DNA of 64,000 nt from an uncultured Acidobacteriota bacterium (GTDB taxonomy: Bacteria > Acidobacteriota > Vicinamibacteria > Vicinamibacterales > UBA2999). Shown in pieces: positions 1 through 64,000 of the stretch. The notes under the pieces were generated by a model. The model made no database searches and was not told where the DNA came from. It worked only from the letters and a program-made list of their open reading frames with translations. Where the stretch lies: contig CAVUHC010000006.1 in assembly GCA_963741135.1 (NCBI GenBank), positions 669,760 to 733,759 on the forward strand, written 5' to 3'. The position numbers were made by a program, and so were the translations under genes. Numbering within the stretch: position 1 is the stretch's first letter; each line of letters begins with the position of its first letter.

Positions 1-1104
1 TGCCGCACGGCGACCGCATCGACGCGTTTCTGCGCGCCGAGCTCCCAGACGTGCTGCTCGTGACGCCGCTGCTGTATTTCGGCTCGGCACAGGTGGACTA
101 TGTCCGCGCAGCCAGGGCGCTCGGTATCCGCACTGTGCTCGGCGTCGGCAGCTGGGATCATCTGACCACGAAGGGGCTTATTCACGAGCAGCCGGATCGT
201 GTGCTCGTGTGGAACGAGGCCCAGCGCGGGGAAGCTCGCGAGCTGCACGGCGTTCCTCCGGAGCGCGTGATTGTGACCGGCGCGCAGGCGTACGACCACT
301 GGTTCGTGCAGAAACCGACGCTTTCTCGCGAAGCGTTCTGCGTCAAGGTTGGGGTGCCGCACGATCGGCCGTTGCTGTTGTATCTCTGCTCCTCGCCCTT
401 CATTACCCCACACGAAGTGCCCTTCGTGCGCCGCTGGATCGAGGGGATCCGCCGCGCATCCGATCTCGTCCTTGCGCAGGCGGCCATTCTCATCCGGCCG
501 CATCCGCAGAACGCGGATCAGTGGCAGGACTTCAATCCCTCCGAGTATGAGGCGGTGGGCATCTGGCCTCGTGGCGGAGCAAACCCCGTTGACACCGAGG
601 CGCGCGCCGACTACTTCGATTCGATGTTCTACAGCGTCGCCGTCGTCGGCGTGAATACGAGCGCGCTCATCGAGTCAGGCATCGTCGGTCGGCCGGTCTA
701 CTCCGTGCTGGCGGATGAATTCTGCAGGACAGCAGGAAGGGACGCTGCACTTCCAGCATCTCAAGAATGTCAACGGCGGCCTGCTCACCACGGCTGCGTC
801 GATGGCTGAGCACCTGTCCCAGTTGTCCGGCGCGGTCAGACGGGAGCCTGCCCGCGATGAGAAGGCGCGGGCATTTGTCGAGTCGTTTGTCCGGCCTTAT
901 GGTTTCGACGTGCCGGCTGCGGACCGTTTCGTCGCTGCAATCGAAACGTTCGCAGCGACACCCGCGCCGATCGCGCGGCGGAGCGGGGTGACCGGCGCCG
1001 TTCTTCGGCGGGCAATGCTGCCGCTCGCGCTGGCAACATCGGCGGCCGCCAGGACGCGGCGCTCCGACAAGCGAACGCCGCGTGCGGCCGGACCGCTTCA
1101 GATT
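1..1104 (+). pseudogene. Family-A paralog A1 (5' end outside window); uncharacterised GT-B-like RPHP-motif putative transferase, frame disrupted
   Basis: ORF 51..809 has SWDHLTTKG, VTGAQAYDHWF, ILIRPHP and ADYFDSMFYSVAVVGVNTSALIESGIVGRPV. The next family block QQEGTLHFQHL continues in the frame of ORF 715.., so a 1-nt indel lies near 715-725. There is no stop before the next paralog's ATG at 1105. Confidence 0.7.
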
Positions 1105-2825
1105 ATGTTCGCGCTCGCCTCGCCCGAGTATCTCCGCTACTTCGACTCGACCATGCGGCTCCTGGCCGAGCGCGGACACCATGTGAGCGTCGCGGTCAAC
1201 TGGTTGCGCGAGCGGAAGGCGGCGCGTCTTGATGGCCTTTCCGGCGACGAAGGGATCGACGTGATCGGTGTGATCCCGAAGCGGACGGACGTCTGGACGC
1301 CGATGGCCCGCGCCGTGCGCGGGACGTTTGACTTCGTACGCTATCTGCATCCACGGCTCGCGGCCGCGCCCGCGCTGCGCGCGCGGATGAAGCGTAAGGT
1401 CCTGCCGCCCTGGCTGCATTGGCTGGATCGCGTCGAATCGCTCGGTGACCGCGGCCTCAACCGGTGCTACCGCGTGCTGCGCGCCCTCGAGGGCGCGATT
1501 CCCGTAAGCCGCCGGATTCTCGATTTCCTGGCCGCGCACCGGCCGGATGTCGTCGTGGTGTCGCCGCTCGTGGACGCCGCATCGGATCAGGTCGATCTCG
1601 TGCGGGCATCGCAGGCGATGGGCATCCCGGTCGTTGCGGGCATCGCGAGCTGGGACAACCTCACCAACAAGGGGCACATGCGCGTGCGGCCTGACATGGT
1701 GACCGTCTGGAATGAGCACCAGAAGGCGGAAGCGGTCAGCTATCACGGTGTCGACGCGGGCCGGGTCGCGGTCACGGGCGCGCAGTTGTTCGATCGCTGG
1801 TTCGATCGGCAGCCAAGCCAGTCGCGCGAGGAGTTCTGTCGCATGGTCGGGCTGCCGGCCGATCGGCCGATTGTGCTCTACACGGGATCGTCGGTCTTCA
1901 TCGCGCGGTCGGAGGTCGAAGCGCCGTTCGTTCGCCGCTGGATCGCCGGGCTGCGCAACAGCGGCGACGCGATGTTGCGGGACGCGGCGATTCTGATTCG
2001 CCCGCATCCGTTCAACTGCGAGGCGTGGGAAACCGCGGACTTCTCGGACCAGGGTCCGGCGAGTGTCTGGCCCCGGCAGCGGTACACCCCGTCGGCTGAA
2101 GACGCGCGGAACAGCCTTTTCGATTCGTTGTTCTATAGCGCTGCCGTCGTGGGCGTAAACACGAGCGCGATGGTCGAGGCCACGATACTCGGCCGTCCGG
2201 TGCTGTCGGTGCTGTCGCCGGAGTTCGCTGCGACGCAGGAAGGCACCGTTCACTTCCACTACCTCCTACCCGAGAACGGAGGTTTCCTTCGCGTCGCGCA
2301 ATCGATTGAGCAGCATGTCCGACAACTGAGCGAGGTGCTGCGCACACCCGAGGTCACACGTCAGCAGACGCGCGTTTCGTCGGCAGCTTCATCCGGCCCC
2401 ACGGTCTCGATACCGCATGCACGCCGATTCTCGCGGACGCGCTGGAGCGCGCGGCACGCCTGTCGCCAGTCCCTGTTCGCGATACCGCCTCCACGCGCGC
2501 CGCCAGAATCGTCGCATGGCCCCTGGCGATCGTTCTGCAATGGATCGCGTTGGGCGAGAAGGGGCGTGCGGCGCGAAACGCATGGAGCGCGGCGGTGCGT
2601 ACGACGCGCATCGCGCTCAAACGCTTCGTCATCCGCCCGGCGCTGCTGACCGCCTGGGTTCTTCGAGCGGCGGGCGGGAAAACGAGGCGCGGCGCGAGGC
2701 GTGCAGTGCGCTGGAGCGGGTCGATTCCTGGCCGGCTACTTCGGCGCGCACGGCGCGCGCGCTATCAGGTCGCCGTCCACATCAGGGGAGAGGCCCGAGT
2801 CGACGGGAGTGATCCCCGTGGCTGA
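1105..2825 (+). pseudogene. Family-A paralog A2, frame disrupted near 2350-2370
   Basis: IMFALASPEYLRYFDSTMRLLAERGHHVSV, ASWDNLTNKG, VTGAQLFDRWF, ILIRPHP, FDSLFYSAAVVGVNTSAMVEATILGRPV and QEGTVHFHYL lie in the ORF 715..2649 frame. The family C-terminal block (ARFVGSFIRPHGLDTACTPILADALE) is readable only in the frame that ends at TGA 2823-2825. Confidence 0.7.
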
Positions 2826-4651
2826 TACGGATCGATCGACGACGCGCCTGCGCATCCTGTTCTCGATGCGCAACTTCTGGTACGTGCGCCTCTTCGAGCC
2901 TGTGATTCGCACGCTCGCGGCACGCGGTCACGCAGTCCACATCCTCGCGGAGCAGGGCGAGCAGAAGGAGGTGGCGCGCGACTTGGAACGAGGCGGCCAC
3001 GCGGCTCGCGGCAGAGTATTCCAACATCACGTTCGCTTGGGCTCCCAGACAGATCGACGACGTCTGGATCGATCTCCGGAGCATGATCCGGCTCGGGCTC
3101 GATCATCTCCGCTTTCTGCAGCCCGAGTACGCAAACGCGCCGAAGCTGGCCTAGCGCGCGCGCGTCCGCACTCCGGTGTTCATCGTCCGGCTCGCCGATG
3201 CTCCCGTCTGCCGAACGCGACCGGGCCGGCGGGTGATCGCGGCCGTGCTGCGCGCCTCGGAGCGTGCCATGCCAATCGACCCGGACGTGGCGAGCTACAT
3301 CGAATCGCATCCGGCCGATGTGATCCTGGTGACGCCGTTGCTTTCGCTCGGCTCCGAGCAGCAGGACGTCGTGCGCATCGCGCGCCGGCTTGGCGTTCCG
3401 ACCGCCCTGTGCGTCGGCAGCTGGGACCACCTTTCGAGCAAGGCGCTGGTCCGCGACGTGCCTGACAGCGTCTTCGTCTGGAACGAGACCCAGAAGGCGA
3501 GGCGGCGGTCTATCACGGAGTTCCGCCGGAGCACGTCGTTGTGACGGGGGCGCAGTGCTTCGACGAGTGGTTCGATCGCCGCCCGACGCTCCTGCGCGAC
3601 AGCCTTCTGCCAGCAGATCGGCCTCGATCCGGCGCGTCCGTATCTTCTCTACGTGTGCTCCGCGTTGTTCGAGGGTAGCCCAAACGAGGCACAGTTCGTC
3701 AGGAGATGGATTGCCAGCGTTCGGAGCAGCCCCGATCGACGTCTTCGCGAGGCGGGCATTCTCGTACGACCGCATCCGAAGCGCGGATTCGAATGGGATG
3801 ACGTCGACCCTCGATGGTTTCGCGAACACCGCCATTTGGCCGCCGCGCGGTGCGGCGCCCATCGACGCGGCGACCAAGGCTGACTACTTCGACTCGATGT
3901 ACCACAGCGCCGCAACCGTCGGCCTGAACACCAGCGCGCTCATCGAAGCGGGCATCGTCGGCCGCGCGGTGCATACGATGCTGCTGCCGGAGTTCTACGA
4001 GAATCAGGAAGGGACGCTTCACTTCCGGTATTTGCTCGAAGGCGGGCTGCTGCGGCACGCGCGCGACCTCGACACGCACGTCGCCCAGCTCGCGGAGTCG
4101 CTGGCCACCGCCGACAGCGCTCGTTCATCACAACCGAGCGTTCGTCGAAGCGCTTCGTCCGCCCCCATGGTCTGGGTACCGCGGCGACTCCCCGGTTTGC
4201 GGCGGCCGTCGAGGACGTGGCGCGTGAGCGCGTTCGGCCGGTGCAACAGGCGCGCTGGATCCCGGTTCTTCGAACGCTGATGGCACCGCTCGCACGGCGA
4301 ACGAGCGGCACGTTTGCCGAACAGGTAAGCCGCCAGCGCCGCCGCCGCGACAAAGAGCGCGCGAGGACCGAGCGCGTGTTGGCGCTCCGGGCGCAGCGGG
4401 CCGTCGAGAAGGCGCGAATTCTCGAGGAGCGGCAGCGCAAGCGTGAAGCGGCTCTGCGCGAGAAGCACGAGCGCGGGGAGCGCGTTCGTGCTGCGCGTCT
4501 GGCGGCGAAGCAGCAGGAGCGACAAGACAAGGAGCAGCGGAGGGCGGAGCGGATGGCGCAGTGGCAGCGAAAAAAACGACGCTCCGCGTTCAACGCGAGG
4601 CTCGTGGCGTACTGCCGGCGCCTCGTCAAACCATTTTCAGCGAGCCGGTGA
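2818..4651 (+). pseudogene. Family-A paralog A3 with Lys/Arg/Glu-rich tail; at least 5 frame changes
   Basis: Family blocks are scattered over ORFs 2701.. (RLRILFSMRNFWYVRLFEPVIRTLAARGHAVHIL), 3176.. (GSWDHLSSKALV), a third frame at ~3541 (VTGAQCFDEWF), 3653.. (CSALFEGSP..ILVRPHP), 3390.. (ADYFDSMYHSAATVGLNTSALIEAGIVGRAV, QEGTLHFRYL) and 4217..4651 (charged tail). GTG 2818 overlaps the A2 stop. Confidence 0.65.
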
Positions 4652-6199
4652 CCATTCTCTTTCTCGGCCGGCACTACACCTACTTCCGCAATTTCGAGTC
4701 GGTGCTGCGCGGTTTGGCCGAGCGGGGCCATGCGATCCATCTCGCCGTGGAGCGGGACGAGACGCTTGGCGGGCTGAGCATGGTGCAGGCGCTCGCATCC
4801 GAGTTTCCATCGATCACACATGGCGAGGCGCCGGGACGAGCGGATGACGACTGGTCGTGGGTCGTCAACCGCTTGCGGCTCGGCCTGGACTACCTGCGCT
4901 ATCAGCATCCGGTGTTCGGAACCGCGCGGAAGCTTCGCGATCGGTCCCGCGATCGCACGCCGGGCGCCTTCGTCACCCTCGGACGCGCGGTTCGGGCAGC
5001 CGGCGGCTGGTCGCGGCGCCTTGCCTCGGGCATCCTCCGTCGCATGGAGCGATCGCGGGCCGGAGGATCCTGCGATCCGCGGCTACCTCGAGGTCCAGCG
5101 TCCGGACATCGTTCTGCTGACACCGCTCATTGATCTTGGCTCGTCGCAAATCGAGTACCTCCGCGCGGCGCGCGCGCTTCGCATACCCACCGGACTGTGC
5201 GTCTGGAGCTGGGATCATCTTTCGAGCAAGGCGCTGATTCGCGATCTGCCCGATCGAGTGTTCGTGTGGAATCCGACGCAGAGGGGTGAGGCAATCGAGC
5301 TGCACGGCGTACCCGCTGATCGCATCGTCGTGACCGGCGCGCAATGCTTCGATCAGTGGTTCGATCGACAGCCGTCGCGCGATCGCGAGACGTTCTGCCG
5401 GCACGTCGGCCTGCCGTCGTCGCCGCCGTTCGTGCTCTGGGTCTGCTCGGCGCTGTTTGCGGGAAGCCCGGTTGAAACGCAGTTCGTTCGCCGGTGGATC
5501 CGTGCCTTGCGCGAAAGCGCGTCATTGCGGCTCAAGTCAGTGCCAATCCTCGTGCGACCGCATCCCTCGCGACTCGCTGAGTGGGAAGGCGTAGACCTCT
5601 CCGGTCTCAACGCGGTTCTGTGGGGCGACAATCCGGTCGATCCGCGATCGCGCGCCGACTATTTCGACACGCTGTACCACTGCGGCGCCGTCGTCGGGAT
5701 CAATACCAGCGCATTCATCGAAGCAGGGATCGTGGGGCGAACGGTCCACACGATAGTCGTACCCGAAATGGCGGATAACCAGACAGGCACGGTCCATTTC
5801 AACTATCTGCTCAAGGCCGGCGGCGGGTTGCTCGAGGTTGCGCACAGCGTTGACGAGCACCTGGCGCAGCTCGACGCATCGTTGGCGCGCAGCGACCGCG
5901 GCGTGAAGCCTTTCGTCCGCGACTTCGTCCGCCCGAATGGACTCGAGGTTCCCGCGACGCCGCTGTTCGTCGAGCAGATCGAATTGATGGCCGCCTTACA
6001 CCCCCCACCGACGCGGCGGGATCTGCTGGCGCCTTTCTGGCGCTGGATGGGGACGCACGCGGCGCGGACGCGACACGACGAGCGGTTCGAGCGGTGGACG
6101 TTGTCGGAACGCGAGCTGGCGTCGCTCGAGAATGCGCGCGCCGCGCGCCAGCTAAAGGCGGGTCGTCGCGCCGCGCTGAGGCGCGCCCGTGAGCGTTAA
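4648..6199 (+). pseudogene. Family-A paralog A4, single frame change near 5050-5065
   Basis: GTG 4648 overlaps TGA 4649-4651 (GTGA). The N-terminal block VTILFLGRHYTYFRNFESVLRGLAERGHAIHL is in the ORF 4561.. frame. The rest (WSWDHLSSKALI, VTGAQCFDQWF, ILVRPHP, ADYFDTLYHCGAVVGINTSAFIEAGIVGRTV, QTGTVHFNYL) is in ORF 4820..6199. Confidence 0.75.
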
Positions 6200-6256
6200 T
6201 CTGAAATCCGAGCGCGTCGCCGCTGCTCGTTGCTTCGGCTCGGTGGTCGACGTGAC

Positions 6257-7999
6257 ATGAAGATTCTCTTCACGGCGCTCCATTTCGCGAACTACCGGAA
6301 CTTTGAGTCGGTCATCCGCGACCTCGGCGCCCGCGGCCACCACGTCCATCTCCTGGCGGATGAAGAAGAGAGCTCCGGTGGACGGGCGCTCGTCGAGCGA
6401 CTGGCCGCCGAGTATCCGACGATCACGTGGGGATCGACGCCGTCGCCCGCGGAGGAGCCGTGGTTCCCCGTCGCGCAGAAGCTCCGGTTCGCGCTGGACT
6501 ATGTGCGGTATCTCGATCCGCGGTACGCCGACGCGAAGAAGTTGAGGCTGCGTAATATCGAGCGCGCGCCTCGCGTCGTTCGCTGGATGACGTCGGGCAT
6601 CGGCGGCGTGCTCATCGGCTATCGCCCCATCATTCTCGGCCTGAAGTGGATCGAGCGGATGCTCCCGAACAGCCGTGCAATGACGCAATATCTCGAAGAT
6701 GAGCGACCGAACGTCGTGCTGCTGACATCGCTGACGGTTTCCCGCACTCTGGCCATGGACCAGTTGAAGGCGGCGCGTGCGCTCGGGATTCCGACAGCAG
6801 CGTGCATCATGAGCTGGGATCATCTCTCCAGCAAGGCGCTGCTACACATTGCGCCCGACAAGACGATCGTCTGGAACGATATCCAGAGGCACGAAGCGGT
6901 GGACATGCATGGTATCCCCGCCGAGAACGTTGTCGTCACCGGCGCGCAGTGCTACGACCAATGGTTTGAAAAGCGTCCCCATCGCTCCCGCCACGAGTTC
7001 TGTCAGGCGGTCGGGCTCGAGGCGTCGAAGCCGTTTGTGCTCTACGTGTGTTCCGCGATGAGCCCGGTTCCGAATCCGGTCGAGCCCGTCTTTGTGAAGA
7101 AATGGATCGATGCGTTGCGGACGAGCGCGGATCCGATTCTGCGAACGGCAGGCGTGCTGGTACGTCCGCACCCTGAGCGCACTCGCGAGTGGGTCGGCGT
7201 CAGCCTTGCGGGCCTCGAGAATGTGGTTGTCCGCGGACGGACCCCGATTGACGGCGACGCAAAAGCGGACTATTTCGACTCCCTGTATTACAGCAGCGCC
7301 GTCGTCGGGCTGTGCACGAGCGTCTTCCTCGAGGCTGCCATCGTCGGCCGTCCGGTGTTGACTATGCTCCTGCCCGAGTATCGGATGCACCAGGACGGTA
7401 TGGCGCACTTCCGCTATCTACTGACCGTCGAAGGTGGACTCCTTCACACAGCGACGGACGTTCCCGCTCATCTCGCCCAGCTTGCCCTGGCGATGAACAG
7501 CGTCGGCTCGCGCGACGAGAGGAATTGCCGGTTCGTGACGGCGTTCGTGCGCCCCCAGGGACTCGACAGGCCCTCGACGCCGCGTTTTGTCAATGCTGTC
7601 GAGCAGCTCGCGCGAAGTGGCCGCCGTACGCCAGATCCGCAATTGACGCGCCCGTCGCCATTTCGCGGCGTTGTCAGACGCCTCGCAATCGCGGGCGCGA
7701 ACGGCCTTGGGGCCTGGCTGCTGATGGACAGCGTCGACGAGCAGCGTGCAGTTCTCGAGCGCGATCGCGAAGTCTCAAAGCGCGCCAAAGCGGTCGAGCG
7801 TGAGCGTCGATTCGAGGAGAGACGCTGGCACATCGACGCGCAGCGGAAGACAAAGGCGAACGAGAAGGCGGCAGACAAAGCGGAGAAGGCACGCCAGCAT
7901 GCCCGGAAGGCGGCGGCGAAGGCGCGCCAGCTTGCGGAGAAACGGAAACGTGTCGACGCGGAGCGCGCCGCGAGCGGCCAGACCGGCGTAGCACCGTAA
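6257..7999 (+). CDS. Family-A paralog A5, intact (580 aa), with C-terminal Lys/Arg/Glu/Ala-rich tail
   Basis: ORF 6230..7999, with a likely start at ATG 6257 (MKILFTALHFANYRNFESVIRDLGARGHHVHL). All family blocks are in one frame: MSWDHLSSKALL, VTGAQCYDQWF, LYVCSA, VLVRPHP, ADYFDSLYYSSAVVGLCTSVFLEAAIVGRPV, QDGMAHFRYL. The tail starts at ~7727. Confidence 0.85.
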   Translation: MKILFTALHFANYRNFESVIRDLGARGHHVHLLADEEESSGGRALVERLAAEYPTITWGSTPSPAEEPWFPVAQKLRFALDYVRYLDPRYADAKKLRLRNIERAPRVVRWMTSGIGGVLIGYRPIILGLKWIERMLPNSRAMTQYLEDERPNVVLLTSLTVSRTLAMDQLKAARALGIPTAACIMSWDHLSSKALLHIAPDKTIVWNDIQRHEAVDMHGIPAENVVVTGAQCYDQWFEKRPHRSRHEFCQAVGLEASKPFVLYVCSAMSPVPNPVEPVFVKKWIDALRTSADPILRTAGVLVRPHPERTREWVGVSLAGLENVVVRGRTPIDGDAKADYFDSLYYSSAVVGLCTSVFLEAAIVGRPVLTMLLPEYRMHQDGMAHFRYLLTVEGGLLHTATDVPAHLAQLALAMNSVGSRDERNCRFVTAFVRPQGLDRPSTPRFVNAVEQLARSGRRTPDPQLTRPSPFRGVVRRLAIAGANGLGAWLLMDSVDEQRAVLERDREVSKRAKAVERERRFEERRWHIDAQRKTKANEKAADKAEKARQHARKAAAKARQLAEKRKRVDAERAASGQTGVAP

Positions 8000-8004
8000 A
8001 TCAG

Positions 8005-9168
8005 ATGAGAAAAGTCTGCGTCGTCATCGGCTCCCGCGCCAACTACAGCAGCATCAAGTCGGTGATGCGTGCGGTGCAGCGCCATCCGGACCTGAAGCTG
8101 CAGCTCGTCGTCGGCGCCTCGGCGCTGCTCGATCGGTTCGGCTCGGTGGTCGACGTGATCGAGGCGCGACGGCTTCGACGCCGGACGCCAAGGTCACGAT
8201 GATCGTCGAGGGCGAGACGCCGGCGCACGATGGCGAAGTCGACCGGCCTCGGCCTGCTCGAGCTGCCGACGATGTTCGAGCATGCTGAAGCCCGACGTCG
8301 TCGTCAGCGTCGGCGACCGGTTCGAGACGATGGCGACGGCGATCGCGGCGGCGTACATGAACATTCCGCGTCGCGCACACGATGGGCGGCGAGATCAGCG
8401 GCACCATCGACGAGAGCATCCGGCACGCGGTCACCAAGCTCGCGCATCTGCATTTCCCGGCGAACCAGCAGGCGGCCGATCGCATCATCCGGATGGGCGA
8501 GGACCCCGCCACGGTGCACGTGGTCGGGTGCCCGCGCATCGACCTGGTCGCGGAGATCGCGCGCGGCAACGGGCATCTCGAGTCGGCGGACTGGCTCGAC
8601 CGCGAAGGCGTCGGCGCGCACATCACGCTCGACAAGCCGTTCCTGCTCGTCAGCCAGCATCCGGTGACGACCGAGTACGGCGAGGGCGAAGCAGCAGATC
8701 GTCGAGACGCTGCATGGCGCTGGACGAGCTGCAGATGCCGACCATCATGCTGTGGCCGAACGTCGACGCCGGGTCCGAGGACATCTCGCGCGGGCATGCG
8801 GAAGTTCCGCGAGAAGCACCGCCCCGAGTACATCCGCTTCTACAAGAACTTCCCGATCGAGACCTACGTGCGGCTGATGATGCAGCTGCGCGTGCGCGGT
8901 CGGCAATTCGAGCGCGCCGCTGCGCGAAGGCGCGTTCGTCGGCGTGCCGACCGTCAACATCGGCACGCGGCAGCAGGGACGCGATCGCGCGGCCAACGTC
9001 ATCGACGTCGGCTACGACCGGCACGCGATCGTGGACGGCGTCCGGCAGCAGCTCGCGCACGGCCGGTACCCGTCGAATCACCTGTACGGCGACGGCGGCG
9101 CCGGCGCGCGCATCGCCGACGTGCTGGCGACGGCGCCGCTTCGCGTGCAGAAGCGGCTGTCGTATTGA
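8005..9168 (+). pseudogene. neuC: NeuC-type hydrolysing UDP-N-acetylglucosamine 2-epimerase, multiple frame changes
   Basis: Fragments in three frames (ORFs 8005.., 8230.., 8282.., 8382.., 8944..9168) reconstruct one protein. Blocks: MRKVCVVIGSRANYSSIK..HPDLKLQLVVGASALLDRFG / KSTGLGLLELPTMFE / LKPDVVVSVGDRFETMATAIAAAYMNIP / GGEISGTIDESIRHAVTKLAHLHF / QHPVTTEY / WPNVDAGSEDIS / VNIGTRQQGRDRAANVIDV..LYGDGGAGARIADVL. It is homologous to the intact copy at 20098; about half of the first 53 residues are identical by eye. Confidence 0.75.
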
Positions 9169-9910
9169 TGCAGCGTTCTCGGCGTCATTCCCGCGCGCGG
9201 CGGCTCGAAGGGGATTCCGAACAAGAACCTTGCGCTCGCTCGGCGGCCGTCCGCTGCTCGCGTACACGGCGGACGCCGTGAAGCAGAGCACACGGCTGCA
9301 CGCGCACCATCGTCAGCACCGACGACGAGCGATCGCCGAGCTGCGCGCAGGTCGCTCGGCCTCGACGTGCCGTTCATGCGCCCGCTTCGCTCGCGGCAGA
9401 CGACACGCCGATGCTGCCGGTGCTGCAGCACGCCGTCGACACGCTCGAAGTCGAGCGGGTTCGAGGCCGACGTCGTCGTGCTGCTGCAGCCGACGTCGCC
9501 GCTCCGCCGCGCCGAGCACATCGACGCTGCGGTCGACTGGCTCCAGCGTGCCGGCGCCGATTCGGTGGTGTCGGTCGTCGAGGTGCCGCACCAGTTCAAT
9601 CCGGCTGTCGGTGATGGACATCGACGGCGGACTGCTGCACGCCGTTTCTCGACGGGCCGCTCGTCGACGCGACGGCAGGACAAGCCGCGCGTCTACGCCC
9701 GCAACGGTCCGGCGGTGCTGGCCGTGCGCGCCTCGGTCCTCGAGGGCGGGTCGCTGTACGGCGAGCGACTCGCGGCCGCTCGTGATGAGCCCCGAAGATT
9801 CGCTCGACGTCGATACACCATGGGATCTGTCGCTGGTCGAATTCGCGCTGAACGCGCGCAGTGCAGCCGACCTGACGGTCGGCCTCTCCGACACGTCGAG
9901 GCCGACCTAG
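9168..9910 (+). pseudogene. neuA: Acylneuraminate (NulO) cytidylyltransferase, multiple frame changes
   Basis: VLGVIPARGGSKGIPNKNL, LLAYTADAVKQS, STDDE, DVPFMRP, DDTPMLPVLQHAV, VVLLQPTSPLRR, DSVVSVVEVPHQFNP, RRQDKPRVYARNGPAV and EDSLDVDTPWDL are spread over at least 3 frames. ATG 9168 abuts TGA 9166-9168. Confidence 0.7.
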
Positions 9911-9923
9911 ATCCGCCGAACGC

Positions 9924-10938
9924 ATGCACATTCCATACAGACGCGTTTCCGAGTATCAGCCGGTCGACGTCAGCCGGCTGCGTCCGGGCAGCTCCTACAA
10001 GAGCTGATCGAGAAGCGCACGCATCCGATCGACGAGCTGGTCGCGCGGTTCGGCCGTATTCCCGAGGAGCTGCTGACGTCCGCGCGCGTGCCCGACCTGC
10101 GGCAGCGCCGACGAGACGCTGGAGCTCGACAAGGATCACATGCGGATCGTGCGCTGCGCGGCATGCGATCTCGTGTACGTCAACCCGACGTTCGACGAGG
10201 CGCACTACAAGCAGGTCTACGCCTCGCAGGCGTACCAGGACATCGTTCGCGATCTCGGCATCAAGAGCCACGACTACCGCGTCGAGCGCTTCGGTACGCG
10301 AGCGCGTCGGCATGATGGCGGAACACCTGCGCGAGTCGAACGGACGCGCGCCGCGCTATCTCGACGTCGGCTGCAGCACCGGCTTCGTCGTCGAAGCGGC
10401 GCGCGACAAGGGATGGGACGCCGATCGGCATCGATCTCAATCCATCGGCGATCGAGTTCGGCCGCACGCGCGGCCTCGATCTTCGCACCGTCGGCGCTCG
10501 AGGACGCGGGCTTCGCGCCCGGCAGCTTCGACGCGGTGTCGCTCTTCGACGTGCTCGAGCATCTGCTCGATCCGCGGCGCACGCTGCGCGCGTGCGCCGA
10601 GCTGCTCGCGCCCGGCGGCATCCTGTTCCTCTACGTACCGAACTACGACTCGGCGTCGCGGCTGCTGATGGGCGCCAACGCGCACTTCATCTGGCCGACG
10701 CATCATCTGAACTACTACACGCCGACGACGATCCGCGATCTGATGCTGCGCCACGGCCTCGACGCCGGAGCTGATCGTCACCGAAGGCCTCGACATCGAG
10801 GACTACCTCTGGTACCGCCGCGAGGTGCTGCACCGCGAGCGACGATGGCCTGGCGGAGATCGCGGACGTGCTGCAGTTCCTCGCCAACGCCGGCTGCTAC
10901 GGCAAGAACCTGCGAGTCATCGCACGCAAGAGCGATGA
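9924..10938 (+). pseudogene. Class I SAM-dependent methyltransferase with N-terminal Cys4 ribbon, multiple frame changes
   Basis: CPTCGS..RIVRCAACDLVYVNP (paired CxxC), YLDVGCSTGFVVEAA (SAM motif I), FDAVSLFDVLEHLLDP and LAPGGILFLYVPN are found in pieces of ORFs 9367.., 10140.. and 10868... The architecture matches the intact MTase at 21286. Confidence 0.65.
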
Positions 10939-12751
10939 AGATTCTCTTCACCGCGCTGCACTTCGCGAACTACCGCAACTTCGAGTCGGTGATTCGCGAG
11001 CTCGCCGCGCGCGGCCACCAGCGTGCATCTCGCTCGCCGACGAGGCGGAGAGCTTCGGCGGACAGGCGCTCGTCGAGCGCCTGGCAGCCGAGTATCCGGC
11101 GATCACGTGGGGATGGACGCCGTCGCTCGGCGGAGGAGCCGTGGTTCCCTGTCGCGCAGAAGCTGCGCTTCGCGCTCGACTACGTGCGGTTTCTCGACCC
11201 GCGGTACGCCGAGGCGAAGAAGCTTCGGCTGCGCAACATCGAGCGCACGCCGCGAATCGTCCGCTGGATGACGTCAGGCGTCGGCGGCGCGCTCATCGGC
11301 CATCGCGTGACTGCCGGCGCGCTCAAGGCCATCGAACGGCTGCTGCCGCGCAGCCGCGGCGATCACGCAGCTGCTCGACGAGCAGCAGCCCGACGTCGTG
11401 CTGCTGACGTCGCTGACCGTTCTCGCGCTCGATCGGCGATGGAGCAGTTGAAGGCCGCACGCGCGCTCGGCATCCCGACTGCGGCGTGCATCATGAGCTG
11501 GGACCATCTGTCCAGCAAGGCGCTGCTGCACTTGCGCCGCGACGTCGACGATCGTCTGGAACGAGGTGCAGAAGCGCGAGGCCGTCGACATGCACGGCAT
11601 GCCCGGAGACGAGCGTCGTCGTCACCGGCGCGCAGTGCTACGACCAGTGGTTCGACGAAGCGCCCGGCGCGCTCGCGCGAGGAGTTCTGCCGCGACGTCG
11701 GCCTCGATCCGTCGACGCCCGTTCGTGCTGTATGTCTGCTCCGCGATGAGCCCGATGCCCGATCCGCTCGAGCCGGTCTTCGTGCAAGCGAGTGGATCGA
11801 GGCGCTGCGAGCGAGCGGCGATCCGGTGCTGCGCGAGCGCCGGCGTGCTGGTGCGTCCGCACCCGGAACGCGTGCGTGAATGGAACGGCGTCATCGCTCG
11901 ACGGCTTCGACAACGTCGTCGTTCACGGGCGCAATCCCGATCGACGCCGACGCGAAGGCCGACTACTTCGACTCGCTGTACTACAGCGGCGCGGTCGTCG
12001 GCCTCTGCACGACCGCGTTTCTCGAAGCCGCGATCGTCGGCCGGCCGGTGCTCACGCTGCAGCTGCCGGAGTACCGCATGCACCAGGACGGGATGGTGCA
12101 CTTCCGCTACCTGCTCGACGTCGAAGGCGGCCTGCTGCACACCGCGCGCGGACCTGCCGTCGCACCTGGCACAGCTCGGCGAGGCATTGAAAGGTGCGGG
12201 GACGCGCGACGAGCGCAACCGGCGCTTCCTCACCGCATTCGTCCGTCCGCAGGGACTTGACGCACCTTCGACTCCCCGGTTTGTCGAAGCGGTCGAGCAG
12301 TTGGCGCAAGGGACGTCGTCGCGAACCGATTCCCGGCGTGAGCCGGCCGTCACTTCTGCATCGCGCTGTGACGCGTCTCGCGGTTGCCGGCACGCGCGGG
12401 CTCGGCGCATGGCTGCTGATGGACAGCGTCGACGATGAACGCGCGGTCACCGAGCGCGCGCGCGACGAGCAGAAGCGCGCCGTGCTCAGCGAGCGGGCGG
12501 CGCGGTGGGACGCGGAGCGTCGGGAGCGAGACGAGAAGCTGCGTCTCACGCAGCTGGAACGTGAAGAGAAGCAGCGGCTCCGTCGCGCCAAAGAGTGGCG
12601 GAAGACTCGTGAGGAATGGTGGCGCCAGACGCGTCGCCGAGCGAAGCAGACGATCCACCTCGCGCGGACGTGGCGGTACGCGCTCGCGACCAGTAAACCC
12701 CTGGCGCGGCTGAAGAACGGCGTGAAACTCCTGACCGGAGCGCGACAGCCG
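10935..12751 (+). pseudogene. Family-A paralog A6, close relative of A5, many frame changes, charged tail
   Basis: MKILFTALHFANYRNFESVIRELAARGH.., LVERLAAEYPAITWG, EEPWFPVAQKLRFALDYVRFLDPRYAEAKKLRLRNIERTPRIVRWMTSG, MSWDHLSSKALL, VTGAQCYDQWF, VLVRPHP, ADYFDSLYYSGAVVGLCTTAFLEAAIVGRPV and QDGMVHFRYL are spread across ORFs 10140.., 10868.., 11486.., 11566.., 11880.. and 12194... There is no stop before the GT2 ATG at 12752. Confidence 0.7.
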
Positions 12752-13787
12752 ATGACGCCGCGCATCGTCCTTGGCATGACGCTCTACAACAACGCGGGAC
12801 ACCTCCGCGAAGCGACGGACTCGATCCTTTGCCAGACCCACGGCGACTTCGCGCTGCTGATGCTCGACGACGGATCGAGCGACGAGGCGGAAGCAATCGC
12901 GCGTGAATACGAGCGGCGTGATGACCGGGTCCGCTATTGGAAGCATGCCGAGCGGCAGGGCATGGTGCCGACCTGGAAGGAAGTGGTCGAGATCGCCCGC
13001 CGCGAGCATCCGCGGGCGGAGTATTTTGCATGGGTTAGCGACCACGATCGCTGGGACTCGCGGTGGCTCGCGAGGATGGTCGCGGAGCTCGACTCGCATC
13101 CATCAGCGATGCTCGCCTATCCGCAGACACTGCGGATCGACGAACACGGCCAGCTGATGGAAAAGGAGCCGCGGGTGTTCGACACGTCCGGCATCGACGA
13201 TCGGCAGGGGCGGTGGCGACACTTCTCCTGGAACGGCTTCGGCTCCGGCGACATGGTGTACGGCCTGATGCGGACTCCGCGCCCTTGAAGCAGCTGGCAT
13301 CTTCCGTCCCGTGCTCAATCCCGATCGGCTGCTCATTGCGGAGCTGACCCTGCAGGGACACGTCCAGCAGGTGGCTGAGCCGCTGTGGTCGAGGCGACAG
13401 TCGAACCACGCGAGCATCGCGCGTCAGAGCGCCTCACTGTTCGCCGGAGCCACACCGCCGCGCTTCGGGTGGCCTCCGTCGCTGCAGCATGCGATCGTGC
13501 TTCGGCGCGCGGGAGTCAGCGCGACGATGATCGCCACTTACGTCGTCGCGTCCGCATGGCGAGCCACGCGCAAGACCGAGACGTCGAAGAGCCTCGGCCG
13601 TGGCGTTGACAACGTGCACTTCGTCAAGAAGGTCATCAAGAAGGCCATTCATCACTCGATCTACTACACGCTGGTCGGCGCGCGCGCGTTTGCCGGACGT
13701 TGCCGCCGGATCGGCCGCAAGATCGTGTACGAAATCCTGATGTTCACGCATCGGACCGGATTACGCGGAACGAGCAAGACGCGTTGA
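12752..13787 (+). pseudogene. Family 2 glycosyltransferase (GT-A), one frame change near 13255-13285
   Basis: MTPRIVLGMTLYNNAGHLREATDSILCQTHGDFALLMLDDGSSDE (GT2 N-terminal nucleotide-binding and DD/DxD region) lies in ORF 12194..13288. The continuation RALEAAGIFRPVLNPDRLLIAELTLQGH is in the ORF 13311..13787 frame. Confidence 0.75.
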
Positions 13788-15324
13788 AAATTCTTTTCGC
13801 TGCGCTGCACTACGGGTACTTCCGCAATCTCGAGTCGGTGGTCGAGGAGCTCGCTCGGCGCGGGCACGACATTCATCTGACCGCGGAGCGGCAGGATTCG
13901 GCGCTCGTCGGACACTCGATCGTTGAGCGGCTGGCGGCCAGTCACGAGACCGTGACGTTCGGGGTGATGCCGCGGCGCGAGCGCGAGTATTTCTTTCTGG
14001 CGTCGAAGATCCGGCTGTCTCTCGACTACCTCCGCTATCTGCAGCCGGCCTACGCGAAGACCCCGGCGCTTCGCCGCCGCGCGCGCGTGCGGACGCCCAG
14101 GGGGTTGCTTCGCGTGCTGCGCTGGCCGCTGCTTCGTACGTCCGGTGGCAGGCGCCTGGTCTCACGCGCGCTCGATAACGTCGACCGTGCGATGCCGCCC
14201 AGCCCCGCGATTGAGCGCTTTCTGGACGAGCAGCGCCCCGACCTCGTGATCATCACCCCGCTTGTCGGCGTCGTCGCGTCGTCGCAGCTCGATCTGCTGC
14301 GCAGCGTCAAGTCGCGGCGCGTGCCCACGGCTGTCTGCGTCTGGAGCTGGGATCACCTGTCGAGCAAGGCGATCATCCGCGACGTGCCAGATCGCTTGTT
14401 CGTGTGGAACGACGTCCAGAAGCGCGAAGCGATCGAGATGCACAGGGTTCCAGCCGATCGCGTCATCGTCACAGGTGCTCAATGCTTCGACCGGTGGTTC
14501 GATCGCCAGCCGTCGCGTGGACGCGCGGAGTTCGCGCGGCGCGTGGGACTGCCCGACGACCGGCCGTTCATCCTGTGGGTGTGTTCGGCGCTGTTTCCCG
14601 GCAGTCCGTCCGAAGCCGCAGTTCGTCATGCGCTGGGCGGCCGCATCTGCGCGCGTCAACGGACCCGGGCATCCGCGATACCGCGATCCTCATTCGTCCC
14701 CATCCGTCGCGTGCGCGCGAGTGGGAGACGGTCGATTGGCGCAGCGTCACCGGCGTAGCGTTCTGGGGCGGCAATCCGATTGACGAGGAGTCGCGCGCGG
14801 ACTACTACGATTCGCTCCACTACAGCGCGGCGGTGGTCGGCCTCAACACGAGCGCGTTCATCGAAGCCGGAATCTCGCAGCGCCCGGTGATGGCGATCCT
14901 GCCCGAGGAATTCAGAGCGAACCAGGAAGGCACGCTGCATTTCCGGTATCTCGTCGAAGGCGGGCTGCTGACGATCGCGCGATCGCTCGCCGAGCACGAG
15001 CGCCAGCTCGTCGCCATTCTTGCCGGTCCACCAGCTTCGGTCATGCAGCGGCAGCAGGATTTCGTCCGGTCGTTCGTGCGGCCGCGCGGACTCACGGTCT
15101 CGGCGACCGGTGTCATGACCGACGCGATTGAATCGCTCGCGGCCGCGGGGCCGGTGGATGTGCCACGTGCGGTGCCGGTGAGCGGACGGCTTGGTTTCGC
15201 AACACTTCGTGCGCTCGCGCGCACGCCCGCCGGTCGCCGGCTGCTGCTCGACGAGCGCGAGACGAAAGCCAAGAGGCGGCGCGCTGCCGCCGAGCACGCG
15301 CGCGGGGCGGCGGGGATCGCCTGA
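13784..15324 (+). pseudogene. Family-A paralog A7, at least 2 frame changes at ~14610-14660
   Basis: TTG 13784 overlaps TGA 13785-13787. LKILFAALHYGYFRNLESVVEELARRGHDIHL, WSWDHLSSKAII, VTGAQCFDRWF and LWVCSALF are in ORF 13700... QFVMRWAAA is in ORF 14262... ILIRPHP, ADYYDSLHYSAAVVGLNTSAFIEAGISQRPV and QEGTLHFRYL are in ORF 14404..15324. Confidence 0.75.
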
Positions 15325-17069
15325 TGAAGATCCTCTTCTTCGCGCGCCACTACTCCTATCTCCGGTTGTTCGAGTCGGGGATCGCGGAGCTCGCGCGGAC
15401 GAGGACATCAGATTCACCTGTCCGCTGATCGCGAAGAGTCGATGGGCGGCCGTGGCATGGTCGAGCGGCTCGCTGAAAAGCTACCCGAACATCACGTTGG
15501 GGACGACGCCGGGACGCGCGCCGGGAGCTTGGACGGAGTTTGCACGGCGGCTGCGGCTCGGGATCGATTATCTGCGGTATCTCGATCCGCGCTACGCGGA
15601 CACGCCGCATCTCAAGACGCGGGCGCGCGATCGCGCGCCGCGCAGCGTCGTGGCGATTGCCGAGCGGCTCAGCGCCGGCGCGCGCGAGACGTTTGGGCGC
15701 CTGCTCCGGACGCTCGAGCGCGGCATTCCACCGAGCCCGCACCTCGAGACCTACATCCGACAACAGACCCCGGATGTCGTGCTGATCACGCCGCTCGTCG
15801 AGCTCGGCTCACCACAGATGGATCATCTCGCGGCAGCGAAGGCGCTTGGCGTTCGCACGGCGCTGCCGGTGGCAAGCTGGGACCACCTGTCGAGCAAGGC
15901 GGTCGTCCGGAATCATCCAGACATGCTGCTCGTCTGGAACGAGATTCAGAAGCAGGAAGCGATCGAGATGCACGGCGTCGCGCCGGAGCGCGTCGTGGTC
16001 ACCGGGGCGCACTGCTACGACCAATGGTTCGGCCGCGCCCCGTCGAGGAGCCGCGACAGCTTCTGTTCGCGCGTCGGCCTGCGATCGGACCGCGCGTATG
16101 TGTTGTATCTCTGCTCGTCGCTGTTCCGGGGAACGGCCAGCGAGGCCGCGTTTGTCGAACGGTGGGTTGAGGCGATTCGCACCAGCGACGATCCACGGTT
16201 GAAAGACATCGGGCATCCTGATCAGACCGCACCCCGCGCGACGCGATGAGTGGAAGGACGTCGACCTCTCCGGCTACAAGAACATCGTGTTCTGGGGCTC
16301 GCATCCGGTCGATGACGAGGCGAAGGACGACTATTTCGATTCGATGTACTACAGCGCCGCCGTGGTCGGCCTGAACACCAGCGCCTTCCTCGAGGCGGCG
16401 GTTGTCGAGAAGCCGGTGCACACGGTGCTCGTCGATGACATCTCCAAGCACAACCAGGAAGGCACGATTCATTTTCACTACCTGCTCGATGTGAACGGCG
16501 GTCTGCTGCGCGTGGCGCGCACGCTCGACGAGCATCTGCGCCTGCTGGCGGATTCACTGGCGCCTGAAGGCGGCGGCGACGTCAAGGCGCATCGCTTCGT
16601 CGAAGGCTTCATCCGGCCGCTCGGCGCGTCAGTAGCGGCCACGCCGCGATTCGCGGACGCCCTGGAGACGCTGGGCGCGTCGCCGTCGCCGCGTCCTGTC
16701 GGCGATGGTCTTGCGGAGCGCGCGCTGCGACTGGCGTTGTATCCGGCCGTTGGCACGTTGCAGCTGCTCCTCCTGACACAGCCGCACCGCAAGCGCGTGC
16801 GGTTGCAGTTCCGCAAGTGGTACTACGATGGCCGGCGGCGTGCGTTCGTGAAGCTGAAACAGTTCGCGCAGAACCAGCTTGGAGAGAAGGAGCTGACCGC
16901 TGCGCCGCTCGGCCCGCCGTCGGCGCTCACGCCGAAGCCGGGCCGCCAGCGTGACCCCGCGAAGAAACTCGCAGGCTGGAACCTGCCGGAGGCAGAGGAG
17001 ACGCGCGAGTTGATCGACCGCGCTCGGCCGGAGCGGCCGGCCGATTCTGATCGGGCCGTGGCTGTCTGA
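15324..17069 (+). pseudogene. Family-A paralog A8, at least 3 frame changes; C-terminal boundary with B1 unclear
   Basis: ATG 15324 abuts TGA 15322-15324. MKILFFARHYSYLRLFESGIAELAR (frame 0), RGHQIHLSADREESMGGRGMVERLAEK (ORF 15442 frame), ASWDHLSSKAVV, VTGAHCYDQWF and LYLCSSLF (ORF 15191..), then LIRPHP.., DDYFDSMYYSAAVVGLNTSAFLEAAVVEKPV and QEGTIHFHYL (ORF 16287..17069). The last ~120 codons of this ORF look like the N-terminal extension of a family-B protein. Confidence 0.65.
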
Positions 17070-18000
17070 AGCAGGGTTCGAGCTGCTCTATTGGATCCCG
17101 TTTCTTGCGTGGGCGAAAGCCTATGGCAATCTCGATCCCTCGCAGCTCGTCGTCATTTCGCGCGGCGGAGCGTCCTCCTGGTATCGCGACATCACGACCA
17201 ACTATGAGGACGTGCTGTCGTTCTACACGCCAGAGGAATTCCGCGTGCGCAACGACGCGCGCATCCTCGAGCAGCGCGGCCGGCTGAAGCACGTCGAGAT
17301 CTCGAGCTTCGACCGCGAGATCATCGCGAAAGTCACGGAGAAGCGCGGCCTCAGCGGTGTCCGCCTGCTGCATCCGTCGACGATGTACCGGTTGTTCGAC
17401 CATTTCTGGTTCCAGCGCGTCCCGGTGACGCTTATCGAGGCATTCACGTCGTTCGGACCGCTGCCGCCGGTTGATATCGGCGATCTGCGCAACCGTCTGC
17501 CGCAGCGTTACGTGGCCGCGAAGTTCTACGGCAACACGGCGTTGCCAGACACGCCGGACAATCACGCGTTCGTAGCGTCATATCTCGAGGAGCTGACACG
17601 GCACGTCGATGTCGTCCTGCTCAACACGGGGCATCGGTTCGACGATCACGAGGACATGGCGCGGGTCGACCGCAGCCGGATTCACACGATCGATCAGCTG
17701 ATGACGCCGGCGACGAATCTCGACGTGCAGACGCGCATCATCGCGGGCGCCGACGCGTACGTCGGCACCTACGGCGGATTCTCGTACGTCGCCCCGCTCG
17801 TCGGGACGCACGCACTGACGTTCTACTCGCACATCACCGGCTTTCGATTCGACCATCTCGAGGTCGCCAAGCGCGTGTTCTCTGGATTGCGCAAGGGGAG
17901 CTTCGTCGAGGTCGATCTCCGATCGATCGATCTGCTGCGACTCGGATTCGGCGGCGGCACCCAGGTGACCGACGCGCTCGCGGGAGTGACCCGCGGGTGA
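17014..18000 (+). pseudogene. Family-B paralog B1 (uncharacterised, GT-B/GT9-like C-terminal block); N-terminus lies in the A8 frame
   Basis: ILIGPWLSEAGFELLYWIPFLAWA, ISRGGASSWY, HPSTMYRLF, YVAAKFY, VLLNTGHRFDDHEDM and NLDVQTRIIAGADAYVGTYGGFSYVAPLVG are present. Frame 1 is open only from 17014 and has no canonical start. The upstream part (..ETRELIDRA) is in the frame of ORF 16287..17069. Confidence 0.65.
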
Positions 18001-19037
18001 GCGGATTGTTCACCGCGCTGAAGCGGCCACTGCGCGACGCGCTGCGCCATCGCGCCGAGTTGCGGGAGCAACTGCAGTGGTCACGGGCCGCATGGCAGGT
18101 CGAACGCGAGATCGAGGACGCCGTGACCGGCGGTCGCACGCTCGTGGTCGGACCGTGGCTGTCGGAGGTCGGGTACGAGGCGCTCTACTGGGTTCCGTTT
18201 CTTCGCTGGGTGACGGAGGCGTTCCGTCTCGATCCTTCGCGTGTGGTTGCGGTGTCGCGCGGGGGAGTGGCCTCATGGTACGCCGGCATCGCCGGCCGCT
18301 ATGTCGAGATCTGGGACGAGATCGACCCCGCTGATTGTGCGCGACGCTCCGCGGAACGCGGCGTGACGAAGCAGTTGGAGATCTCGGAGTTCGACCGCGA
18401 CGTCATCGCGGCAGTCGAGCGGCGGATCGGCGCCCCGATCGACGTGCTGCACCCGTCGTTGATGTACCGGCTGTTCTCGCTCTTCTGGTCAGGGCACCGT
18501 CCGCTCAGTTTTCTCGACGCGCACACCCGCTTCGAGCCGGTGGTTCCGCCCCGGATCATCGATACCAGCCGTCTTCCGCGCGAGTATGTCGCGGTGAAGT
18601 TCTACGCGGCGCGCTCGCTGCCGGATACGCCGGAGATCCGTCGCACGCTCGCGTGGTTGGTCGACAGTCTCGCCGAGCGCACCAACGTCGTGCTGCTCGA
18701 TACCGGCCTCGTCCTGGACGAACACACCGACTACGCCTTCGGGTCATCGGGGCGCGTCATCAGCGCGAAGCCCTGGATGACGCCGGCCAACAATCTTGGC
18801 GTGCAGACTCAAATCATTGCCGGCGCTCGGGCATTCATCGGCACGTGCGGCAGCGTCGCGTGGCTCGCGCCGATGCTCGGTGTGAACACGTCCGCGGTGT
18901 ACGTCGATCCGAAGTGGCTGCACGCGCACCTCGGGGTCGAGCTGCGCGCCTGTCATCGCGCGGGCGCCGGCCGGTTTGCGGCGCTCGATCTGCGAGCGCT
19001 CGATCCGCTGGGCGTACCCGTCCACGTCCGTTCATGA
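17997..19037 (+). CDS. Family-B paralog B2, intact (346 aa)
   Basis: GTG 17997 overlaps TGA 17998-18000. LVVGPWLSEVGYEALYWVPFLRWV, VSRGGVASWY, HPSLMYRLF, YVAVKFYAARSLPDT, VLLDTGLVLDEHTDY and NLGVQTQIIAGARAFIGTCGSVAWLAPMLGVNTSAVYVD are present. Confidence 0.8.
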   Translation: MSGLFTALKRPLRDALRHRAELREQLQWSRAAWQVEREIEDAVTGGRTLVVGPWLSEVGYEALYWVPFLRWVTEAFRLDPSRVVAVSRGGVASWYAGIAGRYVEIWDEIDPADCARRSAERGVTKQLEISEFDRDVIAAVERRIGAPIDVLHPSLMYRLFSLFWSGHRPLSFLDAHTRFEPVVPPRIIDTSRLPREYVAVKFYAARSLPDTPEIRRTLAWLVDSLAERTNVVLLDTGLVLDEHTDYAFGSSGRVISAKPWMTPANNLGVQTQIIAGARAFIGTCGSVAWLAPMLGVNTSAVYVDPKWLHAHLGVELRACHRAGAGRFAALDLRALDPLGVPVHVRS

Positions 19038-20101
19038 CATCGATGTCATCCAGTTCACATCCCGCGCTCGCCGGTCTCGGCTCCGGCCGCTGTCTCATCA
19101 TCGGCGAGGTCGCGCTCACGCACGACGGCAGCCTTGGCCTGGCGCATGCGTTTGTCGATGCGATCGCGAGCTCCGGCGCGGACGCGGTGAAATTCCAGAC
19201 GCACATCGCCGCCGCCGAGAGCACGCCCTCGGAGCCGTTTCGCGTGACGTTCAGCCGCCAGGACGAGACCCGCTACGATTACTGGAAGCGGATGGAGTTC
19301 ACCGAGGAGCAGTGGCGGGGACTCGCGGATCATGCGCGCCAACGCGGCATGCTGTTTCTCTCGTCGCCGTTTTCGGTGCAGGCGATCGAGCTGCTCGATC
19401 GCATCGGCGTGCCGATCTGGAAGATCGCGTCCGGCGAAACATCGAACACGATGCTGCTCGATCGTATTCTCGGCACGCGCAAGCCCGTGCTGCTCTCGAC
19501 GGGCATGAGCCCGATCGAGGAGATCGACGCCGCGGTCGCCCGCGTGCGCGCGCGCGACGTCAACGTCGGCGTGTTTCAGTGCACGACCGCGTATCCGTGC
19601 CCCGCAGAAAAGGTCGGCCTCAATCTCATCCCGTTCTACCGCGAGCGATACGGTTGCTGGGTGGGACTGTCGGATCATTCGGCGACGATCTACCCCGGCC
19701 TTGCCGGCGCGGCGCTCGGCATGGACATGCTCGAGGTGCACGTCGCGCTGTCGCGCGAGATGTTCGGGCCCGACGTGATCGCCTCGGTCACCACCGACGA
19801 ACTGCGCCAGCTCGTCGACGGCGTGCGCTTCATCGAACGCATGCGCGCGAGTCCGATCGACAAGGACGCATCGGCGCAGGAGACCGCGCCGCTTCGAAAG
19901 CTGTTCACGCGCAGCCTGGTCGCCAGCGCCGATCTGCCGGCTGGGACCGTCATCACGCGCGAGCACGTCGCCATCAAGAAGCCAGGCACCGGCCTTCCGC
20001 CGGAGCGGCTCGAAGACATCATCGGCCGCCGTCTCGCGCGGCCCGTCACCGTCGATCAACTGCTGGCGGTAGACGATATCGAAGGACTCGCGCGCTCTTG
20101 A
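19034..20101 (+). CDS. neuB: NeuB-family nonulosonic acid synthase (PEP-condensing) with C-terminal SAF domain
   Basis: ATG 19034 overlaps TGA 19035-19037. CLIIGEVALTHDGSLGLAHAFVDAIASSGADAVKFQTH, PIWKIASGE, PVLLSTGMS, VFQCTTAYPCP, VGLSDHS and LEVHV are present, with a SAF-like tail (RSLVASADLPAGTVITREHVAIKKPGTGLPP). Confidence 0.88.
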   Translation: MTSMSSSSHPALAGLGSGRCLIIGEVALTHDGSLGLAHAFVDAIASSGADAVKFQTHIAAAESTPSEPFRVTFSRQDETRYDYWKRMEFTEEQWRGLADHARQRGMLFLSSPFSVQAIELLDRIGVPIWKIASGETSNTMLLDRILGTRKPVLLSTGMSPIEEIDAAVARVRARDVNVGVFQCTTAYPCPAEKVGLNLIPFYRERYGCWVGLSDHSATIYPGLAGAALGMDMLEVHVALSREMFGPDVIASVTTDELRQLVDGVRFIERMRASPIDKDASAQETAPLRKLFTRSLVASADLPAGTVITREHVAIKKPGTGLPPERLEDIIGRRLARPVTVDQLLAVDDIEGLARS

Positions 20102-21255
20102 CCAAACGGAAAATCTGCGTCGTTGTCACCGCCCGCCCCAGCTATTCCCGCATCCGCACCGCTCTCGCGGCCATTAACGAGCATCCCGATCTCGAGCTGC
20201 AGCTCGTGGTCGCCGCGTCGGCGCTGCTCGATCGCTACGGCAACGCGATTCAGGCGATCGAGCGCGACGGGTTCACGATCGCGCAGCGCGTCTACATGGT
20301 GCTCGAGGGCGAGAACCTCGTGACATCAGCGAAGTCCACCGGCATCGGACTCTCGGAGCTTGCGACGGTGTTCGACAATCTCAAGCCGGACGCGGTCGTC
20401 ACGATCGCGGACCGCTACGAGACGCTCGCAACCGCCGTCGCGGCGTCGTACATGAACATCCCCGTGGTGCACGTGCAAGGCGGGGAAGTGACCGGATCGA
20501 TCGACGAGAAGGTCCGCCACGCCGTCACGAAGCTCGCGAATCTCCACCTGGTGTCCACCAACCTCGCCGCCGAGCGTGTCCGCCGCCTCGGTGAGGAGCC
20601 GGACAGCATCTTCGTCACCGGATGTCCGTCGATCGACATTGCTGCGGAAGTCGCGGCGCGGCCCGCCATGGATTTCGATCCGTTCGTGAAGTACGGGGGC
20701 GTCGGGCCGACCACCGACCTCTCCAGGGGTTACGTGGTGGTGATGCAGCACCCGGTGACGACCGAGTACGAAGAGGCGCGGCAGCAGGTCGACGAGACGC
20801 TTTATTCGGTGAAACACTTCGGCGTGCCGGTGCTCTGGTTCTGGCCGAATGTCGACGCCGGATCGGACGGGACATCGAAAGGCATCCGCGTGTTCCGCGA
20901 GAAGGAAGATCCACCGAATTTCCACCTGTTCCGCAACATGTCCCCGGAAGATTTCCTCCGTCTCCTGTGCGGCGCGACGGCGATCGTGGGCAACTCGAGC
21001 GTCGCAATCAGGGAATGCTCGTACCTCGGCGTGCCGGCGGTGAACATCGGTAGCCGGCAGCTTGGACGCGAACGCGGGCAGAACGTGATCGACGTGGACC
21101 ACGATCGCAAGGAGATCTCCGACGCAGTCCAGACCCACATCACACGCGGCAAGCCGAAGCGCGACCTGCTGTACGGCGACGGCAAGGCGGGAGGTCGCAT
21201 CGCCGATTGCCTCTCGAAGGTTGAGCTGAAGATCGAGAAGAGACTGACGTACTAG
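20098..21255 (+). CDS. neuC: NeuC-type hydrolysing UDP-N-acetylglucosamine 2-epimerase, intact
   Basis: TTG 20098 overlaps TGA 20099-20101. KICVVVTARPSYSRI, KPDAVVTIADRYETLATAVAASYMNIPVVHVQGGEVTGSIDEKVRHAVTKLANLH, MQHPVTTEY, WPNVDAGSD, GNSSVAIRECSYLGVPAVNIGSRQLGRERG and LYGDGKAGGRIADCL are present. Confidence 0.88.
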   Translation: MTKRKICVVVTARPSYSRIRTALAAINEHPDLELQLVVAASALLDRYGNAIQAIERDGFTIAQRVYMVLEGENLVTSAKSTGIGLSELATVFDNLKPDAVVTIADRYETLATAVAASYMNIPVVHVQGGEVTGSIDEKVRHAVTKLANLHLVSTNLAAERVRRLGEEPDSIFVTGCPSIDIAAEVAARPAMDFDPFVKYGGVGPTTDLSRGYVVVMQHPVTTEYEEARQQVDETLYSVKHFGVPVLWFWPNVDAGSDGTSKGIRVFREKEDPPNFHLFRNMSPEDFLRLLCGATAIVGNSSVAIRECSYLGVPAVNIGSRQLGRERGQNVIDVDHDRKEISDAVQTHITRGKPKRDLLYGDGKAGGRIADCLSKVELKIEKRLTY

Positions 21256-21280
21256 GCGGGTCTCAAGACCCGCCTCTACA
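21256..21280. repeat. REP-like hairpin, GTAGRGG-hairpin family (reverse orientation)
   Basis: GGCGGGTCTCAAGACCCGCC palindrome followed by TCTAC. Its reverse complement reads GTAGAGGCGGGTCTTGAGACCCGCC, matching elements at 32619, 39106, 40159-40210 and 54180. Confidence 0.7.
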
Positions 21281-21285
21281 TTGCG

Positions 21286-22233
21286 ATGACCGTCACCATG
21301 TCGCCGGATCGTCGGGCGCGGATCGCCGCGCTCGACTACAACTACGCGTCACAGCCGAAGCTGACGGTGACGTCCTGCAACCTGTGCGGGGCATCGGAGT
21401 TCGTTGTCCTGGCGCATCGCGATCGCTACGGCTATCCAGCCGAGGCGCACGCGTGCCGTCGCTGCGGCCTCGTCTTTCTCAATCCACGGATGACGGCGGA
21501 CTCGTACGGCCGCTTCTACAACGGCATCTATCGTCCGCTCGTGAGCGCCTTCCACGGACGCCTGATTGACGCCCAGACCATACAGGACGAGCAGCGCGAA
21601 TACGCGGCCGAGCGCGCCGAATTCATCCGCTCGTTCATGGCGAAGTCAGGCGGCCGGACGATGCTCGACATCGGGGGCTCGACCGGGGTGGTCGCCCATC
21701 ACTTCGCGCATGAGTTCGGCCTCGATGGCACGCTAATCGACCCCGCTCCGCTCGAAGTTGAACGAGCGCAGCGGCTTGGCCTCGAGACGATGACAGGGCT
21801 CGTCGAAGAACAGGACTTCGGCAACCGCCGCTTCGACGTTGTGATCATCTGCCAGACGGTCGACCACCTCCTCGACGTCGCCGGCACGCTCGCACGCGTG
21901 CGCCAGCTGTTGTCGGACAACGGTCTTTTCTTCATCGATATCGTGGACTTCCGCGCCGCGTACCTGCGCAACTGGTCGGTCGAGGACGCAGTGAAGATCG
22001 ATCATCCGTACTACCTGACCGAGTCGACGATGGTGGCGTACTTGAGGAGCAAGGGATTCGAGGTCCTCCGCAGCGACTACGCGGCCGATCATCTGCATGT
22101 GAGCTACGTCTGTCGACCCGGCACTGCGGACGCGGACGTCATGCCGGCGGCCGCGTCGGTCGACGAGTTGTTGCGCGAGGTTCGGTTTGTGCAGAACACT
22201 CGCGGACCTGAAAGGTTCGCGCCGCGTCCGTAA
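21286..22233 (+). CDS. Class I SAM-dependent methyltransferase with N-terminal Cys4 ribbon
   Basis: CNLCGAS..HACRRCGLVFLNP (paired CxxC), MLDIGGSTGVVAHHF (motif I), FDVVIICQTVDHLLD and LSDNGLFFIDIVD are present. It is embedded between neuC and neuA. Confidence 0.8.
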   Translation: MTVTMSPDRRARIAALDYNYASQPKLTVTSCNLCGASEFVVLAHRDRYGYPAEAHACRRCGLVFLNPRMTADSYGRFYNGIYRPLVSAFHGRLIDAQTIQDEQREYAAERAEFIRSFMAKSGGRTMLDIGGSTGVVAHHFAHEFGLDGTLIDPAPLEVERAQRLGLETMTGLVEEQDFGNRRFDVVIICQTVDHLLDVAGTLARVRQLLSDNGLFFIDIVDFRAAYLRNWSVEDAVKIDHPYYLTESTMVAYLRSKGFEVLRSDYAADHLHVSYVCRPGTADADVMPAAASVDELLREVRFVQNTRGPERFAPRP

Positions 22234-22245
22234 GGTTCGCGCCGC
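22201..22245. repeat. REP-like element overlapping the MTase 3' end
   Basis: CGCGGACCTGAAAGGTTCGCGCCGCG is nearly identical to 32575-32600 (one T/C difference). AAGGTTCGCGCCGC occurs twice (22212-22225 and 22232-22245). Confidence 0.65.
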
Positions 22246-22251
22246 ATCTGA

Positions 22252-22944
22252 ATGTCTCTCGTCCTTGGAATCGTTCCGGCGCGTGGCGGATCGAAGGGTG
22301 TGCCGGGCAAGAACGTGCGACCGCTCGCCGGGCGGACGCTCCTTGAGTACACAGCGCGCGCCGCGCGTGAGTCTGGCGTCCTCGATCGCGTGATCCTCAG
22401 TACCGATTCGCCGGAGGTCGCCGATACGGGACGACGGGCGGGGCTTGACGTGCCGTTCATGCGGCCCGCGACGCTCGCCAGTGACGACACGCCGATGCTG
22501 CCGGTGATCCAGCATGCACTCGAGTCGCTGGCGCGCGACGGCTGGTCGCCCGACATGATCGTCCTCCTCCAGCCGACGTCTCCGCTGCGGCGGCCCGATC
22601 ACATCCGGGCCGCCGTCACGACGCTGCGCGACACGAAGGCGGATTCAGTCGTGACGGTTGTCGAGATTCCGCGCCACCTGTCGCCCGATTACGTGATGCG
22701 TCTCGACGGAGGGCGTCTCCTGCCGTTCCTGCCGGAAGGCGCGCGCGTGACCCGCCGCCAGGACGCGCGACCCGCGTACTCTCGCGATGGCACCGTCTAC
22801 GCGTTCTGGCGCGCGACGATCGAGCGGTTCGGCGGTATTTACGGAGAGGATTGTCGGCCGCTGCTGATCGACGCGCGCGAATCGCTGAGCATCGACTCAC
22901 CGGCGGACTGGGATGCAGCCGAACGCCTCCTCGCAGGTCGCTAG
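22252..22944 (+). CDS. neuA: Acylneuraminate (NulO) cytidylyltransferase
   Basis: LGIVPARGGSKGVPGKNV, LSTDS, DVPFMRP, DDTPMLPVIQHAL, IVLLQPTSPLRR, RRQDARPAYSRDGTVY and LSIDSPADWDAAE are present. Confidence 0.88.
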   Translation: MSLVLGIVPARGGSKGVPGKNVRPLAGRTLLEYTARAARESGVLDRVILSTDSPEVADTGRRAGLDVPFMRPATLASDDTPMLPVIQHALESLARDGWSPDMIVLLQPTSPLRRPDHIRAAVTTLRDTKADSVVTVVEIPRHLSPDYVMRLDGGRLLPFLPEGARVTRRQDARPAYSRDGTVYAFWRATIERFGGIYGEDCRPLLIDARESLSIDSPADWDAAERLLAGR

Positions 22945-22962
22945 CGATGCTCATCGAGACAG

Positions 22963-23030
22963 GCCACGGAGGCACGAAGGCACGGAGAACAATTGCGATT
23001 CCTAGCTCCGTGTTTCCGTGTCTCCGTGGC
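22963..23030. repeat. Imperfect inverted repeat built from CACGGAG-type words
   Basis: The left arm is GCCACGGAGGCACGAAGGCACGGAG (22963-22987). The right arm is CTCCGTGTTTCCGTGTCTCCGTGGC (23006-23030). They are complementary at 21 of 25 positions, with an 18-nt spacer. The element overlaps the GTG 23018 start given for B3. Confidence 0.7.
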
Positions 23031-24079
23031 CCGTCGCAGTGACGTCGCTTCGACATCTGGTTCCGCGCCCTTTGCGGCTGGCGGCGAGCGCGTACCTCGC
23101 GCGACGCCACAGCGCGCAACTCCAGGGCGATCTCGCGGCGATAGCGGCGCGCCGGACAGTCATCGTGGCTGGACCGTGGCTCGGCGAGGTGGGGTTTGAG
23201 CTGCTCTACTGGGTCCCGTTTATCCGATGGTTTGCGGAACGCTTCAACGTACCTCCGGAGCGGCTTATCGTCGTGTCGCGAGGTGGTACCTCGTCCTGGT
23301 ATCGACCGTTTGCTTCGCGATACTTCGACGCCTTCGATCGGGTGACGCCGGAGACCTTCCGCGGCCAGCACGACGCACGCGTACGCGATCTCGGCGAGCA
23401 GAAGCAGACGCGCCTCACCGAATTCGATCGAGAGCTGATCGACGCCGCGACGCGGAGGACGAATGTCTCCGACTGGTCACTGTTACACCCCTCGCGCATG
23501 TACGCCCTGCTCAATCCGTACTGGTGGGGCCACCTGTCGAGCGGCTGGGTGCATCAACACACGCGCTATGCGCGCCTGTCTGAGCCTGATCGCATGGCCG
23601 ACATCGACATGCCGGAGCGGTATGTGGCGGCGAAGTTCTACTTCAATGATTGCTTTCCGGCCAACGCGCAGAATCGTGCGTTCGTACGCGATGCCCTTCG
23701 GACGCTTGCGGGCCGGGGACCGGTCGTCGCGCTGTCGACCGGGTTGAACATCGACGATCACGGCGGCGTGCGCCTCGATGAGTACGGCGTGCGCCATCTT
23801 CCCGAAGGGATTGATCCGGCGCGCAATCTGCACGTGCAGAGCACGCTGGTTTCACGCGCGCAGGCGTTTGTCGGTACCTACGGCGGGTTTTCCTACATGG
23901 CACCGTTCTACGGCGTCAGGTCCCTGGCGTTCTACAGCGACCCGTCGGGCTTTTCGCAGAAGCATCTTCACATGGCGCGATCCGCGTTCGACACGATCGG
24001 AGCGGCCGGCCTGCTGGACGTCCGCGACGCCGCCGCGGGTGCCGAAGCCGTGGATCACGCGTGGGCGGCGGGAGCGTGA
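23018..24079 (+). CDS. Family-B paralog B3, intact (start may be GTG 23042)
   Basis: VIVAGPWLGEVGFELLYWVPFIRWF, VSRGGTSSWY, HPSRMYALL, YVAAKFYFNDCFP, VALSTGLNIDDH and NLHVQSTLVSRAQAFVGTYGGFSYMAPFYGVRSLAFYSD are present. Confidence 0.78.
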   Translation: MSPWPVAVTSLRHLVPRPLRLAASAYLARRHSAQLQGDLAAIAARRTVIVAGPWLGEVGFELLYWVPFIRWFAERFNVPPERLIVVSRGGTSSWYRPFASRYFDAFDRVTPETFRGQHDARVRDLGEQKQTRLTEFDRELIDAATRRTNVSDWSLLHPSRMYALLNPYWWGHLSSGWVHQHTRYARLSEPDRMADIDMPERYVAAKFYFNDCFPANAQNRAFVRDALRTLAGRGPVVALSTGLNIDDHGGVRLDEYGVRHLPEGIDPARNLHVQSTLVSRAQAFVGTYGGFSYMAPFYGVRSLAFYSDPSGFSQKHLHMARSAFDTIGAAGLLDVRDAAAGAEAVDHAWAAGA

Positions 24080-25329
24080 CTGAACGCGGCTGGGCGGCGG
24101 TCGACGCACGCGCCCGGACGGCGAAGCGCGCGGCGTTCGCGGAGACCAAGCGCGGATTCAAGCTGGTACGGGAGCGTCTTCGCAACGCGGCGATTGCCGC
24201 CGTCAACCTTTCGGCGAAGCAGCTGCGGCGCGTATCGTGGTTCGGCGCGCGAGTGCAGAAGCAGGTGCACGAGCTCGGTGAAACGAAGAAGCGCGTCGAT
24301 ACGTTTCGCGCCGAGTGGGCGATCGAGCGCGACATCGCGCGCGTCGTTTCCGGTTCGGATCCGATCATCGTCGGGCCGTGGCTCTCGGAAGTCGGGTACG
24401 AGGTTCTGTATTGGGTGCCCTTCGTGCGGTGGGTTCAGTCGGAGTTCCGGATTCCTGCCTCCCGCCTGGTCGTGGTGACGCGAGGAGGGGCCGCATCCTG
24501 GTATTCGGACATCACGACGAACACCGTGGAGCTGTTCGATCTGATGTCACCGGACGACTACGCTTCACGCAACGCGCAACGCAGCGCCGAGGATCGCGGC
24601 ACGCTCAAGCAGTTCGGTGTCTCACCGATGGATCGCGAGATCGTCGCGGAGGTCGAGCGGCGGATTGGCGCGAGCCGGACGCGCCTCCTCCATCCGTCTC
24701 TGATGTATCAGCTGTTCCACCAGTTCTGGCTGGGACACCGGCCGCCGTCATTCCTCGAGAAGCGAACCAGATACCGGCTGATGTCGCCGCCCGATGTCGC
24801 GCTTCCCCCGCTTCCCGCGCAGTTCGTTGCGGTGAAGTTCTATACGGCCGCCTCGCTGCCGCCGACCGATCCGGTGCGTCGCGCGCTGCAATCGATCGTC
24901 CTTGGCCTGGCCGAGCAGACGCCGGTCGTGATGCTCGATACGGGGCTGGCGCTGGACGACCACGAGGACTATTCGTTTGCGGCCGCGTCTCGTGTTCACA
25001 GCGTTCGCGAGTCGTTCCACCCGCGCGACAATCTCGCGGTGCAGACGGCGATCATCGCCCGTGCCTCGTCATTCGTCGGCACCTGCGGCGCGCTCGCATG
25101 GCTGGCGCCGATGCTTGGCATCGACACGACCGCCGTGCTCGCCGACCCGCGGTTCCTGCATGGACACCTGCAGGTCGCCCGCCGGGTCTACCAGGTGATA
25201 GAGGGCGGACGATTCTCGCCGCTCGACATTTCCGCGTTCGATCAGCTCGGCATCGAGCTGTCGCGCGCCAGGGGCTCCATGACTGACGACCGAAGACCGC
25301 AGACTGTAGACGGCGGGACCCGACCATGA
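24061..25329 (+). CDS. Family-B paralog B4, intact, long basic N-terminal extension (alternative start GTG 24076 in a GTGA overlap)
   Basis: IIVGPWLSEVGYEVLYWVPFVRWV, VTRGGAASWY, HPSLMYQLF, FVAVKFYTAASLPPT, VMLDTGLALDDHEDY and NLAVQTAIIARASSFVGTCGALAWLAPMLGIDTTAVLAD are present. Confidence 0.8.
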   Translation: MGGGSVTERGWAAVDARARTAKRAAFAETKRGFKLVRERLRNAAIAAVNLSAKQLRRVSWFGARVQKQVHELGETKKRVDTFRAEWAIERDIARVVSGSDPIIVGPWLSEVGYEVLYWVPFVRWVQSEFRIPASRLVVVTRGGAASWYSDITTNTVELFDLMSPDDYASRNAQRSAEDRGTLKQFGVSPMDREIVAEVERRIGASRTRLLHPSLMYQLFHQFWLGHRPPSFLEKRTRYRLMSPPDVALPPLPAQFVAVKFYTAASLPPTDPVRRALQSIVLGLAEQTPVVMLDTGLALDDHEDYSFAAASRVHSVRESFHPRDNLAVQTAIIARASSFVGTCGALAWLAPMLGIDTTAVLADPRFLHGHLQVARRVYQVIEGGRFSPLDISAFDQLGIELSRARGSMTDDRRPQTVDGGTRP

Positions 25330-26464
25330 GCATTCGTGACGTGCTCGTCACCGGCGGCGCCGGGTATATCGGCTCACACCTCGTCGACGCCCTCGTCGCG
25401 CGCGAGTACCGCGTCACCGTGCTCGACAACCTCGAGCCACAGGTGCATCGCTCTGGCACCTGGCCGTCCTACGCCAACCCGAAGGCGAAGTACGTGAAAG
25501 GCGACGTGCGCGATCGGTCGGTCTTCGAGCCGCTCGTCCTGGCGTCGCAGGCGGTCGTGCATTTCGGCGCCGCGGTGAGTATCGGCCAGAGCATGTATCA
25601 GATCGATCGGTACGTGGATGTGAACACGCGCGGCACGGCGCTCCTGCTGGACATCCTCGTCAACACGAAGCACAAGGTCGAGAAGGTGCTCGTCGCGTCC
25701 TCGATCGGGGTGTACGGCGAAGGCGCGTACACGTGCGCGACGCACGGCGCGGTCGCGCCGACGATCCGCCCGGAGCAGCAGCTCGCCGCGCGAGACTGGG
25801 AGCAGCACTGCCCCCATTGCGGCAAACACGTGACGTCGATCCCGACGCCGGAAGACAAGGCGCTCTACCGCGACAACATCTACTCGATGACGAAGTATCA
25901 CCAGGAAGAAATGGTCCTGCTCATCGGAAAGACCTACGGCATACCTTCGGTGGCGCCGCGCTTCTTCAACGTCTACGGCCCTCGCCAGAGCCTGAGCAAT
26001 CCATACGCGGGCGTCGCGGCAATCTGGTTGAGCCGGCTGTTGAATGGGAAGCAGCCGGTTGTCTTCGAGGACGGCGGCCAGCTGCGCGACTTCGTGTCGA
26101 TTCACGACGTCGTCGATTGCCTGATCCTGATGCTCGAGAAGCCCGGGGCCGATTACCTGCCGGTCAACGTCGGCTCTGGACAGACGGTGACGATCCTCGA
26201 GATCGCGAACATTCTCAGCACGCCTGCTCGGGTCGCTCCATCGAACCGCAGATCACGCAGAGCGGACGCAAGTTCGACATCCGCCACAACACGGCCGACA
26301 TCGCCCGCGCGCGCGAGACGCTCGGGTTCGCGCCCAAGGTCACACTCGACCAGGGCTTCTCGGAACTGATCGAGTGGGCGAAAACGACGCCGGATGTGGC
26401 CGTCGACTTCTTCGACAAGGCGCTGCAGGAGCTCCAGGACAAGGGGCTCCTGGTCAAGTCGTGA
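25326..26464 (+). pseudogene. NAD-dependent epimerase/dehydratase (extended SDR) with Cys/His-rich insert; one frame change near 26215-26235
   Basis: ATG 25326 overlaps TGA 25327-25329. VLVTGGAGYIGSHLVDAL and YSMTKYHQE (YxxxK) are present, with the insert CATHG..QHCPHCGKH. The C-terminal part (IRHNTADIARARETLGFAPKVTLDQGFSELIEW) is in the frame of ORF 25733..26464. Confidence 0.75.
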
Positions 26465-26478
26465 GCCCGAGCTCCCTG

Positions 26479-26537
26479 CCAACTGCCAACTCCCAAGCGT
26501 TGGGATTTGGGATTTGGGATTTGGGTTTTGGGATTTA
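26479..26537. repeat. Word-palindrome repeat: CCAACT/CCAACTCCCAA facing (TTGGGAT)n tandem heptamers
   Basis: The sequence is CCAACTGCCAACTCCCAAGCG followed by TTGGGAT TTGGGAT TTGGGAT TTGGGTT TTGGGAT. The 3' end TTGGGTTTTGGGATTTACCG matches 44571-44590 at 19 of 20 positions. Confidence 0.75.
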
Positions 26538-26540
26538 CCG

Positions 26541-26989
26541 TTGATCGTCGATTTCGAGCAGTTGAAGAACTTACCGGAAGAAGGTCGCGATGGTCGACGG
26601 CGCATTCGACCCGCTGCACCGCGGGACACATCGAGTATTTTCGCGCCGCTGCCGGGCAGCTCGACGTGCCGCTGCTCTGCAACGTCGCTTCCGATCGCTA
26701 CGTCCGGACCAAGCATCCGCCGCTGCTCCCCGAGGATCATCGCGCTGCGGTCGTCGACGCCATCCGGTTCATCAGCTACACGCACATCAACCAGTTCGAC
26801 ACCGAGACGATCCTGCGCGAGCTGCAGCCGAAGTACTACGTGAAGGGCAGGGACTGGGAAGGACGTCTTCCACCCGACCAGGTGCGCATCTGCGCCGAGT
26901 GCGGCATCCAGGTCGTCTACCTCGATACCGTCATGGATTCTTCGAGCCGAATCCTCAAGAGCTATACGGAGCAACAGAGCCAGCGATGA
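26541..26989 (+). pseudogene. Small cytidylyl/adenylyl-transferase of the HxGH family (TagD / RfaE domain II-like); about 2 frame changes at 26580-26630
   Basis: The reconstructed sequence is ..VAMVDGAFDPLHRGHIEYFRAAAG..VASDRYVRTKHPPLLPEDHRAAVVDAIRFISY..YYVKGRDWEG..VVYLD. The G-x-FD-x-x-H-x-GH block needs two frame corrections. The remainder is in ORF 26507..26989. Confidence 0.65.
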
Positions 26990-27667
26990 ACATCACCGAG
27001 TTCGAGCAGCGCGTCATCGATCAGAAGCCGGTCGGATCCGGACATTACGATTCGGAGTACTTCACGGGCGACTGGCGCGCCGAGGGCAACAACTACAACC
27101 TCGAGACACGCCGGCAGATCGAGGCGAAGAATCCATCCCTGATCAGGGACGTGTTCCAGCCGAAGAAGGTGCTCGACCTCGGATGCGGCCCCGGTGCGTT
27201 GATGCATCTGCTGTGGGAGCTCGGCGTCGACGTCGAGGGCATCGACTTCGCGGAGAGCAGCAAGCAGCTCGCGACGCCCGAGGTTCGCGATCGCATCACC
27301 GTCGGCTACGTCGGAGACCCGACGATCAAGCCGGCCAGCGCTACGACCTGGTGATCTGCCGCGAGGTGCTCGAGCACCTCACCGTCCTGCAGGTGAAGCA
27401 GACCGTCGCCAACATGGTGCGGATGACGTCGAAGTTCATCTATGTGACGACGCGGTTTCATCCCAAGCCCCGCGAACCTGCTCGACTTCACGACGCAGTT
27501 CGACGTCGATCCCAGCCACATCACGCTGCTGAACAAGGACATGCTGCGCCTGATGTTCGTGCTCGAGGGCTGCCGCTCGCGCCCCGATCTCGAGGCGCGG
27601 ATGGACTGGGGCAACAAGGGACGCGTGCTCGTGCTCGGAGAAGCTCGTGACTCGCGAAGGTCACTGA
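26986..27667 (+). pseudogene. Class I SAM-dependent methyltransferase, at least 3 frame changes
   Basis: ATG 26986 overlaps TGA 26987-26989. VLDLGCGPGALMHLL (motif I) is in the ORF 26590.. frame. YDLVICREVLEHL and KFIYVTTRFHP are in ORF 27183... DVDPSHITLLNKDMLRLMF is in a third frame. Confidence 0.65.
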
Positions 27668-27670
27668 CGC

Positions 27671-28142
27671 ATGCCGATTGCGTCCAGCGTTCGTCTCGGC
27701 CGCGACGTCGTGATTCACCATCCGGATCTCGTGAACCTGTACGGCTGCGAGATCGGCGACGAGCACGAAGATCGGCGCGTTCGTCGAGATTCAGAAGAAC
27801 GCGTCCATCGGGCGGCTGTGCAAGATCTCTTCGCACACGTTCATCTGCGAGGGCGTTTCGATCGAGGACGAGGTCTTCGTCGGCCATGGCGTGATGTTCA
27901 TCAACGACCGCTATCCGCGGGCGACCGCGGCCGGCGGCCTCCAGACGGAGGCCGACTGGAAGGTGATGCCGACGCGGATCCGAAACGGCGCGTCGATCGG
28001 CAGCGGCGCCGTCATCATGTGCGGCGTCACCATCGGCGAGCGCGCGATGGTCGGCGCCGGCGCTGTCGTCACGCACGATGTTCCTGACGATGCGGTCGTC
28101 GCGGGCGTGCCGGCGCGCGTGCGCGCGCGGGAGACTCGATGA
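27671..28142 (+). pseudogene. Left-handed beta-helix (hexapeptide) sugar N-acetyltransferase, WbpD/QdtC-like; one frame change near 27765
   Basis: MPIASSVRLGRDVVIHHPDLVNLYGCEIGDE, then after a frame shift KIGAFVEIQKNASIG..ISSHTFICEGVSIEDEVFVGHGVMFINDRYPRA..GASIGSGAVIMCGVTIGERAMVGAGAVVTHDVPDDAVVAGVPARV (ORF 27891..28142). Confidence 0.72.
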
Positions 28143-29183
28143 TTACGGTCGGCGTGATCGGCTACGGCTACTGGGGACCGAACCTCGTTCGCAATTTCGC
28201 GGAAACCCCGGGCGCGCGCGTCGGCTTCGTCACCGACCTGCGCGCCGAGCGTCTGTCGCACGTGACGCGCACGATATCCGGCCACGAAGGTGTCGACCGA
28301 CTACCGCGATCTCATCAACGATCCCGGGGTCGACGCCGTGGCGATCGCCACACCGGTGTCGTCGCACTTCGATCTCGCGATGGAGGCGCTGCGCGCCGGC
28401 AAGCACGTGCTCGTCGAGAAGCCGATGACCTCGACGTCCGAGCAGGCGACGACGCTGATCGAGGAGGCCGAGAAGCGCGGCCTCGTGCTGATGGTCGACC
28501 ACACGTTCGTCTACACCAACGCGGTCGGCAAGATGCGCGAGCTGACGCAGAGCGGCGACCTCGGCGAGATCTACTACTACGACTCGGTGCGCATCAACCT
28601 GGGGCTGTTCCAGCACGACGTCAACGTGCTCTGGGACCTCGCCGTTCACGATCTCTCGATCATGGACTTCGTGCTGGCGACAGTCGCCGGTCGCGGTCTC
28701 GGCCACCGGCCTTGCGCACGTGCCCGGCCAGCCCGAGAACATCGCCTACATGACGATGTTCTTCGACGGGCAGTTGATTGCGCACGTCCACGTGAACTGG
28801 CTCGCGCCGGTGAAGGTGCGGCGCACGCTGCTCGGCGGCAGCCGCCGCATGATCGTGTTCGACGACCTCGAGGCGAGCGAGAAGATCAAGGTGTACGACC
28901 GCGGGATCTCGGTGAATCCCGAGCCAGGAAAACGTGTACCAGATGCTCGTCGGCTACCGCGCCGGCGACATGTGGGCGCCGCAGCTCGGCATCACCGAGG
29001 CGCTGCACACCGAAGCCACGGCACTTCGTCGACTGCATCGAGCAGCAGCAAGACGCCGCGCACCGACGGACACGCCGGCCTTCGCGTCGTGCGCCTGCTC
29101 GAGGCGGCGACGCGAATCGATGGCGCAGCAGGGGCGCTCGTTCTCGGTCGCCGCATCAACGCACGGCCGTGCCAGGTACGTGA
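28139..29183 (+). pseudogene. Gfo/Idh/MocA-family NAD-dependent sugar oxidoreductase (WbpB-like), at least 3 frame changes
   Basis: ATG 28139 overlaps TGA 28140-28142. ITVGVIGYGYWGPNLVRNF, DAVAIATPVSSHFDLAMEALRAGKHVLVEKPM, LMVDHTFVY, VLWDLAVHDLSI, HVHVNWLAPVKVR and YRAGDMWAPQL are spread over ORFs 28139.., 28290.., 28720.. and 28934... The end point is approximate. Confidence 0.68.
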
Positions 29184-29187
29184 AGAC

Positions 29188-30804
29188 GTGGCCGGCCGCT
29201 CGTCTACATCTGCGCTCTTCGCGCTCGCTGCGGCGTTCCGGTTCCTCGCGCTCAAGAACGGGTTCGTCAACGATCACTTCGTGTACATCAGCGGCGGACG
29301 GCAGATGCTGTTCGGCGAATGGCCGACGCGCGACTGGATCGATCCCGGCCTGCCGCTCATGTTCGGCGCATCGGCGCTCGCGCAGGCCGTCTTCGGATCG
29401 ACGCTGTTCGCCGAAGCGGTGCTCGTGTCGATCGCGTTTGGGCTCGCCGCGGCGTTCACCGCCGCCGCGGTTCGTCAGCTGACCGGGTCGATGGCGCTGG
29501 CGATTCTCGCCGCGCTGTTCGAGATCGCGGTATTTCCGAGGACCTACAGCTATCCGAAGATCGTCGCCTACGCGTTCGAGTTCTGGCTGTACGGCAGGTA
29601 CCTGGCGCGCCCGGATCGCGGGCGCCTGTTTGCGATGGCCGCCGGCGTGGCAGTCGCGTTCATGTTCCGCCACGATCACGGACTGTTTCTGGGAGTCGGG
29701 GCCGTGCTGACGATCCTGCTCGCGCGCGAATCGGCAGCGTGGAAGACGTCAGCACGAGACGCGGCGATGTTCACCGCGATCGTCGCCGTCCTCCTGCTTC
29801 CGTACTTGGTATACGTGCAGGCGTACGGCGGGCTGTGGGTGTACTTCCGCACGGGCGTCGAGTTCAGCCAGCGTGAGGCGCTGCGCCAATGGCATGTCTG
29901 GCCGCGCGTGTTCGGCGACGAGCGCCCGCTCGAGTCCGCCCTCGTGTACATGCTGTACCTGTTGCCGCTCATCGCGATTGGGATCGTGCTCGCACGAGGA
30001 ACGCGCGCGAGACTGGCCCGCACGTCGCCGCGCGGATTGCGCCGGTTGCGGTGGTCGCGCTCCTCGTCGACTTCAGCTTCATCCGTGACCCGCTCAACAC
30101 GAGGCTCGCGGATGCGATCGTGCCGGCCGTGGTACTCGGCGCGTGGCTGCTATCGCGCGCGTTCAGCGCGTCGAGTCGGCGCGAACTCACCGTGCCGCTG
30201 GCGCTGGCGTTCACACTCCTCATGGGCGCGTCGGTGGTGACCGTCGGATTCACGCACGAGGAAATCGACCGGGCGGGACTGCTCGGGCGTGCTCGCGACA
30301 TCCCGACGCCGCTTCGTGGAACGCACCGCCGATCTTCGCGCACGCTTCACGATTACCAGCTGCCGACGCCTGCGGCGCGTCGCCTCCTGCCGTTCTTTCG
30401 GCTACGTCGATCGCTGCACTTCGCCGGACGACCGCCTGCTCGTCGGCGGCTTCATGGTCGAGGTGCCGTTCTATGCGCAGCGGCTGTTCGCCGCCGGGCA
30501 GGAGTATTTCGGCGCGTACTTCGGTTCCGACGCGAACGAGCGATTCGCCTTCGATCGCCTGCAGCGCCAGCGCGTGCCGTTCGTCATCGTCCCGAGCGAC
30601 TGGCCAGGAGGAATTCGACACGCCGGTTTCCGCTGGTCGCCGGATACGTTCACGCGCGCTACGTCGCCGCTGACGGATGTGCGCGTGGACGACGAGCAGA
30701 CGATTCACATCCTCGTCAATCGCGATATGCCGGCCGCGGCGCGCGATGCCGAGACCGGCTGGCCCTGTTTCCGCCGCCGCAGAGACACAGAGTCAACCGT
30801 TGTC
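29188..30804 (+). pseudogene. Family-D paralog D1: large polytopic membrane protein (possible GT-C-like transferase/polymerase), at least 3 frame changes
   Basis: It is homologous to the intact D2 (33867..35882). FRFLALKNGFVNDHFVYISGGRQMLFG matches FYRFASMSGTLGGFEDDEFVTLAYAQQMVLG. FPRTYSYPKIVAYAF matches APRFYNYPKLLAYAI. FMFRHDHG matches FLLRHDHG. The C-terminal CTSPDDRLLVGGFMVEVPF.. and ..GWPCF match CTRPDDRVLAMAYVPQLLV.. and ..ALPCF. There is no in-frame stop before the DegT ATG at 30805. Confidence 0.6.
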
Positions 30805-31905
30805 ATGATTCCATTCGTCGATCTTCAGTCGCAGTACCGCAGCATCAAGGGCGAGATCGACGCCGCGGTCGGGCGCGTGCTCGACAGCGCGCAATTCATC
30901 CTTGGCGAGGAGGTCGCGGCCTTCGAGCGCGACTTCGCGCAGTATTGCCAGGCGTCGGAGACCGTGGCGGTGAATTCGGGCACGAGCGCGCTGCACCTGG
31001 CGCTGCTGGCCGCCGGCATCGGGCCGGGTGATGAGGTCATCACCGTTCCATTCACGTTCGTCGCGACCGTCTCAGCCATCGGCTACACGGGCGCGCGGGC
31101 CGTGTTTGTCGACATCGAGCCGGAGTACTTCACGATCGATCCCGCGAAGATCGAGGCGGCCATCACACCGCGGACGCGGGCAATCATGCCGGTGCATCTG
31201 TACGGCCAGCCGGCCGACATGGATCCGATCCTCGAGATCGCGAGCCGCCATCGGCTGGCGGTGATCGAGGATGCCGCACAGGCCCACGGCGCGGAGTATC
31301 ACGGTCGCCGCTGCGGATCGCTTGCCGAGATTGCGGGCTTCAGCTTCTACCCCGGCAAAAACCTCGGTGCGTACGGGGAAGGCGGTGGGGTGACGACGAC
31401 GCGCGCGGATGTCGCGAAGACCTGCCGCACGCTGCGCGACTGGGGGCAGGAGAAGCGATACGAACATCGCGTCAAGGGCTTCAACTACCGGATGGACGGT
31501 ATCCAGGGCGCGATACTTCGCGTGAAGCTGCGCCACCTCGAAGCGTGGACGGAGAAGCGGCGGCAGGTCGCGGCGTGGTACGCGGAGACGCTGGATCCGG
31601 AGAGTGTGCGGCTGCCGAAGGCGCGTCCCGGGTGTCGCCACGTGTATCACGTGTTTGCCGTCCGGGCCTACGATCGCGAAACGCTGCGGGATGTCCTGGG
31701 CAAGCAGGGAATTCAGACGGGCATTCACTATCCGATTCCCGTGCATCTGCAACCGGCGCATGCCGACCTGGGCTACCACGCCGGGGACTTCCCGAACGCC
31801 GAGGCCGCGGCGCGCGAGGTCCTCTCGCTCCCGCTGTTCCCGGAGATGACCCGCGATCAGGTCGAGACGGTCGCGGTCGCCGTCTCCGCCGCCGCCCGCG
31901 TATGA
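30805..31905 (+). CDS. DegT/DnrJ/EryC1/StrS-family PLP-dependent sugar aminotransferase (WbpE-like)
   Basis: [117 protein letters not shown] and FNYRMDGIQGAIL are present. Confidence 0.88.
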   Translation: MIPFVDLQSQYRSIKGEIDAAVGRVLDSAQFILGEEVAAFERDFAQYCQASETVAVNSGTSALHLALLAAGIGPGDEVITVPFTFVATVSAIGYTGARAVFVDIEPEYFTIDPAKIEAAITPRTRAIMPVHLYGQPADMDPILEIASRHRLAVIEDAAQAHGAEYHGRRCGSLAEIAGFSFYPGKNLGAYGEGGGVTTTRADVAKTCRTLRDWGQEKRYEHRVKGFNYRMDGIQGAILRVKLRHLEAWTEKRRQVAAWYAETLDPESVRLPKARPGCRHVYHVFAVRAYDRETLRDVLGKQGIQTGIHYPIPVHLQPAHADLGYHAGDFPNAEAAAREVLSLPLFPEMTRDQVETVAVAVSAAARV

Positions 31906-32585
31906 CCACGCACATCGTCAAGGCGGTGCATGGCGTGCGTCCGGTGGAACCCGATCCCCCGTCTGAGATCACGCTGGCCGACGACCTGCGGGGACGGCCG
32001 CACGACGAAGTGCTGGACATCGCGTCGCGGCACGCCATGGGAGAGACCGACCTCGATGCGCAGATGCGCCGTGTCGTGTGGCGCGCGCTGGCGCGACGGT
32101 TCGGGAACGGCGTACGCGTCGGCCGCGGCGCGATCGCGTCGCACCTCGAGACGTTCGAGATCGGCGACGGCGTTTTCATCGGCGAGCACGCGTTCATTCA
32201 AGGACGCGTGAACGGACGTTGCATCATCGGACAGCACGTCTGGATCGGTCCGCAGACCTATCTGGACGCGCGCGATCTCGTCATCGAGGACTATGTCGGC
32301 TGGGGCCCCGGCGCGAAGGCGCTGGGATCGCAGCATACGGGTCAGCCGTCCGACATGCCGATTATCACGACCGATCTCGAGATCAAGCCGACGCACATCC
32401 GCGCGTGGGCGGACATCGGCGTGAATGCCGTGATTCTGCCCGGCATCACGATCGGCAAGGGGGCCATTGTCGGCGCCGGCGCCGTCGTGACGCGGGACGT
32501 CGCTCCCTTTTCAATCGTCGTCGGCGTGCCGGCGAAGTTCCGGCGTTGGCGCACAGGACACGAGCAACAAACCTCGCGGACCTGA
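31902..32585 (+). CDS. Hexapeptide-repeat (LbH) acyl/acetyltransferase
   Basis: ATG 31902 overlaps TGA 31903-31905. The C-terminal half is IGDGVFIGEHAFIQGRVNGRCIIGQHVWIGPQTYL..IRAWADIGVNAVILPGITIGKGAIVGAGAVVTRDVAPFSIVVGVPAK. Confidence 0.8.
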   Translation: MTTHIVKAVHGVRPVEPDPPSEITLADDLRGRPHDEVLDIASRHAMGETDLDAQMRRVVWRALARRFGNGVRVGRGAIASHLETFEIGDGVFIGEHAFIQGRVNGRCIIGQHVWIGPQTYLDARDLVIEDYVGWGPGAKALGSQHTGQPSDMPIITTDLEIKPTHIRAWADIGVNAVILPGITIGKGAIVGAGAVVTRDVAPFSIVVGVPAKFRRWRTGHEQQTSRT

Positions 32586-32647
32586 AAGGTCCGCGCCGCG
32601 CGCGTAGAGGCGCACGAACGCGCGTAGAGGCGGACCTTCAGGTTCGC
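32575..32647. repeat. Composite REP-like element (two hairpins plus a 14-nt direct repeat)
   Basis: The first hairpin is CGCGGACC-TGAAA-GGTCCGCG (32575-32595, spanning the stop codon). CGCGCGTAGAGGCG is repeated at 32599-32612 and 32619-32632. The second hairpin is GCGGACC-TTCA-GGTTCGC (32630-32647). Confidence 0.7.
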
Positions 32648-32655
32648 CTGCCTTC

Positions 32656-33882
32656 ATGAGTGTTTCACTGGCGGCGCAGAACCTCGCGCGGGTCGTCTGG
32701 AACCGCGCGGCGAAGCTCTATCGCCGCGGCCGTCACTGGACGATGCGGCGCCGGAAGGATGTGCGCGAATCTGGCAAGCATGCACGCGCACAGGTGAAGC
32801 TCGGCGGCGAACGCGGCCGTGACGCAGCGCACAACGCGCACGCAGGTGTTGTGCGCACGTCGCGCTACTGGGATAGGCTGCGCCGCCGCACGTGGCCGGC
32901 GATCGCGCGCGACGTCTCGGCGCGCCGCACGCTGCGCACGTCTGCCGCGGGCTCGGGCCCGATCATCATCGGCCCGTGGCTGTCGGAGGTCGGGTATGAG
33001 GCGCTCTACTGGGTGCCGTTCGTCCGGTGGTTCACGCGGCATTACGACGTCGATCCGGATCGCGTCATCGCCCTGTCGCGTGGTGGCGTGTCGGCCTGGT
33101 ACGGCGGCATCGCGTCGAGGTACGTCGAGCAGTTCGACCTGTTCACGCCGCAGGAATTCGCGGCCCGCAACGAGGCGCGGCGCGGGGAGGCGGACCAGAA
33201 GCAGCTCGCGCATTCGGTGTTCGACGAGGAGATCCTGTCGCGCGTTCGCGCGAGTCTCGGTCTCGAGGACGCGCACGTGTGTCATCCCTCGGCGATGTTC
33301 CGCCTGCTTCGCCAGTTCTGGCTCGGGAACGACTCGCTGCAGTACGTCCTCGATTACACCGACTACGCGCCGATCCGGACCATCGGATCGATGGAGCTTC
33401 CGCCACTTCCCGATCAGTTTGTCGCGGTGAAGTTCTATACGGGACGCGCGCTGATGGACACGCCAGCGCATCGCGACATGCTCCGCGGCCTTGTCGAGCG
33501 GATCAGCCGCAGGTATCCGATCGTGACGCTCAACACGAACCTCGCGCTCGACGAGCACGAGGACTACGTGTTCCAGAACATTCCAGGCGTGATCACGCTC
33601 GATCGTTGGATGACGGCGCAGAACAACCTCGGCGTGCAGACCGAGGTGATCCGTCGCGCGACGCGGTTCGTCGGCACGTGCGGCAGCCTCGCATGGCTCG
33701 CGCCGATGCTGGGCACCGACACGCTGGCCGTGTACGCGGACGATCATTTCCTGACGCCGCATCTCTATGCGGCACGCCACGCCTACGCATCGATGGAAGC
33801 GGCCCGCTTCACCACGATGGATCTGGCCCTCTTGGATCAGATAGACGTCCTTGACCCGGCAGAAGGATGGGTGTCGCGGTAG
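32656..33882 (+). CDS. Family-B paralog B5, intact, long Arg-rich N-terminal extension
   Basis: IIIGPWLSEVGYEALYWVPFVRWF, LSRGGVSAWY, HPSAMFRLL, FVAVKFYTGRALMDT, VTLNTNLALDEHEDY and NLGVQTEVIRRATRFVGTCGSLAWLAPMLGTDTLAVYAD are present. Confidence 0.8.
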   Translation: MSVSLAAQNLARVVWNRAAKLYRRGRHWTMRRRKDVRESGKHARAQVKLGGERGRDAAHNAHAGVVRTSRYWDRLRRRTWPAIARDVSARRTLRTSAAGSGPIIIGPWLSEVGYEALYWVPFVRWFTRHYDVDPDRVIALSRGGVSAWYGGIASRYVEQFDLFTPQEFAARNEARRGEADQKQLAHSVFDEEILSRVRASLGLEDAHVCHPSAMFRLLRQFWLGNDSLQYVLDYTDYAPIRTIGSMELPPLPDQFVAVKFYTGRALMDTPAHRDMLRGLVERISRRYPIVTLNTNLALDEHEDYVFQNIPGVITLDRWMTAQNNLGVQTEVIRRATRFVGTCGSLAWLAPMLGTDTLAVYADDHFLTPHLYAARHAYASMEAARFTTMDLALLDQIDVLDPAEGWVSR

Positions 33883-35882
33883 CGGACGCCAAGCGGGTGC
33901 CGACACGGCCCGTGGCGCGACGGCTGGCGCTGGTCGCGATCCCGTTGTGTCTGTTTGCGCTGACGTTCTTCTACCGCTTTGCCAGCATGAGCGGCACGCT
34001 TGGCGGCTTCGAGGACGATGAGTTCGTGACGCTCGCCTACGCGCAGCAGATGGTGCTGGGTGATGTGCCGGTGCGCGACTTTGCCGAAAATGGCAGTCCC
34101 CTGGCACATGCGCTTTCGGCGGCGGCGATTGCGTTCGTCGGACCACCCCTGCTTGCCGAAGCGGTGCTCACGATGAGCATGCTGGGACTCTGCACGGCGA
34201 TCCTGTTTCTGCTGGCGGAGCGCGCCTCCAGATCGATTCCGATCGCACTTACGGTGGCGCTGCTGGGGATCGCGATCGCACCTCGCTTCTACAACTACCC
34301 AAAGCTGCTGGCGTACGCGATCGCGTTGCCGGCCATCTGGTGGTACATCGACAGGCCGCGCCCCGTCCCACTGTTTCTGGTCGCGCTGGCCGGCGTGATT
34401 GCATTTCTCCTGCGCCACGACCATGGCGCGTACGTCGCGGCTGCCGCGCTCGTCGCCGTCGTCCTCGCGCACTGGCCTGACGTTCGGACGTCGGTCCGCG
34501 AGTTGCTCGTGCTCGGGGCGATGGCGCTGGCGCTCGTCGCGCCGTTCATGGCGTACACGCAGCTGCACGGCGGCGTCGTGCCTTACCTTCAGGCATTCGT
34601 CGAGTTCGGCACGCGGGCGGCGAGTCAGACAAACGCGAAAGCCCTCGTTTTTTCAATCGATTCCGGTCAGCGACTGTTTGCGATGATCCCCGAACGCCCC
34701 CCCGTGCCACAGGTCAACGTCGAATGGACGCCCTCGACGAGTGAGCTCAGCCGCGCCGAAGCGGAAAGGGCTCTGGGCCTCGTTGTCTATGAGCGCCTGC
34801 ACGGCAGTACCTGGAAATACGCGCTGACCGACTGGAGCCCGCCGCGCCTGCGGGCGATCGTGACGAACCCGCAGGTCGCTGATACTCAGGGAATCGACCG
34901 GAGCGCGTTCACCGTGAACGATCCGCTGTTTACGACGCCACCCTCCCGGTTCGACCGAGTCGTCGGAGCGGTGCGACGGGTTCGCGTGATGCCGGGGGTG
35001 CTGCGCGACGCGAACGCGGTGCCGTTCCTCTATTACACGATGCTCGCCGTCCCGATCGCAGCGTTACTGCTCATCGCGACCAGCCGTGACGCCACGCGGA
35101 TGGCCGGCTGGAACAGAGGTACAGCGAAAATCGCCGTCACGGCCGTGCTCGCGCTGTTGATGATCTCGGGGTTGCTCCGCGGCAATCTCCCGTCACGGTT
35201 CGCCGACGTCGCGGAGGTCATCGGCGTCCTCGCCGCGTGGGTCTCTGCCGTGGCGCTCCGCCGGCCGTCGCGCGCCGGCCGCGCGGTGGCACTCGCCGTC
35301 GCGCTCGTCATGGTGGTCCTGACCGCCGCGAGCATTCAAGCAATCGAAAATGTGTCAGGGCAGATCGCGCAGACGCGGATCACGAACGGTATTGCTGCGG
35401 CCCGGGCGCAATCGAGCGAGGTCTATCGCCAGCTGAGCGGGATGCCTCCGATCGAGCCGTGGATCCCGAATGAATCCGGCATCATCGGCCTGGCCCAGTA
35501 CGTCCATGCGTGCACGCGCCCTGATGACCGCGTGCTGGCGATGGCCTACGTCCCGCAGCTCCTCGTCCTCTCTGCGCGCGGCTTCGCCGGCGGTGTCCCC
35601 TGGTTCCTGCCGCGCTACTTCACAGACGAGGGCACACTGCAGCGGATGGTTCCGCGAATCCATGATCATCGAGTGCCGCTCGCCATCACCGCGATCGAGC
35701 CTGATTTCAGCGCCGACTACGTCCCCTCGTTTCCTTTCGTTGCCGCTCTCCTGGACAACGAATACCGCGACCTGGGCGTAGTCGATTTCGGTCAGGAAAC
35801 ACGCTACAACATCTTCGTGCGCCGGGATCTCGAGCCATCGGGAACGTACGGCGCCCAGGCACTTCCATGTTTTGTGGGCTGA
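33867..35882 (+). CDS. Family-D paralog D2, intact 671-aa polytopic membrane protein with large C-terminal soluble domain (possible GT-C-like / ArnT-PMT-like transferase)
   Basis: There are many hydrophobic segments in the first ~230 residues and again at ~390-480. An acidic EDDEF motif follows the first hydrophobic segment, and an RHDHG motif is shared with D1. The last ~190 residues are non-hydrophobic. Confidence 0.6.
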   Translation: MGVAVADAKRVPTRPVARRLALVAIPLCLFALTFFYRFASMSGTLGGFEDDEFVTLAYAQQMVLGDVPVRDFAENGSPLAHALSAAAIAFVGPPLLAEAVLTMSMLGLCTAILFLLAERASRSIPIALTVALLGIAIAPRFYNYPKLLAYAIALPAIWWYIDRPRPVPLFLVALAGVIAFLLRHDHGAYVAAAALVAVVLAHWPDVRTSVRELLVLGAMALALVAPFMAYTQLHGGVVPYLQAFVEFGTRAASQTNAKALVFSIDSGQRLFAMIPERPPVPQVNVEWTPSTSELSRAEAERALGLVVYERLHGSTWKYALTDWSPPRLRAIVTNPQVADTQGIDRSAFTVNDPLFTTPPSRFDRVVGAVRRVRVMPGVLRDANAVPFLYYTMLAVPIAALLLIATSRDATRMAGWNRGTAKIAVTAVLALLMISGLLRGNLPSRFADVAEVIGVLAAWVSAVALRRPSRAGRAVALAVALVMVVLTAASIQAIENVSGQIAQTRITNGIAAARAQSSEVYRQLSGMPPIEPWIPNESGIIGLAQYVHACTRPDDRVLAMAYVPQLLVLSARGFAGGVPWFLPRYFTDEGTLQRMVPRIHDHRVPLAITAIEPDFSADYVPSFPFVAALLDNEYRDLGVVDFGQETRYNIFVRRDLEPSGTYGAQALPCFVG

Positions 35883-36939
35883 TTGGGACGGGGGCGATGA
35901 GACCTTCTACAGGATCGAGGAGCTAGTGAATCCACGAGGTACAACGATTGTCACGGGCGGGGCCGGATTCATCGGCTCGGAACTGGTTCGTCAGCTTGCG
36001 GCGCGCGGCGCGCGCGTGGTCGTCATCGATAATCTGGTAAACGGGAGGCGCGAGAATCTGGCTGGCCTTCCAGCCGATCGGGTCACGCTGCTCGACCATG
36101 ACATTCGCGACCTCTCCGCGTACGCGGCGCTTTTGCGCGAAGCCGACGTTGTCTATCATCTTGCGTGCCTCGGCGTCCGGCACTCCGTACATTCGCCGAT
36201 CGAGAACCACGATGTGAATGCCACCGGTACACTGCGGCTCCTCGACGCCTGTCGCGAGGCCGGCGTTCCGAAGTTCGTCTACATTTCGAGCTCCGAGGTG
36301 TACGGCACCGCTCAGTGGGCGCCTCTGAACGAGGATCACCCGACGTTTCCATGCACCGTGTACGGCGGATCAAAGCTTGCGGGTGAGGCGTACACGCGCG
36401 CCTTCCACAGAACCTACGATTATCCGACAGTGGTCGTGCGTCCGTTCAATACCTACGGGCCACGGAGCCATCACGAGGGGGACAGTGGTGAAGTGATCCC
36501 GAAGTTTCTGCTGCGATGTCTCGCGGGGAAGCCGATGGTGATCTTCGGTGACGGCATGCAGACGCGCGACTTTACGTACGTGTCGGACTCTGCGCGCGGG
36601 ATCATTCTCGCGGGCACGGAGACTGCGGCGATCGGCCGCACGATCAACCTCGGGAGCGGCGCCGAAGTGGCCATCAACGATCTCGCACGCGCCGTGGCAC
36701 AGATCGCCGGGCGCTCCGATGCGGAGATCATCCACGACGAAGGACGTCCAGGGGACGTGCTGCGCCTGTGCGCCGATGTGTCGAAGGCTCGCACCCTGCT
36801 CGGCTACGACCTGCGCGTGCCGCTTGCGGAAGGGCTGTCGCGACTGCTCGAGTGGTATCGAGCGCAAGGCGTATCACCCGAGGAGCTGCTGCAGGACGAG
36901 GTCGTTCGCAACTGGGACGTGAAGCCGTTGGCGCAGTGA
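35872..36939 (+). CDS. NAD-dependent nucleotide-sugar epimerase/dehydratase/decarboxylase (extended SDR); start may be GTG 35926
   Basis: IVTGGAGFIGSELVRQL, VIDNLVNG, SSSEVYG, YGGSKLAGE (YxxxK), RPFNTYGPR and FGDGMQTRDFTYVSD are present. Confidence 0.85.
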   Translation: MWADWDGGDETFYRIEELVNPRGTTIVTGGAGFIGSELVRQLAARGARVVVIDNLVNGRRENLAGLPADRVTLLDHDIRDLSAYAALLREADVVYHLACLGVRHSVHSPIENHDVNATGTLRLLDACREAGVPKFVYISSSEVYGTAQWAPLNEDHPTFPCTVYGGSKLAGEAYTRAFHRTYDYPTVVVRPFNTYGPRSHHEGDSGEVIPKFLLRCLAGKPMVIFGDGMQTRDFTYVSDSARGIILAGTETAAIGRTINLGSGAEVAINDLARAVAQIAGRSDAEIIHDEGRPGDVLRLCADVSKARTLLGYDLRVPLAEGLSRLLEWYRAQGVSPEELLQDEVVRNWDVKPLAQ

Positions 36940-36950
36940 CCGTTCACACC

Positions 36951-38141
36951 ATGATTCCGGTGGCGCGTCCCTGGATGGACGAGCGCGAGGCCGATGCGGC
37001 GCGCCGCGCGATCCTGTCGGGCTGGGTGACGCAGGGGCCGGAGGTTGCCGCCTTCGAGCGCGAGTTTGCCGCCGCGGTCGGCGCCGATCACGCGTGCGCC
37101 ACGTCCAGCTGCACGACGGCTCTCCATCTGGCGCTGCTGTCGCTGGGCGTGGGCGCCGGCGACGAGGTCATCACCGTCAGTCATTCCTTCATTGCCACCA
37201 CGAACGCGATCCGTTACTGCGGCGCCAGGCCGGTGTTTGTCGACGTCGAGCTGGCGACGTTCAACATCGATCCCGCGCTGGTCGAGGCGGCAATTTCTCC
37301 TCGCACGAAGGCGATCCTGGCCGTGCACCAGCTCGGATTGCCGTGCGATCTTGCGGCGCTGCTTTCGATCGCGAAACGTCGCGGAGTACCGGTTGTCGAG
37401 GACGCCGCCTGCGCGATCGGCAGCGAGATCAACTGGCAGGGCCAGTGGGAGCGGATCGGCAGGCCGCGCGGCGACGTCGCGTGCTTCTCGTTCCATCCTC
37501 GTAAGCTGCTCTCGACCGGCGACGGCGGCATGCTGACGACGAACGACCCCGAGCTCGATCGCACATTCCGGCTCCTGCGGCAGCATGGCATGAGCGTCCC
37601 GGATGCCGTTCGGCACGCGTCGGACCAGGTGATCTTCGAGGGGTATCCGGTGGTCGGCTACAACTACCGGATGACGGACATTCAGGGGGCCATCGGCCGC
37701 GAACAGCTTCAGCGGCTGCCAGCGATCGTGGCCCGGCGACGCGAGCTTGCCGCCCGCTACGAGCAGCGCCTGCAGTCGATCGACGGCCTCATCGTCCCGC
37801 GCGAGCCGCAGTGGGCACGGAGCAACTGGCAGAGTTACGCGGTGCGCGTCGGCGCGTGGATCGACCAGCGCACCGTGATGCAGCGGATGCTCGATGCCGG
37901 CATCGCAACCCGCAGGGGCGTTATGAACGTCCACCGGGAGCCGTCGTACCCACCCGGAACCTGGTATTGTGGCGTATCGGTCGCTGCCTGTGAGTGCGGA
38001 GGTCCAGGCGGCTGTGCCTGCCTGCGCCACGGCGAAGAAGCGCAGGAAACGGCGATCGTCCTGCCGCTTTACCACCAACTGACCGAAGAAGATCAGGACA
38101 GGGTTGTCGCTACGCTCACGTCCGTGATTCAGAGCTCTTGA
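36951..38141 (+). CDS. DegT-family PLP-dependent sugar aminotransferase (ArnB/WecE-like N-terminus) with Cys-rich C-terminal insert; alternative start GTG 36936 (GTGA overlap)
   Basis: RPWMDEREADAARRAILSGWVTQGPEVAAFEREFA, SCTTALHLALLSLGVGAGDEVITVSHSF, VFVDVELATFNID, VVEDAACAIGS, SFHPRKLLSTGDGG and YNYRMTDIQGAIG are present, with the insert WYCGVSVAACECGGPGGCACL. Confidence 0.85.
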   Translation: MIPVARPWMDEREADAARRAILSGWVTQGPEVAAFEREFAAAVGADHACATSSCTTALHLALLSLGVGAGDEVITVSHSFIATTNAIRYCGARPVFVDVELATFNIDPALVEAAISPRTKAILAVHQLGLPCDLAALLSIAKRRGVPVVEDAACAIGSEINWQGQWERIGRPRGDVACFSFHPRKLLSTGDGGMLTTNDPELDRTFRLLRQHGMSVPDAVRHASDQVIFEGYPVVGYNYRMTDIQGAIGREQLQRLPAIVARRRELAARYEQRLQSIDGLIVPREPQWARSNWQSYAVRVGAWIDQRTVMQRMLDAGIATRRGVMNVHREPSYPPGTWYCGVSVAACECGGPGGCACLRHGEEAQETAIVLPLYHQLTEEDQDRVVATLTSVIQSS

Positions 38142-38171
38142 TCCCCGATCGCCGATCGCGGATCCCGAATC
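38140..38171. repeat. GATC-word palindrome between DegT and GT2
   Basis: GATCCCCGATCG / CGATCGCGGATC is an inverted repeat with one mismatch. It uses the same GATCCC-type words as 63658-63687. Confidence 0.55.
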
Positions 38172-38176
38172 AGTTG

Positions 38177-39109
38177 ATGCTCTCCATCCTGACTCCCGCA
38201 TTCAACGAGGCGGCCAATCTGCCGCAGCTGTACGCCCGCCTCGTCGAGACGATGGGCGCGATCGGCGGGGAGTGGGAGTGGATCATCGTCGACGATCACT
38301 CACGCGACGAAACGTTCGCTGTGATCGAAGGCCTCGCGTTGCGCGATGCGCGTGTGCGCGGGTTCAGGCTCGCACGCAACTCGGGCTCGCACGTCGCGAT
38401 TACGTGCGGCCTCCATCACGTGGATGGGGCCGCGGCGGTGATGATGGCGGCGGATCTCCAGGATCCACCGGAGACGCTTACTGCGATGCTCGACAAGTGG
38501 CGCAGGGGGGCGCAGGTGGTGTGGGCAGTCCGGCGCGCACAGCCGGGCCGGAAGTCGCACGCGGGATTCGCTGCGTTCTACTACTGGATCATGAGGCACG
38601 TGGTCGGCATGAAGGAGATGCCGGCGCGAGGCGCCGACTTCTTCCTCATCGATCGCGCGGTGATCGAGGCGTTCCGGCGATTCCCGGAGCGCAACGTCAG
38701 CGTGCTCGCGCTCATCACGTGGCTCGGCTTCCGCCAGGACTCCGTCGAGTACGACAAACAGCCGCGGGCGGCGGGACAGTCGGGATGGACCCTGGCGCGA
38801 AAGATCACGCTTGTCATCGATTCAGTCACGTCGTTCTCCGACTTTCCAATCCGGCTCTGCGCGTACGGCGGCGCCTCGCTCATCGCGATCGCGCTGGTCA
38901 TCCTGATCGTGTCGCTCATCCGTCTGCCGACCCTGCTCGCAGGCCTGCTGTTCGTGCTGTCCGTGCTCATCGGACTGGCAGGACTGCAGCTGCTGGCGCT
39001 GGGGATCGTCGGCGAGTACGTGTGGCGCGCGCTCGATGAGGCACGGCGACGGCCCGCGTATCTGATCGAGGCGGTCGCGGGGCAGCCAGAACCCGCCAAG
39101 CTGCAGTAG
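38177..39109 (+). CDS. GT2 polyprenyl-phosphate glycosyltransferase (ArnC/GtrB/DPM1-like) with two C-terminal TM helices
   Basis: LSILTPAFNEAANLPQL, IIVDDHSRDETF, RLARNSGSHVAITCGL, MAADLQDPPE and GADFFLIDR are present. The hydrophobic C-terminus is IRLCAYGGASLIAIALVILIV..LLAGLLFVLSVLIGLAGLQLLALGIVGEY. Confidence 0.85.
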   Translation: MLSILTPAFNEAANLPQLYARLVETMGAIGGEWEWIIVDDHSRDETFAVIEGLALRDARVRGFRLARNSGSHVAITCGLHHVDGAAAVMMAADLQDPPETLTAMLDKWRRGAQVVWAVRRAQPGRKSHAGFAAFYYWIMRHVVGMKEMPARGADFFLIDRAVIEAFRRFPERNVSVLALITWLGFRQDSVEYDKQPRAAGQSGWTLARKITLVIDSVTSFSDFPIRLCAYGGASLIAIALVILIVSLIRLPTLLAGLLFVLSVLIGLAGLQLLALGIVGEYVWRALDEARRRPAYLIEAVAGQPEPAKLQ

Positions 39110-39129
39110 AATGCGGACTTCCGTTCGCC
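39106..39129. repeat. Degenerate member of the GTAGRGG-hairpin REP family
   Basis: GTAGAATGCGGACTTCCGTTCGCC compares with GTAGAGGCGGACCTTCAGGTTCGCC at 32624-32648. It overlaps the GT2 stop codon. Confidence 0.5.
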
Positions 39130-39233
39130 CACACGGCTGGGCTCGAGCGGGTCTCCTTCAACTTGACGCTCTGACTGGCGACGGGAGCCGAGGTTCTTGC
39201 CAAGGTTCGGACCCTGAGCCCTGAGGCCTGTTT

Positions 39234-40158
39234 TTGATCGACTGTATCGCCGGGTATCACCTGAATCCATGGACGTGCGGCATCGCGAAGTTCAACGCGA
39301 TTCTCGCGCGGCGTCTCGACGTGCCCGTCGTCGGGATCGGCACGGTGGACCTGAACGGTTACAAGCGGCCGCTGTTGTCGCTGAAGATGTCCGAGTTCTC
39401 GGCGGAACATGCGCTTGCGCTCGATACGTGGATTGATCGCCACGCCGGCGAGTATCGAGCTCTTCCTGCACGCCTTCGACAACAGCGCGCTCGAGAAGCG
39501 GATGCTGGCGGCGGCGGCCAGGGTCTGCTGCGGAAATCGCGAGTTGTCCGAACAGCTGAAGCCGGCGCGTCCCGATATCGTCGAGCTATTCTGCCCGGGA
39601 ACGCTGCTCAATCCAGAGCGATTCGACAAGACCGAGTTGTCGGTGTTCACCTTCGGCATGGCGCACAAGATTCGCGTGCCCCTGTATCGGCGGCTCCGGG
39701 ATCTGCTGGACGCAACGGGCAAGACCTACTCGGTCTACGTCTCGACGGCGCTCCACGAGAACACGAGCTTTGACGATTCGTTCGTGGTCCGGTTCGAGGA
39801 GCTGCAGTCGATTTTCAACCGGCAGGTGTATTTCATGGGCTACTTGTCGGACACGGCGGTCTTCAACCATCTGGTCGATTGCACGTTCGTTGCGGCGTTC
39901 TTCGAGAAGGGGCTGCGCGCGAACAACACGACGGTCAACGCGGCAATGGAGGTTGGGTGCGCCGTCGTGACGAACCTCGACGATCACTCGCCCGAGGGCC
40001 TCGTCCACATGAGGAACGTGATCGACATCAACCGGTGCGACCGCCTTCCTGAGGCGGCGGAGGCGGAAACAATTGGCCGCGCGGCGCGCGACATCGCGCA
40101 CGGGGACTATGGGTGGGACCAGCTCGTCGCGCAGCTGCGTCCCGTCGTTCAGATATGA
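39234..40158 (+). pseudogene. Hypothetical protein, possibly a small GT-B-type glycosyltransferase; one frame change near 39440
   Basis: The N-terminal part is in ORF 39234.. (TTG start, MIDCIAGYHLNPWTCGIAKFN..ALDTWIDRH). The rest is in ORF 39409..40158. The C-terminal block FVAAFFEKGLRANNTTVNAAMEVGCAVVTN loosely resembles the GT4 donor-binding region. The function call is weak. Confidence 0.45.
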
Positions 40159-40210
40159 GCGGGGCGTAACGCCCCGCCCTACGCGTGTAGGGTGCCCCTT
40201 TACGGGGCGC
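40159..40210. repeat. Three consecutive hairpins: two GTAGGG-hairpin REP units in inverted orientation (BIME-like)
   Basis: The hairpins are GCGGGGCG-TAA-CGCCCCGC (40159-40177), CCTAC-GCGT-GTAGG (40178-40191) and GCCCC-TTTAC-GGGGC (40194-40208). Confidence 0.7.
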
Positions 40211-40211
40211 C

Positions 40212-41303
40212 GTGGGGAGACAGGCATTGGCAGGGACTATCACAATCGGCGCCCACGAGATCGGCGACCACACCAAGTGCTATGTGATTGCCGAAATCGG
40301 CCACAACCACCAGGGCAGCCTCGAGAAGGCCCGAGAGCTGTTCCGCGAGGCGAAGCTGGCCGGCGCCCACGCGGTCAAGCTGCAGAAGCGCGATAACCGC
40401 GGCCTCTATACGCGAGCGGCGTACAACAAGCCGTACGACAACGAGAACAGCTTCGGGTCGACCTACGGCGAGCACCGCGAGTTCCTCGAGTTCGGCCACA
40501 AGGAGTACCGCGCGCTGCAGACGTACGCGCGCGAGCTCGATGTCGATTTCTTCTCGACCGCGTTCGATCTCGCCAGCGCCGATTTCCTGCGGCAGCTGGA
40601 CGTCCCCGCCTACAAGATCGCATCCGGAGATCTCAAGAGCACGCCGCTGCTGAAGCATGTCGCGGGGTTTGGCAAGCCGATGGTCATCTCCACCGGCGGC
40701 GCCGTGATCGAGGACGTGCGGCGCGCCTACGACACCATCATGCCAATCAATCCCCAGCTGGCCATCCTGCAGTGCACCGCCGGGTATCCGGCGGCGTTCG
40801 ATGAGCTTGACCTGCGCGTCATCGACACGTACCGCGATCGGTTCCCGGGCGCGGCAATCGGCTTCTCCAGTCACGACAATGGCATCGCGATGCCGGTGGC
40901 GGCCTACATGCTCGGCGCTCGCATTGTGGAGAAACACTTCACGCTGAATCGTGCGATGAAAGGGACCGACCACGCGTTCTCTCTCGAGCCGGTCGGCCTG
41001 CGCAAGATGGTGCGCGACCTCGATCGCACGTACAAGGCGCTTGGCAATGGCATCAAGAAGATTTACGAGAGCGAGAAGGCGCCCATCGTCAAGATGGGCA
41101 AGAGCCTCGTCGTTGCGCGCGATCTTCCGGCCGGCCACGTGATTGGTGCGAACGACATCGTGATGAAATCGCCGGCCGGCGGCATTCCACCGTACGAGTT
41201 GCACAAGGTGATCGGCCGCGTGACGCTCAAGCCGCTGGTGCAGGACGATTTCCTCACCTTCGAGGTTTTGGGCAAGCCCGACGCCGAGCTCGCCCGTTCG
41301 TGA
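40212..41303 (+). CDS. neuB: Second NeuB-family synthase, of the AEIGxNHQG type; to my recollection closer to animal/Bacteroides NulO-9-phosphate (NANS/Kdn-9-P) synthases than to the neuB at 19034
   Basis: CYVIAEIGHNHQGSLEKARELFREAKLAGAHAVKLQKR, GSTYGEHREFLEF, YKIASGDL, GKPMVISTGG, LQCTAGYP, LRVIDTYRDRFP, IGFSSHDNGIAMPVAAYMLGARIVEKHFTL, KGTDHAFSLEP and the SAF-like GKSLVVARDLPAGHVI are present. Confidence 0.85.
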   Translation: MGRQALAGTITIGAHEIGDHTKCYVIAEIGHNHQGSLEKARELFREAKLAGAHAVKLQKRDNRGLYTRAAYNKPYDNENSFGSTYGEHREFLEFGHKEYRALQTYARELDVDFFSTAFDLASADFLRQLDVPAYKIASGDLKSTPLLKHVAGFGKPMVISTGGAVIEDVRRAYDTIMPINPQLAILQCTAGYPAAFDELDLRVIDTYRDRFPGAAIGFSSHDNGIAMPVAAYMLGARIVEKHFTLNRAMKGTDHAFSLEPVGLRKMVRDLDRTYKALGNGIKKIYESEKAPIVKMGKSLVVARDLPAGHVIGANDIVMKSPAGGIPPYELHKVIGRVTLKPLVQDDFLTFEVLGKPDAELARS

Positions 41304-42110
41304 GCGGACGCTTCAGCCTCGATCAACAGATCGCAGTCGTCACCGGCGCGTGCGGCCGCCTCGGACCCATATGGGTCGAGGCGCTGCTGGATGCCGGTGC
41401 GCGCGTCGCGGCGCTTGAACTGCCGGGCGCCCCGGTCTCGGCTGCGTTCCGCGCGCTCGCGGAAGGGTCGCCTCTCACGCTCGAGCGGTTCGATTGCGAC
41501 ATCACCAGGCGCGAATCGATTGAAAGTCGCGGCGGCGGCGGTGGCAAGCCGCATGGGCGCCGCCAGCGTGCTCGTCAACAACGCCGGCGTCGATCAGCCG
41601 CCCGACGCGGGCGGCAATCGATCGACCATCGACGATCTTCCAATCGAACAGTTCCGGAAGATGATTGAGGTCAACCTCCTCGGCACCTTCCAGGTGACGC
41701 AGGTGTTTGGCGGACAGATGGCGGCGCGCGGACACGGCTCGATCATCAACATCGGCTCGCTGTACGCATCGGTGTCGCCCGATCAGCGGTTCTACGATCA
41801 CCTGCCCGGGGATGTGCCGTTTCTCAAGTCGCCGGCCTATGGCGCATCGAAAGCGGCGGTGGTCAATATGACGAAGTACTTTTCGACGCTCTGGGGCCGG
41901 CAGGGGATTCGCGTGAACACGCTGTCTCCCGGCGGCGTCCTGGGCGGCCAGGACGACCAGTTCAAGTCGAAGTACGGCGCGCGCGTACCGCTCGGGCGGA
42001 TGGCGCAGATGGACGATCTGAAAGGGCCCCTGGTGTTCCTCGCCTCGCCTGCATCGTCGTACGTGACGGGCCACGAGCTTCGCGTCGATGGAGGTTTTAC
42101 GGCGTGGTAA
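41300..42110 (+). pseudogene. Short-chain dehydrogenase/reductase (classical SDR); one frame change near 41510-41530
   Basis: GTG 41300 overlaps TGA 41301-41303. IAVVTGACGRLG (TGxxxGxG-like) is in ORF 41300... LVNNAGV, IINIGSLY, YGASKAAV (YxxxK), RVNTLSPG and GHELRVDGG are in ORF 41391..42110. Confidence 0.8.
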
Positions 42111-43624
42111 AGGCTGTCAACGCCCAGCTTCCAACTCCCAGGTCCAGGGCCGCCGATCTCTCGGTGATTCCATCGGTGATTCTGAACCAGCTCGGCACCG
42201 ACCACATGCCGTCCGTGGACGGACGCACGTTCCGCAAGATGGATCCCGCGACCGGCAGAGCGCTGTGCGAGGTTGCGCGATCCACGGCCGCGGACGTGGA
42301 GCTCGCGGTCACGAAGGCGAAGGCGGCGCAGCCGGCGTGGGCCGCGCTGACGGTGGTCAAGCGCGGAGATATCCTGCGGCAGCTTGCGCTGCTGATGCGC
42401 GAGCACCGCGACGCGATCGCGGCGCTTGTCGCAAGGGAAACCGGCAAGTCCAGGAAAGACGCGCTCGGTGAAACCGACGCCGCGATCGAGATGGGCTTCT
42501 TTGTCGCCGGCGAAGGGCGTCGCTTCTACGGCCAGACGACAACCAGCGCCGTGCCGAACAAGTCGGCAATGGTCGTTCGCCAGCCGCTTGGCGTTGCCGG
42601 TCTCATCATTGCGGCGAACACGCCGATCGCCAACGTTGCATGGAAAGCGTTCCCTGCGTTGCTGTGCGGCAACGCGGCGATTCTGAAGGCGGCCGAGGAT
42701 ACGCCACTCTCCGCGTGGGCGTTTGGGATCCTCGCGCGCGAGGCCGGAGTCCCCGATGGCGTCTACACGACGCTTCACGGCCTCGGTGACGAGGCTGGCG
42801 CGCCGCTCGTCCAGCATCCGGACGTGTCGGTCATCAGCTTCACCGGCTCGTGCGAGGTCGGCCGCTGGATCGCCGAGACAGCGGGCCGTCGGCTTGCCAA
42901 GGTCTGCCTCGAGCTCGGCGGCAAGAATCCGTTGATTGTCTGTGATGATGCGGATTTGCAGAACGCGGTGACGTGGACGGTGGGGTCGGCGTTCAGCAAC
43001 GCCGGCCAGCGGTGCGCGGCCGGAAGCCGCGTCATCGTGTTCGATGCCGTGTACGACCGGTTCAAGTCGATGCTCGTCGATGCGACCATGAAGCTGAGGG
43101 TGGGGACCGGCGACACCGATGACTACGGACCGGTCATCAACCAAGAGCAGATGACCAACATGCTCGCGGCCGTGGAGCGCGCGAAGCAGTCGGGGGCGGC
43201 AGTGCTCACCGGCGGCGAGCGGTTGACGGGCTCGAGCTATGGGGACGGCTACTTCGTCGCGCCGACAATCGTGGAGCATGTCGGGCCGAACGATGAAATC
43301 ACGCGCAGCGAGCTGTTCGGTCCGATCACCTGTCTCTACCGGGTCGAGGATTTCGAGGAAGCGATTGCGCTGGCCAACGACTCACCCTTCGGCCTGACGG
43401 CGTCGATTCACACGCAGAACATCAACCGGGCCATGACGTTCATCGGCCGGATCCAGTCGGGCGTGGCCGTCGTGAATGGCGGCACCTACGGCAGCGAACC
43501 GCACCTGCCGTTCGGAGGCCTTCGTCAATCGGGCAACGGCTGGCGCGAGGCGGGGACGCAGGCGCTCGACGTGTACTCGGATCTGAAGACCGTTTACATC
43601 AATCACAACCCGGACAAGGTGTAA
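42104..43624 (+). CDS. NAD(P)-dependent aldehyde dehydrogenase (alternative start ATG 42206)
   Basis: FRKMDPATG, GVAGLIIAANTP, FTGSCEVGRWI, ELGGKNPLIV, NAGQRCAAGSRVIV, ELFGPI and PFGGLRQSGNG are present. The first ~34 codons contain a CCAACTCCCAG repeat word and may not be coding. Confidence 0.85.
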   Translation: MVKAVNAQLPTPRSRAADLSVIPSVILNQLGTDHMPSVDGRTFRKMDPATGRALCEVARSTAADVELAVTKAKAAQPAWAALTVVKRGDILRQLALLMREHRDAIAALVARETGKSRKDALGETDAAIEMGFFVAGEGRRFYGQTTTSAVPNKSAMVVRQPLGVAGLIIAANTPIANVAWKAFPALLCGNAAILKAAEDTPLSAWAFGILAREAGVPDGVYTTLHGLGDEAGAPLVQHPDVSVISFTGSCEVGRWIAETAGRRLAKVCLELGGKNPLIVCDDADLQNAVTWTVGSAFSNAGQRCAAGSRVIVFDAVYDRFKSMLVDATMKLRVGTGDTDDYGPVINQEQMTNMLAAVERAKQSGAAVLTGGERLTGSSYGDGYFVAPTIVEHVGPNDEITRSELFGPITCLYRVEDFEEAIALANDSPFGLTASIHTQNINRAMTFIGRIQSGVAVVNGGTYGSEPHLPFGGLRQSGNGWREAGTQALDVYSDLKTVYINHNPDKV

Positions 43625-43625
43625 G

Positions 43626-43706
43626 GGGGTCGGGAGTCATTACAAGAATCGAAATCGAGATCAGTTGCGCGACCCGATTTCGATTCTTGTAATGACTCCC
43701 GACCCC
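43626..43706. repeat. Perfect 32-bp inverted repeat with 17-nt spacer
   Basis: GGGGTCGGGAGTCATTACAAGAATCGAAATCG (43626-43657) and its exact reverse complement (43675-43706). It starts 2 nt after the ALDH stop and has no downstream T-tract. Confidence 0.9.
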
Positions 43707-43729
43707 GATCAACAACGCAGAAGGCAGAA

Positions 43730-44504
43730 GTGCGAACTCCAGGATCTCTGAGTGCCGTTGCTCTGATTCCCGCCCGCCAAGGCTCGAAGCGTGTTCCAGG
43801 CAAGAACGTCCGTCTGCTGCAGGGCCATCCGTTGCTGGCGTACACGATCGCGCCAGCGCTCGAAAGCGGCGTGTTCGATTCCGTAATCGTGTCGACCGAC
43901 TCCGAGGAGACCGCGGCGATCGCGCGGCACTATGGCGCCGAGGTGCCGTTTCTGAGGCCGAAGGAGTTTGCGGGCGACAGGTCGCCGGACATCGAGTGGG
44001 TCGAGTACACGCTTGCGAGAGCTGACGCGCCGAGGCCGGAGCTGGGACGGTTTCTCGCTGCTCCGACCGACGAGTCCGTTTCGCACCGCGGACACGATCC
44101 GCCGGGCCTGGGAGCGTTTCACGGCGCAGGACGGAGCGGACTCGCTGCGCGCCGTCGAGAAATGCGGACAGCATCCCGCCAAGATGTGGGTCCTGCAGGG
44201 TGACCGGATGGTTCCATTGCTGCAGCCGTCGGATCCGGCCGCGCCGCCGTGGCACAGCATGCCGTACCAGGCGCTCCCACCGATTTACGTGCAGAATGCG
44301 TCACTGGAGATCGCGTGGACGCGCGTCGTCTCGGAGAAGCGGACGATCGCCGGCGACGTGCTGGTGCCGTTCATCACGCAAGGCTACGAGGGGTTCGATA
44401 TCAACGATCCGCACGACTGGATGATTGCCGAGCGCCTGCTCGCGGATGGGACGGTCACGTTGCCGCGCGTCGCGCAGGAACCTTACGGAGCCGTGCGGAT
44501 TTGA
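43730..44504 (+). pseudogene. NulO/ulosonic-acid cytidylyltransferase (CTP_transf_3-like); one frame change near 44010-44040
   Basis: AVALIPARQGSKRVPGKNV, VSTDSEE and EVPFLRP are in ORF 43730... SLLRPTSPFR, MPYQALPPIYVQNASLEI and GFDINDPHDWMIAE are in ORF 43968..44504. Confidence 0.78.
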
Positions 44505-44590
44505 AAATCCCGATTCCCAAATCCCAACCCCCAAATCCCAACGTGATTGGTTTTTGGATTTGGGATTTGGGTTTTGGGTGTTGGGATTTA
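44505..44590. repeat. Long word-palindrome: AATCCCA-type words facing TTGGGAT-type words
   Basis: The left arm is AAATCCCGATTCCCAAATCCCAACCCCCAAATCCCAACG (44505-44543). The right arm is TGGTTTTTGGATTTGGGATTTGGGTTTTGGGTGTTGGGATTT (44548-44589). The element ends in TTGGGATTTACCG as at 26528-26540. Confidence 0.8.
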
Positions 44591-44594
44591 CCGA

Positions 44595-46551
44595 ATGGGT
44601 GATCTACAGACGGACCAAGGCGAAAGCCTAGACCTTCGCTACGTGCCCGTGTCGGAGTTCACACGGGTCGTGGGCGCGAAGGCGGATGCTGCCGCGCGCG
44701 CGGATGCGTTTGCGGCGCTTGCGCGGATCAACGCGCTGTACATGATCGCGGGCGCGTGGTCGGGCCACATCGGGACCAGTTTCAGCTCAATCGAGATCAT
44801 GAGCTGGCTGTTCCTGAACGAGCTGCGCGACCTCGGAAAGGGTCCCGACGACTGCGATATCTTCTTTTCATCGAAGGGCCACGACGCGCCGGCCCTCTAC
44901 TCGGTCCTGATCGGCCTCGGCCTGCTTCCTGCCGACAAGCTCCATCAACTTGCGGCGCCTTGGCGGCCTCCCCGGACACCCGCACGTCGAGACGCCGTAC
45001 ATCCAGGCGAACACCGGATCGCTCGGCATGGGCATCTCGAAGGCGAAGGGGATGGCGCTGGCGAACCGGCTGGCGGGCAGGCCGCGCCGCATCTTCGTGC
45101 TGACGGGAGATGGCGAGCTGCAGGAAGGGCAGTTCTGGGAGTCGCTCGGCTCTGCGGCGAACATGGGCCTCGGTGAGATCGTCGCAATCATCGATCACAA
45201 CAAGATCCAGTCGGACACGTGGGTCAGGAAGATCAGTGACCTCGGCGACATCGAAGCCAAGCTGAGCGCCTTCGGCTGGCACGTGAGTCGCTGCGACGGC
45301 CACGACGCGCGCGCGCTCGAGCGCACGTTCCGCGCGCTGGACGCCGTCGTGGATCGCCCGAAAGTCATCATCGCGGACACCGTCAAAGGCCGTGGTGTCT
45401 CGTTCATGGAAGGTCCCGCCGCGCTGAAGGCGAGCGATCTGTACCTGTTCCACTCAGGCGCGCCGCCCGAACAGCAATACCTCGATGGCCTCCAGCAATT
45501 GCTGACGACCGCCGAGTGCGCGTGTGCTGGTCTCGGGCTCGGTTCGCTGAAGACAGAAACGCGGACGCGCAATCCGCGCCGCGAGCCGCGTGACACGCAG
45601 AACCTCGTGGCGGCGTACGGGAAGGCGCTCGTGCAGCAGGCCGATCGCCATCCCCGGCTGGTCGTGCTCGACGCGGACCTCATCAAGGATTGCGGTCTGC
45701 TCGAATTCGCCGCGAAATACCCGCAGCGCTTCATCGAATGCGGCATCGCGGAACAGGACATGGCGTCGATGGCGTGCGGCATGGCGCGCCGCGGTGTGCT
45801 TCCAGTGGCGCATTCGTTCGCGTGCTTCCTCTCTACGCGGCCGAACGAGCAGATCTACAACCAGTGCAGCGAGGGGTCGAAGGCGATCTACGTCGGGTCG
45901 CTTGCAGGCGTCCTGCCTGGCGGCCCCGGCCACTCGCACCAGTCTGTCCGCGACATCAGCGCGCTGAGCGCTGTGCCCAACCTGCTGATGGCTGAACCCG
46001 CGGCGGAAGCCGAGGTGGAGGCGCTGTTCGATTACCTCGTGAACGACGCGACGGAGAGCGCCTACCTGCGACTCGTGTCGGTGAAATGGCCGCTGCCGTT
46101 CGCGTACCCGTCGAGCGTTCGCGTCGAGCCCGGCAAGGGATGGATCGTCCGCCCGGGAAACGACGCCGTGATCGTCGGGTACGGACCGTGGATGTTGTCC
46201 AACGCGTGGCATGCGGCCGAAGAGATTGAGCAGACGACCGGCTCTCGGCTGCGCATCGTCAACCTGCCGTGGCTCAATCGCGTGGATGCCGCGTGGCTGA
46301 AGGAAACGATCGGCGCGTGCCGCGCGATCATCACGCTCGACAACCACTACCTCCACGGTGGGCAGGGGGAGATGCTTGGCGCGGCGATCGCGGAGCTCGG
46401 CCTCGACCCGGCGGCGCGCGTCTCGCGCATCGGCGTCACCGAGCTGCCCGAGTGCGGCACCAACGACGAAGTGCTCGCCTATCACGGGCTCGACATCGCC
46501 GGGCTCGTCCGGCAGTTCAGCGCCGCCATGCGGCAGCACACTTTTCAATGA
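44595..46551 (+). pseudogene. Fused transketolase-family protein (TPP-binding N-terminal part plus pyrimidine-binding/C-terminal parts); one frame change near 44940-44955
   Basis: SGHIGTSFSSIEIMSWLF and FSSKGHDAPALY are in ORF 44547... GHPHVETPYIQANTGSLGMGISKAKGMA, VLTGDGELQEGQFWES, IIDHNKIQSD, FIECGIAEQDMASMACGMA and GPGHSHQSVRDIS are in ORF 44950..46551. Confidence 0.8.
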
Positions 46552-47273
46552 CTATTCTGTTTTGGGATATCGACGGGACACTGCTCACGACCGGCAAGGC
46601 CGGTGTGCCCGCCTGGGAAGCGGCCGTTCGCGAGACAACGGGAAAAGAATTCCAGTTGTCGTCGATTCGTGTGCCCGGGCTGACGGATTACCAGATCGCG
46701 GCGCGAACGTTCGAGTTGCTGGGCGTTCCCACGACCGGCGACGTGGTCAAACGGATGGTGACACGCTATGAGGAGCTGCTGCCCTCGACGCTCCGCTTGA
46801 AACAAGGGCGCGTGCTGCCCAATGTGCGCGAGATTCTCGAGGTGCTGCGCGCGAAGACGGGCGTCCGTTCATACTTGCTGACCGGCAACACGCGCGCGGG
46901 CGCGGGGGCAAAGCTGACACACTACGACCTGTTGAAATTCTTTCCCGACGGCGGGTTCGCCGAGGACCAGGGAAACCGGTCGACGATCGCGAAACGCGCG
47001 TTGGAACTGGCGCGCCGCAGCGGTCCGGTGACCGCCGATTGCACCTTCGTGATTGGCGATACGCCGCACGACATCGAGTGCGCGGCGCCGATCAACGCCC
47101 GCACGATCGCGGTTGCCACGGGCGGCTTTACTGTCGAGGAGTTGTCGGCATATCACCCTTGGCGCATATTCGCTGAGCTGCCGCCACCGTCTGAGTTCCT
47201 GCGGCTCATCGAAGAGCCCGCTGAAGCCGGCCCCCGTGTTCCGTCGATGCCCGCCGATCCCGTCCGCGCATGA
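46548..47273 (+). CDS. HAD-superfamily hydrolase (phosphatase, DxDGT motif)
   Basis: ATG 46548 overlaps TGA 46549-46551. ILFWDIDGTLL (motif I), LLTGNT (motif II-like) and VIGDTPHDIECA (motif IV-like) are present. Confidence 0.8.
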   Translation: MTILFWDIDGTLLTTGKAGVPAWEAAVRETTGKEFQLSSIRVPGLTDYQIAARTFELLGVPTTGDVVKRMVTRYEELLPSTLRLKQGRVLPNVREILEVLRAKTGVRSYLLTGNTRAGAGAKLTHYDLLKFFPDGGFAEDQGNRSTIAKRALELARRSGPVTADCTFVIGDTPHDIECAAPINARTIAVATGGFTVEELSAYHPWRIFAELPPPSEFLRLIEEPAEAGPRVPSMPADPVRA

Positions 47274-49006
47274 GGCACGTCATCCGGCACTTCCCGACGC
47301 TCTGGCGGGCGAGCCGCCTCGCGCGACGGTGGTATTACGCCCGGCGGAACGCCTATCCGGACTGGCGGCAGGCATTGGCTGCGGATCGGGGTTTGTGGGA
47401 CTCGGCCCGCAACGCGGCACAGGGCGGGCCACGGGTGCTGATGGCGACCGCGATTGGGTCATATGCGCATGCCGTGACGCTCGAGAGTGCGCTTGCGGCT
47501 GCGTTGACGTTCCGTGGCGCGGAAGTGCACGCGCTGCTGTGCGACGGCACCATGACCGCCTGCGCCGAATGCGAGGCGTCGATGTATCCGAATCTTCGCC
47601 ATTTCGTTGATCACGGCCCTTCGCGCGATCTGTGCCGCGACTGCCGGTGGCCCGCCGAGCGTGTCTATCAGCAGCTCGGGCTGAAGGTGCACCTCATGGG
47701 CGACTGGTTGACGCCCGCCGATCGTGCCGAGGCAAGCCGCATCGCATCGTCACTGCCGCTGGATCAGATCGAAGACTTCGTCCTGGATGGACTGGCGATC
47801 GGCGAGCATGCGCACGCCGGTGCACTACGTTTTTTTGCGACCGGATCATTGGACCATGAGCCGCACGCCGAACCGATTCTGCGCCGGTACCTGGAATCGG
47901 CGTTGCTGACGGCGTCAGCCACGCGTCGCCTGATGCGCGAGGTGCAGTTCTCGTCGGCGGTCTTCACGCATGGCATCTACGTGCCGTGGGGAATTGTCGG
48001 CGAGGTTGCGCGCCACGAGGGCGTGCGCGTGTCCAACTGGAACGTTGCCTACCGCAAGCGGCGGTTCATCTTCAGCCACGGCGACACCTACCATCACACG
48101 CTCCTGAGCGAGCCGCGCGAACACTGGGAACATCTCGACCTCTCGGCGTCGCAGGAGCGCGAGCTGATGCAGTACCTCGCGAGCCGCCGCGAGGGGATGT
48201 TCGACTGGATCGTCTTCCATCGCCCTACGAAGCAGGACCCGCAGGAGATCGCCAGGAAGATCGGCCTCGACCCGTCGAAGCCCGCCATCGGCCTGCTCAC
48301 CAACGTTGCGTGGGACGCGCAGCTTCACTATCCGGCCAACGCGTTTCCCAACATGCTCGAGTGGCTCGTGCAGACGTGCGAGTACTTCGCGACGCGGCCG
48401 GATCTGCAGCTGCTGATCCGGGTCCATCCCGCGGAAATCAGCGGCTTTCCGCCGTCGCGCCAGCCGATCCTCGCCGAGCTCCGCAAGCGCCTCCCGCGCC
48501 TCGCGTCCAACATCATCGTCGTCCCGCCCGAGAGCGGCCTGGGCACGTATGCGCTGATGTCGCTCTGCAACTCTGCCATCATCTACGGCACCAAGATGGG
48601 CGTAGAGCTGACGAGCGTCGGGCTGCCGGTGATCGTCGCCGGCGAAGCGTGGATCCGCAACAAGGGGATCACGCTGGATGCGACCACGCCGGACGAGTAT
48701 TTCCGGCTGCTCTCGCAGCTGCCGTTCGCGGAACGCCTTTCACCGCCGCAGCTCTCGCGGGCGCGGCGCTATGCGTATCACTTCTTCTTCAATCGCATGA
48801 TCCCGCTGCCGTTCATCGAGCCCAAGGCGGCCTATCCGATCTACCGGCTGAAGCTCGAGCGGCTGCAGCAGTTGCTGCCTGGCGCCTCACAGGGCCTGGA
48901 TACGATCTGCGACGGCATCCTTGCACAAGGGCCCTTCGTTCTGCGCGACAAGGGCAGCAGGACCCCGGCCATCATCGGGGCGCCAGAACCGTCCGCGGTT
49001 CAGTGA
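47270..49006 (+). CDS. Capsule-polysaccharide-biosynthesis-like protein (KpsC/KpsS-type HP-motif GT-B, tentative) with Cys cluster
   Basis: ATG 47270 overlaps TGA 47271-47273. LLIRVHPAE and AIIYGTKMGVELTSVGLPVIVAG follow the HP and donor-loop pattern. A Cys cluster (CDGTMTACAECE..CRDCRWP) is present. The family call is from memory of the pattern only. Confidence 0.55.
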   Translation: MRHVIRHFPTLWRASRLARRWYYARRNAYPDWRQALAADRGLWDSARNAAQGGPRVLMATAIGSYAHAVTLESALAAALTFRGAEVHALLCDGTMTACAECEASMYPNLRHFVDHGPSRDLCRDCRWPAERVYQQLGLKVHLMGDWLTPADRAEASRIASSLPLDQIEDFVLDGLAIGEHAHAGALRFFATGSLDHEPHAEPILRRYLESALLTASATRRLMREVQFSSAVFTHGIYVPWGIVGEVARHEGVRVSNWNVAYRKRRFIFSHGDTYHHTLLSEPREHWEHLDLSASQERELMQYLASRREGMFDWIVFHRPTKQDPQEIARKIGLDPSKPAIGLLTNVAWDAQLHYPANAFPNMLEWLVQTCEYFATRPDLQLLIRVHPAEISGFPPSRQPILAELRKRLPRLASNIIVVPPESGLGTYALMSLCNSAIIYGTKMGVELTSVGLPVIVAGEAWIRNKGITLDATTPDEYFRLLSQLPFAERLSPPQLSRARRYAYHFFFNRMIPLPFIEPKAAYPIYRLKLERLQQLLPGASQGLDTICDGILAQGPFVLRDKGSRTPAIIGAPEPSAVQ

Positions 49007-50794
49007 TTTACTCTTCCCTCGCATTTCTGATCTCGATGCTGGCGTGCGTGGCGCTGTGCGCGCTCGTCCGCCGGACGGCACCGGCGATCGGCGCGGTCGT
49101 GCCGCCTCGCGCCGATCGCTGGCACAGCGAGCCGACGCCGACGATGGGGGGTGTCGCGATCGCGGTTGCGAGCGGTGCTGGGGTTCGGAGTCATCGTCGG
49201 CCAGGCGCACGCCATGATTCCTCCCGCCGCGTGGCTGTCCGATTCCGCTCGCCGCGATCGCGATGTTCGTCGTCGGCGTCCTCGACGACCGGTTCCAGCT
49301 GTCGCCGCTCGCCAAGCTCGTCGCGTCGCTCATCATCGGCGCCTTCCTCGTGTTTTCGCTGACGCAGAAGTCCTGGCACGGCACTGCCGTGGACGCACAC
49401 GCTGGTCGCGACGATCTGGTTTGCCGGCGTCTGCCACGCCTTCAACCTGCTCGACAACATGGATGGTCTCGCCGCCGGCGTGGCACTGATCGCGGCGGGA
49501 TTCATGGCATGGCTGCTGGCCCAGTGGCTCGGCTCGCCTATCGCGCTGCTGCTCGTCGCCCTGTGCGGGGCGCTGCTCGGGTTTCTGTACTGGAACCGTC
49601 CGCCCGCGCGGCTCTTCATGGGCGACTGTGGGAGCCTCTTCATCGGGGCCGTGCTTGCCGGCGCATCGCTGATGCCGGTGCTGCAGGAGCGCACGGTGTT
49701 TCCGTGGACGTCAGTGCTGGTGGTGCTGATTCTCGTGGCGCCGCTGTTCGATACCGGTTTCGTGCTCGTCCTTCGGCGGTTCGCGGGCCGAAGCGCCACG
49801 CGAGGCGGCACGGACCACGTGTCGCATCGTCTCGTGTCGCTTGGCTTCTCCGAGCGGAGCGCCGTGCGGATCCTGTATCTCCTCGGCATCATCGGTGGAT
49901 GCGTCGCGTGGGCGCTGGTCAACGGCGGCATCGAGCAGATGTTCCCGCTGGCGGCGCTTCTGGCTGTTGTGGTCACGCTCATCGGCATCTACCTCGCGCG
50001 TGTACCCGCGTACAACGCGCAGGATTTCGCCGCGCTCGAGAGCTCGTCGTTCGCTCCGCTGCTCAAAGACCTGACGTTCCGCTGGCACGCCGGCGAGGTG
50101 ATGCTCGATCTGGTGCTGATCGCGGCGTGCTACTACTTTGCGTACCGCCTGCGGTTCGAGGGCGAGAGCCTCGATCACTTCCTGCCGTACTTCACGGCGT
50201 CGCTGCCGGTGGTGCTCGGCTGCAAGCTGGCTTCGCTGTACGGCTCCGGGCTGTATCAGCGGTCGTGGGAGACCTTCGGTCTCCGCGATGTCAGCGTCGT
50301 CCTGCGCGGTGTGCTGATGGGATCCCTGCTTGTCGGTGCTGGCGGCAGCGTATTTCTACCGGCTCGAGGGGTTCTCACGCGTGGTGTTCATGCTGGATGC
50401 GCTGCTGCTTACCGTGGCGATCATCGGCACGCGGGCATCCTTCCGGAGCATGAGCCTGATTGCCGCGTCCCGCAGCAAGCGGAGCCGCCGCGTGCTCGTG
50501 TACGGCGCCGGCGCGTACGGGCAGATGATCGTGCGCGAGATGCGCGCCAACCCTCAGTGGGATATGAACCCGGTGGCGTTCATCGACGATGATCCGATGA
50601 AAGCGCACCGCTGGATCCTGGGTGTGCCGGTCCGTGGAGCGCTTGAGCAGCTGGACGCCACGATGCGTCGCTACTCGGTGGACGAAGTGATCCTCAGCAG
50701 CCCGCTGATCAACGGTCAGATCGAACACCGGATTCGCAAGGTGTGCACGGATCTCGATCGTCCGGTTCGGCGGCTGCATATGAGCATCCAGTAA
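49003..50794 (+). pseudogene. WecA/WbpL-like polyprenyl-phosphate HexNAc-1-phosphate transferase fused to a TM plus Rossmann-like module of the CapD/WbpM/WbaP N-terminal type; at least 3 frame changes
   Basis: GTG 49003 overlaps TGA 49004-49006. HSEPTPTMGGVAI (ORF 47986 frame), VGVLDDRFQLSPLAKL (ORF 49263), NLLDNMDGLAAG.., MGDCGSLFIGAVLA and GGTDHVSHRL (ORF 49459) are present. Then come hydrophobic segments and RRVLVYGAGAYGQMIVREM..PVAFIDDDPMK..ILGVPVRG (ORF 50330..50794). Confidence 0.72.
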
Positions 50795-50800
50795 TCACGA

Positions 50801-50928
50801 AATGCAAAAATCAAAATGCAAAATGCAAACATTGAATAGTTTGCGCCAGCGGGGTGAAAGGCGTGGCGGCGTTCACCCCGTTTTTGCGTACGTGCGTTGT
50901 TTGCATTTTGCATTTTGAATTTTGCATT
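50801..50928. repeat. AT-rich 30-bp inverted repeat of TGCAAAA-type words flanking a 68-nt core
   Basis: AATGCAAAAATCAAAATGCAAAATGCAAAC (50801-50830) pairs with GTTTGCATTTTGCATTTTGAATTTTGCATT (50899-50928) at 29 of 30 positions. The core contains the terminator hairpin listed next. Confidence 0.85.
50850..50886 (+). terminator. Rho-independent terminator candidate
   Basis: The 9-bp stem CGGGGTGAA / TTCACCCCG has a 13-nt loop and is followed directly by TTTTT (50881-50885). It lies 56 nt after the stop at 50794. It is the only classic stem-plus-T-tract I found inside the + strand gene run. Confidence 0.6.
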
Positions 50929-52046
50929 CCACTCCCACACTCCGCATCGGTTTCGATGGCCACGGCTTCAGCTCCCCTGCCGCCGGCATCCGCCGCTATT
51001 CGATCGAGCTGGTTCGCGCGCTGCAGTCGCTCGGTGAGCCGATCGAGATCGTCGCGCTCGGGGGCAGGCAGGAATGCATTCCCGCCGGCGTCGAGCGCAT
51101 CTCCGAGTCGGCCCATCCCCGCAGCAACGCCGGCTGGGCGCTGATCGGGCTGCCGCGCACCGCGTCGCGCGCACGCGTCGATCTCATTCACGCCCCCGCC
51201 TACACCGCTCCTTTCTGGGCCGGCGTTCCCGTCGTGCTCACCATCCACGACGTCAGCTACGAAACTCATCCGGAGTGGTATCCGTACCGGCGCGACTGGC
51301 TGCGGCGGTACTTTTACCGGCGCAGCGCAACCGCCGCGGCGCGCGTGTTGACCGTGTCGGCGTTCTCCGCGTCGGAGATTGCGTCCGCGTATGGCGTCGA
51401 GCGATCGCGGATCACGGTCACCCCGCTCGGGGTGCACGCGACGTTCGGGGCGGGAGACCCGAACCTGGCGCCGGACCTGCCGGCACATGTGACGGCGCCG
51501 TTTCTCCTGCACGTCGGCGACCTGCACGAGCGGCGCAATCTGCCGATGCTCGTCGATGCGATGCTGGCCGCGCGCCGTCATTTCGGCGCAGTTGCCGCGC
51601 TGTCGCTCGTGGTGGCTGGCGTCGACCGTGGCGTCAGCGATGGCCTGTGTGCGATGGCCGCGGAGGCGGGGGCGCCCGACGCGGTTGTCGTGCTTGGCGT
51701 GGTCGACGAGGATCGGCTCCGCGCGCTCTACCGTGGCGCCACGGCTCTCGTGTACCCGTCCTTGTACGAAGGATTTGGGTTGCCGCTGATCGAGGCGATG
51801 GCCAGCGGAACGCCGGTGCTTGCCTCGCACGAAGCGTCGATCCCCGAGGTGCTTGGCGGCGCCGGCATGCTGCTCGATCCTCATGATGTGTCCGCATGGC
51901 GAGACGCGATTGTCCGCGTGGTCAACGACGAGTCACTGCGTGACGACCTGCGCGGGCGGGGGCTCGCGCGCGCGGCCACCTTCACGTGGCAGCGCACGGC
52001 CCGGCTGACGCTTGACGTCTATCGAGAGGCGGTCCGTGCAGCCTGA
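50922..52046 (+). CDS. GT4-family (GT-B, retaining-type) glycosyltransferase
   Basis: LRIGFDGHGF..AGIRRY, VLTVSAFSASEI, FLLHVGDLHERRNL and VYPSLYEGFGLPLIEAMASGTPVLAS (E-x7-E) are present. The TTG 50922 start lies in the right arm of the AT-rich repeat. Confidence 0.85.
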   Translation: MHSTPTLRIGFDGHGFSSPAAGIRRYSIELVRALQSLGEPIEIVALGGRQECIPAGVERISESAHPRSNAGWALIGLPRTASRARVDLIHAPAYTAPFWAGVPVVLTIHDVSYETHPEWYPYRRDWLRRYFYRRSATAAARVLTVSAFSASEIASAYGVERSRITVTPLGVHATFGAGDPNLAPDLPAHVTAPFLLHVGDLHERRNLPMLVDAMLAARRHFGAVAALSLVVAGVDRGVSDGLCAMAAEAGAPDAVVVLGVVDEDRLRALYRGATALVYPSLYEGFGLPLIEAMASGTPVLASHEASIPEVLGGAGMLLDPHDVSAWRDAIVRVVNDESLRDDLRGRGLARAATFTWQRTARLTLDVYREAVRAA

Positions 52047-53038
52047 CGTCTCGATTGTGATCGTGTCGTGGAACGGGCGGCAGCACCTCGAGACGTGCCT
52101 CGCGGGCGTCGCGGCTCAGATCGGCGTGGCGAGCGAAACGATCCTCGTCGACAACGGTTCTACCGATGGCACGGCGGAGTTCGTGCGCGAGCGATTTCCC
52201 TGGGTCAGGCTCGTGCAGCTTGCCGGAGAACCTGGGCTTCGCCGGGGGGAACAATGCGGGCGTCCGGCATGCTCGCGGGCGCTACGTCGCGCTGCTGAAC
52301 AACGACACCTCGGCGGATCCCGGCTGGCTGCGCGCGTTGCGCAGCGGCGTCGACGAGGGCACCGGCTACGTGCTCACGACGTCGCGCATCGTCTACATGC
52401 ACGATCCGGAGGTGATCGACAGCGCGGGCGACGGCCTTCTGCGGTGGGGTGGCGCGTTCAAGCGTCACCATGGTGAGTCCGCGTCGGCCGCGACCGAGAC
52501 CGAAGAGGTCTTCGGCGTCTGCGGCGCGGCCTGCCTGATGCCAAAAGCGGTGTTCGACGAGCTTGGTGGCTTCGACGAAGACTTCTTTGCGTCGCACGAG
52601 GACGTCGACCTCTCGTATCGCGCGAGGCTTCGCGGATACCGCTGCCGCTATGTCGCCAACGCGATCGTCCGCCACGTCGGCAGTGCGACGCTCGGCACCG
52701 TGAGCCCGTTCTCCGTGTTCCACGGACAGCGCAACCTGGAATGGGTGTATGTGAAGGACACGCCGGCGAGTCTCCTGGTTCGGACGCTACCCGGACACGT
52801 GGTCTATGACATCGCGGCGGCCGTGCACTTCGCGCGTATCGGCATGCTGCGTCCGTACATCCGCGCCAAGGCCGCGGCGTTTGCGGGGTTGCCGCGGATG
52901 CTCGGAAAGCGCGCCGCGATTCAGCGCGGCCGCCGCGTCGGCGCCGCCGCTATCGCTCCGCTGCTCGATACGCGCTGGCTTTCCACGAAATTGCGCGAGA
53001 AGCGCTTCGATGGGCGACTGGCGGCGGGGGCGCCATGA
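52036..53038 (+). pseudogene. GT2-family glycosyltransferase; one frame change near 52215-52235
   Basis: VSIVIVSWNGRQHLETCL..ILVDNGSTDGT is in ORF 52012... ENLGFAGGNNAG, LLNNDT, GVCGAACLMPKAVFDELGGFDEDFFASHEDVDLSYRARLRG is in ORF 52166..53038. Confidence 0.8.
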
Positions 53039-53911
53039 ACCCCCCCGAGATCGCGGCGATCCTCGTGAACTACAACGCCGGTGGCGAGCTCGCGCGGGCC
53101 CTTCGATCGATAGCCGATGAGATGGTTGGCCGTTCGTGGGAAGCGTTCGTCGTCGACAACGCCTCGAGTGATGGGAGCGGGGCATCGGTGGCCGACTTTG
53201 CGCCGATGGTGCAGCTTGTGCAGAACACGGCGAATGTCGGCTTCTCGCGCGGCGTCAACCAGGGGCTTGCCGTATCGACGGCGCCCCTCGTGCTCATCAT
53301 GAATCCCGACTGCAGGCTGGTCGCGGGGGCGGTCGCGACCCTGCGTAGCGTCCTCGACGCGCACCCGGACTGCGCGATCGTCGGACCGCGGATCCTCAAC
53401 CCGGACGGATCGGTGCAGGGAAGCGCGCGTGGCGATCCCGACATGTTGACCGGCCTTTTCGGGCGCACGGCGCTGCTGGGCAGGCTCGTGCCGTTCCTCC
53501 CGGTCGCGAAGCGCAACGTCGTCGCAGAAGAAGCGATCCGCAGCGGGGAACAGAGCGTGGTGGTGGACTGGCTGTCTGGCGCGTGCATGCTCGCGCGCCG
53601 GACGGCGCTCGAACAGGTGGGCGGCTTCGACGAGCGGTTTTTCCTGTACTGGGAGGATGCGGACCTATGCCGGCGGTTGAGAGCTACGCGGCCATCACGT
53701 GCGGTATGTACCGGCCGCGACCGCCATCCATCGCGTCGGCCAGTCGAGCCGCACTGCGCGGACGTTCGCGATCCGCGCGTTCCACAGGAGTGCGTATCTG
53801 TACTACGCGACGCACGTGGCGCCGGCGCCGCTGAACCCGAAGCGCGCGCTCGCGCGCGCCATTCTGAATACGCGGTGCTGGTTTCAGGTGGTTACGAATG
53901 GATTCCGGTGA
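53035..53911 (+). pseudogene. GT2-family glycosyltransferase; one frame change near 53680-53700
   Basis: ATG 53035 overlaps TGA 53036-53038. IAAILVNYNAGGEL..FVVDNASSDGS, NVGFSRGVNQG, IMNPDC and WLSGACMLARRTALEQVGGFDERFFLYWEDADLCRRL are in ORF 53035... VRYVPAATAIH.. is in ORF 53699..53911. Confidence 0.8.
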
Positions 53912-54086
53912 TCTTCATCGCCGCGGCCAGCACCCGATCGCGCATGTTGATCGTTCGCTTGCGCGCCCATCGCGCCTGTTTCTGAACCTTCTTGAACCGC
54001 TTCCGCGTGCGCTCTCGCAGCTTCTCGATGACCGGCGTTCGCGGAGTTTCGTTGACGGCCGCCGCGACGAATTCATCCTTCGTCAT
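53892..54086 (-). CDS. Small (64 aa) Lys/Arg-rich protein immediately downstream of A9
   Basis: Its ATG lies 2 nt after the A9 stop (TGATCATG on the - strand). The central stretch IEKLRERTRKRFKKVQKQARWARKR resembles in composition the charged tails fused to A3, A5 and A6. The 3' end overlaps the convergent GT2 by 20 nt. That it is coding is plausible but unproven. Confidence 0.45.
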   Translation of the reverse strand: MTKDEFVAAAVNETPRTPVIEKLRERTRKRFKKVQKQARWARKRTINMRDRVLAAAMKITGIHS

Positions 54087-54088
54087 GA

Positions 54089-55636
54089 TCAGGCGCTTGC
54101 CGCGTCCGTACTGGGTGAATTGAACCAGGCGGTCGAGCGCAGCACCGGCGATGACCGGACGAGCGTATGCCTGCCCAGTGTAGGGGCGGGTCTTAGGCCC
54201 GCCCCCGTCTTTAGACCCGTCCCCGCCGCAGCCGCGGTGCGACCCGCTCGAGCCAATTCTTCGACCGCATCCGCGAATACCGGCGTCGCCGGCTGATCCA
54301 GGCCCCGCGGGCGTACGAACGCGTGGAGGAACCGGCGCTGCCGCTCCTCGTGGTCGGACAGCCCTCTCAACGCACCGGCCAACTGCGTCGCGTGCTCGTC
54401 GAACTCTCGTCCCGCCTCGGCAACACCCCCGCCCACTTCCGTCAGGTACCGGAAGTGAATCGTTCCCGCCTGTGTCCCCGAGAATTCGTCGGCCAGGATC
54501 GCGTAGACCGGACGGCCGATAATTCCCGCCTCGATGAATGCTGACGTATTGATGCCGACGACGGCGGAGCTGTAATAGAGCGCGTCGAAGTACTCCGCTC
54601 TCGAATCGTCATCGATCGGGTACGCGGCGCCGGCGCCGGCCGTCCCGACGCGTCCGGAGAGCGCCACGTTCTCGAAGCCCGAAAGGTCGACGTCGTTCCA
54701 TTCCTGCAGACGCCCGGGGTGTGGCCGCACGAGGATTGCGGCGTCCCGCAGAACCGGATCCGCGCTCGCGCGCAGGTGCCGGATCCACCGGACCACGAAT
54801 TGCGCTTCCGGCGGGCTCTTCCACACCATCGTCGAGCACACATACAGCACGTAGGGACGGTCGACAGGCAGGCCCACGGCCCCGCAAAACTCCTCGCGGG
54901 ATCGCGACGGCTTCCGGTCGAACCAACGATCGAAGCATTGCGCGCCCGATACGACGACACGTCGAGGGGGGACGTGGTGCAGTGCCACCGCTTCGTTCTT
55001 CTGCGTTTCGTTCCAGACGAAAACGCGATCCGGCAGATCCCGGAGCAACGCCTTGCTGGAGAGGTTGTCCCAGCTCCAGACGCAGAAGCCCGTTGGAATG
55101 CCGAGCTGTTTCGCGGCGGCGACATAGTCGAGCTGACTCGACGTCACGATCCCGATGAGCGGTGTGATCAGCAGCGCATCCGGTCGTGTCGCGCGCAGGT
55201 ACTCGGTGATGGCCTCGCTTGGCGGCGACGCGCGTTCGAGCCGCTGTAGCGTCAGCCGGATCATCGCGCGTCCTGCCGCCGTCTTCATGCCCGGGAGGTC
55301 CAAGAGCCGCAGCAGGCCGACAGGCACGCGATCCTCCGAGCGCATTCGCAGTCCGGGCATCCCGCGGTAGGTCGGTTCGAGGTAACGCAGGTAATCGAAT
55401 CCCGTGCGGATCCGCTGCACCACGTCGCGATACCGATCCTTTTCGCGCGCTGGCAACGTTCCGACCGTGACGTTGGTGTGCTGACTCGCGATCGCTTCGA
55501 CGACCGCTTTGGCCGGATCCCGATCGCTGCGTTCGGCCGCGATGTGGACATCGTGCCCCCGCGCTGCGAGCTCGCGGATGACCGGCTCGAAGTTGCGCTC
55601 ATAGCCGAAGTGCAGGAGGCAGAACAGGATCTTCAT
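54089..55636 (-). CDS. Family-A paralog A9, intact frame (515 aa from MKILF)
   Basis: MKILFCLLHFGYERNFEPVIRELAARGHDVHI, WSWDNLSSKALL, VSGAQCFDRWF, LYVCSTM, ILVRPHP, AEYFDALYYSSAVVGINTSAFIEAGIIGRPV, QAGTIHFRYL and FLHAFVRPRG are present. ATG 55636 forms an ATGA overlap with the formyltransferase stop. The last ~50 codons run through a REP element. Confidence 0.82.
   Translation of the reverse strand: MKILFCLLHFGYERNFEPVIRELAARGHDVHIAAERSDRDPAKAVVEAIASQHTNVTVGTLPAREKDRYRDVVQRIRTGFDYLRYLEPTYRGMPGLRMRSEDRVPVGLLRLLDLPGMKTAAGRAMIRLTLQRLERASPPSEAITEYLRATRPDALLITPLIGIVTSSQLDYVAAAKQLGIPTGFCVWSWDNLSSKALLRDLPDRVFVWNETQKNEAVALHHVPPRRVVVSGAQCFDRWFDRKPSRSREEFCGAVGLPVDRPYVLYVCSTMVWKSPPEAQFVVRWIRHLRASADPVLRDAAILVRPHPGRLQEWNDVDLSGFENVALSGRVGTAGAGAAYPIDDDSRAEYFDALYYSSAVVGINTSAFIEAGIIGRPVYAILADEFSGTQAGTIHFRYLTEVGGGVAEAGREFDEHATQLAGALRGLSDHEERQRRFLHAFVRPRGLDQPATPVFADAVEELARAGRTAAAAGTGLKTGAGLRPAPTLGRHTLVRSSPVLRSTAWFNSPSTDAASA
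54180..54225. repeat. GTAGGGG-hairpin REP unit lying inside the 3' end of the A9 ORF
   Basis: GTAGGGGCGGGTCTTAGGCCCGCCCC has the stem GGGGCGGG / CCCGCCCC and is followed by a half-copy CGTCTTTAGACCCG. On the - strand it is translated as ..TGLKTGAGLRPAPTLG.. Confidence 0.65.
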
Positions 55637-56424
55637 GCGAGCGCCAGCGCGGCGTCGCGCTGCGCGCGATTCGCCAGGTAGTCCGGGATCATCCCGTCGC
55701 TGAAATTGCGGTAACACTGCCGCACGGCCTCGGCGGTGAAGTGACGCCGCAGGTAGAGGCGTCCATCGCGGCCCTGCGGTGTTGCGGCGACCGGCTGCTG
55801 GACGTGCGCCGAGGCAACCTGTGCCAGCACTGCGGCCGCCGAGATGATCGTGCGATTGCCCACATCGTGAGGGCCGTCGGTGGCCTGCATCTCAGGACGC
55901 ACGTGCGCGATGATCGGACCGCTGTCGATTCCGGCATCGATGTAGTGAATCGTCGCGCCGACGTACTCCGGTTCGCGGTTGACGAGCGGCCAGAAGTTCG
56001 TCCCCGATCCGCGGTAGTACGGTGACAGGCCAAGATGGAGGTTGATCAAGTTTCGGCGAAACGACGTGATCACCTCGTCGCGCAAAATCTCTGTTCCGAA
56101 CACGAGCACCACATCCGGCGCAAGCGCGCGCATCGCGGCCACCTCCGACGGCTCGTTGCATCCGCCTGGTCCCACCCCGCGACGAATAACCGCCGGGGAC
56201 AGCTGCCACGATTCGTGCGCGCCGAAGTATTCGCGCTCGGAGGCATCACGCCCGAGAAAATGACTGGCAATGGCGGCGCGGTCCTCGGGGGACCCGGGCA
56301 GCTCCAGCGGCGCGAACCGCTTGGCTTCCTGCCAGACGCCAACGACATCCAAGCGCGACGCGACCGCGTGCACAAGGAACAAATGGCGAAGCGACGTGCT
56401 GGTGAGAACGATGGCGCGCGCCAC
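55633..56424 (-). CDS. Formyltransferase-family protein (Formyl_trans_N-like)
   Basis: PDVVLVFGTEIL.., LINLHLGLSPYYRGSGTNFWPL and GATIHYIDAGIDSGPII give the pattern of the Fmt/PurN/ArnA N-terminal domain. Confidence 0.75.
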   Translation of the reverse strand: MARAIVLTSTSLRHLFLVHAVASRLDVVGVWQEAKRFAPLELPGSPEDRAAIASHFLGRDASEREYFGAHESWQLSPAVIRRGVGPGGCNEPSEVAAMRALAPDVVLVFGTEILRDEVITSFRRNLINLHLGLSPYYRGSGTNFWPLVNREPEYVGATIHYIDAGIDSGPIIAHVRPEMQATDGPHDVGNRTIISAAAVLAQVASAHVQQPVAATPQGRDGRLYLRRHFTAEAVRQCYRNFSDGMIPDYLANRAQRDAALALA

Positions 56425-56430
56425 GGTGTG

Positions 56431-57486
56431 CTACCGGTCGCCGGCATTCCAAGCCGCCCCGCCCGCCCGCGCGACGCTTATGGCGACGGCGTCGGACTCG
56501 GCGGACGGAACGTCGCGCGTGTCGAGCCGAGGCACCTCGAAACGCAGATCCGTCGAGGGAAGCGACGTCCCGCGCACCGCGGTGAACGCCATGGAATATC
56601 CGCATTCGCCCACGAGGCGCACCGTGTCCTGCGTGTAGGCGTGCGCGTGACCGTGCGGGTAGCAAAAGGGGACCGAGGTCTGGCCCGTCAAAATCCGGAT
56701 CCACTCGACACCGTCCTCGAGCTGCGCGCGCTGTTCGTCGAGCGGCAGCCGCGAAAGGACCCGGTGATCGCGTGTGTGATAGCCGAACGTCATCCCCGCG
56801 TGGGCCATCTCCCGAATCATCGCGGGAGTGAGGTACAGCTCGCGCGCGGCCTCCGCTTCGTCTCCGATGGAGGAGCGGAACAACTTGTCCAACACCGCGT
56901 CGGCAATCTCGAGCGGCAAGTCGTAGTTGAGCAACTGCTTTACGCGGCGAACCGTGGCATTGTCGTAGCGATAGAGGCTGTCATGGGGCGCCTGCGTCGC
57001 GAGTCCCGGGCCAACGGCCGCGAGCGCGGCTTCGACCTCTGTCCAGAGGCGGTCGCCGAACCGGGCGAGGAGCAGCTGCACCTTCTGGACGTTCAGCACG
57101 CGGGGGGCGGAGCAGTTGCTTGCCGGAGAAATGAAGAAGACGCCTCGATACCCGCGCGCCGCGAGTTGCGGGAACACCGTCGTGTAGTGATCGATCAGGC
57201 CATCGTCGAACGTGAGCAGCGCCGCGGGACCGTTGAGCGATCGCTCTCCGTCGATCGCCGCCAGAAACCCGCCGTAGTCGACGATAGTTCTGTTGCGCTC
57301 GACCGTCTCGATCTGTTGCTCGAACCCGTCGGGATGCAGCGTGCGCAGATCGGGAAACGCCGTGGCCGACGCGTCGCGTACGTAGTGATACGACACGACC
57401 AAACAGCTGTCGCGGGAGCCGAGCGAGTGGCGCTGGGGTGCCATTGCGACTTGGGCTCTGTACGGAGAAAGCAGAGGATAAACCAC
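56431..57486 (-). CDS. Polysaccharide deacetylase (NodB-homology) family protein
   Basis: [30 protein letters not shown] (the TFDDG motif) and later FGYHTRDH and FCYPHG are present. Confidence 0.75.
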
Positions 57487-57528
57487 GCGTCGCCCGTTGT
57501 CGATGGCGCGAGAGGGGCCGAAGGAGAT

Positions 57529-58621
57529 TTAGAGGATTTCCTCCACTAGTTGCGCCACGTGCTCGCCGATGGCCAGGCACGCGGTCAGACCCGGCGATTC
57601 GATCCCTGCGGCCTGCACCAGCCGGGGACACGCCACGTCTCTGCCAATCAGAAAGTCGGCAAATGCCGTCTCGGGTCCATGCAGCTTGGGACGGATGCCG
57701 CTGCCGCCAAGGCGGAGATCGGAGAGTTGCAGCGAAGGAAGGAGCCGCCGCGCCGGTTCGAGAAAGGCCTCGACAGGAAGACGCGCGTCCTCGTAGTCGT
57801 CCTTGCGAGCCTGAAATCGCGTGGTCGGTCCGAGCGTCACGTTGCCGTGAATCGTCTTGCTCAAGTGCGTGCCGAGGCTGTGGGTGTGGGGAAGCGGATA
57901 GACGAGGCCATTGACCAGTGCGCGCTTGAGACGGCACGAGTTCCGCATATTCACCGCGGCACGGATAGATGCGGAATGACGATCCTCCAAGTGCCGCGGA
58001 GACCTCGTCGGCATAGAGGCCGGCCGCGTTGACGATTGAACGGGCGTCGATGCGCTCGGATGCGGTTGCGATTTCGATCGAGCGGTCGCGCTGTTCGGCG
58101 CCTGCCAGCCTCGTTCCGGGCAACAGGAAGACACCTTGTTCTGCGCCGAGGCGCGCGAGCGTCCTGACGAGCGCTTCCGCTTCGAGAATCCCCGTGTTCG
58201 GCGAGATGAGCGCGGCCACGGCCTGGACGTTCGGCTCGCGTGCGCGGACGTATGCGGCGTCCACCACCTCGAGGCCCTGAACGCCATTCGCGATCCCGTT
58301 GGCTCGCAATCCTTCAAGCGCCGGGATTTCCGTGTCGTCGTGCGCCACGATCAGCTTCCCGCAGCGGCGGTGCGGCACGCCATGCGCCGCGCAGAATTCG
58401 TAGAGCACGCGCGCGCCTTCCACGCAGTGTCTCGCCTTGAGCGACCCCGGCGGATAGTAGATGCCCGCGTGAATCACTTGGCTGTTGTGCGTGCTGGTGC
58501 CCATGCCGGGGCGCGGCTCCCTTTCCAGGACGCACACGCTGCGCCCCCGCCGCGCGAGGGCCAGGGCCGCGGCAAGTCCGACGACACCCCCTCCGATGAC
58601 CGCCGTATCGATCTGTTCCAT
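57529..58621 (-). pseudogene. FAD-dependent oxidoreductase of the DAO / L-2-hydroxyglutarate oxidase-like type; one frame change near 57930-57960
   Basis: [50 protein letters not shown] is in ORF 56981..58669. RGEYAEL then continues as ..[39 protein letters not shown] in ORF 57529..58317. Confidence 0.75.
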
Positions 58622-58728
58622 CTCTCCGCCAAGGCGGGCCGTTCCATCCAGCCCCGCGTTGTGCATCACCAGGCCATGAAGTACGATCGTCGATTGTGCC
58701 CGCGCCGCAGGCTCACACCGACGAACAG

Positions 58729-59838
58729 ATGCAGGTTCCGTTACTTGATCTCCGGCTCCAGTACGCGTCGATACGCGAGGACATCCTGTCCGCTGTCACG
58801 AGCGTCTGCGATTCGCAACAGTTCATTATGGGACCGGAGGTGGAACGGTTGGAATCGGAGCTGGCGGCCGCCATCGGTGTTCCATATGCCATCGCGGTAT
58901 CGTCGGGAACCGACGCCCTGATCGTCGCGCTGATGGTGCTGGGCATCGGCGATGGCGACGAGGTGATCACGCCGACGTTCTCGTTCTTCGCGACGGCCGG
59001 GTCGGTCGCGCGCGTCGGCGCGCGGCCGGTGTTTGTCGACGTCGATCCCGAGACGCTGATGCTCGACATCGACCGTGTGCGCGCCGCGATCACGCCGCGC
59101 ACCAGGGCCATCATGCCGGTCCATTTGTACGGTCTCTGCGCCGATGTGGATGCGCTCAAGGCGGTGGCGGGCCCTGGCGTTCACGTCATCGAGGATGCTG
59201 CGCAGGCGATCGGCGCCACCTATCATGGCCGTCCCTCTGGGACGCTCGGGACCATCGGCTGCTTTTCGTTTTTTCCGACGAAGAACCTCGGCGGATTTGG
59301 CGACGGCGGTCTTGTGACGACCACCGACGCGTCGATCGCCGATCACGTGCGCCTGCTTCGAAATCACGGCGCGCATCCGAAATACGTCCACCGCGAGATT
59401 GGCGGCAATTTCAGGCTCGACGCGCTCCAGGCAGCGGTCCTGCGCGTGAAGCTGCCGCACCTGAGCGAATGGAACTCGAAACGGCGCGCGAACGCCGCAC
59501 GGTACCGCGAGCTGTTCGCGAAGGCGGGTCTCGCCGGCCGCATCGGACTTCCCGTCGAACCTCCCGGGCGCACGCATGTGTACCACCAGTTCGTGATCCG
59601 CGTGCCCGATCGTGATGCGGTGCGCGCGCATCTGGCGGCGAGGGGCGTCGGAACGGAGGTGTATTACCCGGTGCCGTTCCATCGACAGCAGTGCTTTGCA
59701 AACCTGGGGCACGCGCTCGACGCATTTCCGAATGCCGACGCCGCGGCGTCCGACGTGCTCGCGCTGCCAATTTATCCCGAGCTGACACGCGAACAGCAAC
59801 ACTACGTGGTGGCAAGCATCGCAGAGCGCGTCACGTGA
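58729..59838 (+). CDS. DegT-family PLP-dependent sugar aminotransferase
   Basis: [102 protein letters not shown] and [12 protein letters not shown] are present. Confidence 0.88.
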
Positions 59839-60714
59839 ACATCTCGCGGGTCCTCGTGACGGGCGCCTCCGGGCAGCTTGCGGCCGCGATCATCCGCGTC
59901 TTTTCGGATCGCGACGTGACCGCGCATACGCGTGCGACGCTCGACGTGACGGACGGCGCGGCCGTGCAGCGGGAGATCGGGAACGCTCGTCCGGACCTGA
60001 TCGTCAACTGCGCGGCGTTCAACCAGGTGGATGACGCCGAACGCAGCGCTACCGAGGCGTTCGCGGTCAATGCGTTTGCCGTGCGGAGCCTGGCCCGCGC
60101 AGCTGAATCGTGCGGGGCGGCGTTGGTGCACTACGGATCCGATTTCGTGTTCGACGGCACGGCTACGCCAGCCGTATGACGAAGCCGCCGCGCCCGGACC
60201 GCGCAGCGTTTATGCCTCGTCGAAGCTCGTTGGTGAATGGCTGGCGCTCGAGGCGCCGCGCGCGTACGTGCTGCGAGTCGAAAGCCTGTTCGGATCGCCG
60301 CGCGGACTGGACCGGCACGGCGAGGCACGCTCGACGGAATCGTGCAAGGTCTCGAGGCGGGTCGTGAGGTCACGGTCTTCACCGACCGCACAGTGTCGCC
60401 GAGCTACGTCGTGGACGTCGCGGCCGCTACTCGACATCTCGTCGATTCCGATGCCGCGCCAGGGACTGTACCACTGCGTGAACTCGGGCTACGGCACCTG
60501 GCGCGAGGTAGCGCTCGAAGTCGCCCGCATCCTGGGGGTCACTCCGCGCCTCAAGCTCGTCACGATGGACGAGGTGTCGCTGGCGGCCGCGCGGCCGCGC
60601 TTCTGCGCGCTGTCGAACCGGAAGCTGGCTGCCGCAGGTTTCGCGATGCCTCCCTGGCAGGATGCCTTGCAGCGCTGGCTCGGGGCGCGCGGCCGTCCTC
60701 ACAGCATAGAATGA
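59835..60714 (+). pseudogene. RmlD-type (dTDP-4-dehydrorhamnose reductase-like) 6-deoxyhexose reductase; at least 3 frame changes
   Basis: GTG 59835 overlaps TGA 59836-59838. VLVTGASGQLA, LIVNCAAFNQVDDAE, LVHYGSDFVFDG, YASSKLVGE (YxxxK), SPSYVVDVA, LYHCVNSG and FAMPPWQDAL are spread over three frames. Confidence 0.7.
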
Positions 60715-60723
60715 AAAGGACTT

Positions 60724-61713
<990 letters not shown>

Positions 61714-61728
61714 AACATCGGAGAGAAC

Positions 61729-63024
61729 TTGGATCTCAAGGACAAGATACGAACTCGTCAGGCCCGGATCGGTATCATCGGTCTCGGGTACGTCGGCCTG
61801 CCGCTCGCGGTGGAGTTTGCGAAAGCGGGCTTCGAGGTCACCGGCTTCGACGTCGATCTCGCCAAGGTCGACGCGATCAACAAGGGCCACAGCTACATCG
61901 GCGACGTGAGCAGCGAGGATGTCTCCGCGGCGTCGAAGGCGGGCAAGCTGTCGGCCACCGCCGACATGTCGCCGTCTCCACGACATGGACGCCATCGACA
62001 TCTGCGTGCCGACGCCGCTCCGGAAGACGCGCGATCCGGATCTGTCGTACGTCGTGCTCGCGGTCGACGCCGTGCGCGCCCAGCTGCGCGCGGGACAGCT
62101 CGTGATTCTCGAGTCGACGACCTATCCCGGCACGACGGACGAAGTCGTCCAGCCGGCGCTCGAGGAGAGCGGCCTCAAGGCGGGGAAGGACTTCTATCTG
62201 GCGTTTTCGCCGGAGCGCGTCGATCCAGGCAACGTCACGCACACCACCCGCAGCATTCCGAAAGTGGTCGGCGGGGTCAACGAGGCGAGCACCGAGCTGG
62301 CAGCGGAGCTGTACGGATCGATCATCAGCACGATCGTGCCGGTGAGCTCGACGCAGGTCGCCGAGATGGTGAAGCTGCTGGAGAACACCTTCCGCGCGGT
62401 GAACATCGGCCTCGTCAATGAGATCGCGCTGATGTCGCACCGGATGAACATCGACGTGTGGGAAGTGATCGAGGCGGCCAGCACCAAGCCGTTCGGGTTC
62501 ATGCCGTTCTACCCGGGGCCGGGCCTCGGCGGCCACTGCATTCCGATCGACCCGTTCTACCTGTCATGGAAGGCGCGGCAGAACGGCTTCGAGTGCCGCT
62601 TCATCGAGCTCGCCGGCCATGTCAACGGCTCGATGCCCGCCTTCGTCGTCGAGCGCGTTGGCGAGGCGCTCAACTCGCAGAAGAAGTCGATCAACGGATC
62701 GCGCATTCACGTCTTCGGCGTGGCCTACAAGAAAGACGTCAGCGACATGCGCGAGTCGCCGGCGCTCGACGTCATCGAGCTGCTGCACCGCCGCGGAGCC
62801 GATGCTCAGCTACACCGACCCGCATGTGCCGACGCTCGACCACGGCGGGCTCGTCGCTCACGTCGGTGCCCGAGCGCGACGCCGCCAAGGGCATCGACTG
62901 CGCGGTGATCTGCACGAATCACGCGGTGTTCAACTACGCCGAAATGCCCAAGCGGTTTCCGCTGGTCGTCGACACACGCAACGCGCTCAAGGGCATCGCC
63001 GCCGAAAACATCTTTCGCTTGTAG
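61729..63024 (+). pseudogene. Nucleotide-sugar 6-dehydrogenase (UDP-glucose/GDP-mannose dehydrogenase family; WbpA/WecC-like); at least 3 frame changes
   Basis: [64 protein letters not shown] and GVAYKKDVSDMRESPA are present. The C-terminus is in the frames of ORFs 62619 and 62458. The TTG 61729 start is preceded by GGAGAG. Confidence 0.78.
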
Positions 63025-63055
63025 AGTTGGGAGTTGGTTTCTTGGGAGTTGAGGG
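63025..63055. repeat. TTGGGAG-word repeat in the convergent intergenic gap
   Basis: AGTTGGGAGTTGGTTTCTTGGGAGTTGAGGG uses the same words as 63843-63874. Confidence 0.6.
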
Positions 63056-63657
63056 CTAGGCACGCCGCCCGATCGCGGCGTAATCCAGATAGGTGAACAG
63101 CAGCCGGTTGATCTTCTCGACGTTCGCGTTCAGCGTGTCGACCAGATCTACAAAGCCGGCTGCCGTTTGCCGGCTGCCGGCTGCAAGCGGCTGCAGCTTG
63201 TCGCTCTCCGGATACGGCGCGCGATACCGGATCTCCACGTGCTGAAAGCCGGTGGCGACGAGCAGGTACTTCAACGTGTCGGGATGCACGGGACGCACGT
63301 GCGTCAGATCGCGGATGTAGCTCTCGAAGAACGCGAACCAGCAGGCGGGATTGATCGTCTCGAGCACGATCGGCGCGCCCGGACGCAGCTTGTCGAACGC
63401 CGCGTCGAGCAGCTGCGTCAGGTAACGCGGCTCGAGGTGCTCGACGACCTGCGCCGCGAACAGTCCCCCGAGAGAACCGTCCGGGCAGGCGCGCGCAGGT
63501 AGGTCAGCGCGTCGGCGGTCTACCGCGTCCAGCCCGTGCGCCCGGCACACCTCCACCATCGCAGCGTTGACGTCGATGCCGCGGGCACTGATGCCGTGCT
63601 CGCGCAGCAGCTCGAGAAACTCCCCGCGGCCGCATCCGACGTCGAGCACGTCACTTG

Positions 63658-63687
63658 CTGTGATCCCTGATCCCTGATCCCCGGTCC
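63658..63687. repeat. (TGATCCC)n heptamer words inside the methyltransferase ORF
   Basis: GTGATCCCTGATCCCTGATCCCCGGTCCCC is translated on the - strand as GTGDQGSGIT, just upstream of SAM motif I. Confidence 0.65.
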
Positions 63688-63842
63688 CCAGAAAGATCGG
63701 CAGGTACTCCTCGACGCGCCGCCGGATGTCTTCCGGCGAGCCACGAAACTGATCCTCGAAGCCGACGTACTTGTGGCTGTCGAGGTCGTCGAACTGGTTG
63801 CCAGGGGCTGTGTCGGCGGCGTTGCCAGGAGCGGCGTTCACC

Positions 63843-63874
63843 TTGGGAGTTGGGAGTTGGGAATTGGAAGTTGG
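63843..63874. repeat. (TTGGGAG)n words inside the methyltransferase ORF
   Basis: TTGGGAGTTGGGAGTTGGGAATTGGAAGTTGG is translated on the - strand as PTSNSQLPTPK. Confidence 0.65.
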
Positions 63875-64000
63875 CGGCGCACCCGCCGCCAGCCTGGCGA
63901 CCTCACGTTTGAGATTCTGCGCCGCCTGCTGCAGCACGCTGACGGCGGAGCGCAGCTCGTCGTGCTGCGCGGCAAGCGCCGCAACCGCGGTGTCGTTGCG

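What the first reader, a model, noticed from the sequence alone, without database searches (positions are those of the whole stretch)
1..17069. Nine paralogs (eight in tandem) of an unplaceable ~520-580 aa RPHP-motif, GT-B-like protein family (family A)
Eight consecutive + strand genes and one - strand gene encode the same architecture. The + strand copies are A1 1-1104, A2 1105-2825, A3 2818-4651, A4 4648-6199, A5 6257-7999, A6 10935-12751, A7 13784-15324 and A8 from 15324. The - strand copy is A9, 54089-55636. The following blocks recur in the same order with minor substitutions: (K/R)ILF..LH...(F/Y)RN(F/L)ES....L..RGH.(V/I)H at the N terminus; SWDHLSSKA; VTGAQC(F/Y)D.WF; L(Y/W)VCS; (I/V)L(V/I)RPHP; ADYFDS(L/M)Y(Y/H)S.AVVG.NTSAF.EA.I.GRPV; Q(E/D)GT.HF.YL; F(V/I)RP.G. 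Two Rossmann-like halves, an HP motif and a following Ser/Thr-containing loop are what TagF-type polyol-phosphate transferases, KpsC/KpsS-type enzymes and GT-B bacterial sialyltransferases have in common. All of these take CDP- or CMP-activated donors, and this locus carries four cytidylyltransferase genes (9168, 22252, 26541, 43730). I cannot match the family to a named Pfam/CAZy family from memory. Nine copies in one locus is far more than an ordinary O-antigen or capsule cluster carries.
Basis: partly seen in the sequence, partly recalled or inferred. Interest (0 to 1): 0.88.

Follow-up and report, generated by a model that had tools for sequence, protein, structure and literature searches.

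The report
Tandem array of unclassified GT-B glycosyltransferases
Nine diverged copies of an unnamed two-domain (GT-B) sugar-transferase-like enzyme sit in a sialic-acid-like sugar gene island that is conserved across soil Vicinamibacterales, and they are candidate transferases for these rare sugars, though that activity is untested.

Summary
The nine paralogous "family A" domains are real. All carry SWD(H/N)L(S/T)xK, RPHP, NT(S/T), HFxYL and F(V/I)RPxG. Pairwise identity is 38-55% (A5/A6 71%).

The gene models needed correction. Seven of nine copies are broken by frameshifts, almost all single-base insertions. The same insertions hit nearly every other gene when compared with a 94%-identical contig. 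In relatives, 249 of 255 copies are single-frame, so I read the frameshifts as assembly artefacts. A1+A2 form one A-A fusion gene. A8 is fused to a second unknown family, B.

An AlphaFold model (pLDDT 91) has a GT-B fold. Its best PDB matches are generic: NeuC/WecB epimerases, GT4 and GT28. No Pfam model or PDB sequence matches. All 62 members tested weakly hit NCBIfam BFO_1060, the Tannerella pseudaminic/legionaminic acid transferase family, but far below cutoff.

His305 of RPHP is conserved in about 100% of 282 domains.

Arrays of 3-8 copies, in conserved order, occur in 35 of 36 long loci from Vicinamibacterales MAGs, and 33 of the 36 loci have NeuB/NeuC/NeuA and family B nearby.

Best reading: a new GT-B glycosyltransferase family that works as a multi-enzyme assembly line for a nonulosonic-acid glycan. 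The donor sugar is unproven.

The parts
3..1095 (+). A1: family-A domain, 5' truncated by the window edge. It is the N-terminal half of one A-A fusion gene together with A2.
   Evidence: tblastn. Frameshift-aware alignment to the L002 1072-aa ORF runs from 3 to 2792 with no stop and a +1 event at 724.
1096..2825 (+). A2: second family-A domain of the A1-A2 fusion gene. It has no start codon of its own before the conserved first strand. Stop at 2823-2825.
   Evidence: There is a frame change near 2343-2370.
2818..4651 (+). A3: family-A gene. GTG start overlaps the A2 stop. About 8 frame corrections are needed.
4648..6199 (+). A4: family-A gene. GTG start overlaps the A3 stop by 4 nt. One +1 event near 5057.
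6257..7999 (+). A5: the only intact + strand family-A gene (580 aa). GT-B core at residues 1-460, then a single long K/R/E-rich helix at residues 492-572.
8008..10935 (+). Intervening module: NeuC-like hydrolysing UDP-GlcNAc 2-epimerase (8008-9165), NeuA-like cytidylyltransferase (9175-9765) and a SAM methyltransferase (about 9988-10935). All three are frameshifted.
   Evidence: Pfam PF02350 and PF13489. tblastn with the window's own NeuC and NeuA.
10935..12751 (+). A6: family-A gene, 71% aa and 77% nt identical to A5. It carries about 16 single-base insertions. The 3' end is approximate.
12760..13787 (+). GT2-family glycosyltransferase between A6 and A7. The start is approximate.
   Evidence: Pfam PF00535, E 2.6e-18. 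79% identical to the L002 ORF.
13784..15324 (+). A7: family-A gene. TTG start. Its TGA stop overlaps the A8 ATG. Two +1 events near 14619-14641.
15324..18000 (+). A8-B1: one gene that fuses a family-A domain (15324 to about 16700) to a family-B domain (about 17040-17997) through a basic helical linker. It is broken in the window by four +1 insertions (15400, 15479, 16212, 17017).
   Evidence: 91% identity over all 891 residues of the L002 fusion ORF, with no stops. A-B fusions are common elsewhere.
17997..19037 (+). B2: family-B gene (GT9-like GT-B).
   Evidence: Fold.
19088..22944 (+). Nonulosonate module: NeuB+SAF (to about 20100), NeuC (20101-21255), methyltransferase (21286-22233) and NeuA/CTP_transf_3 (22252-22944).
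   Evidence: Pfam. tblastn.
23018..25329 (+). B3 and B4: two further family-B genes.
32656..33882 (+). B5: an intact family-B gene (408 aa). This copy was used for the structure model.
40212..41303 (+). Second NeuB+SAF nonulosonate synthase.
   Evidence: Pfam PF03102, E 4e-75.
43730..44504 (+). Third NeuA-like CTP_transf_3 cytidylyltransferase (frameshifted).
54089..55636 (-). A9: family-A gene on the minus strand, the last gene of an oxidoreductase / polysaccharide deacetylase / formyltransferase operon. Its C-terminal tail is altered by a 35-bp insertion relative to the 97%-identical ortholog P0001 (569 aa).

Best explanation
Family A is an unclassified family of GT-B-fold glycosyltransferases.

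Proposed mechanism of one domain (inferred):
- The C-terminal Rossmann domain binds a nucleotide-activated sugar. The strand-loop R303-P-H305-P and the N353-T-S355 loop would contact the phosphate, and E359 and/or D341 the ribose.
- The N-terminal domain carries the invariant SWD188xLxxK193, N207, E213 and H218, plus an arginine-rich helical insertion. It would bind an anionic acceptor (a lipid-pyrophosphate-linked or acidic glycan) and supply the catalytic base.
- The basic C-terminal helix tethers the enzyme to the membrane or to partner enzymes.

Organisation (shown): the nine domains are old, functionally distinct paralogs. They are co-transcribed and translationally coupled. They are physically or genetically coupled to a second GT-B family (B, GT9-like), to GT2 enzymes and to methyltransferases.

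Function of the array (inferred): a cytoplasmic assembly line in which each domain adds one residue or linkage of a complex surface glycan containing legionaminic/neuraminic-type nonulosonic acids made by the same island. I consider it more likely than not (about 0.4-0.5) that at least some A domains use CMP-nonulosonate donors. This is inferred, not shown.

The frameshifts in the window are sequencing or assembly errors, not biology.
For: Fold:
- AF2 model pLDDT 91, pTM 0.85.
- 279 PDB matches at E<=1e-3. The 50 listed are almost all GT-B enzymes, best E 4e-10.

Active-site-like conservation over 282 domains:
- W187, D188, K193, N207, E213, E276, R303, H305 and H384 at about 100%.
- P306 and E359 at 99%; N353-T-S at 93-98%.

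Motif correspondence:
- The segment around NTS...E359 aligns with the NSS...E nucleotide-binding helix of the window's own NeuC, though not significantly.
- The linear order acid...HP...acid...S/T-S/T mirrors D141/H311/E338/S355-S356 of PmST1 and E153/H278 of NmB-polyST (PMC4202792, PMC2169525).

Link to a known nonulosonate transferase family:
- 62/62 members hit NCBIfam NF046086 BFO_1060_trans (best E 2.5e-9). Members of that family are genetically required for Pse/Leg transfer in T. forsythia.
- The T. forsythia genes also lie next to the CMP-NulO locus, behind a methyltransferase (PMC5420450). A6 does the same here.

Context:
- The window holds 2 NeuB, 2 NeuC and 3 NeuA-like genes, 3 DegT aminotransferases, acetyltransferases, a WecA-like initiating transferase, and GT2/GT4 genes.
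- Of 36 loci of at least 20 kb from other MAGs, 35 have at least 3 A copies (median 6), 33 have NeuB/NeuC/NeuA and 33 have family B.

Paralogs are old and maintained:
- Orthologs are 60-89% identical and in the same order in L002, L003 and L009. Paralogs within the window are 38-55% identical.

Coupling:
- Stop/start overlaps A2/A3, A3/A4 and A7/A8.
- Among about 155 representative proteins there are 28 A-B, 26 A-A, one A-A-A and one A-B-A fusion. There are also fusions of A to GT2, FkbM and TylF methyltransferases and a polysaccharide deacetylase.
- Family B is itself GT-B and GT9-like.

Frameshifts are artefacts:
- About 25 one-base insertions fall inside nearly every gene relative to the 94%-identical L001.
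- 249/255 copies in relatives are single-frame.
Against: - No biochemical or genetic data exist for any member.
- The BFO_1060 hit is far below threshold (26 bits against a cutoff of 200) and covers only about 125 residues of the N-terminal domain.
- No sialyltransferase, TagF or KpsC structure is among the 50 best Foldseek hits. The best hits are non-transferase 2-epimerases.
- The D/E-D/E-G sialyltransferase motif is not literally present.
- A His after C-beta2 and a Ser-rich loop also occur in UDP-binding GT-B enzymes, so the motif set does not identify the donor.
- Nine A domains against two or three nonulosonate pathways suggests that many copies use other donors.
- Family B, or the 578-aa protein at 47270-49003 (faint Capsule_synth hit), could be the nonulosonate transferase instead.
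- I could not inspect the model coordinates, so the proposed residue roles are inferred from sequence position only.
Confidence: 0.6

Rival explanations
1. Family A enzymes are ordinary NDP-sugar (UDP/GDP) hexosyl, HexNAc or uronosyl transferases of GT4/GT28 type. They build the glycan backbone. The nonulosonic acids are added by another enzyme: family B, the 578-aa protein at 47270-49003, or an unrecognised protein.
For: - 39/62 members give weak Glyco_transf_4 N-domain hits (best E 3e-6), and a few hit MGDG_synth.
- Foldseek top hits include MshA, WaaG, MurG and MGD1.
- The island also encodes UDP-sugar pathways: UDP-Glc/GlcNAc dehydrogenase, a GFO/IDH/MocA oxidoreductase, DegT and acetyltransferases.
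- There are many more A copies than nonulosonate pathways.
Against: - The C-terminal Glycos_transf_1 domain of GT4 is not detected in any member.
- The only consistent named-family hit (62/62) is to the Pse/Leg transferase family.
- A near-invariant RPHP is not a GT4 or GT28 hallmark (my own knowledge of these families).
Confidence: 0.3
2. Family A enzymes are TagF/TagB-like polyol-phosphate transferases that use CDP-glycerol or CDP-ribitol and make a teichoic-acid-like polymer.
For: - One PF01467 cytidylyltransferase (TagD/RfaE-like) lies at 26507-26986.
- The T. forsythia relatives were once assigned a TagB superfamily domain by CDD (PMC5420450).
- The family has the HP motif.
Against: - No PF04464 hit in 62 members at E<=1.
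- No TagF structure among the top 50 Foldseek hits.
- There is only one such cytidylyltransferase against three NeuA-like genes.
Confidence: 0.07
3. Family A proteins are not transferases. They are GT-B-fold nucleotide-sugar-modifying enzymes (epimerase or hydrolase, NeuC-like).
For: - The best structural matches are NeuC and WecB (5zlr E 4.4e-10, target TM-score 0.67).
- One member gives a faint TIGR03568 NeuC hit (E 0.16).
Against: - hhalign against the window's NeuC gives probability 0.2%.
- No PF02350 hit.
- GT4 and GT28 transferases score almost as well.
- The loci already encode one or two genuine NeuC genes.
- Fusions are to other glycosyltransferases (B, GT2). That is typical of polymerising transferases.
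Confidence: 0.06
4. The array in this genome is a set of decaying pseudogenes, and the frameshifts are real.
For: - 7 of 9 copies are out of frame.
- A6 alone has about 16 indels.
Against: - The indels are almost exclusively +1 insertions.
- They affect housekeeping-type genes across the window at about 1 per 750 bp.
- No premature stops arise once frames are restored.
- GC3 periodicity is intact after each shift.
- Relatives have intact copies.
Confidence: 0.04

Closest known systems
[quoted passage not shown]
   Same: - It is the only named family hit by every member tested (62/62, best E 2.5e-9).
- Both are predicted GT-B with an HP motif.
- Both are encoded next to CMP-nonulosonate biosynthesis genes, behind a methyltransferase (PMC5420450).
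   Different: - The score is about 26 bits against a cutoff of 200, and the match covers only about 125 residues of the N-terminal domain.
- The Tannerella proteins are 442-445 aa and single-copy, and carry DXD and D/E-D/E-G motifs.
- Family A is 500-580 aa with a helical N-domain insertion and a long basic C-terminal helix. It occurs in arrays of 3-9 copies and as A-A and A-B fusions.
Bacterial GT-B sialyltransferases and polysialyltransferases (CAZy GT80 PmST1, GT52 NST, GT38 NmB-polyST)
   Same: - GT-B fold.
- Conserved HP in the C-terminal domain, followed by an acidic residue and a Ser/Thr pair.
- A conserved Asp about 117 residues upstream of HP. The spacing is 125 in NmB-polyST and 170 in PmST1 (PMC2169525, PMC4202792).
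   Different: - No Pfam hit to these families.
- They are not among the top 50 structural matches.
- The D/E-D/E-G motif is replaced by SWD(H/N)L.
UDP-GlcNAc 2-epimerases NeuC/WecB (PF02350) and the GT4/GT28 transferases MshA, WaaG and MurG
   Same: - They are the best Foldseek matches (E 4e-10 to 1e-7; target TM-score 0.55-0.71).
- They share the same C-domain topology, with a His after the second strand and a Ser-rich loop plus Glu on the nucleotide-binding helix.
   Different: - Identity is 9-16%.
- There is no significant sequence or profile match.
- Family A has an extra helical insertion of about 90 residues in the N-domain and a C-terminal helix of about 80 residues.
Multi-domain polymerising glycosyltransferases of ABC-transporter-dependent pathways (for example WbbB, WbdA/WbdD, and bifunctional capsule polymerases)
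   Same: - Several GT modules sit in one polypeptide, joined by long helical linkers (A-A, A-B, A-B-A, A-GT2).
- They associate with methyltransferase domains.
   Different: - This is an analogy from my own knowledge only.
- No homology was tested.
- No ABC transporter was identified in the window.

Membership tests
GT-B fold glycosyltransferase superfamily | Two Rossmann-like beta/alpha/beta domains separated by a cleft | tested here: met
   AF2 pLDDT 91. Alternating strand/helix pattern in residues 1-236 and 255-400. 279 PDB matches at E<=1e-3; the 50 listed are almost all GT-B enzymes.
GT-B fold glycosyltransferase superfamily | C-terminal-domain nucleotide-binding elements (phosphate-binding loop and an acidic residue on the following helix) | tested here: inconclusive
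   NTS353-355 and E359 are 93-99% conserved. They align with the NSS...E of NeuC, but hhalign probability is only 0.2%.
GT-B fold glycosyltransferase superfamily | Glycosyl transfer activity | not testable with these tools
   Needs an enzyme assay.
BFO_1060 family (NCBIfam NF046086; Pse/Leg transferases) | Score at or above the curated cutoff (200 bits) | tested here: not met
   A5 scores 26.0 bits and A9 27.1 bits. All 62 members match only at E 2.5e-9 to 1e-2.
BFO_1060 family (NCBIfam NF046086; Pse/Leg transferases) | HP motif, and a location next to CMP-nonulosonate biosynthesis genes | tested here: met
   H305 about 100% and P306 99%. NeuB/NeuC/NeuA lie within 10 kb in 33/36 long loci.
Bacterial sialyltransferases GT38/GT52/GT80 | D/E-D/E-G motif upstream of HP | tested here: not met
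   The conserved upstream acidic motif is S-W-D-(H/N)-L. A Q-(E/D)-G-T block exists, but it lies downstream of HP.
Bacterial sialyltransferases GT38/GT52/GT80 | HP motif in the C-terminal domain | tested here: met
   RPHP follows the strand at residues 299-303 of the C-domain.
Bacterial sialyltransferases GT38/GT52/GT80 | Sequence-profile or close structural match | tested here: not met
   No sialyltransferase Pfam family appears among hits of 62 members at E<=1. None is in the top 50 Foldseek hits.
TagF/TagB polyol-phosphate transferases (PF04464) | Match to the Glyphos_transf profile | tested here: not met
   No hit in 62 members at E<=1.
KpsC/KpsS beta-Kdo transferases (PF05159, GT107) | Match to the Capsule_synth profile | tested here: not met
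   No hit in family A. A different window protein (47270-49003) has a faint hit, E 0.08.
UDP-GlcNAc 2-epimerase (PF02350) | Match to the Epimerase_2 profile or homology to NeuC | tested here: not met
   No Pfam hit. hhalign against the window's NeuC gives probability 0.2%. The resemblance is at fold level only.
GT4 (PF13439 N-domain plus PF00534 C-domain) | Both domains above the gathering threshold | tested here: not met
   The N-domain is hit by 39/62 members, and the hits whose scores were shown are sub-threshold (18-24 bits against 28.5; best E among the 62 is 3e-6). There is no Glycos_transf_1 hit.

The most novel reading that the evidence does not exclude
Family A is a new, CAZy-level family of CMP-nonulosonate (legionaminic/pseudaminic/neuraminic-type) transferases. 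The conserved arrays, together with the GT9-like family B and the A-A, A-B and A-B-A fusions joined by long basic helices, would form a modular polymerase system that builds a nonulosonic-acid-rich heteropolymer on the surface of Vicinamibacterales, an abundant soil lineage. Each paralog would supply a different nonulosonate derivative or linkage specificity.
Probability: 0.3. Interest if true: 0.8.

Novelty: new variant of a known kind. Interest (0 to 1): 0.6.

Why it matters
Few enzymes that transfer bacterial nonulosonic acids (Pse, Leg and relatives) are known, and the Tannerella paper says so explicitly (PMC5420450). That shortage limits glycoengineering and the interpretation of microbial surface glycans.

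Family A is large: 6336 clusters at 50% identity match at E<=1e-3. It has no Pfam model, no solved structure and no annotation beyond 'hypothetical protein'. It is tied almost invariably to nonulosonate biosynthesis genes in an abundant, poorly cultured soil order.

If even some paralogs are nonulosonate transferases, the arrays offer a ready-made panel of enzymes with different specificities. They would also imply an unusually elaborate sialic-acid-like surface polymer in Acidobacteriota.

If they are ordinary NDP-sugar transferases, the result is still a new glycosyltransferase family with an unusual array-and-fusion organisation.

Tried and rejected
Searches that found nothing:
- Exact-sequence look-ups of A5 and A9, with two start choices each, found no contig.
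- PDB sequence searches with A9 and with the 62-sequence profile gave no meaningful hit.
- tblastn of A5 against PLSDB plasmids gave no match.
- A literature search for Vicinamibacter plus nonulosonic returned no papers.

Comparisons that gave no signal:
- hhalign of family A against the window's NeuC, and of family A against family B, showed no significant relationship.
- Pfam at E<=1 on 62 members showed no TagF, KpsC or sialyltransferase signal.

Limits of what I could see:
- The representative search lists only the top 150 hits. I therefore could not walk the weak tail to find members that bridge to a named Pfam family.

Ideas considered and rejected:
- Real pseudogenisation. The pattern is insertion-only and window-wide, and relatives are intact.
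- Recent tandem amplification. Paralogs are 38-55% identical, and orthologs in other species keep the same order.
- A phase-variable repertoire. The genes are co-oriented with overlapping stop/start codons.

Correction to my own work:
- My first frameshift alignment used A5 or P0001 as the guide and produced spurious events in the divergent C-terminal tails of A1, A3 and A8. I corrected these by aligning to L002 orthologs.

Full report

The window has 66% GC, so raw ORF lists are noisy. In seven of them the match jumps between reading frames. Codon-position GC content follows each jump, so the coding signal continues across the breaks.

A frameshift-aware alignment restores all nine domains without internal stops, apart from one in A3. 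All nine carry these motifs in the same order:
- (K/R)ILF...RN(F/L)E
- SWD(H/N)L(S/T)xK
- VWN..Q..EA
- TGAQ
- L(Y/W)VCS
- RPHP, invariant in 9 of 9
- ADYFDS
- VVG.NT(S/T)
- Q(E/D)GT.HF.YL
- F(V/I)RP.G

Pairwise identity is 38-55%, and 71% for A5/A6. The paralog family is real and far beyond chance.

**2. The frameshifts are an artefact.**

A JGI soil metagenome contig, L001, is 94.4% identical in nucleotides to window 43890-63023. Relative to it, the window carries about 25 single-base insertions and almost no deletions. They fall inside nearly every gene: UDP-sugar dehydrogenase, epimerases, the WecA-like transferase, the transketolase-like gene and others. They are not linked to homopolymer runs.

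A6 is 77% identical in nucleotides to A5 and carries about 16 one-base insertions relative to A5 and to its L002 ortholog.

In 63 loci from other genomes, 249 of 255 family-A copies lie in a single frame. I conclude that the window comes from an insertion-prone, unpolished assembly and that the genes are intact in the organism. The alternative, real pseudogenes, is very unlikely given an insertion-only, genome-wide pattern.

**3. Corrected anatomy.**

Alignment to the orthologous ORFs of L002, an Acidobacteria MAG, gives three corrections.
- A1 and A2 are the two halves of one A-A fusion gene. They align continuously over window 3-2792 to a 1072-aa ORF. A2 has no start codon of its own.
- A8 is the N-terminal half of an 891-aa A-B fusion spanning 15324-17997, at 91% identity. 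The apparent stop at 17069 follows a +1 insertion near 17017.
- A6 ends near 12751 and is followed by a separate GT2 gene.

The + strand layout is therefore:
- [A1-A2] A3 A4 A5
- NeuC, NeuA-like, methyltransferase
- A6, GT2, A7, [A8-B1], B2
- NeuB, NeuC, methyltransferase, NeuA
- B3, B4, and so on

. The stop/start pairs A2/A3, A3/A4 and A7/A8 overlap, which suggests translational coupling. A9 is the last gene of a minus-strand operon that also encodes an FAD oxidoreductase, a polysaccharide deacetylase and a formyltransferase.

**4. What is family A?**

Sequence searches:
- No Pfam family reaches threshold. 39 of 62 members give weak hits to the N-terminal Glyco_transf_4 domain.
- No PDB sequence matches.
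- All 62 members give a sub-threshold hit to NCBIfam NF046086, the 'BFO_1060 family glycosyltransferase'. The best E is 2.5e-9. A5 scores 26 bits against a cutoff of 200, over residues 144-269.

BFO_1060 is the strain 92A2 member of the Tannerella forsythia protein family. Its members Tanf_01245 and TFUB4_00887 are genetically required for transfer of pseudaminic or legionaminic acid derivatives. These proteins are predicted GT-B with an HP motif. The Leg-type gene lies downstream of the CMP-Leg locus, separated only by a methyltransferase (PMC5420450). The arrangement NeuC / NeuA-like / methyltransferase / A6 in the window is the same.

Structure:
- An AlphaFold2 model of A5 built on a 62-sequence alignment is confident (pLDDT 91, pTM 0.85).
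- It shows two Rossmann-like domains, a helical insertion of about 90 residues in the N-domain, and one long K/R/E-rich helix at residues 492-572.
- Foldseek against the PDB gives 279 matches at E<=1e-3. The best are UDP-GlcNAc 2-epimerases (NeuC 5zlr, E 4.4e-10, target TM-score 0.67). MshA and WaaG (GT4), MurG and MGD1 (GT28) and GT1 enzymes follow. Identity is 9-16%.
- The fold assignment is therefore solid, but no specific GT-B family stands out. TagF, KpsC and the sialyltransferases are not among the top 50.

Conservation across 282 near-full-length domains:
- About 100%: W187, D188, L190, K193, W206, N207, E213, G229, E276, R303, H305, H384.
- 99%: H218, D234, P306, E359.
- 93-98%: N353, T354, S355.

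The order conserved Asp, HP, acidic residue, Ser/Thr pair parallels D141/H311/E338/S355-S356 of PmST1 and E153/H278 of the meningococcal polysialyltransferase (PMC4202792, PMC2169525). However, the D/E-D/E-G motif itself is absent. A His after the second C-domain strand and a Ser-rich loop plus Glu also occur in UDP-binding NeuC/WecB; the local alignment is. The motifs support nucleotide-sugar binding but do not identify the nucleotide.

**5. Distribution and partners.**

- A profile search of 1.84 billion representative proteins finds 6336 clusters at E<=1e-3 and 2048 at E<=1e-30.
- In GTDB species representatives, a pattern scan confirmed 222 relatives. Nearly all of the 63 loci kept are Vicinamibacterales/Acidobacteriota MAGs.
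- Among the 36 loci of at least 20 kb, 35 have three or more A copies (median 6, maximum 8). 33 have NeuB/NeuC/NeuA homologs and 33 have family B within 10 kb. Two of the three exceptions lie on contigs that carry such genes nearby.
- The order of paralogs is conserved. L002 has A1-A2-A4-...-A5/6-A7-A8. L003 and L009 have A1-A2-A3-A4-...-A6-A7-A8.
- Orthologs are 60-89% identical, against 38-55% between paralogs. The array is therefore old and each position is maintained. Only the A5/A6 pair is a younger duplication.

Family B has five copies in the window. It has no Pfam or NCBIfam match. Its model (pLDDT 79) is again GT-B and resembles GT9 heptosyltransferases and 2-epimerases at E about 1e-5.

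Among about 155 representative family-A proteins I found the following fusions:
- 28 A-B, always with A at the N-terminus
- 26 A-A
- one A-A-A and one A-B-A
- fusions of A to GT2, to FkbM- and TylF-type methyltransferases, and to a polysaccharide deacetylase

These fusions show that A works together with other glycan-building and glycan-modifying enzymes.

**6. Mechanism.**

*Shown:*
- GT-B fold.
- A conserved cleft-type residue set.
- Membership of a conserved island for biosynthesis of a nonulosonate-containing glycan.
- Ancient, ordered paralogs.
- Physical fusion to other transferases.

*Inferred:*
- Each A domain is a glycosyltransferase. It binds its donor in the C-domain (R303/H305, NTS, E359) and an anionic acceptor in the Arg-rich N-domain, with D188/K193/E213/H218 as candidate catalytic or acceptor-binding residues.
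- The basic C-terminal helix, and a hydrophobic segment in many homologs, places the enzyme at the membrane or links it to partners.
- The array acts as an assembly line, with each domain adding one residue or linkage.

*Less certain (about 0.4-0.5):* some or all A domains use CMP-nonulosonates. The main rival (about 0.3) is that they are NDP-sugar backbone transferases and another protein adds the nonulosonate.

**7. Novelty and verdict.**

The kind of system, GT-B glycosyltransferases in a surface-glycan locus, is known. What is new:
- The family is unnamed, has no solved structure and is large.
- It is organised in conserved arrays of 3-9 paralogs with A-A and A-B fusions, tightly linked to nonulosonate genes in an understudied phylum.

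I rate it a new variant of a known kind, with interest 0.6. Its gene models were wrong because it read through assembly errors. Its GT-B/HP interpretation is supported, while the specific CMP/CDP-donor claim remains a reasonable but unproven hypothesis.

Noticed in passing
window 1-64000 (examples: 724, 5057, 11023-12308, 15400, 15479, 16212, 17017; 44016-62856 versus L001): Single-base insertions break reading frames throughout the window, at about 1 per 750 bp and locally about 1 per 100 bp in 10.7-12.3 kb. There are almost no deletions and no homopolymer bias. This looks like an unpolished long-read assembly. Any ORF-based annotation of this window will be fragmented.
   Followed up: yes
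window ~54168-54202 (- strand gene A9, 3' end): A 35-bp insertion relative to the 94%-identical contig L001. It contains a G+C-rich inverted repeat (GGGGCGGGTCTTAGGCCCGCCCC) and replaces the C-terminal tail of A9; the ortholog P0001 is 569 aa. It could be a small hairpin or REP-like element, or a strain difference.
   Followed up: partly
window 17040-17997, 17997-19037, 23018-24079, 24061-25329, 32656-33882: A second unplaceable paralog family, B, with 5 copies. Invariant motifs are GPWLSE.G.E.LYW.PF, HPS, KFY and NL.VQT. It has no Pfam or NCBIfam hit. The AF2 model is GT-B and GT9-heptosyltransferase-like, with an N-terminal basic helical extension of about 100 residues. It is often fused C-terminally to family A.
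   Followed up: yes
window 28720-30240 and 33867-35882: Two paralogous polytopic membrane proteins that share the motif R(T/F)Y(S/N)YPK(I/L)(V/L)AYA. Neither has a Pfam hit, even at E 0.1. They may be GT-C-like or polymerase/ligase-like components of the same glycan pathway.
   Followed up: partly
window 47270-49006: A 578-aa protein of unknown family with only a faint Capsule_synth (KpsC/KpsS, PF05159) hit, E 0.08. It is conserved in L001. It is another candidate CMP-sugar transferase.
   Followed up: no
window 8008-10935 and 19088-22944: A duplicated biosynthetic module of NeuC plus a NeuA-like cytidylyltransferase plus a SAM methyltransferase. The second copy also has NeuB. A further NeuB (40212-41303) and NeuA (43730-44504) suggest two or three distinct nonulosonate pathways, possibly producing methylated derivatives.
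   Followed up: partly
L002 2064-5282 and 14327-17002; proteins P0121, P0127, P0211: Relatives encode very large multi-module proteins: A-A (1072 aa), A-B (891 aa), A-A-A (1546 aa), A-B-A (1429 aa) and A-B with a partial second family-B domain (1246 aa). The modules are joined by long, highly charged helical linkers. This is reminiscent of coiled-coil spacers in polymerising glycosyltransferases.
   Followed up: partly
window 26507-26986: A PF01467 cytidylyltransferase-like gene (TagD/RfaE type, E 1.4e-7), distinct from the three NeuA-like genes. It hints at an additional CDP-activated or ADP-activated precursor in the island.
   Followed up: no

What the first reader, a model, noticed from the sequence alone, without database searches (positions are those of the whole stretch)
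17014..19037. Second unplaceable multi-copy family (family B, five copies) interleaved with the nonulosonic-acid genes
The five copies are B1 (17014-18000), B2 (17997-19037), B3 (23018-24079), B4 (24061-25329) and B5 (32656-33882). They share these blocks: (I/V)(I/V).GPWLSE(V/A)G(Y/F)E.LYW(V/I)PF(L/V/I)(R/A)W; SRGG..SWY; HPS.M(Y/F).L; (Y/F)VA(V/A)KFY; L(D/N/S)TG...D(E/D)H; NL.VQ(T/S)....(R/G)A..(F/Y)(V/I)GT(C/Y)G(S/G/A)......AP..G. N-terminal extensions are variable and Arg-rich. The last block parallels the donor-binding segment of GT9 heptosyltransferases (..DSGpmHlAaAlG.P..). I read this as a GT-B transferase that I cannot name. Pairs sit directly before neuB (B1-B2) and directly after neuA (B3-B4). 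B5 directly precedes the GT-C-like D2.
Basis: partly seen in the sequence, partly recalled or inferred. Interest (0 to 1): 0.75.

Follow-up and report, generated by a model that had tools for sequence, protein, structure and literature searches.

The report
Unclassified GT-B glycosyltransferase-like family, five copies
Five diverged copies of a protein that matches no catalogued family fold like two-domain (GT-B) sugar transferases and sit, with a second unclassified transferase family, around sialic-acid-like sugar genes in a soil Acidobacteria (Vicinamibacterales) surface-glycan locus; it is a plausible new transferase family, not a new kind of system.

Summary
Five paralogous B units lie at the stated coordinates, share the stated motif blocks, and are 32-49% identical; the most divergent pair gives BLASTP E=4e-67. 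One correction: B1 (17014-18000) is not a gene. It is the C-terminal domain of an ~890-aa A-B fusion protein (15324-18000) that four single-base insertions break in this window. B matches nothing in Pfam, NCBIfam or PDB sequences. An AlphaFold model of B2 (pLDDT 89, pTM 0.88) shows two Rossmann-like domains. Foldseek hits are only GT-B-fold proteins, namely GT9 heptosyltransferases/TibC, UDP-GlcNAc 2-epimerases and GT1, at 9-16% identity. Membership of GT9 is not supported at sequence level. B lacks the C-domain (K/R)XHP CMP-binding motif of sialyl/Kdo transferases. Its partner family A (nine copies here, counting the fusion's A part) carries an invariant RPHP there, so A is the better nonulosonic-acid transferase candidate and B is probably a companion transferase module. 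The A...A-B B neuB neuC MT neuA B B SDR order recurs in most of the longer Vicinamibacterales loci. Donor and acceptor remain unknown. I rate it a new sequence family of a known fold, of moderate interest.

The parts
15324..18000 (+). A-B fusion gene, ~890 aa in orthologues. The N-terminal part is a family A GT-B module with the RPHP motif. In this window the gene is broken by single-base insertions at about 15399, 15481, 16215 and 17016.
   Evidence: tblastn of the L001 890-aa protein at 96% identity across three frames; DNA alignment showing the four 1-nt insertions; 120 orthologues of 885-910 aa; AF2 model of P0391.
17997..19037 (+). B2, 346 aa, a stand-alone B protein. Its GTG start overlaps the fusion gene's stop (GTGA). 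It lies directly upstream of neuB.
   Evidence: orthologues up to 97% identity; GT-B model
23018..24079 (+). B3, 346-353 aa (alternative GTG start at 23039). It belongs to the GTYGGFSY subtype with B1 and lies 74 nt downstream of neuA.
24061..25329 (+). B4, 422 aa, with a 104-aa basic N-terminal extension. It overlaps B3 by 19 nt, and its stop overlaps the start of the SDR gene (ATGA).
   Evidence: (95% identity to the L001 422-aa orthologue)
32656..33882 (+). B5, 408 aa, with a 105-aa basic N-terminal extension. It overlaps the start of the polytopic membrane protein D2 by 16 nt.
19043..22944 (+). Nonulosonic-acid cassette flanked by the B pairs: NeuB-type synthase (19043-20101), NeuC-type hydrolysing UDP-GlcNAc 2-epimerase (20098-21255), methyltransferase (21286-22233), CMP-NulO synthetase (22252-22944).
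   Evidence: Pfam; NCBIfam: NeuC passes its cutoff, while NeuB and NeuA fall below the equivalog cutoffs, so the NulO type is undetermined.
6257..7999 (+). Representative intact stand-alone family A copy. Other copies: 3-1017, 1096-2430, 2848-4570, 4648-6154, 10935-12745, 13784-15267, and 55636-54254 on the minus strand. It is a GT-B module with RPHPxR and a charged C-terminal tail, and is B's fusion partner.
33867..35882 (+). D2, a 671-aa polytopic membrane protein with no Pfam match, translationally coupled to B5.
   Evidence: co-occurs with B in seven of the other loci listed

Best explanation
Family B is a catalytically competent, cytoplasmic GT-B fold transferase module. It belongs to a sequence family that is not in Pfam or NCBIfam, and its topology is closest to GT9 heptosyltransferases. 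It works as the companion of family A in a Vicinamibacterales-specific assembly line for a surface glycan containing nonulosonic acids (NulO).

Shown:
- the GT-B fold;
- five anciently diverged paralogues, each with its own orthologue at >=90% identity in the syntenic contig L001;
- recurrent covalent fusion of A to B;
- conserved interleaving with neuB-neuC-MT-neuA.

Inferred, on the mechanism. The residues conserved across the family sit in loops at the C-terminal ends of the beta strands that line the inter-domain cleft:
- E57/E61 in the beta1-alpha1 loop (GPWLSEVGYE).
- R88-G-G after beta2 and H152-P after beta4, on the acceptor side.
- D241-x-H243 after beta2' and the G-T-x-G285 loop after beta4', on the donor side.
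B would bind a nucleotide-activated donor in its C-terminal domain and transfer the group to a growing glycan held by the N-terminal domain.

Inferred, on the division of labour. Family A carries the (K/R)XHP CMP-binding motif in its C-domain and B does not. So A most likely adds the NulO residues from CMP-NulO. B most likely adds the other residue(s), or acts on NulO-terminated acceptors. The two would alternate as the two modules of dual-module capsule polymerases do. The five B paralogues would differ in acceptor or linkage specificity.
For: - Fold. The model is high-confidence, the listed PDB hits are all GT-B proteins, and GT9 enzymes give the best TM-scores among them.
- Conservation at the cleft: 28 positions are >=95% conserved across 158 B domains with a median 36% identity to B2. 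I placed them on the strand-end loops of the model by reading its DSSP assignment.
- Fusions: A-B proteins of 885-910 aa, 120 orthologues listed at 63-96% identity. The model has two GT-B modules, and one hit, the Actinobacillus serotype 3 capsule multienzyme 8qoy, aligns over 868 columns. B is also found fused to GT2, to a sulfotransferase, and to another B.
- Context: most of the 52 related loci of >=15 kb show A...A-B B (A) neuB neuC MT neuA B B SDR; a few show only A and B within the 21 kb fetched. The family is essentially confined to Vicinamibacterales/Acidobacteriota MAGs.
- No TM segments in any B copy.
- Motif logic: per PMC12887879, (K/R)XHP is conserved among sialyltransferases and retaining Kdo transferases, where its K/R and P residues contact the cytosine ring of CMP. 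A has invariant RPHPxR in 7 window copies and in all fusions. B has LHPS in the N-domain.
Against: - No biochemical data exist for any member.
- Foldseek scores are modest (E about 1e-5, TM 0.3-0.45, identity 9-16%).
- Non-transferase GT-B enzymes (UDP-GlcNAc 2-epimerases) rank equal to GT9.
- No residue-level structural superposition was available, so the assignment of E57 as base and of the GT.G loop as phosphate binder rests on loop position only.
- hhalign to WaaC is not significant.
- K201, invariant among close homologues, is not among the positions >=85% conserved family-wide.
- hhalign of A against B aligns A's RPHP His with B's DDH His (probability 10%). B may therefore have a His at the CMP-phosphate position after all, which keeps CMP-NulO open as a donor.
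Confidence: 0.6

Rival explanations
1. B is itself the nonulosonic-acid transferase, a new sialyltransferase-like family that uses CMP-NulO made by the adjacent neuB/neuA genes. A would then do something else.
For: - B pairs directly flank the neuB...neuA cassette in the window and in most related loci.
- No member of a known sialyltransferase or Maf family turned up among the window proteins scanned.
- B has an invariant H-P dipeptide and a D-(D/E)-H motif.
- hhalign places B's H243 opposite the His of A's RPHP.
- The locus encodes three CMP-NulO synthetase-like genes, so several NulO transferases are needed.
Against: - B's HP lies after beta4 of the N-terminal domain, not in the nucleotide-binding C-domain, and the residue two before the His is L/V/C, not K/R. 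The (K/R)XHP test therefore fails.
- Family A meets that test and is just as tightly clustered with the NulO genes.
- No sialyl- or Kdo-transferase structure appears among the top 50 Foldseek hits.
- The A/B hhalign match is weak (probability 10%).
Confidence: 0.2
2. B is a GT-B fold enzyme that is not a glycosyltransferase. Candidates are a nucleotide-sugar 2-epimerase/hydrolase, a TagF-like polyol-phosphate transferase, or a pyruvyl or other non-sugar group transferase that modifies the glycan.
For: - The top Foldseek hit is a UDP-GlcNAc 2-epimerase (3beo, E=1.1e-5), and epimerases fill about half of the top 50.
- Pyruvyl-transferase-like viral proteins appear at E about 3e-3.
- A small cytidylyl/adenylyl-transferase (26624-26986) and an SDR follow B3-B4.
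- One B is fused to a sulfotransferase, a modifying enzyme.
Against: - The locus already has two bona fide NeuC-type epimerases.
- Five to eight diverged B paralogues per locus, and fusions to GT modules (A, GT2), fit linkage-specific transferases better than a sugar-nucleotide-modifying enzyme.
- There is no sequence match to Epimerase_2, Glyphos_transf or PS_pyruv_trans even at E<=10.
- GT9 enzymes give better TM-scores than epimerases.
Confidence: 0.15
3. B is a non-catalytic GT-B-like scaffold or chaperone that organises or regulates the A transferases.
For: - B always co-occurs with A and is often fused to it.
- The long charged helical extensions could mediate protein-protein contacts.
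Against: - Polar and charged residues (E57, E61, R88, K125, H152, D241, H243, N266, Q270, H311) stay >=95% conserved at cleft-facing loops across domains only about 36% identical. That pattern is typical of active sites, not of decayed pseudoenzymes.
Confidence: 0.05

Closest known systems
GT9 ADP-heptose:LPS heptosyltransferases and TibC/Aah protein heptosyltransferases (Pfam PF01075; PDB 3tov, 1psw, 2h1f, 4rap)
   Same: - Compact (~300-aa core) GT-B fold; GT9 enzymes are the best TM-scoring transferase hits in PDB and dominate the functionally named hits in the viral library.
- An acidic residue in the beta1-alpha1 loop.
- A small-residue T/S-G loop after beta4' followed by a helix. The 'NL.VQ..I.A.A.FVGT.G...LAP' block aligns to WaaC 'SLEGVARVLAGAKFVVSVDTGLSHLTAAL'.
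   Different: - No detectable sequence homology: PF01075 and the NCBIfam models give no hit at E<=10, PDB profile search gives no GT9 hit, and hhalign probability is 2%.
- B has its own invariant blocks that appear nowhere in the WaaC alignment (GPWLSE, SRGG..SWY, HPS.M, D(D/E)H), plus long basic N-terminal helices.
- B occurs fused to other GT modules, and no complete heptose pathway is evident in the locus.
Dual-module capsule/O-antigen polymerases with an ulosonic-acid transferase module. KpsC (two GT107 modules), WbbB (GT99) and KrkA (GT140 Kdo transferase plus ribosyltransferase) are described in PMC12887879. The Actinobacillus serotype 3 multienzyme is PDB 8qoy.
   Same: - Two GT-B type modules in one polypeptide (the A-B fusion).
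- One module (A) carries the (K/R)XHP CMP-binding motif.
- Located in a surface-glycan locus that makes CMP-activated ulosonic acids.
- 8qoy aligns over 868 columns with the fusion model.
   Different: - Neither A nor B matches the Capsule_synth or other Pfam models of these families.
- 8qoy ranks 19th; KpsC, WbbB and KrkA are absent from both top-50 Foldseek lists.
- Here the modules are massively multiplied (about 9 A and 5 B in one window) and mostly unfused.
- No KpsMT-type export genes were identified among the genes scanned.
Bacterial GT-B sialyltransferases (GT38, GT52, GT80) and the Tannerella Pse/Leg transferases
   Same: - GT-B fold.
- Genomic association with NulO biosynthesis.
- Presence of an HP dipeptide and an acidic D/E-D/E motif. 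The motif definitions are from Freiberger 2007 as cited in PMC5420450.
   Different: - In B the order and location are wrong. HP is in the N-domain at residue 152, and D-D/E-H (not G) is in the C-domain at 241.
- There is no K/R two residues before the His.
- No Pfam hit to GT52, GT80 or polyST models.
UDP-GlcNAc 2-epimerases (PF02350; PDB 3beo, 1f6d, NeuC 5xvs)
   Same: - GT-B fold, and the top Foldseek E-values.
- A conserved His after beta2' of the C-domain.
   Different: - No sequence match.
- Genuine NeuC genes are present separately in the locus.
- The multi-paralogue, fusion-prone behaviour is unlike epimerases.

Membership tests
GT-B fold superfamily | Two Rossmann-like alpha/beta domains separated by a cleft, with the C-terminal helix region crossing back | tested here: met
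   AF2 model of B2: pLDDT 89.2, pTM 0.88; N-domain strands at 48-54, 83-87, 101-104 and 148-151; C-domain strands at 197-201, 230-233, 254-256, 279-283 and 297-302. 55 PDB hits at E<=1e-3, and all 50 listed are GT-B proteins.
GT9 (Glyco_transf_9, heptosyltransferases) | Significant sequence match to PF01075 or the NCBIfam heptosyltransferase models, or to solved GT9 proteins | tested here: not met
   No Pfam or NCBIfam hit at E<=10 for any of the five copies. A profile of 125 B sequences against PDB sequences gives no GT9 hit at E<=10. hhalign against WaaC gives probability 2.2%.
GT9 (Glyco_transf_9, heptosyltransferases) | Catalytic acidic residue in the beta1-alpha1 loop (Asp13 of WaaC) and the D-T/S-G donor loop after beta4' | tested here: inconclusive
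   E57 and E61 are >=95% conserved and lie in the beta1-alpha1 loop by DSSP mapping. The G-T-x-G loop aligns near WaaC V-D-T-G in a non-significant hhalign, and the Asp is replaced. No residue-level structural superposition was available.
CMP-ulosonic-acid transferases (sialyltransferases GT38/52/80; Kdo transferases GT99/107) | (K/R)XHP motif in the C-terminal nucleotide-binding domain (PMC12887879) | tested here: not met
   B has (L/V/C)HPS after beta4 of the N-terminal domain (residue 152 of B2), and the residue two before the His is L/V. Family A, by contrast, has invariant RPHP after beta2' of its C-domain.
CMP-ulosonic-acid transferases (sialyltransferases GT38/52/80; Kdo transferases GT99/107) | Use of a CMP-activated donor | not testable with these tools
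   This needs enzyme assays or a ligand-bound structure. The only hint is the weak alignment of B's H243 with the His of A's RPHP.
UDP-GlcNAc 2-epimerase (Epimerase_2) | Sequence match to PF02350 / TIGR00236 / TIGR03568 | tested here: not met
   B gives no hit. The true NeuC at 20098-21252 scores 376 bits against TIGR03568.
TagF-like polyol-phosphate transferases (Glyphos_transf) | Sequence match to PF04464 | tested here: not met
   No Pfam hit at E<=10, and no TagF/TarL structures among the top 50 Foldseek hits.

The most novel reading that the evidence does not exclude
Families A and B together form a previously unrecognised, lineage-specific glycan assembly system of Vicinamibacterales. About fifteen soluble GT-B modules per locus would build a surface polymer rich in nonulosonic acids, and B would found a new CAZy glycosyltransferase family. 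Its donor or acceptor chemistry would have no characterised counterpart: for example, transfer onto or between methylated NulO residues, or CMP-NulO use through a non-canonical binding site.
Probability: 0.25. Interest if true: 0.7.

Novelty: new variant of a known kind. Interest (0 to 1): 0.5.

Why it matters
Transferases for bacterial nonulosonic acids are poorly catalogued. New CAZy families are still being founded on single characterised enzymes: GT118 for a pseudaminyltransferase in 2024 and GT140 for a Kdo transferase in 2026, both cited in PMC12887879. The record titles of the genomes carrying these loci name groundwater, lake and similar environmental MAGs of Vicinamibacterales, and I found no glycan chemistry reported for the group. 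Two large unclassified GT-B families, A and B, are fused to each other and multiplied around three NulO cassettes. They point to a complex acidic surface polymer and offer a set of candidate enzymes for NulO glycoengineering. B alone comprises about 1,700 clusters at 50% identity.

Tried and rejected
- Exact look-ups of B2 and B5 in the assembly index found nothing, so the window genome itself is not on record.
- Pfam and NCBIfam at E<=10 gave only chance hits: DUF6143, EreA, FadE.
- A PDB sequence profile search gave only a spurious 27-residue match to CmpC.
- phmmer of family A against PDB gave nothing.
- hhalign of B against E. coli WaaC was not significant, so GT9 membership is rejected.
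- hhalign of the A domain against the B domain was weak (probability 10%), so B is not simply a diverged A.
- Literature searches for Acidobacteria or Vicinamibacter combined with nonulosonic acids found no relevant paper. Searches for NulO transferases found only the Maf, FlmG, Tannerella, KpsS1 and KrkA systems, none shown here to be related to B.
- I considered B as a heptosyltransferase fed by the adjacent SDR plus small nucleotidyltransferase. The best NCBIfam hit of the latter is rfaE domain II at 59 bits against a cutoff of 181. No other heptose-pathway genes were found, so this was left as speculation.
- I considered B as a membrane protein. No hydrophobic segments were found.
Full report
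**The observation**

- (I/V)(I/V).GPWLSE(V/A)G(Y/F)E.LYW(V/I)PF..W
- SRGG..SWY
- HPS.M(Y/F)
- (Y/F)VA(V/A)KFY
- L.TG...D(E/D)H
- NL.VQ(T/S)....A..(F/Y)(V/I)GT(C/Y)G......AP..G

The five copies share 53 invariant columns and are 32-49% identical in pairs. The most divergent pair (B3/B4) gives BLASTP E=4e-67, so this is paralogy, not chance. tblastn finds no sixth copy in the window. The N-terminal extensions (51-105 aa) are R/K-rich, and the B2 extension is predicted helical. No B copy has a hydrophobic segment.

**B1 is a domain, not a gene**

The syntenic metagenomic contig L001 (ENA, 142 kb, 90-98% amino-acid identity) carries an 890-aa gene just upstream of the B2 orthologue. Residues 564-890 of that protein are B1.

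The window matches this gene at about 96% identity, but across three reading frames. DNA alignment shows four extra single bases, at about 15399, 15481, 16215 and 17016. B1 also has no in-frame start codon before its GPWLSE block.

The fusion is real and conserved. 120 orthologues of mostly 885-910 aa were listed at 63-96% identity, and those that carry an organism name are mostly Vicinamibacterales. In the representative-cluster search, many B hits are 850-920-aa proteins with the B domain at the C-terminus.

The stretch 7.9-17 kb of the window carries about 55 extra single bases and 13 missing bases relative to L001. The frameshifts therefore look like sequence-quality noise or decay of the upstream half of the locus. 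B2-B5 are intact.

**What B is**

B matches no catalogued sequence family:
- Pfam-A and NCBIfam give nothing at E<=10.
- A 125-sequence profile finds nothing meaningful among PDB sequences.

The family is nevertheless large. More than 2,500 proteins were found per query in the 90%-clustered collection; the B2 and B3 hits that carry a name are all 'hypothetical protein'. There are 1,678 clusters at 50% identity with E<=1e-3.

An AlphaFold2 model of B2, built on 125 sequences, is confident (pLDDT 89.2, pTM 0.88). It shows a 43-residue N-terminal helix followed by two Rossmann-like alpha/beta domains (about 48-175 and 197-331).

Foldseek against the PDB returns only GT-B fold proteins among the 50 hits listed (E 1e-5 to 9e-4, 9-16% identity):
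- UDP-GlcNAc 2-epimerases;
- GT9 enzymes (3tov, WaaF 1psw, WaaC 2h1f, TibC), which have the highest TM-scores, 0.38-0.44;
- GT1 enzymes.

Against predicted viral structures, the hits that carry a functional name are mostly GT9/RfaF/TibC. The low TM-scores are what one expects when a hinge separates two domains.

**Is B a member of GT9?**

I then compared it with the B profile by hhalign. The probability is 2%.

B therefore resembles GT9 in fold and in one loop. It is not a detectable sequence member.

**Active-site reading (inference)**

Across 158 B domains with a median 36% identity to B2, 28 positions are >=95% conserved. I mapped them onto the DSSP assignment of the model. Nearly all sit in loops at the C-terminal ends of strands, facing the inter-domain cleft:
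- G52-P-W and E57, G59, E61 in the beta1-alpha1 loop;
- R88-G-G after beta2;
- H152-P after beta4;
- D241-x-H243 after beta2';
- N266/Q270 at a helix start;
- G285 after beta4';
- H311 in the last long helix.

This is the pattern of a working GT-B enzyme. K201 is invariant among close relatives but not among the positions >=85% conserved family-wide.

**The partner family A, and who handles the nonulosonic acids**

The model of the A-B fusion (P0391, pLDDT 86) has two GT-B modules joined by a 56-residue helix and a disordered stretch. Foldseek hits to it include MshA (GT4), 2-epimerases (target TM up to 0.70), and the Actinobacillus serotype 3 capsule multienzyme 8qoy, which aligns over 868 columns. 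Family A has only sub-threshold Pfam hits, to GT4-type N-domains.

PMC12887879 states that a (K/R)XHP motif is conserved among sialyltransferases and retaining Kdo transferases. Its K/R and P residues contact the cytosine ring of CMP.
- Family A has an invariant RPHPxR after beta2' of its C-domain, in seven window copies and in all fusions.
- B's HP lies in the N-domain, and L/V stands two residues before the His. B fails this test.

A is therefore the better candidate for the CMP-NulO transferase, and B is the companion module.

One caveat remains. A weak hhalign match between the A and B domains (probability 10%) aligns A's RPHP His with B's D-D-H243. CMP-NulO use by B is therefore not excluded.

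**Context**

The window is a glycan locus, mostly on one strand. It contains:
- three NulO cassettes: NeuC/NeuA at 8005-9865; NeuB-NeuC-MT-NeuA at 19043-22944; NeuB at 40191-41303 with a NeuA-like gene at 43754-44444;
- DegT aminotransferases, SDR dehydratases/epimerases and methyltransferases;
- GT2 and GT4 enzymes, and a WecA/MraY-type fragment;
- two unclassified membrane proteins.

Overlapping start and stop codons link B1-B2, B3-B4, B4-SDR and B5-D2.

I fetched 78 related loci from GTDB species representatives. Nearly all are titled Vicinamibacterales or Acidobacteriota, and the handful with other labels may be mis-binned. Most of the 52 loci of >=15 kb show the same A...A-B B (A) neuB neuC MT neuA B B SDR arrangement. 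A few show only A and B within the 21 kb fetched.

B also occurs fused to GT2 (P0277), to a sulfotransferase (P0251), and in tandem with itself (P0241).

**Verdict**

- The most likely function is a transferase module working alongside family A to build a NulO-containing surface glycan. Donor and acceptor are unknown.
- Rivals: B as the NulO transferase itself (0.2), a non-glycosyl GT-B enzyme (0.15), or a scaffold (0.05).
- B is a new sequence family of a well-known fold in a little-studied phylum. It is interesting to glycobiologists and a likely future CAZy family, but not a new kind of system.

Noticed in passing
window 3-1017, 1096-2430, 2848-4570, 4648-6154, 6257-7999, 10935-12745, 13784-15267, 15324-16700 (+) and 55636-54254 (-): Family A has nine paralogous ~500-580-aa GT-B modules with no Pfam match above threshold. 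Seven window copies carry an invariant RPHPxR..EW motif, which fits the (K/R)XHP CMP-binding signature of sialyl/Kdo transferases. Stand-alone copies have highly charged C-terminal tails. A is the likely nonulosonic-acid transferase of the locus.
   Followed up: partly
window 7900-17016: Relative to the syntenic contig L001, this stretch carries about 55 extra single bases and 13 missing bases. They frameshift almost every gene here (NeuC, NeuA, a methyltransferase, several A copies, GT2, the A-B fusion). The stretch 17017-26200 has none inside genes. This is either a low-quality assembly region or decay of the upstream half of the locus.
   Followed up: partly
window 33867-35882 and 28720-30240: Two membrane proteins with no Pfam match: D2 (671 aa, at least 10 hydrophobic segments) and a 506-aa protein with about 5 segments. 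In several related loci they occur together next to B copies (for example 'B U506 D2 B'). They are candidates for a polymerase, ligase or exporter.
   Followed up: partly
window 40191-46551: A third NulO-related block: a second NeuB (40191-41303), an aldehyde dehydrogenase (41669-43624), a frameshifted NeuA-like cytidylyltransferase (43754-44444) and a transketolase-like protein (44911-46551). This suggests an unusually modified nonulosonic acid.
   Followed up: no
window 25326-27646: Directly after B4 come an SDR epimerase/dehydratase (frameshifted near 26219-26235), a 132-aa nucleotidyltransferase whose best but sub-threshold NCBIfam hit is rfaE domain II (heptose-1-phosphate adenylyltransferase), and a 220-aa methyltransferase. 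Together they could supply a nucleotide-activated donor for B.
   Followed up: partly
proteins P0241, P0251, P0277, P0244, P0263 (one search hits, not in the window): Other architectures of the B domain in metagenomes: B-B tandem (729 aa), B plus Sulfotransfer_3 (701 aa), GT2 plus B (734 aa), and 1,100-1,430-aa proteins with further unannotated regions.
   Followed up: partly
window 49363-53038: A WecA/MraY-type phosphoglycosyl transferase fragment (Glycos_transf_4), a GT4 (Glycos_transf_1) and a GT2 follow downstream on the same strand. This points to undecaprenyl-phosphate-linked initiation of the glycan.
   Followed up: no

What the first reader, a model, noticed from the sequence alone, without database searches (positions are those of the whole stretch)
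40212..49006. Candidate novel ulosonic-acid pathway: NANS-like NeuB, SDR, aldehyde dehydrogenase, cytidylyltransferase, fused transketolase, HAD phosphatase, KpsC/S-like transferase
Seven mostly tightly packed genes are bracketed by repeat elements; 4-nt overlaps join neuB2/SDR, transketolase/HAD and HAD/Kps-like, SDR/ALDH overlap by 7 nt, and repeat-bearing gaps flank the cytidylyltransferase. The synthase (40212-41303) has the AEIGHNHQG..TYGEH..LQCT..YP..SSHDNG..KGTDHAFSLEP pattern. I associate this pattern with the phosphate-dependent NANS/Kdn-9-P synthase type, and a HAD phosphatase is present, which fits a 9-phosphate route. A transketolase-family enzyme, an SDR and an aldehyde dehydrogenase are not part of any sialic, legionaminic, pseudaminic, Kdn or Kdo pathway I know. 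They could build and oxidise an unusual aldose-phosphate precursor, or oxidise the product to a dicarboxylic ulosonate. A dedicated cytidylyltransferase and an HP-motif capsule-type transferase would activate and install the product.
Basis: inference. Interest (0 to 1): 0.85.

Follow-up and report, generated by a model that had tools for sequence, protein, structure and literature searches.

The report
Conserved pathway for a modified sialic-type sugar
This soil acidobacterium carries a gene set, shared by bacteria of at least six phyla, that probably makes and installs an undescribed acidic surface sugar related to sialic acid, using an unusual transketolase-like enzyme; three of the seven genes are frame-broken in this copy.

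Summary
All seven genes are at the stated coordinates with the stated overlaps. These are most likely assembly errors, because at least 15 such insertions occur between 27.7 and 50.4 kb and none is found in four relatives.

The module is not a chance neighbourhood. Of 57 species-representative loci with enough flank, 40 have all partners in the same order. It also occurs in Nitrospirota, Chloroflexota (cultured Kallotenue papyrolyticum), Actinomycetota, Desulfuromusa, Lentisphaerales and, in part, the cyanobacterium Moorena.

The synthase groups with animal NANS rather than with ordinary NeuB. The phosphatase is swapped for a KdsC-type enzyme in other phyla, which supports a 9-phosphate route. 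The 578-aa protein is a distant KpsC-like transferase.

The transketolase-like enzyme keeps its cofactor and catalytic residues but has lost every phosphate-binding residue. It is therefore unlikely to build a sugar-phosphate precursor.

My preferred mechanism is inferred, not shown. The SDR oxidises the penultimate hydroxyl. The TK-like enzyme then removes the terminal two carbons, and the ALDH makes a second carboxylate. The product would be a CMP-activated ulosaric acid.

I found no published description in three searches of the held library.

The parts
39234..40158 (+). 307-aa protein with no Pfam family, always directly upstream of the synthase in Vicinamibacterales. Frame-broken in the window at about 39454.
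   Evidence: (64-99% identity, about 1 kb upstream, in nearly all Vicinamibacterales loci)
40227..41303 (+). NANS-like ulosonate-phosphate synthase (NeuB TIM barrel + SAF domain). The longest ORF starts at GTG 40212; relatives start at the position of 40227.
41300..42110 (+). Classical NAD-type short-chain dehydrogenase. It is the invariant partner of the synthase. Frame-broken by an extra base at 41527.
42104..43624 (+). Aldehyde dehydrogenase, intact. The start is either GTG 42104 or ATG at about 42206.
43626..43706 (.). Perfect 32-bp hairpin between the ALDH and the cytidylyltransferase. It occurs once in the window and does not align to the near relative L002.
43730..44504 (+). CMP-ulosonate-type cytidylyltransferase (CTP_transf_3). 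Frame-broken by an extra base at 44016.
44505..44589 (.). Imperfect palindrome of AAATCCC/TTGGGAT heptamers. A similar palindrome sits at the same place in L002.
44595..46551 (+). Fused transketolase-like ThDP enzyme (N, Pyr and C domains) lacking the phosphate-binding site. Frame-broken by an extra base at 44952.
46548..47273 (+). HAD_2-type phosphatase (DxDxT motif). In other phyla it is replaced by a KdsC-type phosphatase placed between the synthase and the SDR.
47270..49006 (+). 578-aa distant KpsC/KpsS-like glycosyltransferase with a GT-B-type fold, an invariant HP motif (H386-P387) and four invariant Cys residues.
49036..50794 (+). Initiating polyprenyl-phosphate sugar-phosphate transferase (Glycos_transf_4 + CoA_binding_3). 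It follows the module in Vicinamibacterales. Frame-broken at 49170, 49237, 49364 and 50328.

Best explanation
The region encodes a conserved module that makes, activates and installs a modified ulosonic acid.

Well supported by comparative evidence:
- A NANS-like synthase condenses PEP with a phosphorylated aldose. Mannose-6-phosphate is the likeliest substrate, because no ManNAc-supplying gene belongs to the module. That would give a Kdn-9-phosphate-type product.
- A HAD phosphatase removes the terminal phosphate.
- A CTP_transf_3 enzyme makes the CMP-sugar.
- A distant KpsC-like transferase adds it to a glycan built on an undecaprenyl-type carrier.

Inferred steps, which are my proposal for the three 'extra' enzymes acting as one tailoring sequence on the dephosphorylated sugar:
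1. The NAD-type SDR oxidises the penultimate hydroxyl of the side chain to a ketone, leaving a HOCH2-CO- end.
2. The transketolase-like ThDP enzyme uses that end as a ketol donor and removes the last two carbons as ThDP-bound glycolaldehyde, leaving an aldehyde.
3. The aldehyde dehydrogenase oxidises the aldehyde to a second carboxylate.

From Kdn this would give a seven-carbon 3-deoxy-hept-2-ulosaric acid (C7H10O8). This is an isomer of the plant and rhizobial sugar Dha, not necessarily Dha itself.

In this window the SDR, cytidylyltransferase and transketolase-like genes are frame-broken. I read this as sequence error rather than gene decay.
For: Module reality:
- 316 relatives of the synthase were found in species-representative genomes.
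- Of 57 loci with at least 8 kb downstream, 57 have the SDR next door, 47 have SDR+ALDH+cytidylyltransferase+TK-like, and 40 have all six partners in the same order.
- The set recurs in Nitrospirota (L065, all seven), Actinomycetes (L078), Pyrinomonadaceae (L069), Desulfuromusa, Lentisphaerales, Nitrospirales and cultured Kallotenue papyrolyticum (L085).

9-phosphate route:
- The synthase scores 271 bits with one gap against mammalian NANS, versus 134-162 bits against bacterial NeuB, SpsE and NeuB1.
- It is sister to NANS in an NJ tree.
- It shares the loop motif PY..S[FW]G.TYGEH..LEF and the E134-to-D change. PMC8208679 ties the alpha2-beta2 loop to use of a phosphorylated substrate and reports the E134D change in archaeal and eukaryotic synthases.
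- The phosphatase shows non-orthologous replacement. Where the 241-aa HAD_2 is absent, a roughly 175-aa KdsC/YrbI-type enzyme sits between the synthase and the SDR. It matches PDB KdsC entries and chains 3e81/3e8m, which I recall to be the Bacteroides Kdn-9-P phosphatase, at 2.8e-20.
- No UDP-GlcNAc 2-epimerase belongs to the module. The window's other, classical NulO set at 19-23 kb does have one.

Tailoring steps:
- The SDR's closest NCBIfam and PDB relatives are mannonate oxidoreductase, gluconate 5-dehydrogenase, KduD, and sorbitol, galactitol and polyol dehydrogenases. From my own knowledge of those enzymes, they oxidise the hydroxyl next to a terminal CH2OH.
- All 13 family members examined carry an acidic residue at the end of beta-2, which marks an NAD-type and hence oxidative enzyme.
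- The TK-like enzyme keeps H37, H77, H110, K244, H258, D155, N185 and E366 (human numbering), and has His at position 428 as in microbial transketolases.
- In all 11 cluster members examined from several phyla, R318 becomes V/I, S345 becomes D, H416 becomes L/Y, R474 becomes S/I and D424 becomes P. The same signature is found in about 50 representative clusters down to about 34% identity. Weaker hits show the canonical pattern.
- The enzyme therefore works on something that is not a canonical sugar phosphate. This fits action after the phosphatase.
- The ALDH's best NCBIfam matches are alpha-ketoglutarate-semialdehyde and 2,5-dioxovalerate dehydrogenases, which act on the omega-aldehyde of a 2-keto acid. 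The matches are below cut-off.

Transferase:
- PF05159 matches reach 23-28 bits (threshold 20) in two homologues.
- The HP motif is invariant.
- The AF2 model has pLDDT 89, and KpsC gives the best TM-scores, 0.52-0.55.
Against: - No enzyme activity or product is shown. All assignments of SDR and ALDH specificity rest on sub-threshold family resemblance at 30-40% identity, and the ALDH's PDB neighbours are generic.
- TK-like and ALDH are separable in some lineages. Moorena has synthase-SDR-(PhyH-like)-ALDH with no TK-like gene within 10 kb. L064 also has the ALDH without a TK-like gene in the locus. Caldilineales L084 has the TK-like gene without an ALDH.
- Six loci have only synthase+SDR in another context, so the SDR's reaction does not require the other two enzymes.
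- The Asp that enforces donor stereochemistry in true transketolases is replaced. The stereochemical fit of 8-keto-Kdn therefore proves nothing.
- The fate of the two-carbon unit is unexplained, because the usual sugar-phosphate acceptor site is gone.
- The conserved Asp at position 345 is not what one would expect next to a carboxylate.
- The aldose substrate, and hence the chain length of the product, is unknown.
- In this window three of the enzymes are frame-broken.
Confidence: 0.4

Rival explanations
1. Terminal oxidation without chain shortening. The SDR oxidises the terminal primary alcohol of the dephosphorylated nonulosonic acid to an aldehyde and the ALDH makes a nine-carbon ulosaric acid. 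The TK-like enzyme does a separate, accessory job.
For: - SDR and ALDH are translationally coupled here (7-nt or 4-nt overlaps).
- They occur together without the TK-like gene in Moorena and in L064.
- From my own knowledge, Kdo8N biosynthesis offers a precedent for oxidising the terminal carbon of an ulosonic acid.
Against: - It leaves the most unusual and most consistently co-inherited enzyme unexplained. 47 of 57 loci have SDR+ALDH+cytidylyltransferase+TK-like.
- The SDR's nearest characterised relatives oxidise secondary, penultimate hydroxyls rather than primary alcohols.
Confidence: 0.2
2. Precursor building. The transketolase, SDR and ALDH assemble and oxidise an unusual aldose phosphate that the synthase then condenses with PEP.
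For: - From my own knowledge, lincosamide octose biosynthesis uses a transaldolase, a phosphatase and a nucleotidyltransferase to build a rare sugar phosphate.
- The TK-like and HAD genes overlap by 4 nt.
Against: - The TK-like family has lost all four phosphate-binding residues and the Asp that reads the acceptor's 2-hydroxyl. It is badly suited to sugar phosphates, yet a NANS-like synthase needs a phosphorylated aldose.
- An ALDH would destroy the aldehyde the synthase needs, and the other end of the sugar is blocked by phosphate.
- Transketolase products are ketoses, and no isomerase belongs to the module.
Confidence: 0.1
3. Branched-chain sugar. The SDR makes a keto group and the ThDP enzyme adds a one- or two-carbon unit to it, as E1-like enzymes do for two-carbon branches in antibiotic deoxysugars. 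The ALDH then oxidises an aldehyde branch to a C-carboxyl group.
For: - From my own knowledge, ThDP enzymes of this superfamily add branches to keto sugars (avilamycin AviB1/B2, YerE).
- The altered substrate channel fits a bulky non-phosphorylated acceptor.
Against: - The His residues that hold the hydroxyl of the dihydroxyethyl intermediate in real transketolases are all kept. This points to ketol chemistry rather than acetyl or formyl transfer.
- Addition of a ketol unit gives no aldehyde for the ALDH.
Confidence: 0.07
4. The module is decaying in this strain. The frameshifts in the SDR, cytidylyltransferase, TK-like, 307-aa and initiating-transferase genes are real, and the pathway is non-functional here. 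This concerns the state of this copy, not what the module does, so it can hold alongside any of the explanations above.
For: Eight one-base insertions between 39.4 and 50.4 kb break five genes.
Against: - Every event is a +1 insertion and none is a deletion.
- They are unique to the window when compared with four relatives of 77-95% identity.
- There are at least 15 between 27.7 and 50.4 kb, including a run of seven in 1.4 kb.
- Downstream reading frames stay open and 95-98% identical to relatives.
- This is the signature of insertion-prone sequence data, not of mutation under relaxed selection.
Confidence: 0.15
5. Unrelated co-located pathways. The TK, SDR and ALDH belong to ordinary carbohydrate metabolism and merely sit beside a Kdn-type pathway.
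For: All three families are common in central and catabolic metabolism.
Against: - The same order and strand are kept in many Vicinamibacterales species and in at least six other lineages, amid otherwise different flanking genes.
- The genes overlap.
- The TK-like enzyme is not a housekeeping transketolase.
Confidence: 0.03

Closest known systems
Kdn pathway of Bacteroides thetaiotaomicron (Kdn-9-P synthase, KdsC-type Kdn-9-P phosphatase, CMP-Kdn synthetase) and the animal NANS/NANP/CMAS route
   Same: It has a phosphate-dependent NeuB-family synthase, a dedicated HAD phosphatase (KdsC-type in several phyla) and a CTP_transf_3 cytidylyltransferase. No epimerase is needed if mannose-6-phosphate is the substrate.
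   Different: Three further enzymes (NAD-type SDR, ALDH, transketolase-like) are inherited with it, and the SDR is fused into the operon directly after the synthase. The synthase is only 36-39% identical to NANS. The Bacteroides synthase could not be compared here.
Transketolase (EC 2.2.1.1), closest solved structure human TKT (4KXU)
   Same: It has the three-domain fused architecture, the ThDP and metal motif, the activating Glu, and the His residues that hold the ketol unit.
   Different: All phosphate ligands and the stereo-determining Asp are replaced (R318V/I, S345D, H416L/Y, R474S/I, D424P). It scores below the NCBIfam cut-off (390 vs 488). It is encoded in a surface-polysaccharide operon.
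KpsC/KpsS beta-Kdo transferases (Pfam PF05159, GT107)
   Same: It has a GT-B-like fold with KpsC as the best structural match, an invariant HP motif, and use of a CMP-ulosonic acid donor is implied by the adjacent cytidylyltransferase.
   Different: It is a single 578-aa protein with a large N-terminal extension and a four-Cys motif. Sequence similarity is marginal (12.8 bits for the window protein). The catalytic Asp was not mapped.
Kdo8N biosynthesis in Shewanella (KdnB oxidises C8 of Kdo, KdnA transaminates); from my own knowledge
   Same: The side-chain end of an ulosonic acid is tailored after its synthesis, beginning with an oxidation.
   Different: That pathway uses a metal-dependent alcohol dehydrogenase and an aminotransferase. 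It removes no carbon and makes no second carboxylate.
Dha (3-deoxy-D-lyxo-hept-2-ulosaric acid) of plant RG-II, prasinophyte walls and Rhizobiaceae LPS cores
   Same: It is a seven-carbon 3-deoxy-2-ulosaric acid, the same class and formula as the product I propose. The activated form of Dha was still unidentified in the 2012 review (PMC3355719).
   Different: By my own stereochemical reasoning, a product derived from Kdn would be the L-arabino isomer, not D-lyxo. No link to Dha-containing organisms was tested.

Membership tests
NANS-type (phosphate-dependent) ulosonate-9-phosphate synthase | NeuB TIM-barrel domain plus C-terminal SAF/antifreeze-like domain | tested here: met
   PF03102 at 255.6 bits and PF08666 at 40.7 bits
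NANS-type (phosphate-dependent) ulosonate-9-phosphate synthase | Closer to animal NANS than to bacterial NeuB, PseI or SpsE | tested here: met
   271 bits, 38% identity and one gap against P0243. This compares with 162 bits for the window's NeuB1 and 134-161 bits for PDB NeuB, PseI and SpsE. The NJ tree places the family sister to NANS.
NANS-type (phosphate-dependent) ulosonate-9-phosphate synthase | NANS-type alpha2-beta2 loop and Glu-to-Asp change at the position of N. meningitidis E134 | tested here: met
   The motif PY..S[FW]G.TYGEH..LEF is shared only by the cluster family and NANS. ASGD is seen in the alignment. The meaning of the loop and of E134D is taken from PMC8208679.
NANS-type (phosphate-dependent) ulosonate-9-phosphate synthase | Dedicated phosphatase for the product | tested here: met
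   HAD_2 at 46548-47273. A KdsC-type phosphatase takes its place in L059, L063, L069, L072, L084 and L085.
NANS-type (phosphate-dependent) ulosonate-9-phosphate synthase | Activity with ManNAc-6-P or Man-6-P and not with the free sugar | not testable with these tools
   Needs an enzyme assay
Ordinary bacterial N-acetylneuraminate synthase (TIGR03569) or pseudaminate synthase (TIGR03586) | Score above the NCBIfam equivalog cut-off | tested here: not met
   289.3 against a cut-off of 399.65, and 229.5 against 340.25
Transketolase EC 2.2.1.1 | Three domains, GDG..N ThDP/metal motif, activating Glu, catalytic His residues | tested here: met
   H37, H77, H110, H258, D155, N185 and E366 are kept
Transketolase EC 2.2.1.1 | Phosphate-binding residues (human R318, S345, H416, R474) and stereo-determining Asp424 | tested here: not met
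   Replaced by V/I, D, L/Y, S/I and P in all 11 cluster members and in about 50 representatives. The residue list comes from PMC8016368. The roles of the residues come from my own knowledge of the yeast and human enzymes.
Transketolase EC 2.2.1.1 | Score above the NCBIfam equivalog cut-off | tested here: not met
   Best model NF004559 scores 389.6 against a cut-off of 488
KpsC/KpsS beta-Kdo transferase family (PF05159) | Pfam Capsule_synth match above the gathering score | tested here: inconclusive
   The window protein scores 12.8 bits against a threshold of 20. Homologues in L065 score 23.3 and 28.5 bits on the same region.
KpsC/KpsS beta-Kdo transferase family (PF05159) | Conserved HP motif | tested here: met
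   H386 and P387 are invariant in 50 sequences
KpsC/KpsS beta-Kdo transferase family (PF05159) | KpsC-like fold | tested here: met
   The AF2 model has pLDDT 89. KpsC entries give the highest TM-scores, 0.52-0.55, with rmsd 5.7-7.7 A. Similarity is moderate.
KpsC/KpsS beta-Kdo transferase family (PF05159) | Catalytic Asp nucleophile (D160 in E. coli KpsC) | not tested
   No residue-level structural alignment was available
CMP-ulosonate synthetase (CTP_transf_3) | Pfam PF02348 match; equivalog assignment | tested here: inconclusive
   PF02348 scores 75.9 bits on the N-terminal fragment. The repaired protein scores 137.9 on PseF against a cut-off of 205.7. It is a family member, but its substrate is not assigned.

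The most novel reading that the evidence does not exclude
A transketolase-like ThDP enzyme that has given up sugar phosphates cuts the two-carbon end off a keto-oxidised sialic-acid-type sugar. Together with an SDR and an ALDH it converts a Kdn-type nonulosonic acid into a CMP-activated seven-carbon ulosaric acid. Soil and aquatic bacteria of many phyla would then put this sugar into their surface glycans. It would be the first enzymatic side-chain shortening of a sialic-type sugar. It would also be the first biosynthetic route to a Dha-class diacid, whose activated form was still unidentified in the 2012 review I read.
Probability: 0.3. Interest if true: 0.85.

Novelty: new variant of a known kind. 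Interest (0 to 1): 0.66.

Why it matters
- Sialic-acid-type sugars shape how bacterial surfaces are recognised, and their known biosynthetic routes are few. This is a widely inherited, uncharacterised extension of the phosphate-dependent route.
- The synthase family alone has more than 300 relatives among species-representative genomes. These include abundant soil Vicinamibacterales and at least one cultured organism, Kallotenue papyrolyticum, that carries the whole set.
- The module contains a coherent transketolase-like subfamily of about 50 clusters at 50% identity whose substrate site has been rebuilt. A new reaction type is therefore likely whatever the exact product turns out to be.
- If the product is a heptulosaric acid, the module gives a concrete, testable enzymology for a class of sugar (Dha) whose activated form was still unidentified in the 2012 review.
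- The finding is also a caution. This particular sequence carries many single-base insertions, so gene calls from it will be fragmented.

Tried and rejected
- **Exact look-up of the window's synthase:** not on record.
- **Literature searches:** searches on transketolase + nonulosonic + ALDH + cytidylyltransferase, on heptulosaric acid, and on NeuB + transketolase + Kdn found no description of this module.
- **Sequence search of the 578-aa protein against the PDB:** nothing found. The fold search was needed instead.
- **Promoter and terminator scan of 39-51 kb:** no more hits than in shuffles.
- **Programmed +1 frameshifting:** two sites read CTTGCG, but I rejected the idea. The sites differ from one another, relatives lack the extra base, and similar insertions litter neighbouring genes.
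- **Dha itself as the product:** rejected on stereochemistry. Kdn-derived chain shortening gives the L-arabino isomer, not D-lyxo, and Kdo would lose two carbons, not one.
- **Stereochemical fit of 8-keto-Kdn as evidence:** read from C9, it has the 3S,4R arrangement that true transketolases need. I withdrew this argument because the Asp that enforces that preference is replaced.
- **ALDH specificity from PDB neighbours:** only generic class 1/2 and betaine-aldehyde enzymes came up.
- **Bacteroides Kdn-9-P synthase:** could not be obtained for the tree.

Full report
**What is in the sequence.** On the + strand between 39.2 and 50.8 kb lies a run of surface-polysaccharide genes:
- a 307-aa protein with no family (39234-40158)
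- a NeuB+SAF synthase (40212/40227-41303)
- a classical SDR (41300-42110)
- an aldehyde dehydrogenase (42104-43624)
- a CTP_transf_3 cytidylyltransferase (43730-44504)
- a fused three-domain transketolase-like protein (44595-46551)
- a HAD_2 phosphatase (46548-47273)
- a 578-aa protein with no Pfam match at default thresholds (47270-49006)
- a Glycos_transf_4/CoA_binding_3 initiating transferase (49036-50794)

Two strong hairpins flank the cytidylyltransferase. One is a perfect 32-bp stem at 43626-43706. The other is a palindrome of AAATCCC heptamers at 44505-44589. The heptamer also occurs at 26500-26536 and 63843-63872. Nothing comparable brackets the seven genes as a set.

**Frameshifts.** The SDR, the cytidylyltransferase and the transketolase-like gene are each split between two reading frames. 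The contigs L001/L002 are 94-95% identical to the window, and alignment to them shows one extra base in the window at 41527, 44016 and 44952. It also shows extra bases at 39455, 49170, 49237, 49364 and 50328. The same extra bases are absent from L005, L006 and L003 as well, and a further seven window-only insertions lie between 27.76 and 29.11 kb. In the relatives the genes are intact at 269, 255 and 651-653 aa. All events are +1 insertions. None sits in a long homopolymer. Downstream frames stay open and 95-98% identical to relatives. I read this as insertion-prone sequence data and give about 0.15 to real decay. Active-site motifs are otherwise intact.

**Source and conservation.** Named relatives of the synthase are Vicinamibacterales (Acidobacteriota). 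A scan of one genome per species found 316 relatives, and the best 80 loci were fetched. I searched them with the module's proteins. Of the 57 loci with at least 8 kb downstream of the synthase:
- all 57 have the SDR immediately after the synthase
- 47 have SDR+ALDH+cytidylyltransferase+TK-like
- 40 have all six partners in the window's order

Outside Vicinamibacterales, the set or most of it is present in these lineages:
- Nitrospirota (L065, all seven)
- an actinomycete MAG (L078)
- Pyrinomonadaceae (L069)
- Desulfuromusa (L070)
- Lentisphaerales (L059)
- Nitrospirales (L081)
- a deltaproteobacterial MAG (L082)
- Caldilineales (L084)

The cultured Chloroflexota species Kallotenue papyrolyticum has methyltransferase-synthase-KdsC-like-SDR-ALDH-cytidylyltransferase-TK-like-571-aa-Wzy (L085). 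Flanking genes differ between lineages. This is a functional module, not a chance neighbourhood.

**The synthase is NANS-like.** It falls below the NCBIfam cut-offs for NeuB and PseI. Against one of them (P0243) the window protein gives 38% identity over 336 residues with a single gap, at 271 bits. By comparison it gives 162 bits against the window's own classical NeuB at 19055-20101, and 134-161 bits against solved NeuB, PseI and SpsE. In an NJ tree the cluster synthases from several phyla form the sister group of animal NANS. Only these two groups share the segment PY..S[FW]G.TYGEH..LEF. This region is the alpha2-beta2 loop, which PMC8208679 says favours the phosphorylated substrate. They also share the Glu-to-Asp change that the same paper reports for archaeal and eukaryotic synthases. 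The Bacteroides Kdn-9-P synthase could not be included.

**The phosphatase.** Where the 241-aa HAD_2 enzyme is missing, a roughly 175-aa protein sits between synthase and SDR. This holds in L059, L063, L069, L072, L084 and L085. It is a KdsC/YrbI-type HAD. It matches solved KdsC enzymes, and it matches chains 3e81/3e8m, which I recall to be the Bacteroides Kdn-9-P phosphatase, at 2.8e-20. Two unrelated phosphatase types filling one slot is good evidence that the synthase product carries a phosphate.

No UDP-GlcNAc 2-epimerase or other ManNAc-supplying gene belongs to the module in any lineage. The window's other NulO set at 19-23 kb does have an Epimerase_2 gene next to NeuB1 and a second cytidylyltransferase. 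A central metabolite such as mannose-6-phosphate is therefore the likeliest substrate. This step is inferred.

**The 578-aa protein.** Its family is large, with more than 4000 hits, and some members are named 'capsule biosynthesis protein'. Homologues give PF05159 (KpsC/KpsS) matches of 13-28 bits on the same C-terminal region, two of them above threshold. H386-P387 and four cysteines are invariant in 50 sequences. The AlphaFold model has pLDDT 89. It is GT-B-like, and the KpsC beta-Kdo transferases give the best TM-scores, 0.52-0.55. It is a distant relative, not a demonstrated member.

**The transketolase-like enzyme.** Its nearest solved structure is human transketolase. I aligned it with eleven cluster members from several phyla. 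The cofactor and catalytic residues are kept: H37, H77, H110, K244, H258, D155, N185 and E366. Position 428 is His, as in microbial transketolases. The substrate-binding residues are replaced: R318 by V/I, S345 by D, H416 by L/Y, R474 by S/I and D424 by P. The residue set is the active-site list of PMC8016368. That the four bind the substrate phosphate and that the Asp reads the acceptor's 2-hydroxyl is established knowledge for the yeast and human enzymes.

A search of 1.84 billion representatives shows the same signature in about 50 of 63 full-length hits, down to about 34% identity. The canonical R-S-H-D-H/Q-R pattern returns among weaker hits. This is a distinct subfamily that should still form the ThDP-bound ketol intermediate but cannot hold a sugar phosphate in the usual way.

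**SDR and ALDH.** The SDR's best NCBIfam and PDB relatives are mannonate oxidoreductase, gluconate 5-dehydrogenase, KduD, and sorbitol, galactitol and polyol dehydrogenases, all below cut-off. From my own knowledge of those enzymes, they oxidise the hydroxyl next to a terminal CH2OH. All 13 family members examined have an acidic residue at the end of beta-2, the mark of NAD-type and hence oxidative SDRs, and keep Ser and YxxxK. The ALDH's best NCBIfam hits are alpha-ketoglutarate-semialdehyde and 2,5-dioxovalerate dehydrogenases, but its PDB neighbours are generic.

**Proposed mechanism (inferred).**
1. Synthase and phosphatase give a free Kdn-type acid.
2. The SDR makes the penultimate ketone. 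This creates a HOCH2-CO-CHOH- end, which is exactly the motif a transketolase uses as a donor.
3. The TK-like enzyme removes the two terminal carbons.
4. The ALDH turns the new aldehyde into a carboxylate.
5. The cytidylyltransferase and the KpsC-like enzyme activate and transfer the diacid.

This uses every gene. It explains why the phosphate must go first, and it fits the lost phosphate site.

Weak points:
- TK-like and ALDH are separable in some lineages. Moorena and L064 have the ALDH without it, and L084 has the TK-like gene without an ALDH.
- Six loci have only synthase+SDR, in a different context.
- The two-carbon acceptor is unknown.
- The conserved Asp at position 345 is unexplained.
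- The substrate chain length is not established.

I give the full statement 0.4. The general claim, that this is a conserved 9-phosphate-route CMP-ulosonate pathway with three-enzyme tailoring, I put at about 0.85.

**Comparison with what is known.** The module works like the Bacteroides and animal Kdn/Neu5Ac-9-phosphate route with added tailoring. The proposed product would belong to the class of Dha, whose activated form was still unidentified in the 2012 review (PMC3355719) and which has been reported in Rhizobiaceae LPS cores (reference list of PMC5713287). By my own stereochemical reasoning, Kdn would give the L-arabino isomer rather than D-lyxo. Three literature searches found no description of this gene set. 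I class it as a new variant of a known kind, containing what is probably a new reaction type.

Noticed in passing
window 27762, 28268, 28680, 28917, 29019, ~29045, 29114, 39454, 41527, 44016, 44952, 49170, 49237, 49364, 50328: These are single-base insertions unique to the window when compared with four relatives. No unique single-base deletions were seen in coding DNA. An epimerase at 25344-26383 also changes frame near 26225. The window looks like insertion-prone, unpolished sequence, so gene calls from it will be fragmented.
   Followed up: partly
window 19055-22944: This is a second, classical nonulosonic-acid set. It comprises NeuB1 (32% identical to the NANS-like synthase), a UDP-GlcNAc 2-epimerase domain (in ORF 18976-21255), a methyltransferase (21286-22233) and a second CTP_transf_3 cytidylyltransferase (22252-22944). 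A further weak cytidylyltransferase-like match lies at 9178-9891.
   Followed up: partly
window 26500-26536, 44505-44589, 63843-63872: Arrays of the heptamer AAATCCC/TTGGGAT are present. The middle one is arranged as an inverted pair that folds into a long hairpin. A similar palindrome sits at the same intergenic position in L002.
   Followed up: partly
window 43626-43706: A perfect 32-bp inverted repeat (-62.9 kcal/mol) lies between the ALDH and the cytidylyltransferase. It occurs once in the window and does not align to L002. It may be a small inserted element.
   Followed up: partly
L003, L004, L007 at 11901-12812: In some Vicinamibacterales a formyltransferase (Formyl_trans_N + C) is inserted between the SDR and the ALDH. 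It may serve the neighbouring epimerase/DegT/GT2 trio rather than the ulosonate module.
   Followed up: no
L060, L075, L076, L080, L083; Moorena L057, L062, L068: A paralogous synthase+SDR pair (62-65% identical) sits in a different context. Its neighbours are one or two weakly PhyH-like proteins, PF05159-like proteins, large membrane proteins, and a fusion of a TagD-type cytidylyltransferase with a methyltransferase. No TK-like gene or phosphatase was found in the fetched flanks. Moorena has synthase-SDR-PhyH-like-ALDH with the 578-aa homologue 5 kb upstream.
   Followed up: partly
window 39234-40158: This 307-aa protein has no Pfam or NCBIfam match. It is conserved directly upstream of the synthase in nearly all Vicinamibacterales loci, with one 38% match in an Elusimicrobia contig. 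Its function is unknown.
   Followed up: partly
window 47270-49006 (residues C91, C98, C122, C125): Four invariant cysteines in the N-terminal part of the KpsC-like protein suggest a zinc-binding module. I do not know of such a module in KpsC itself.
   Followed up: no
window 35872-39109: An NAD-dependent epimerase/dehydratase, a DegT aminotransferase and a GT2 with C-terminal membrane helices lie just upstream. The arrangement recalls the Arn (4-amino-arabinose) lipid-carrier pathway.
   Followed up: no
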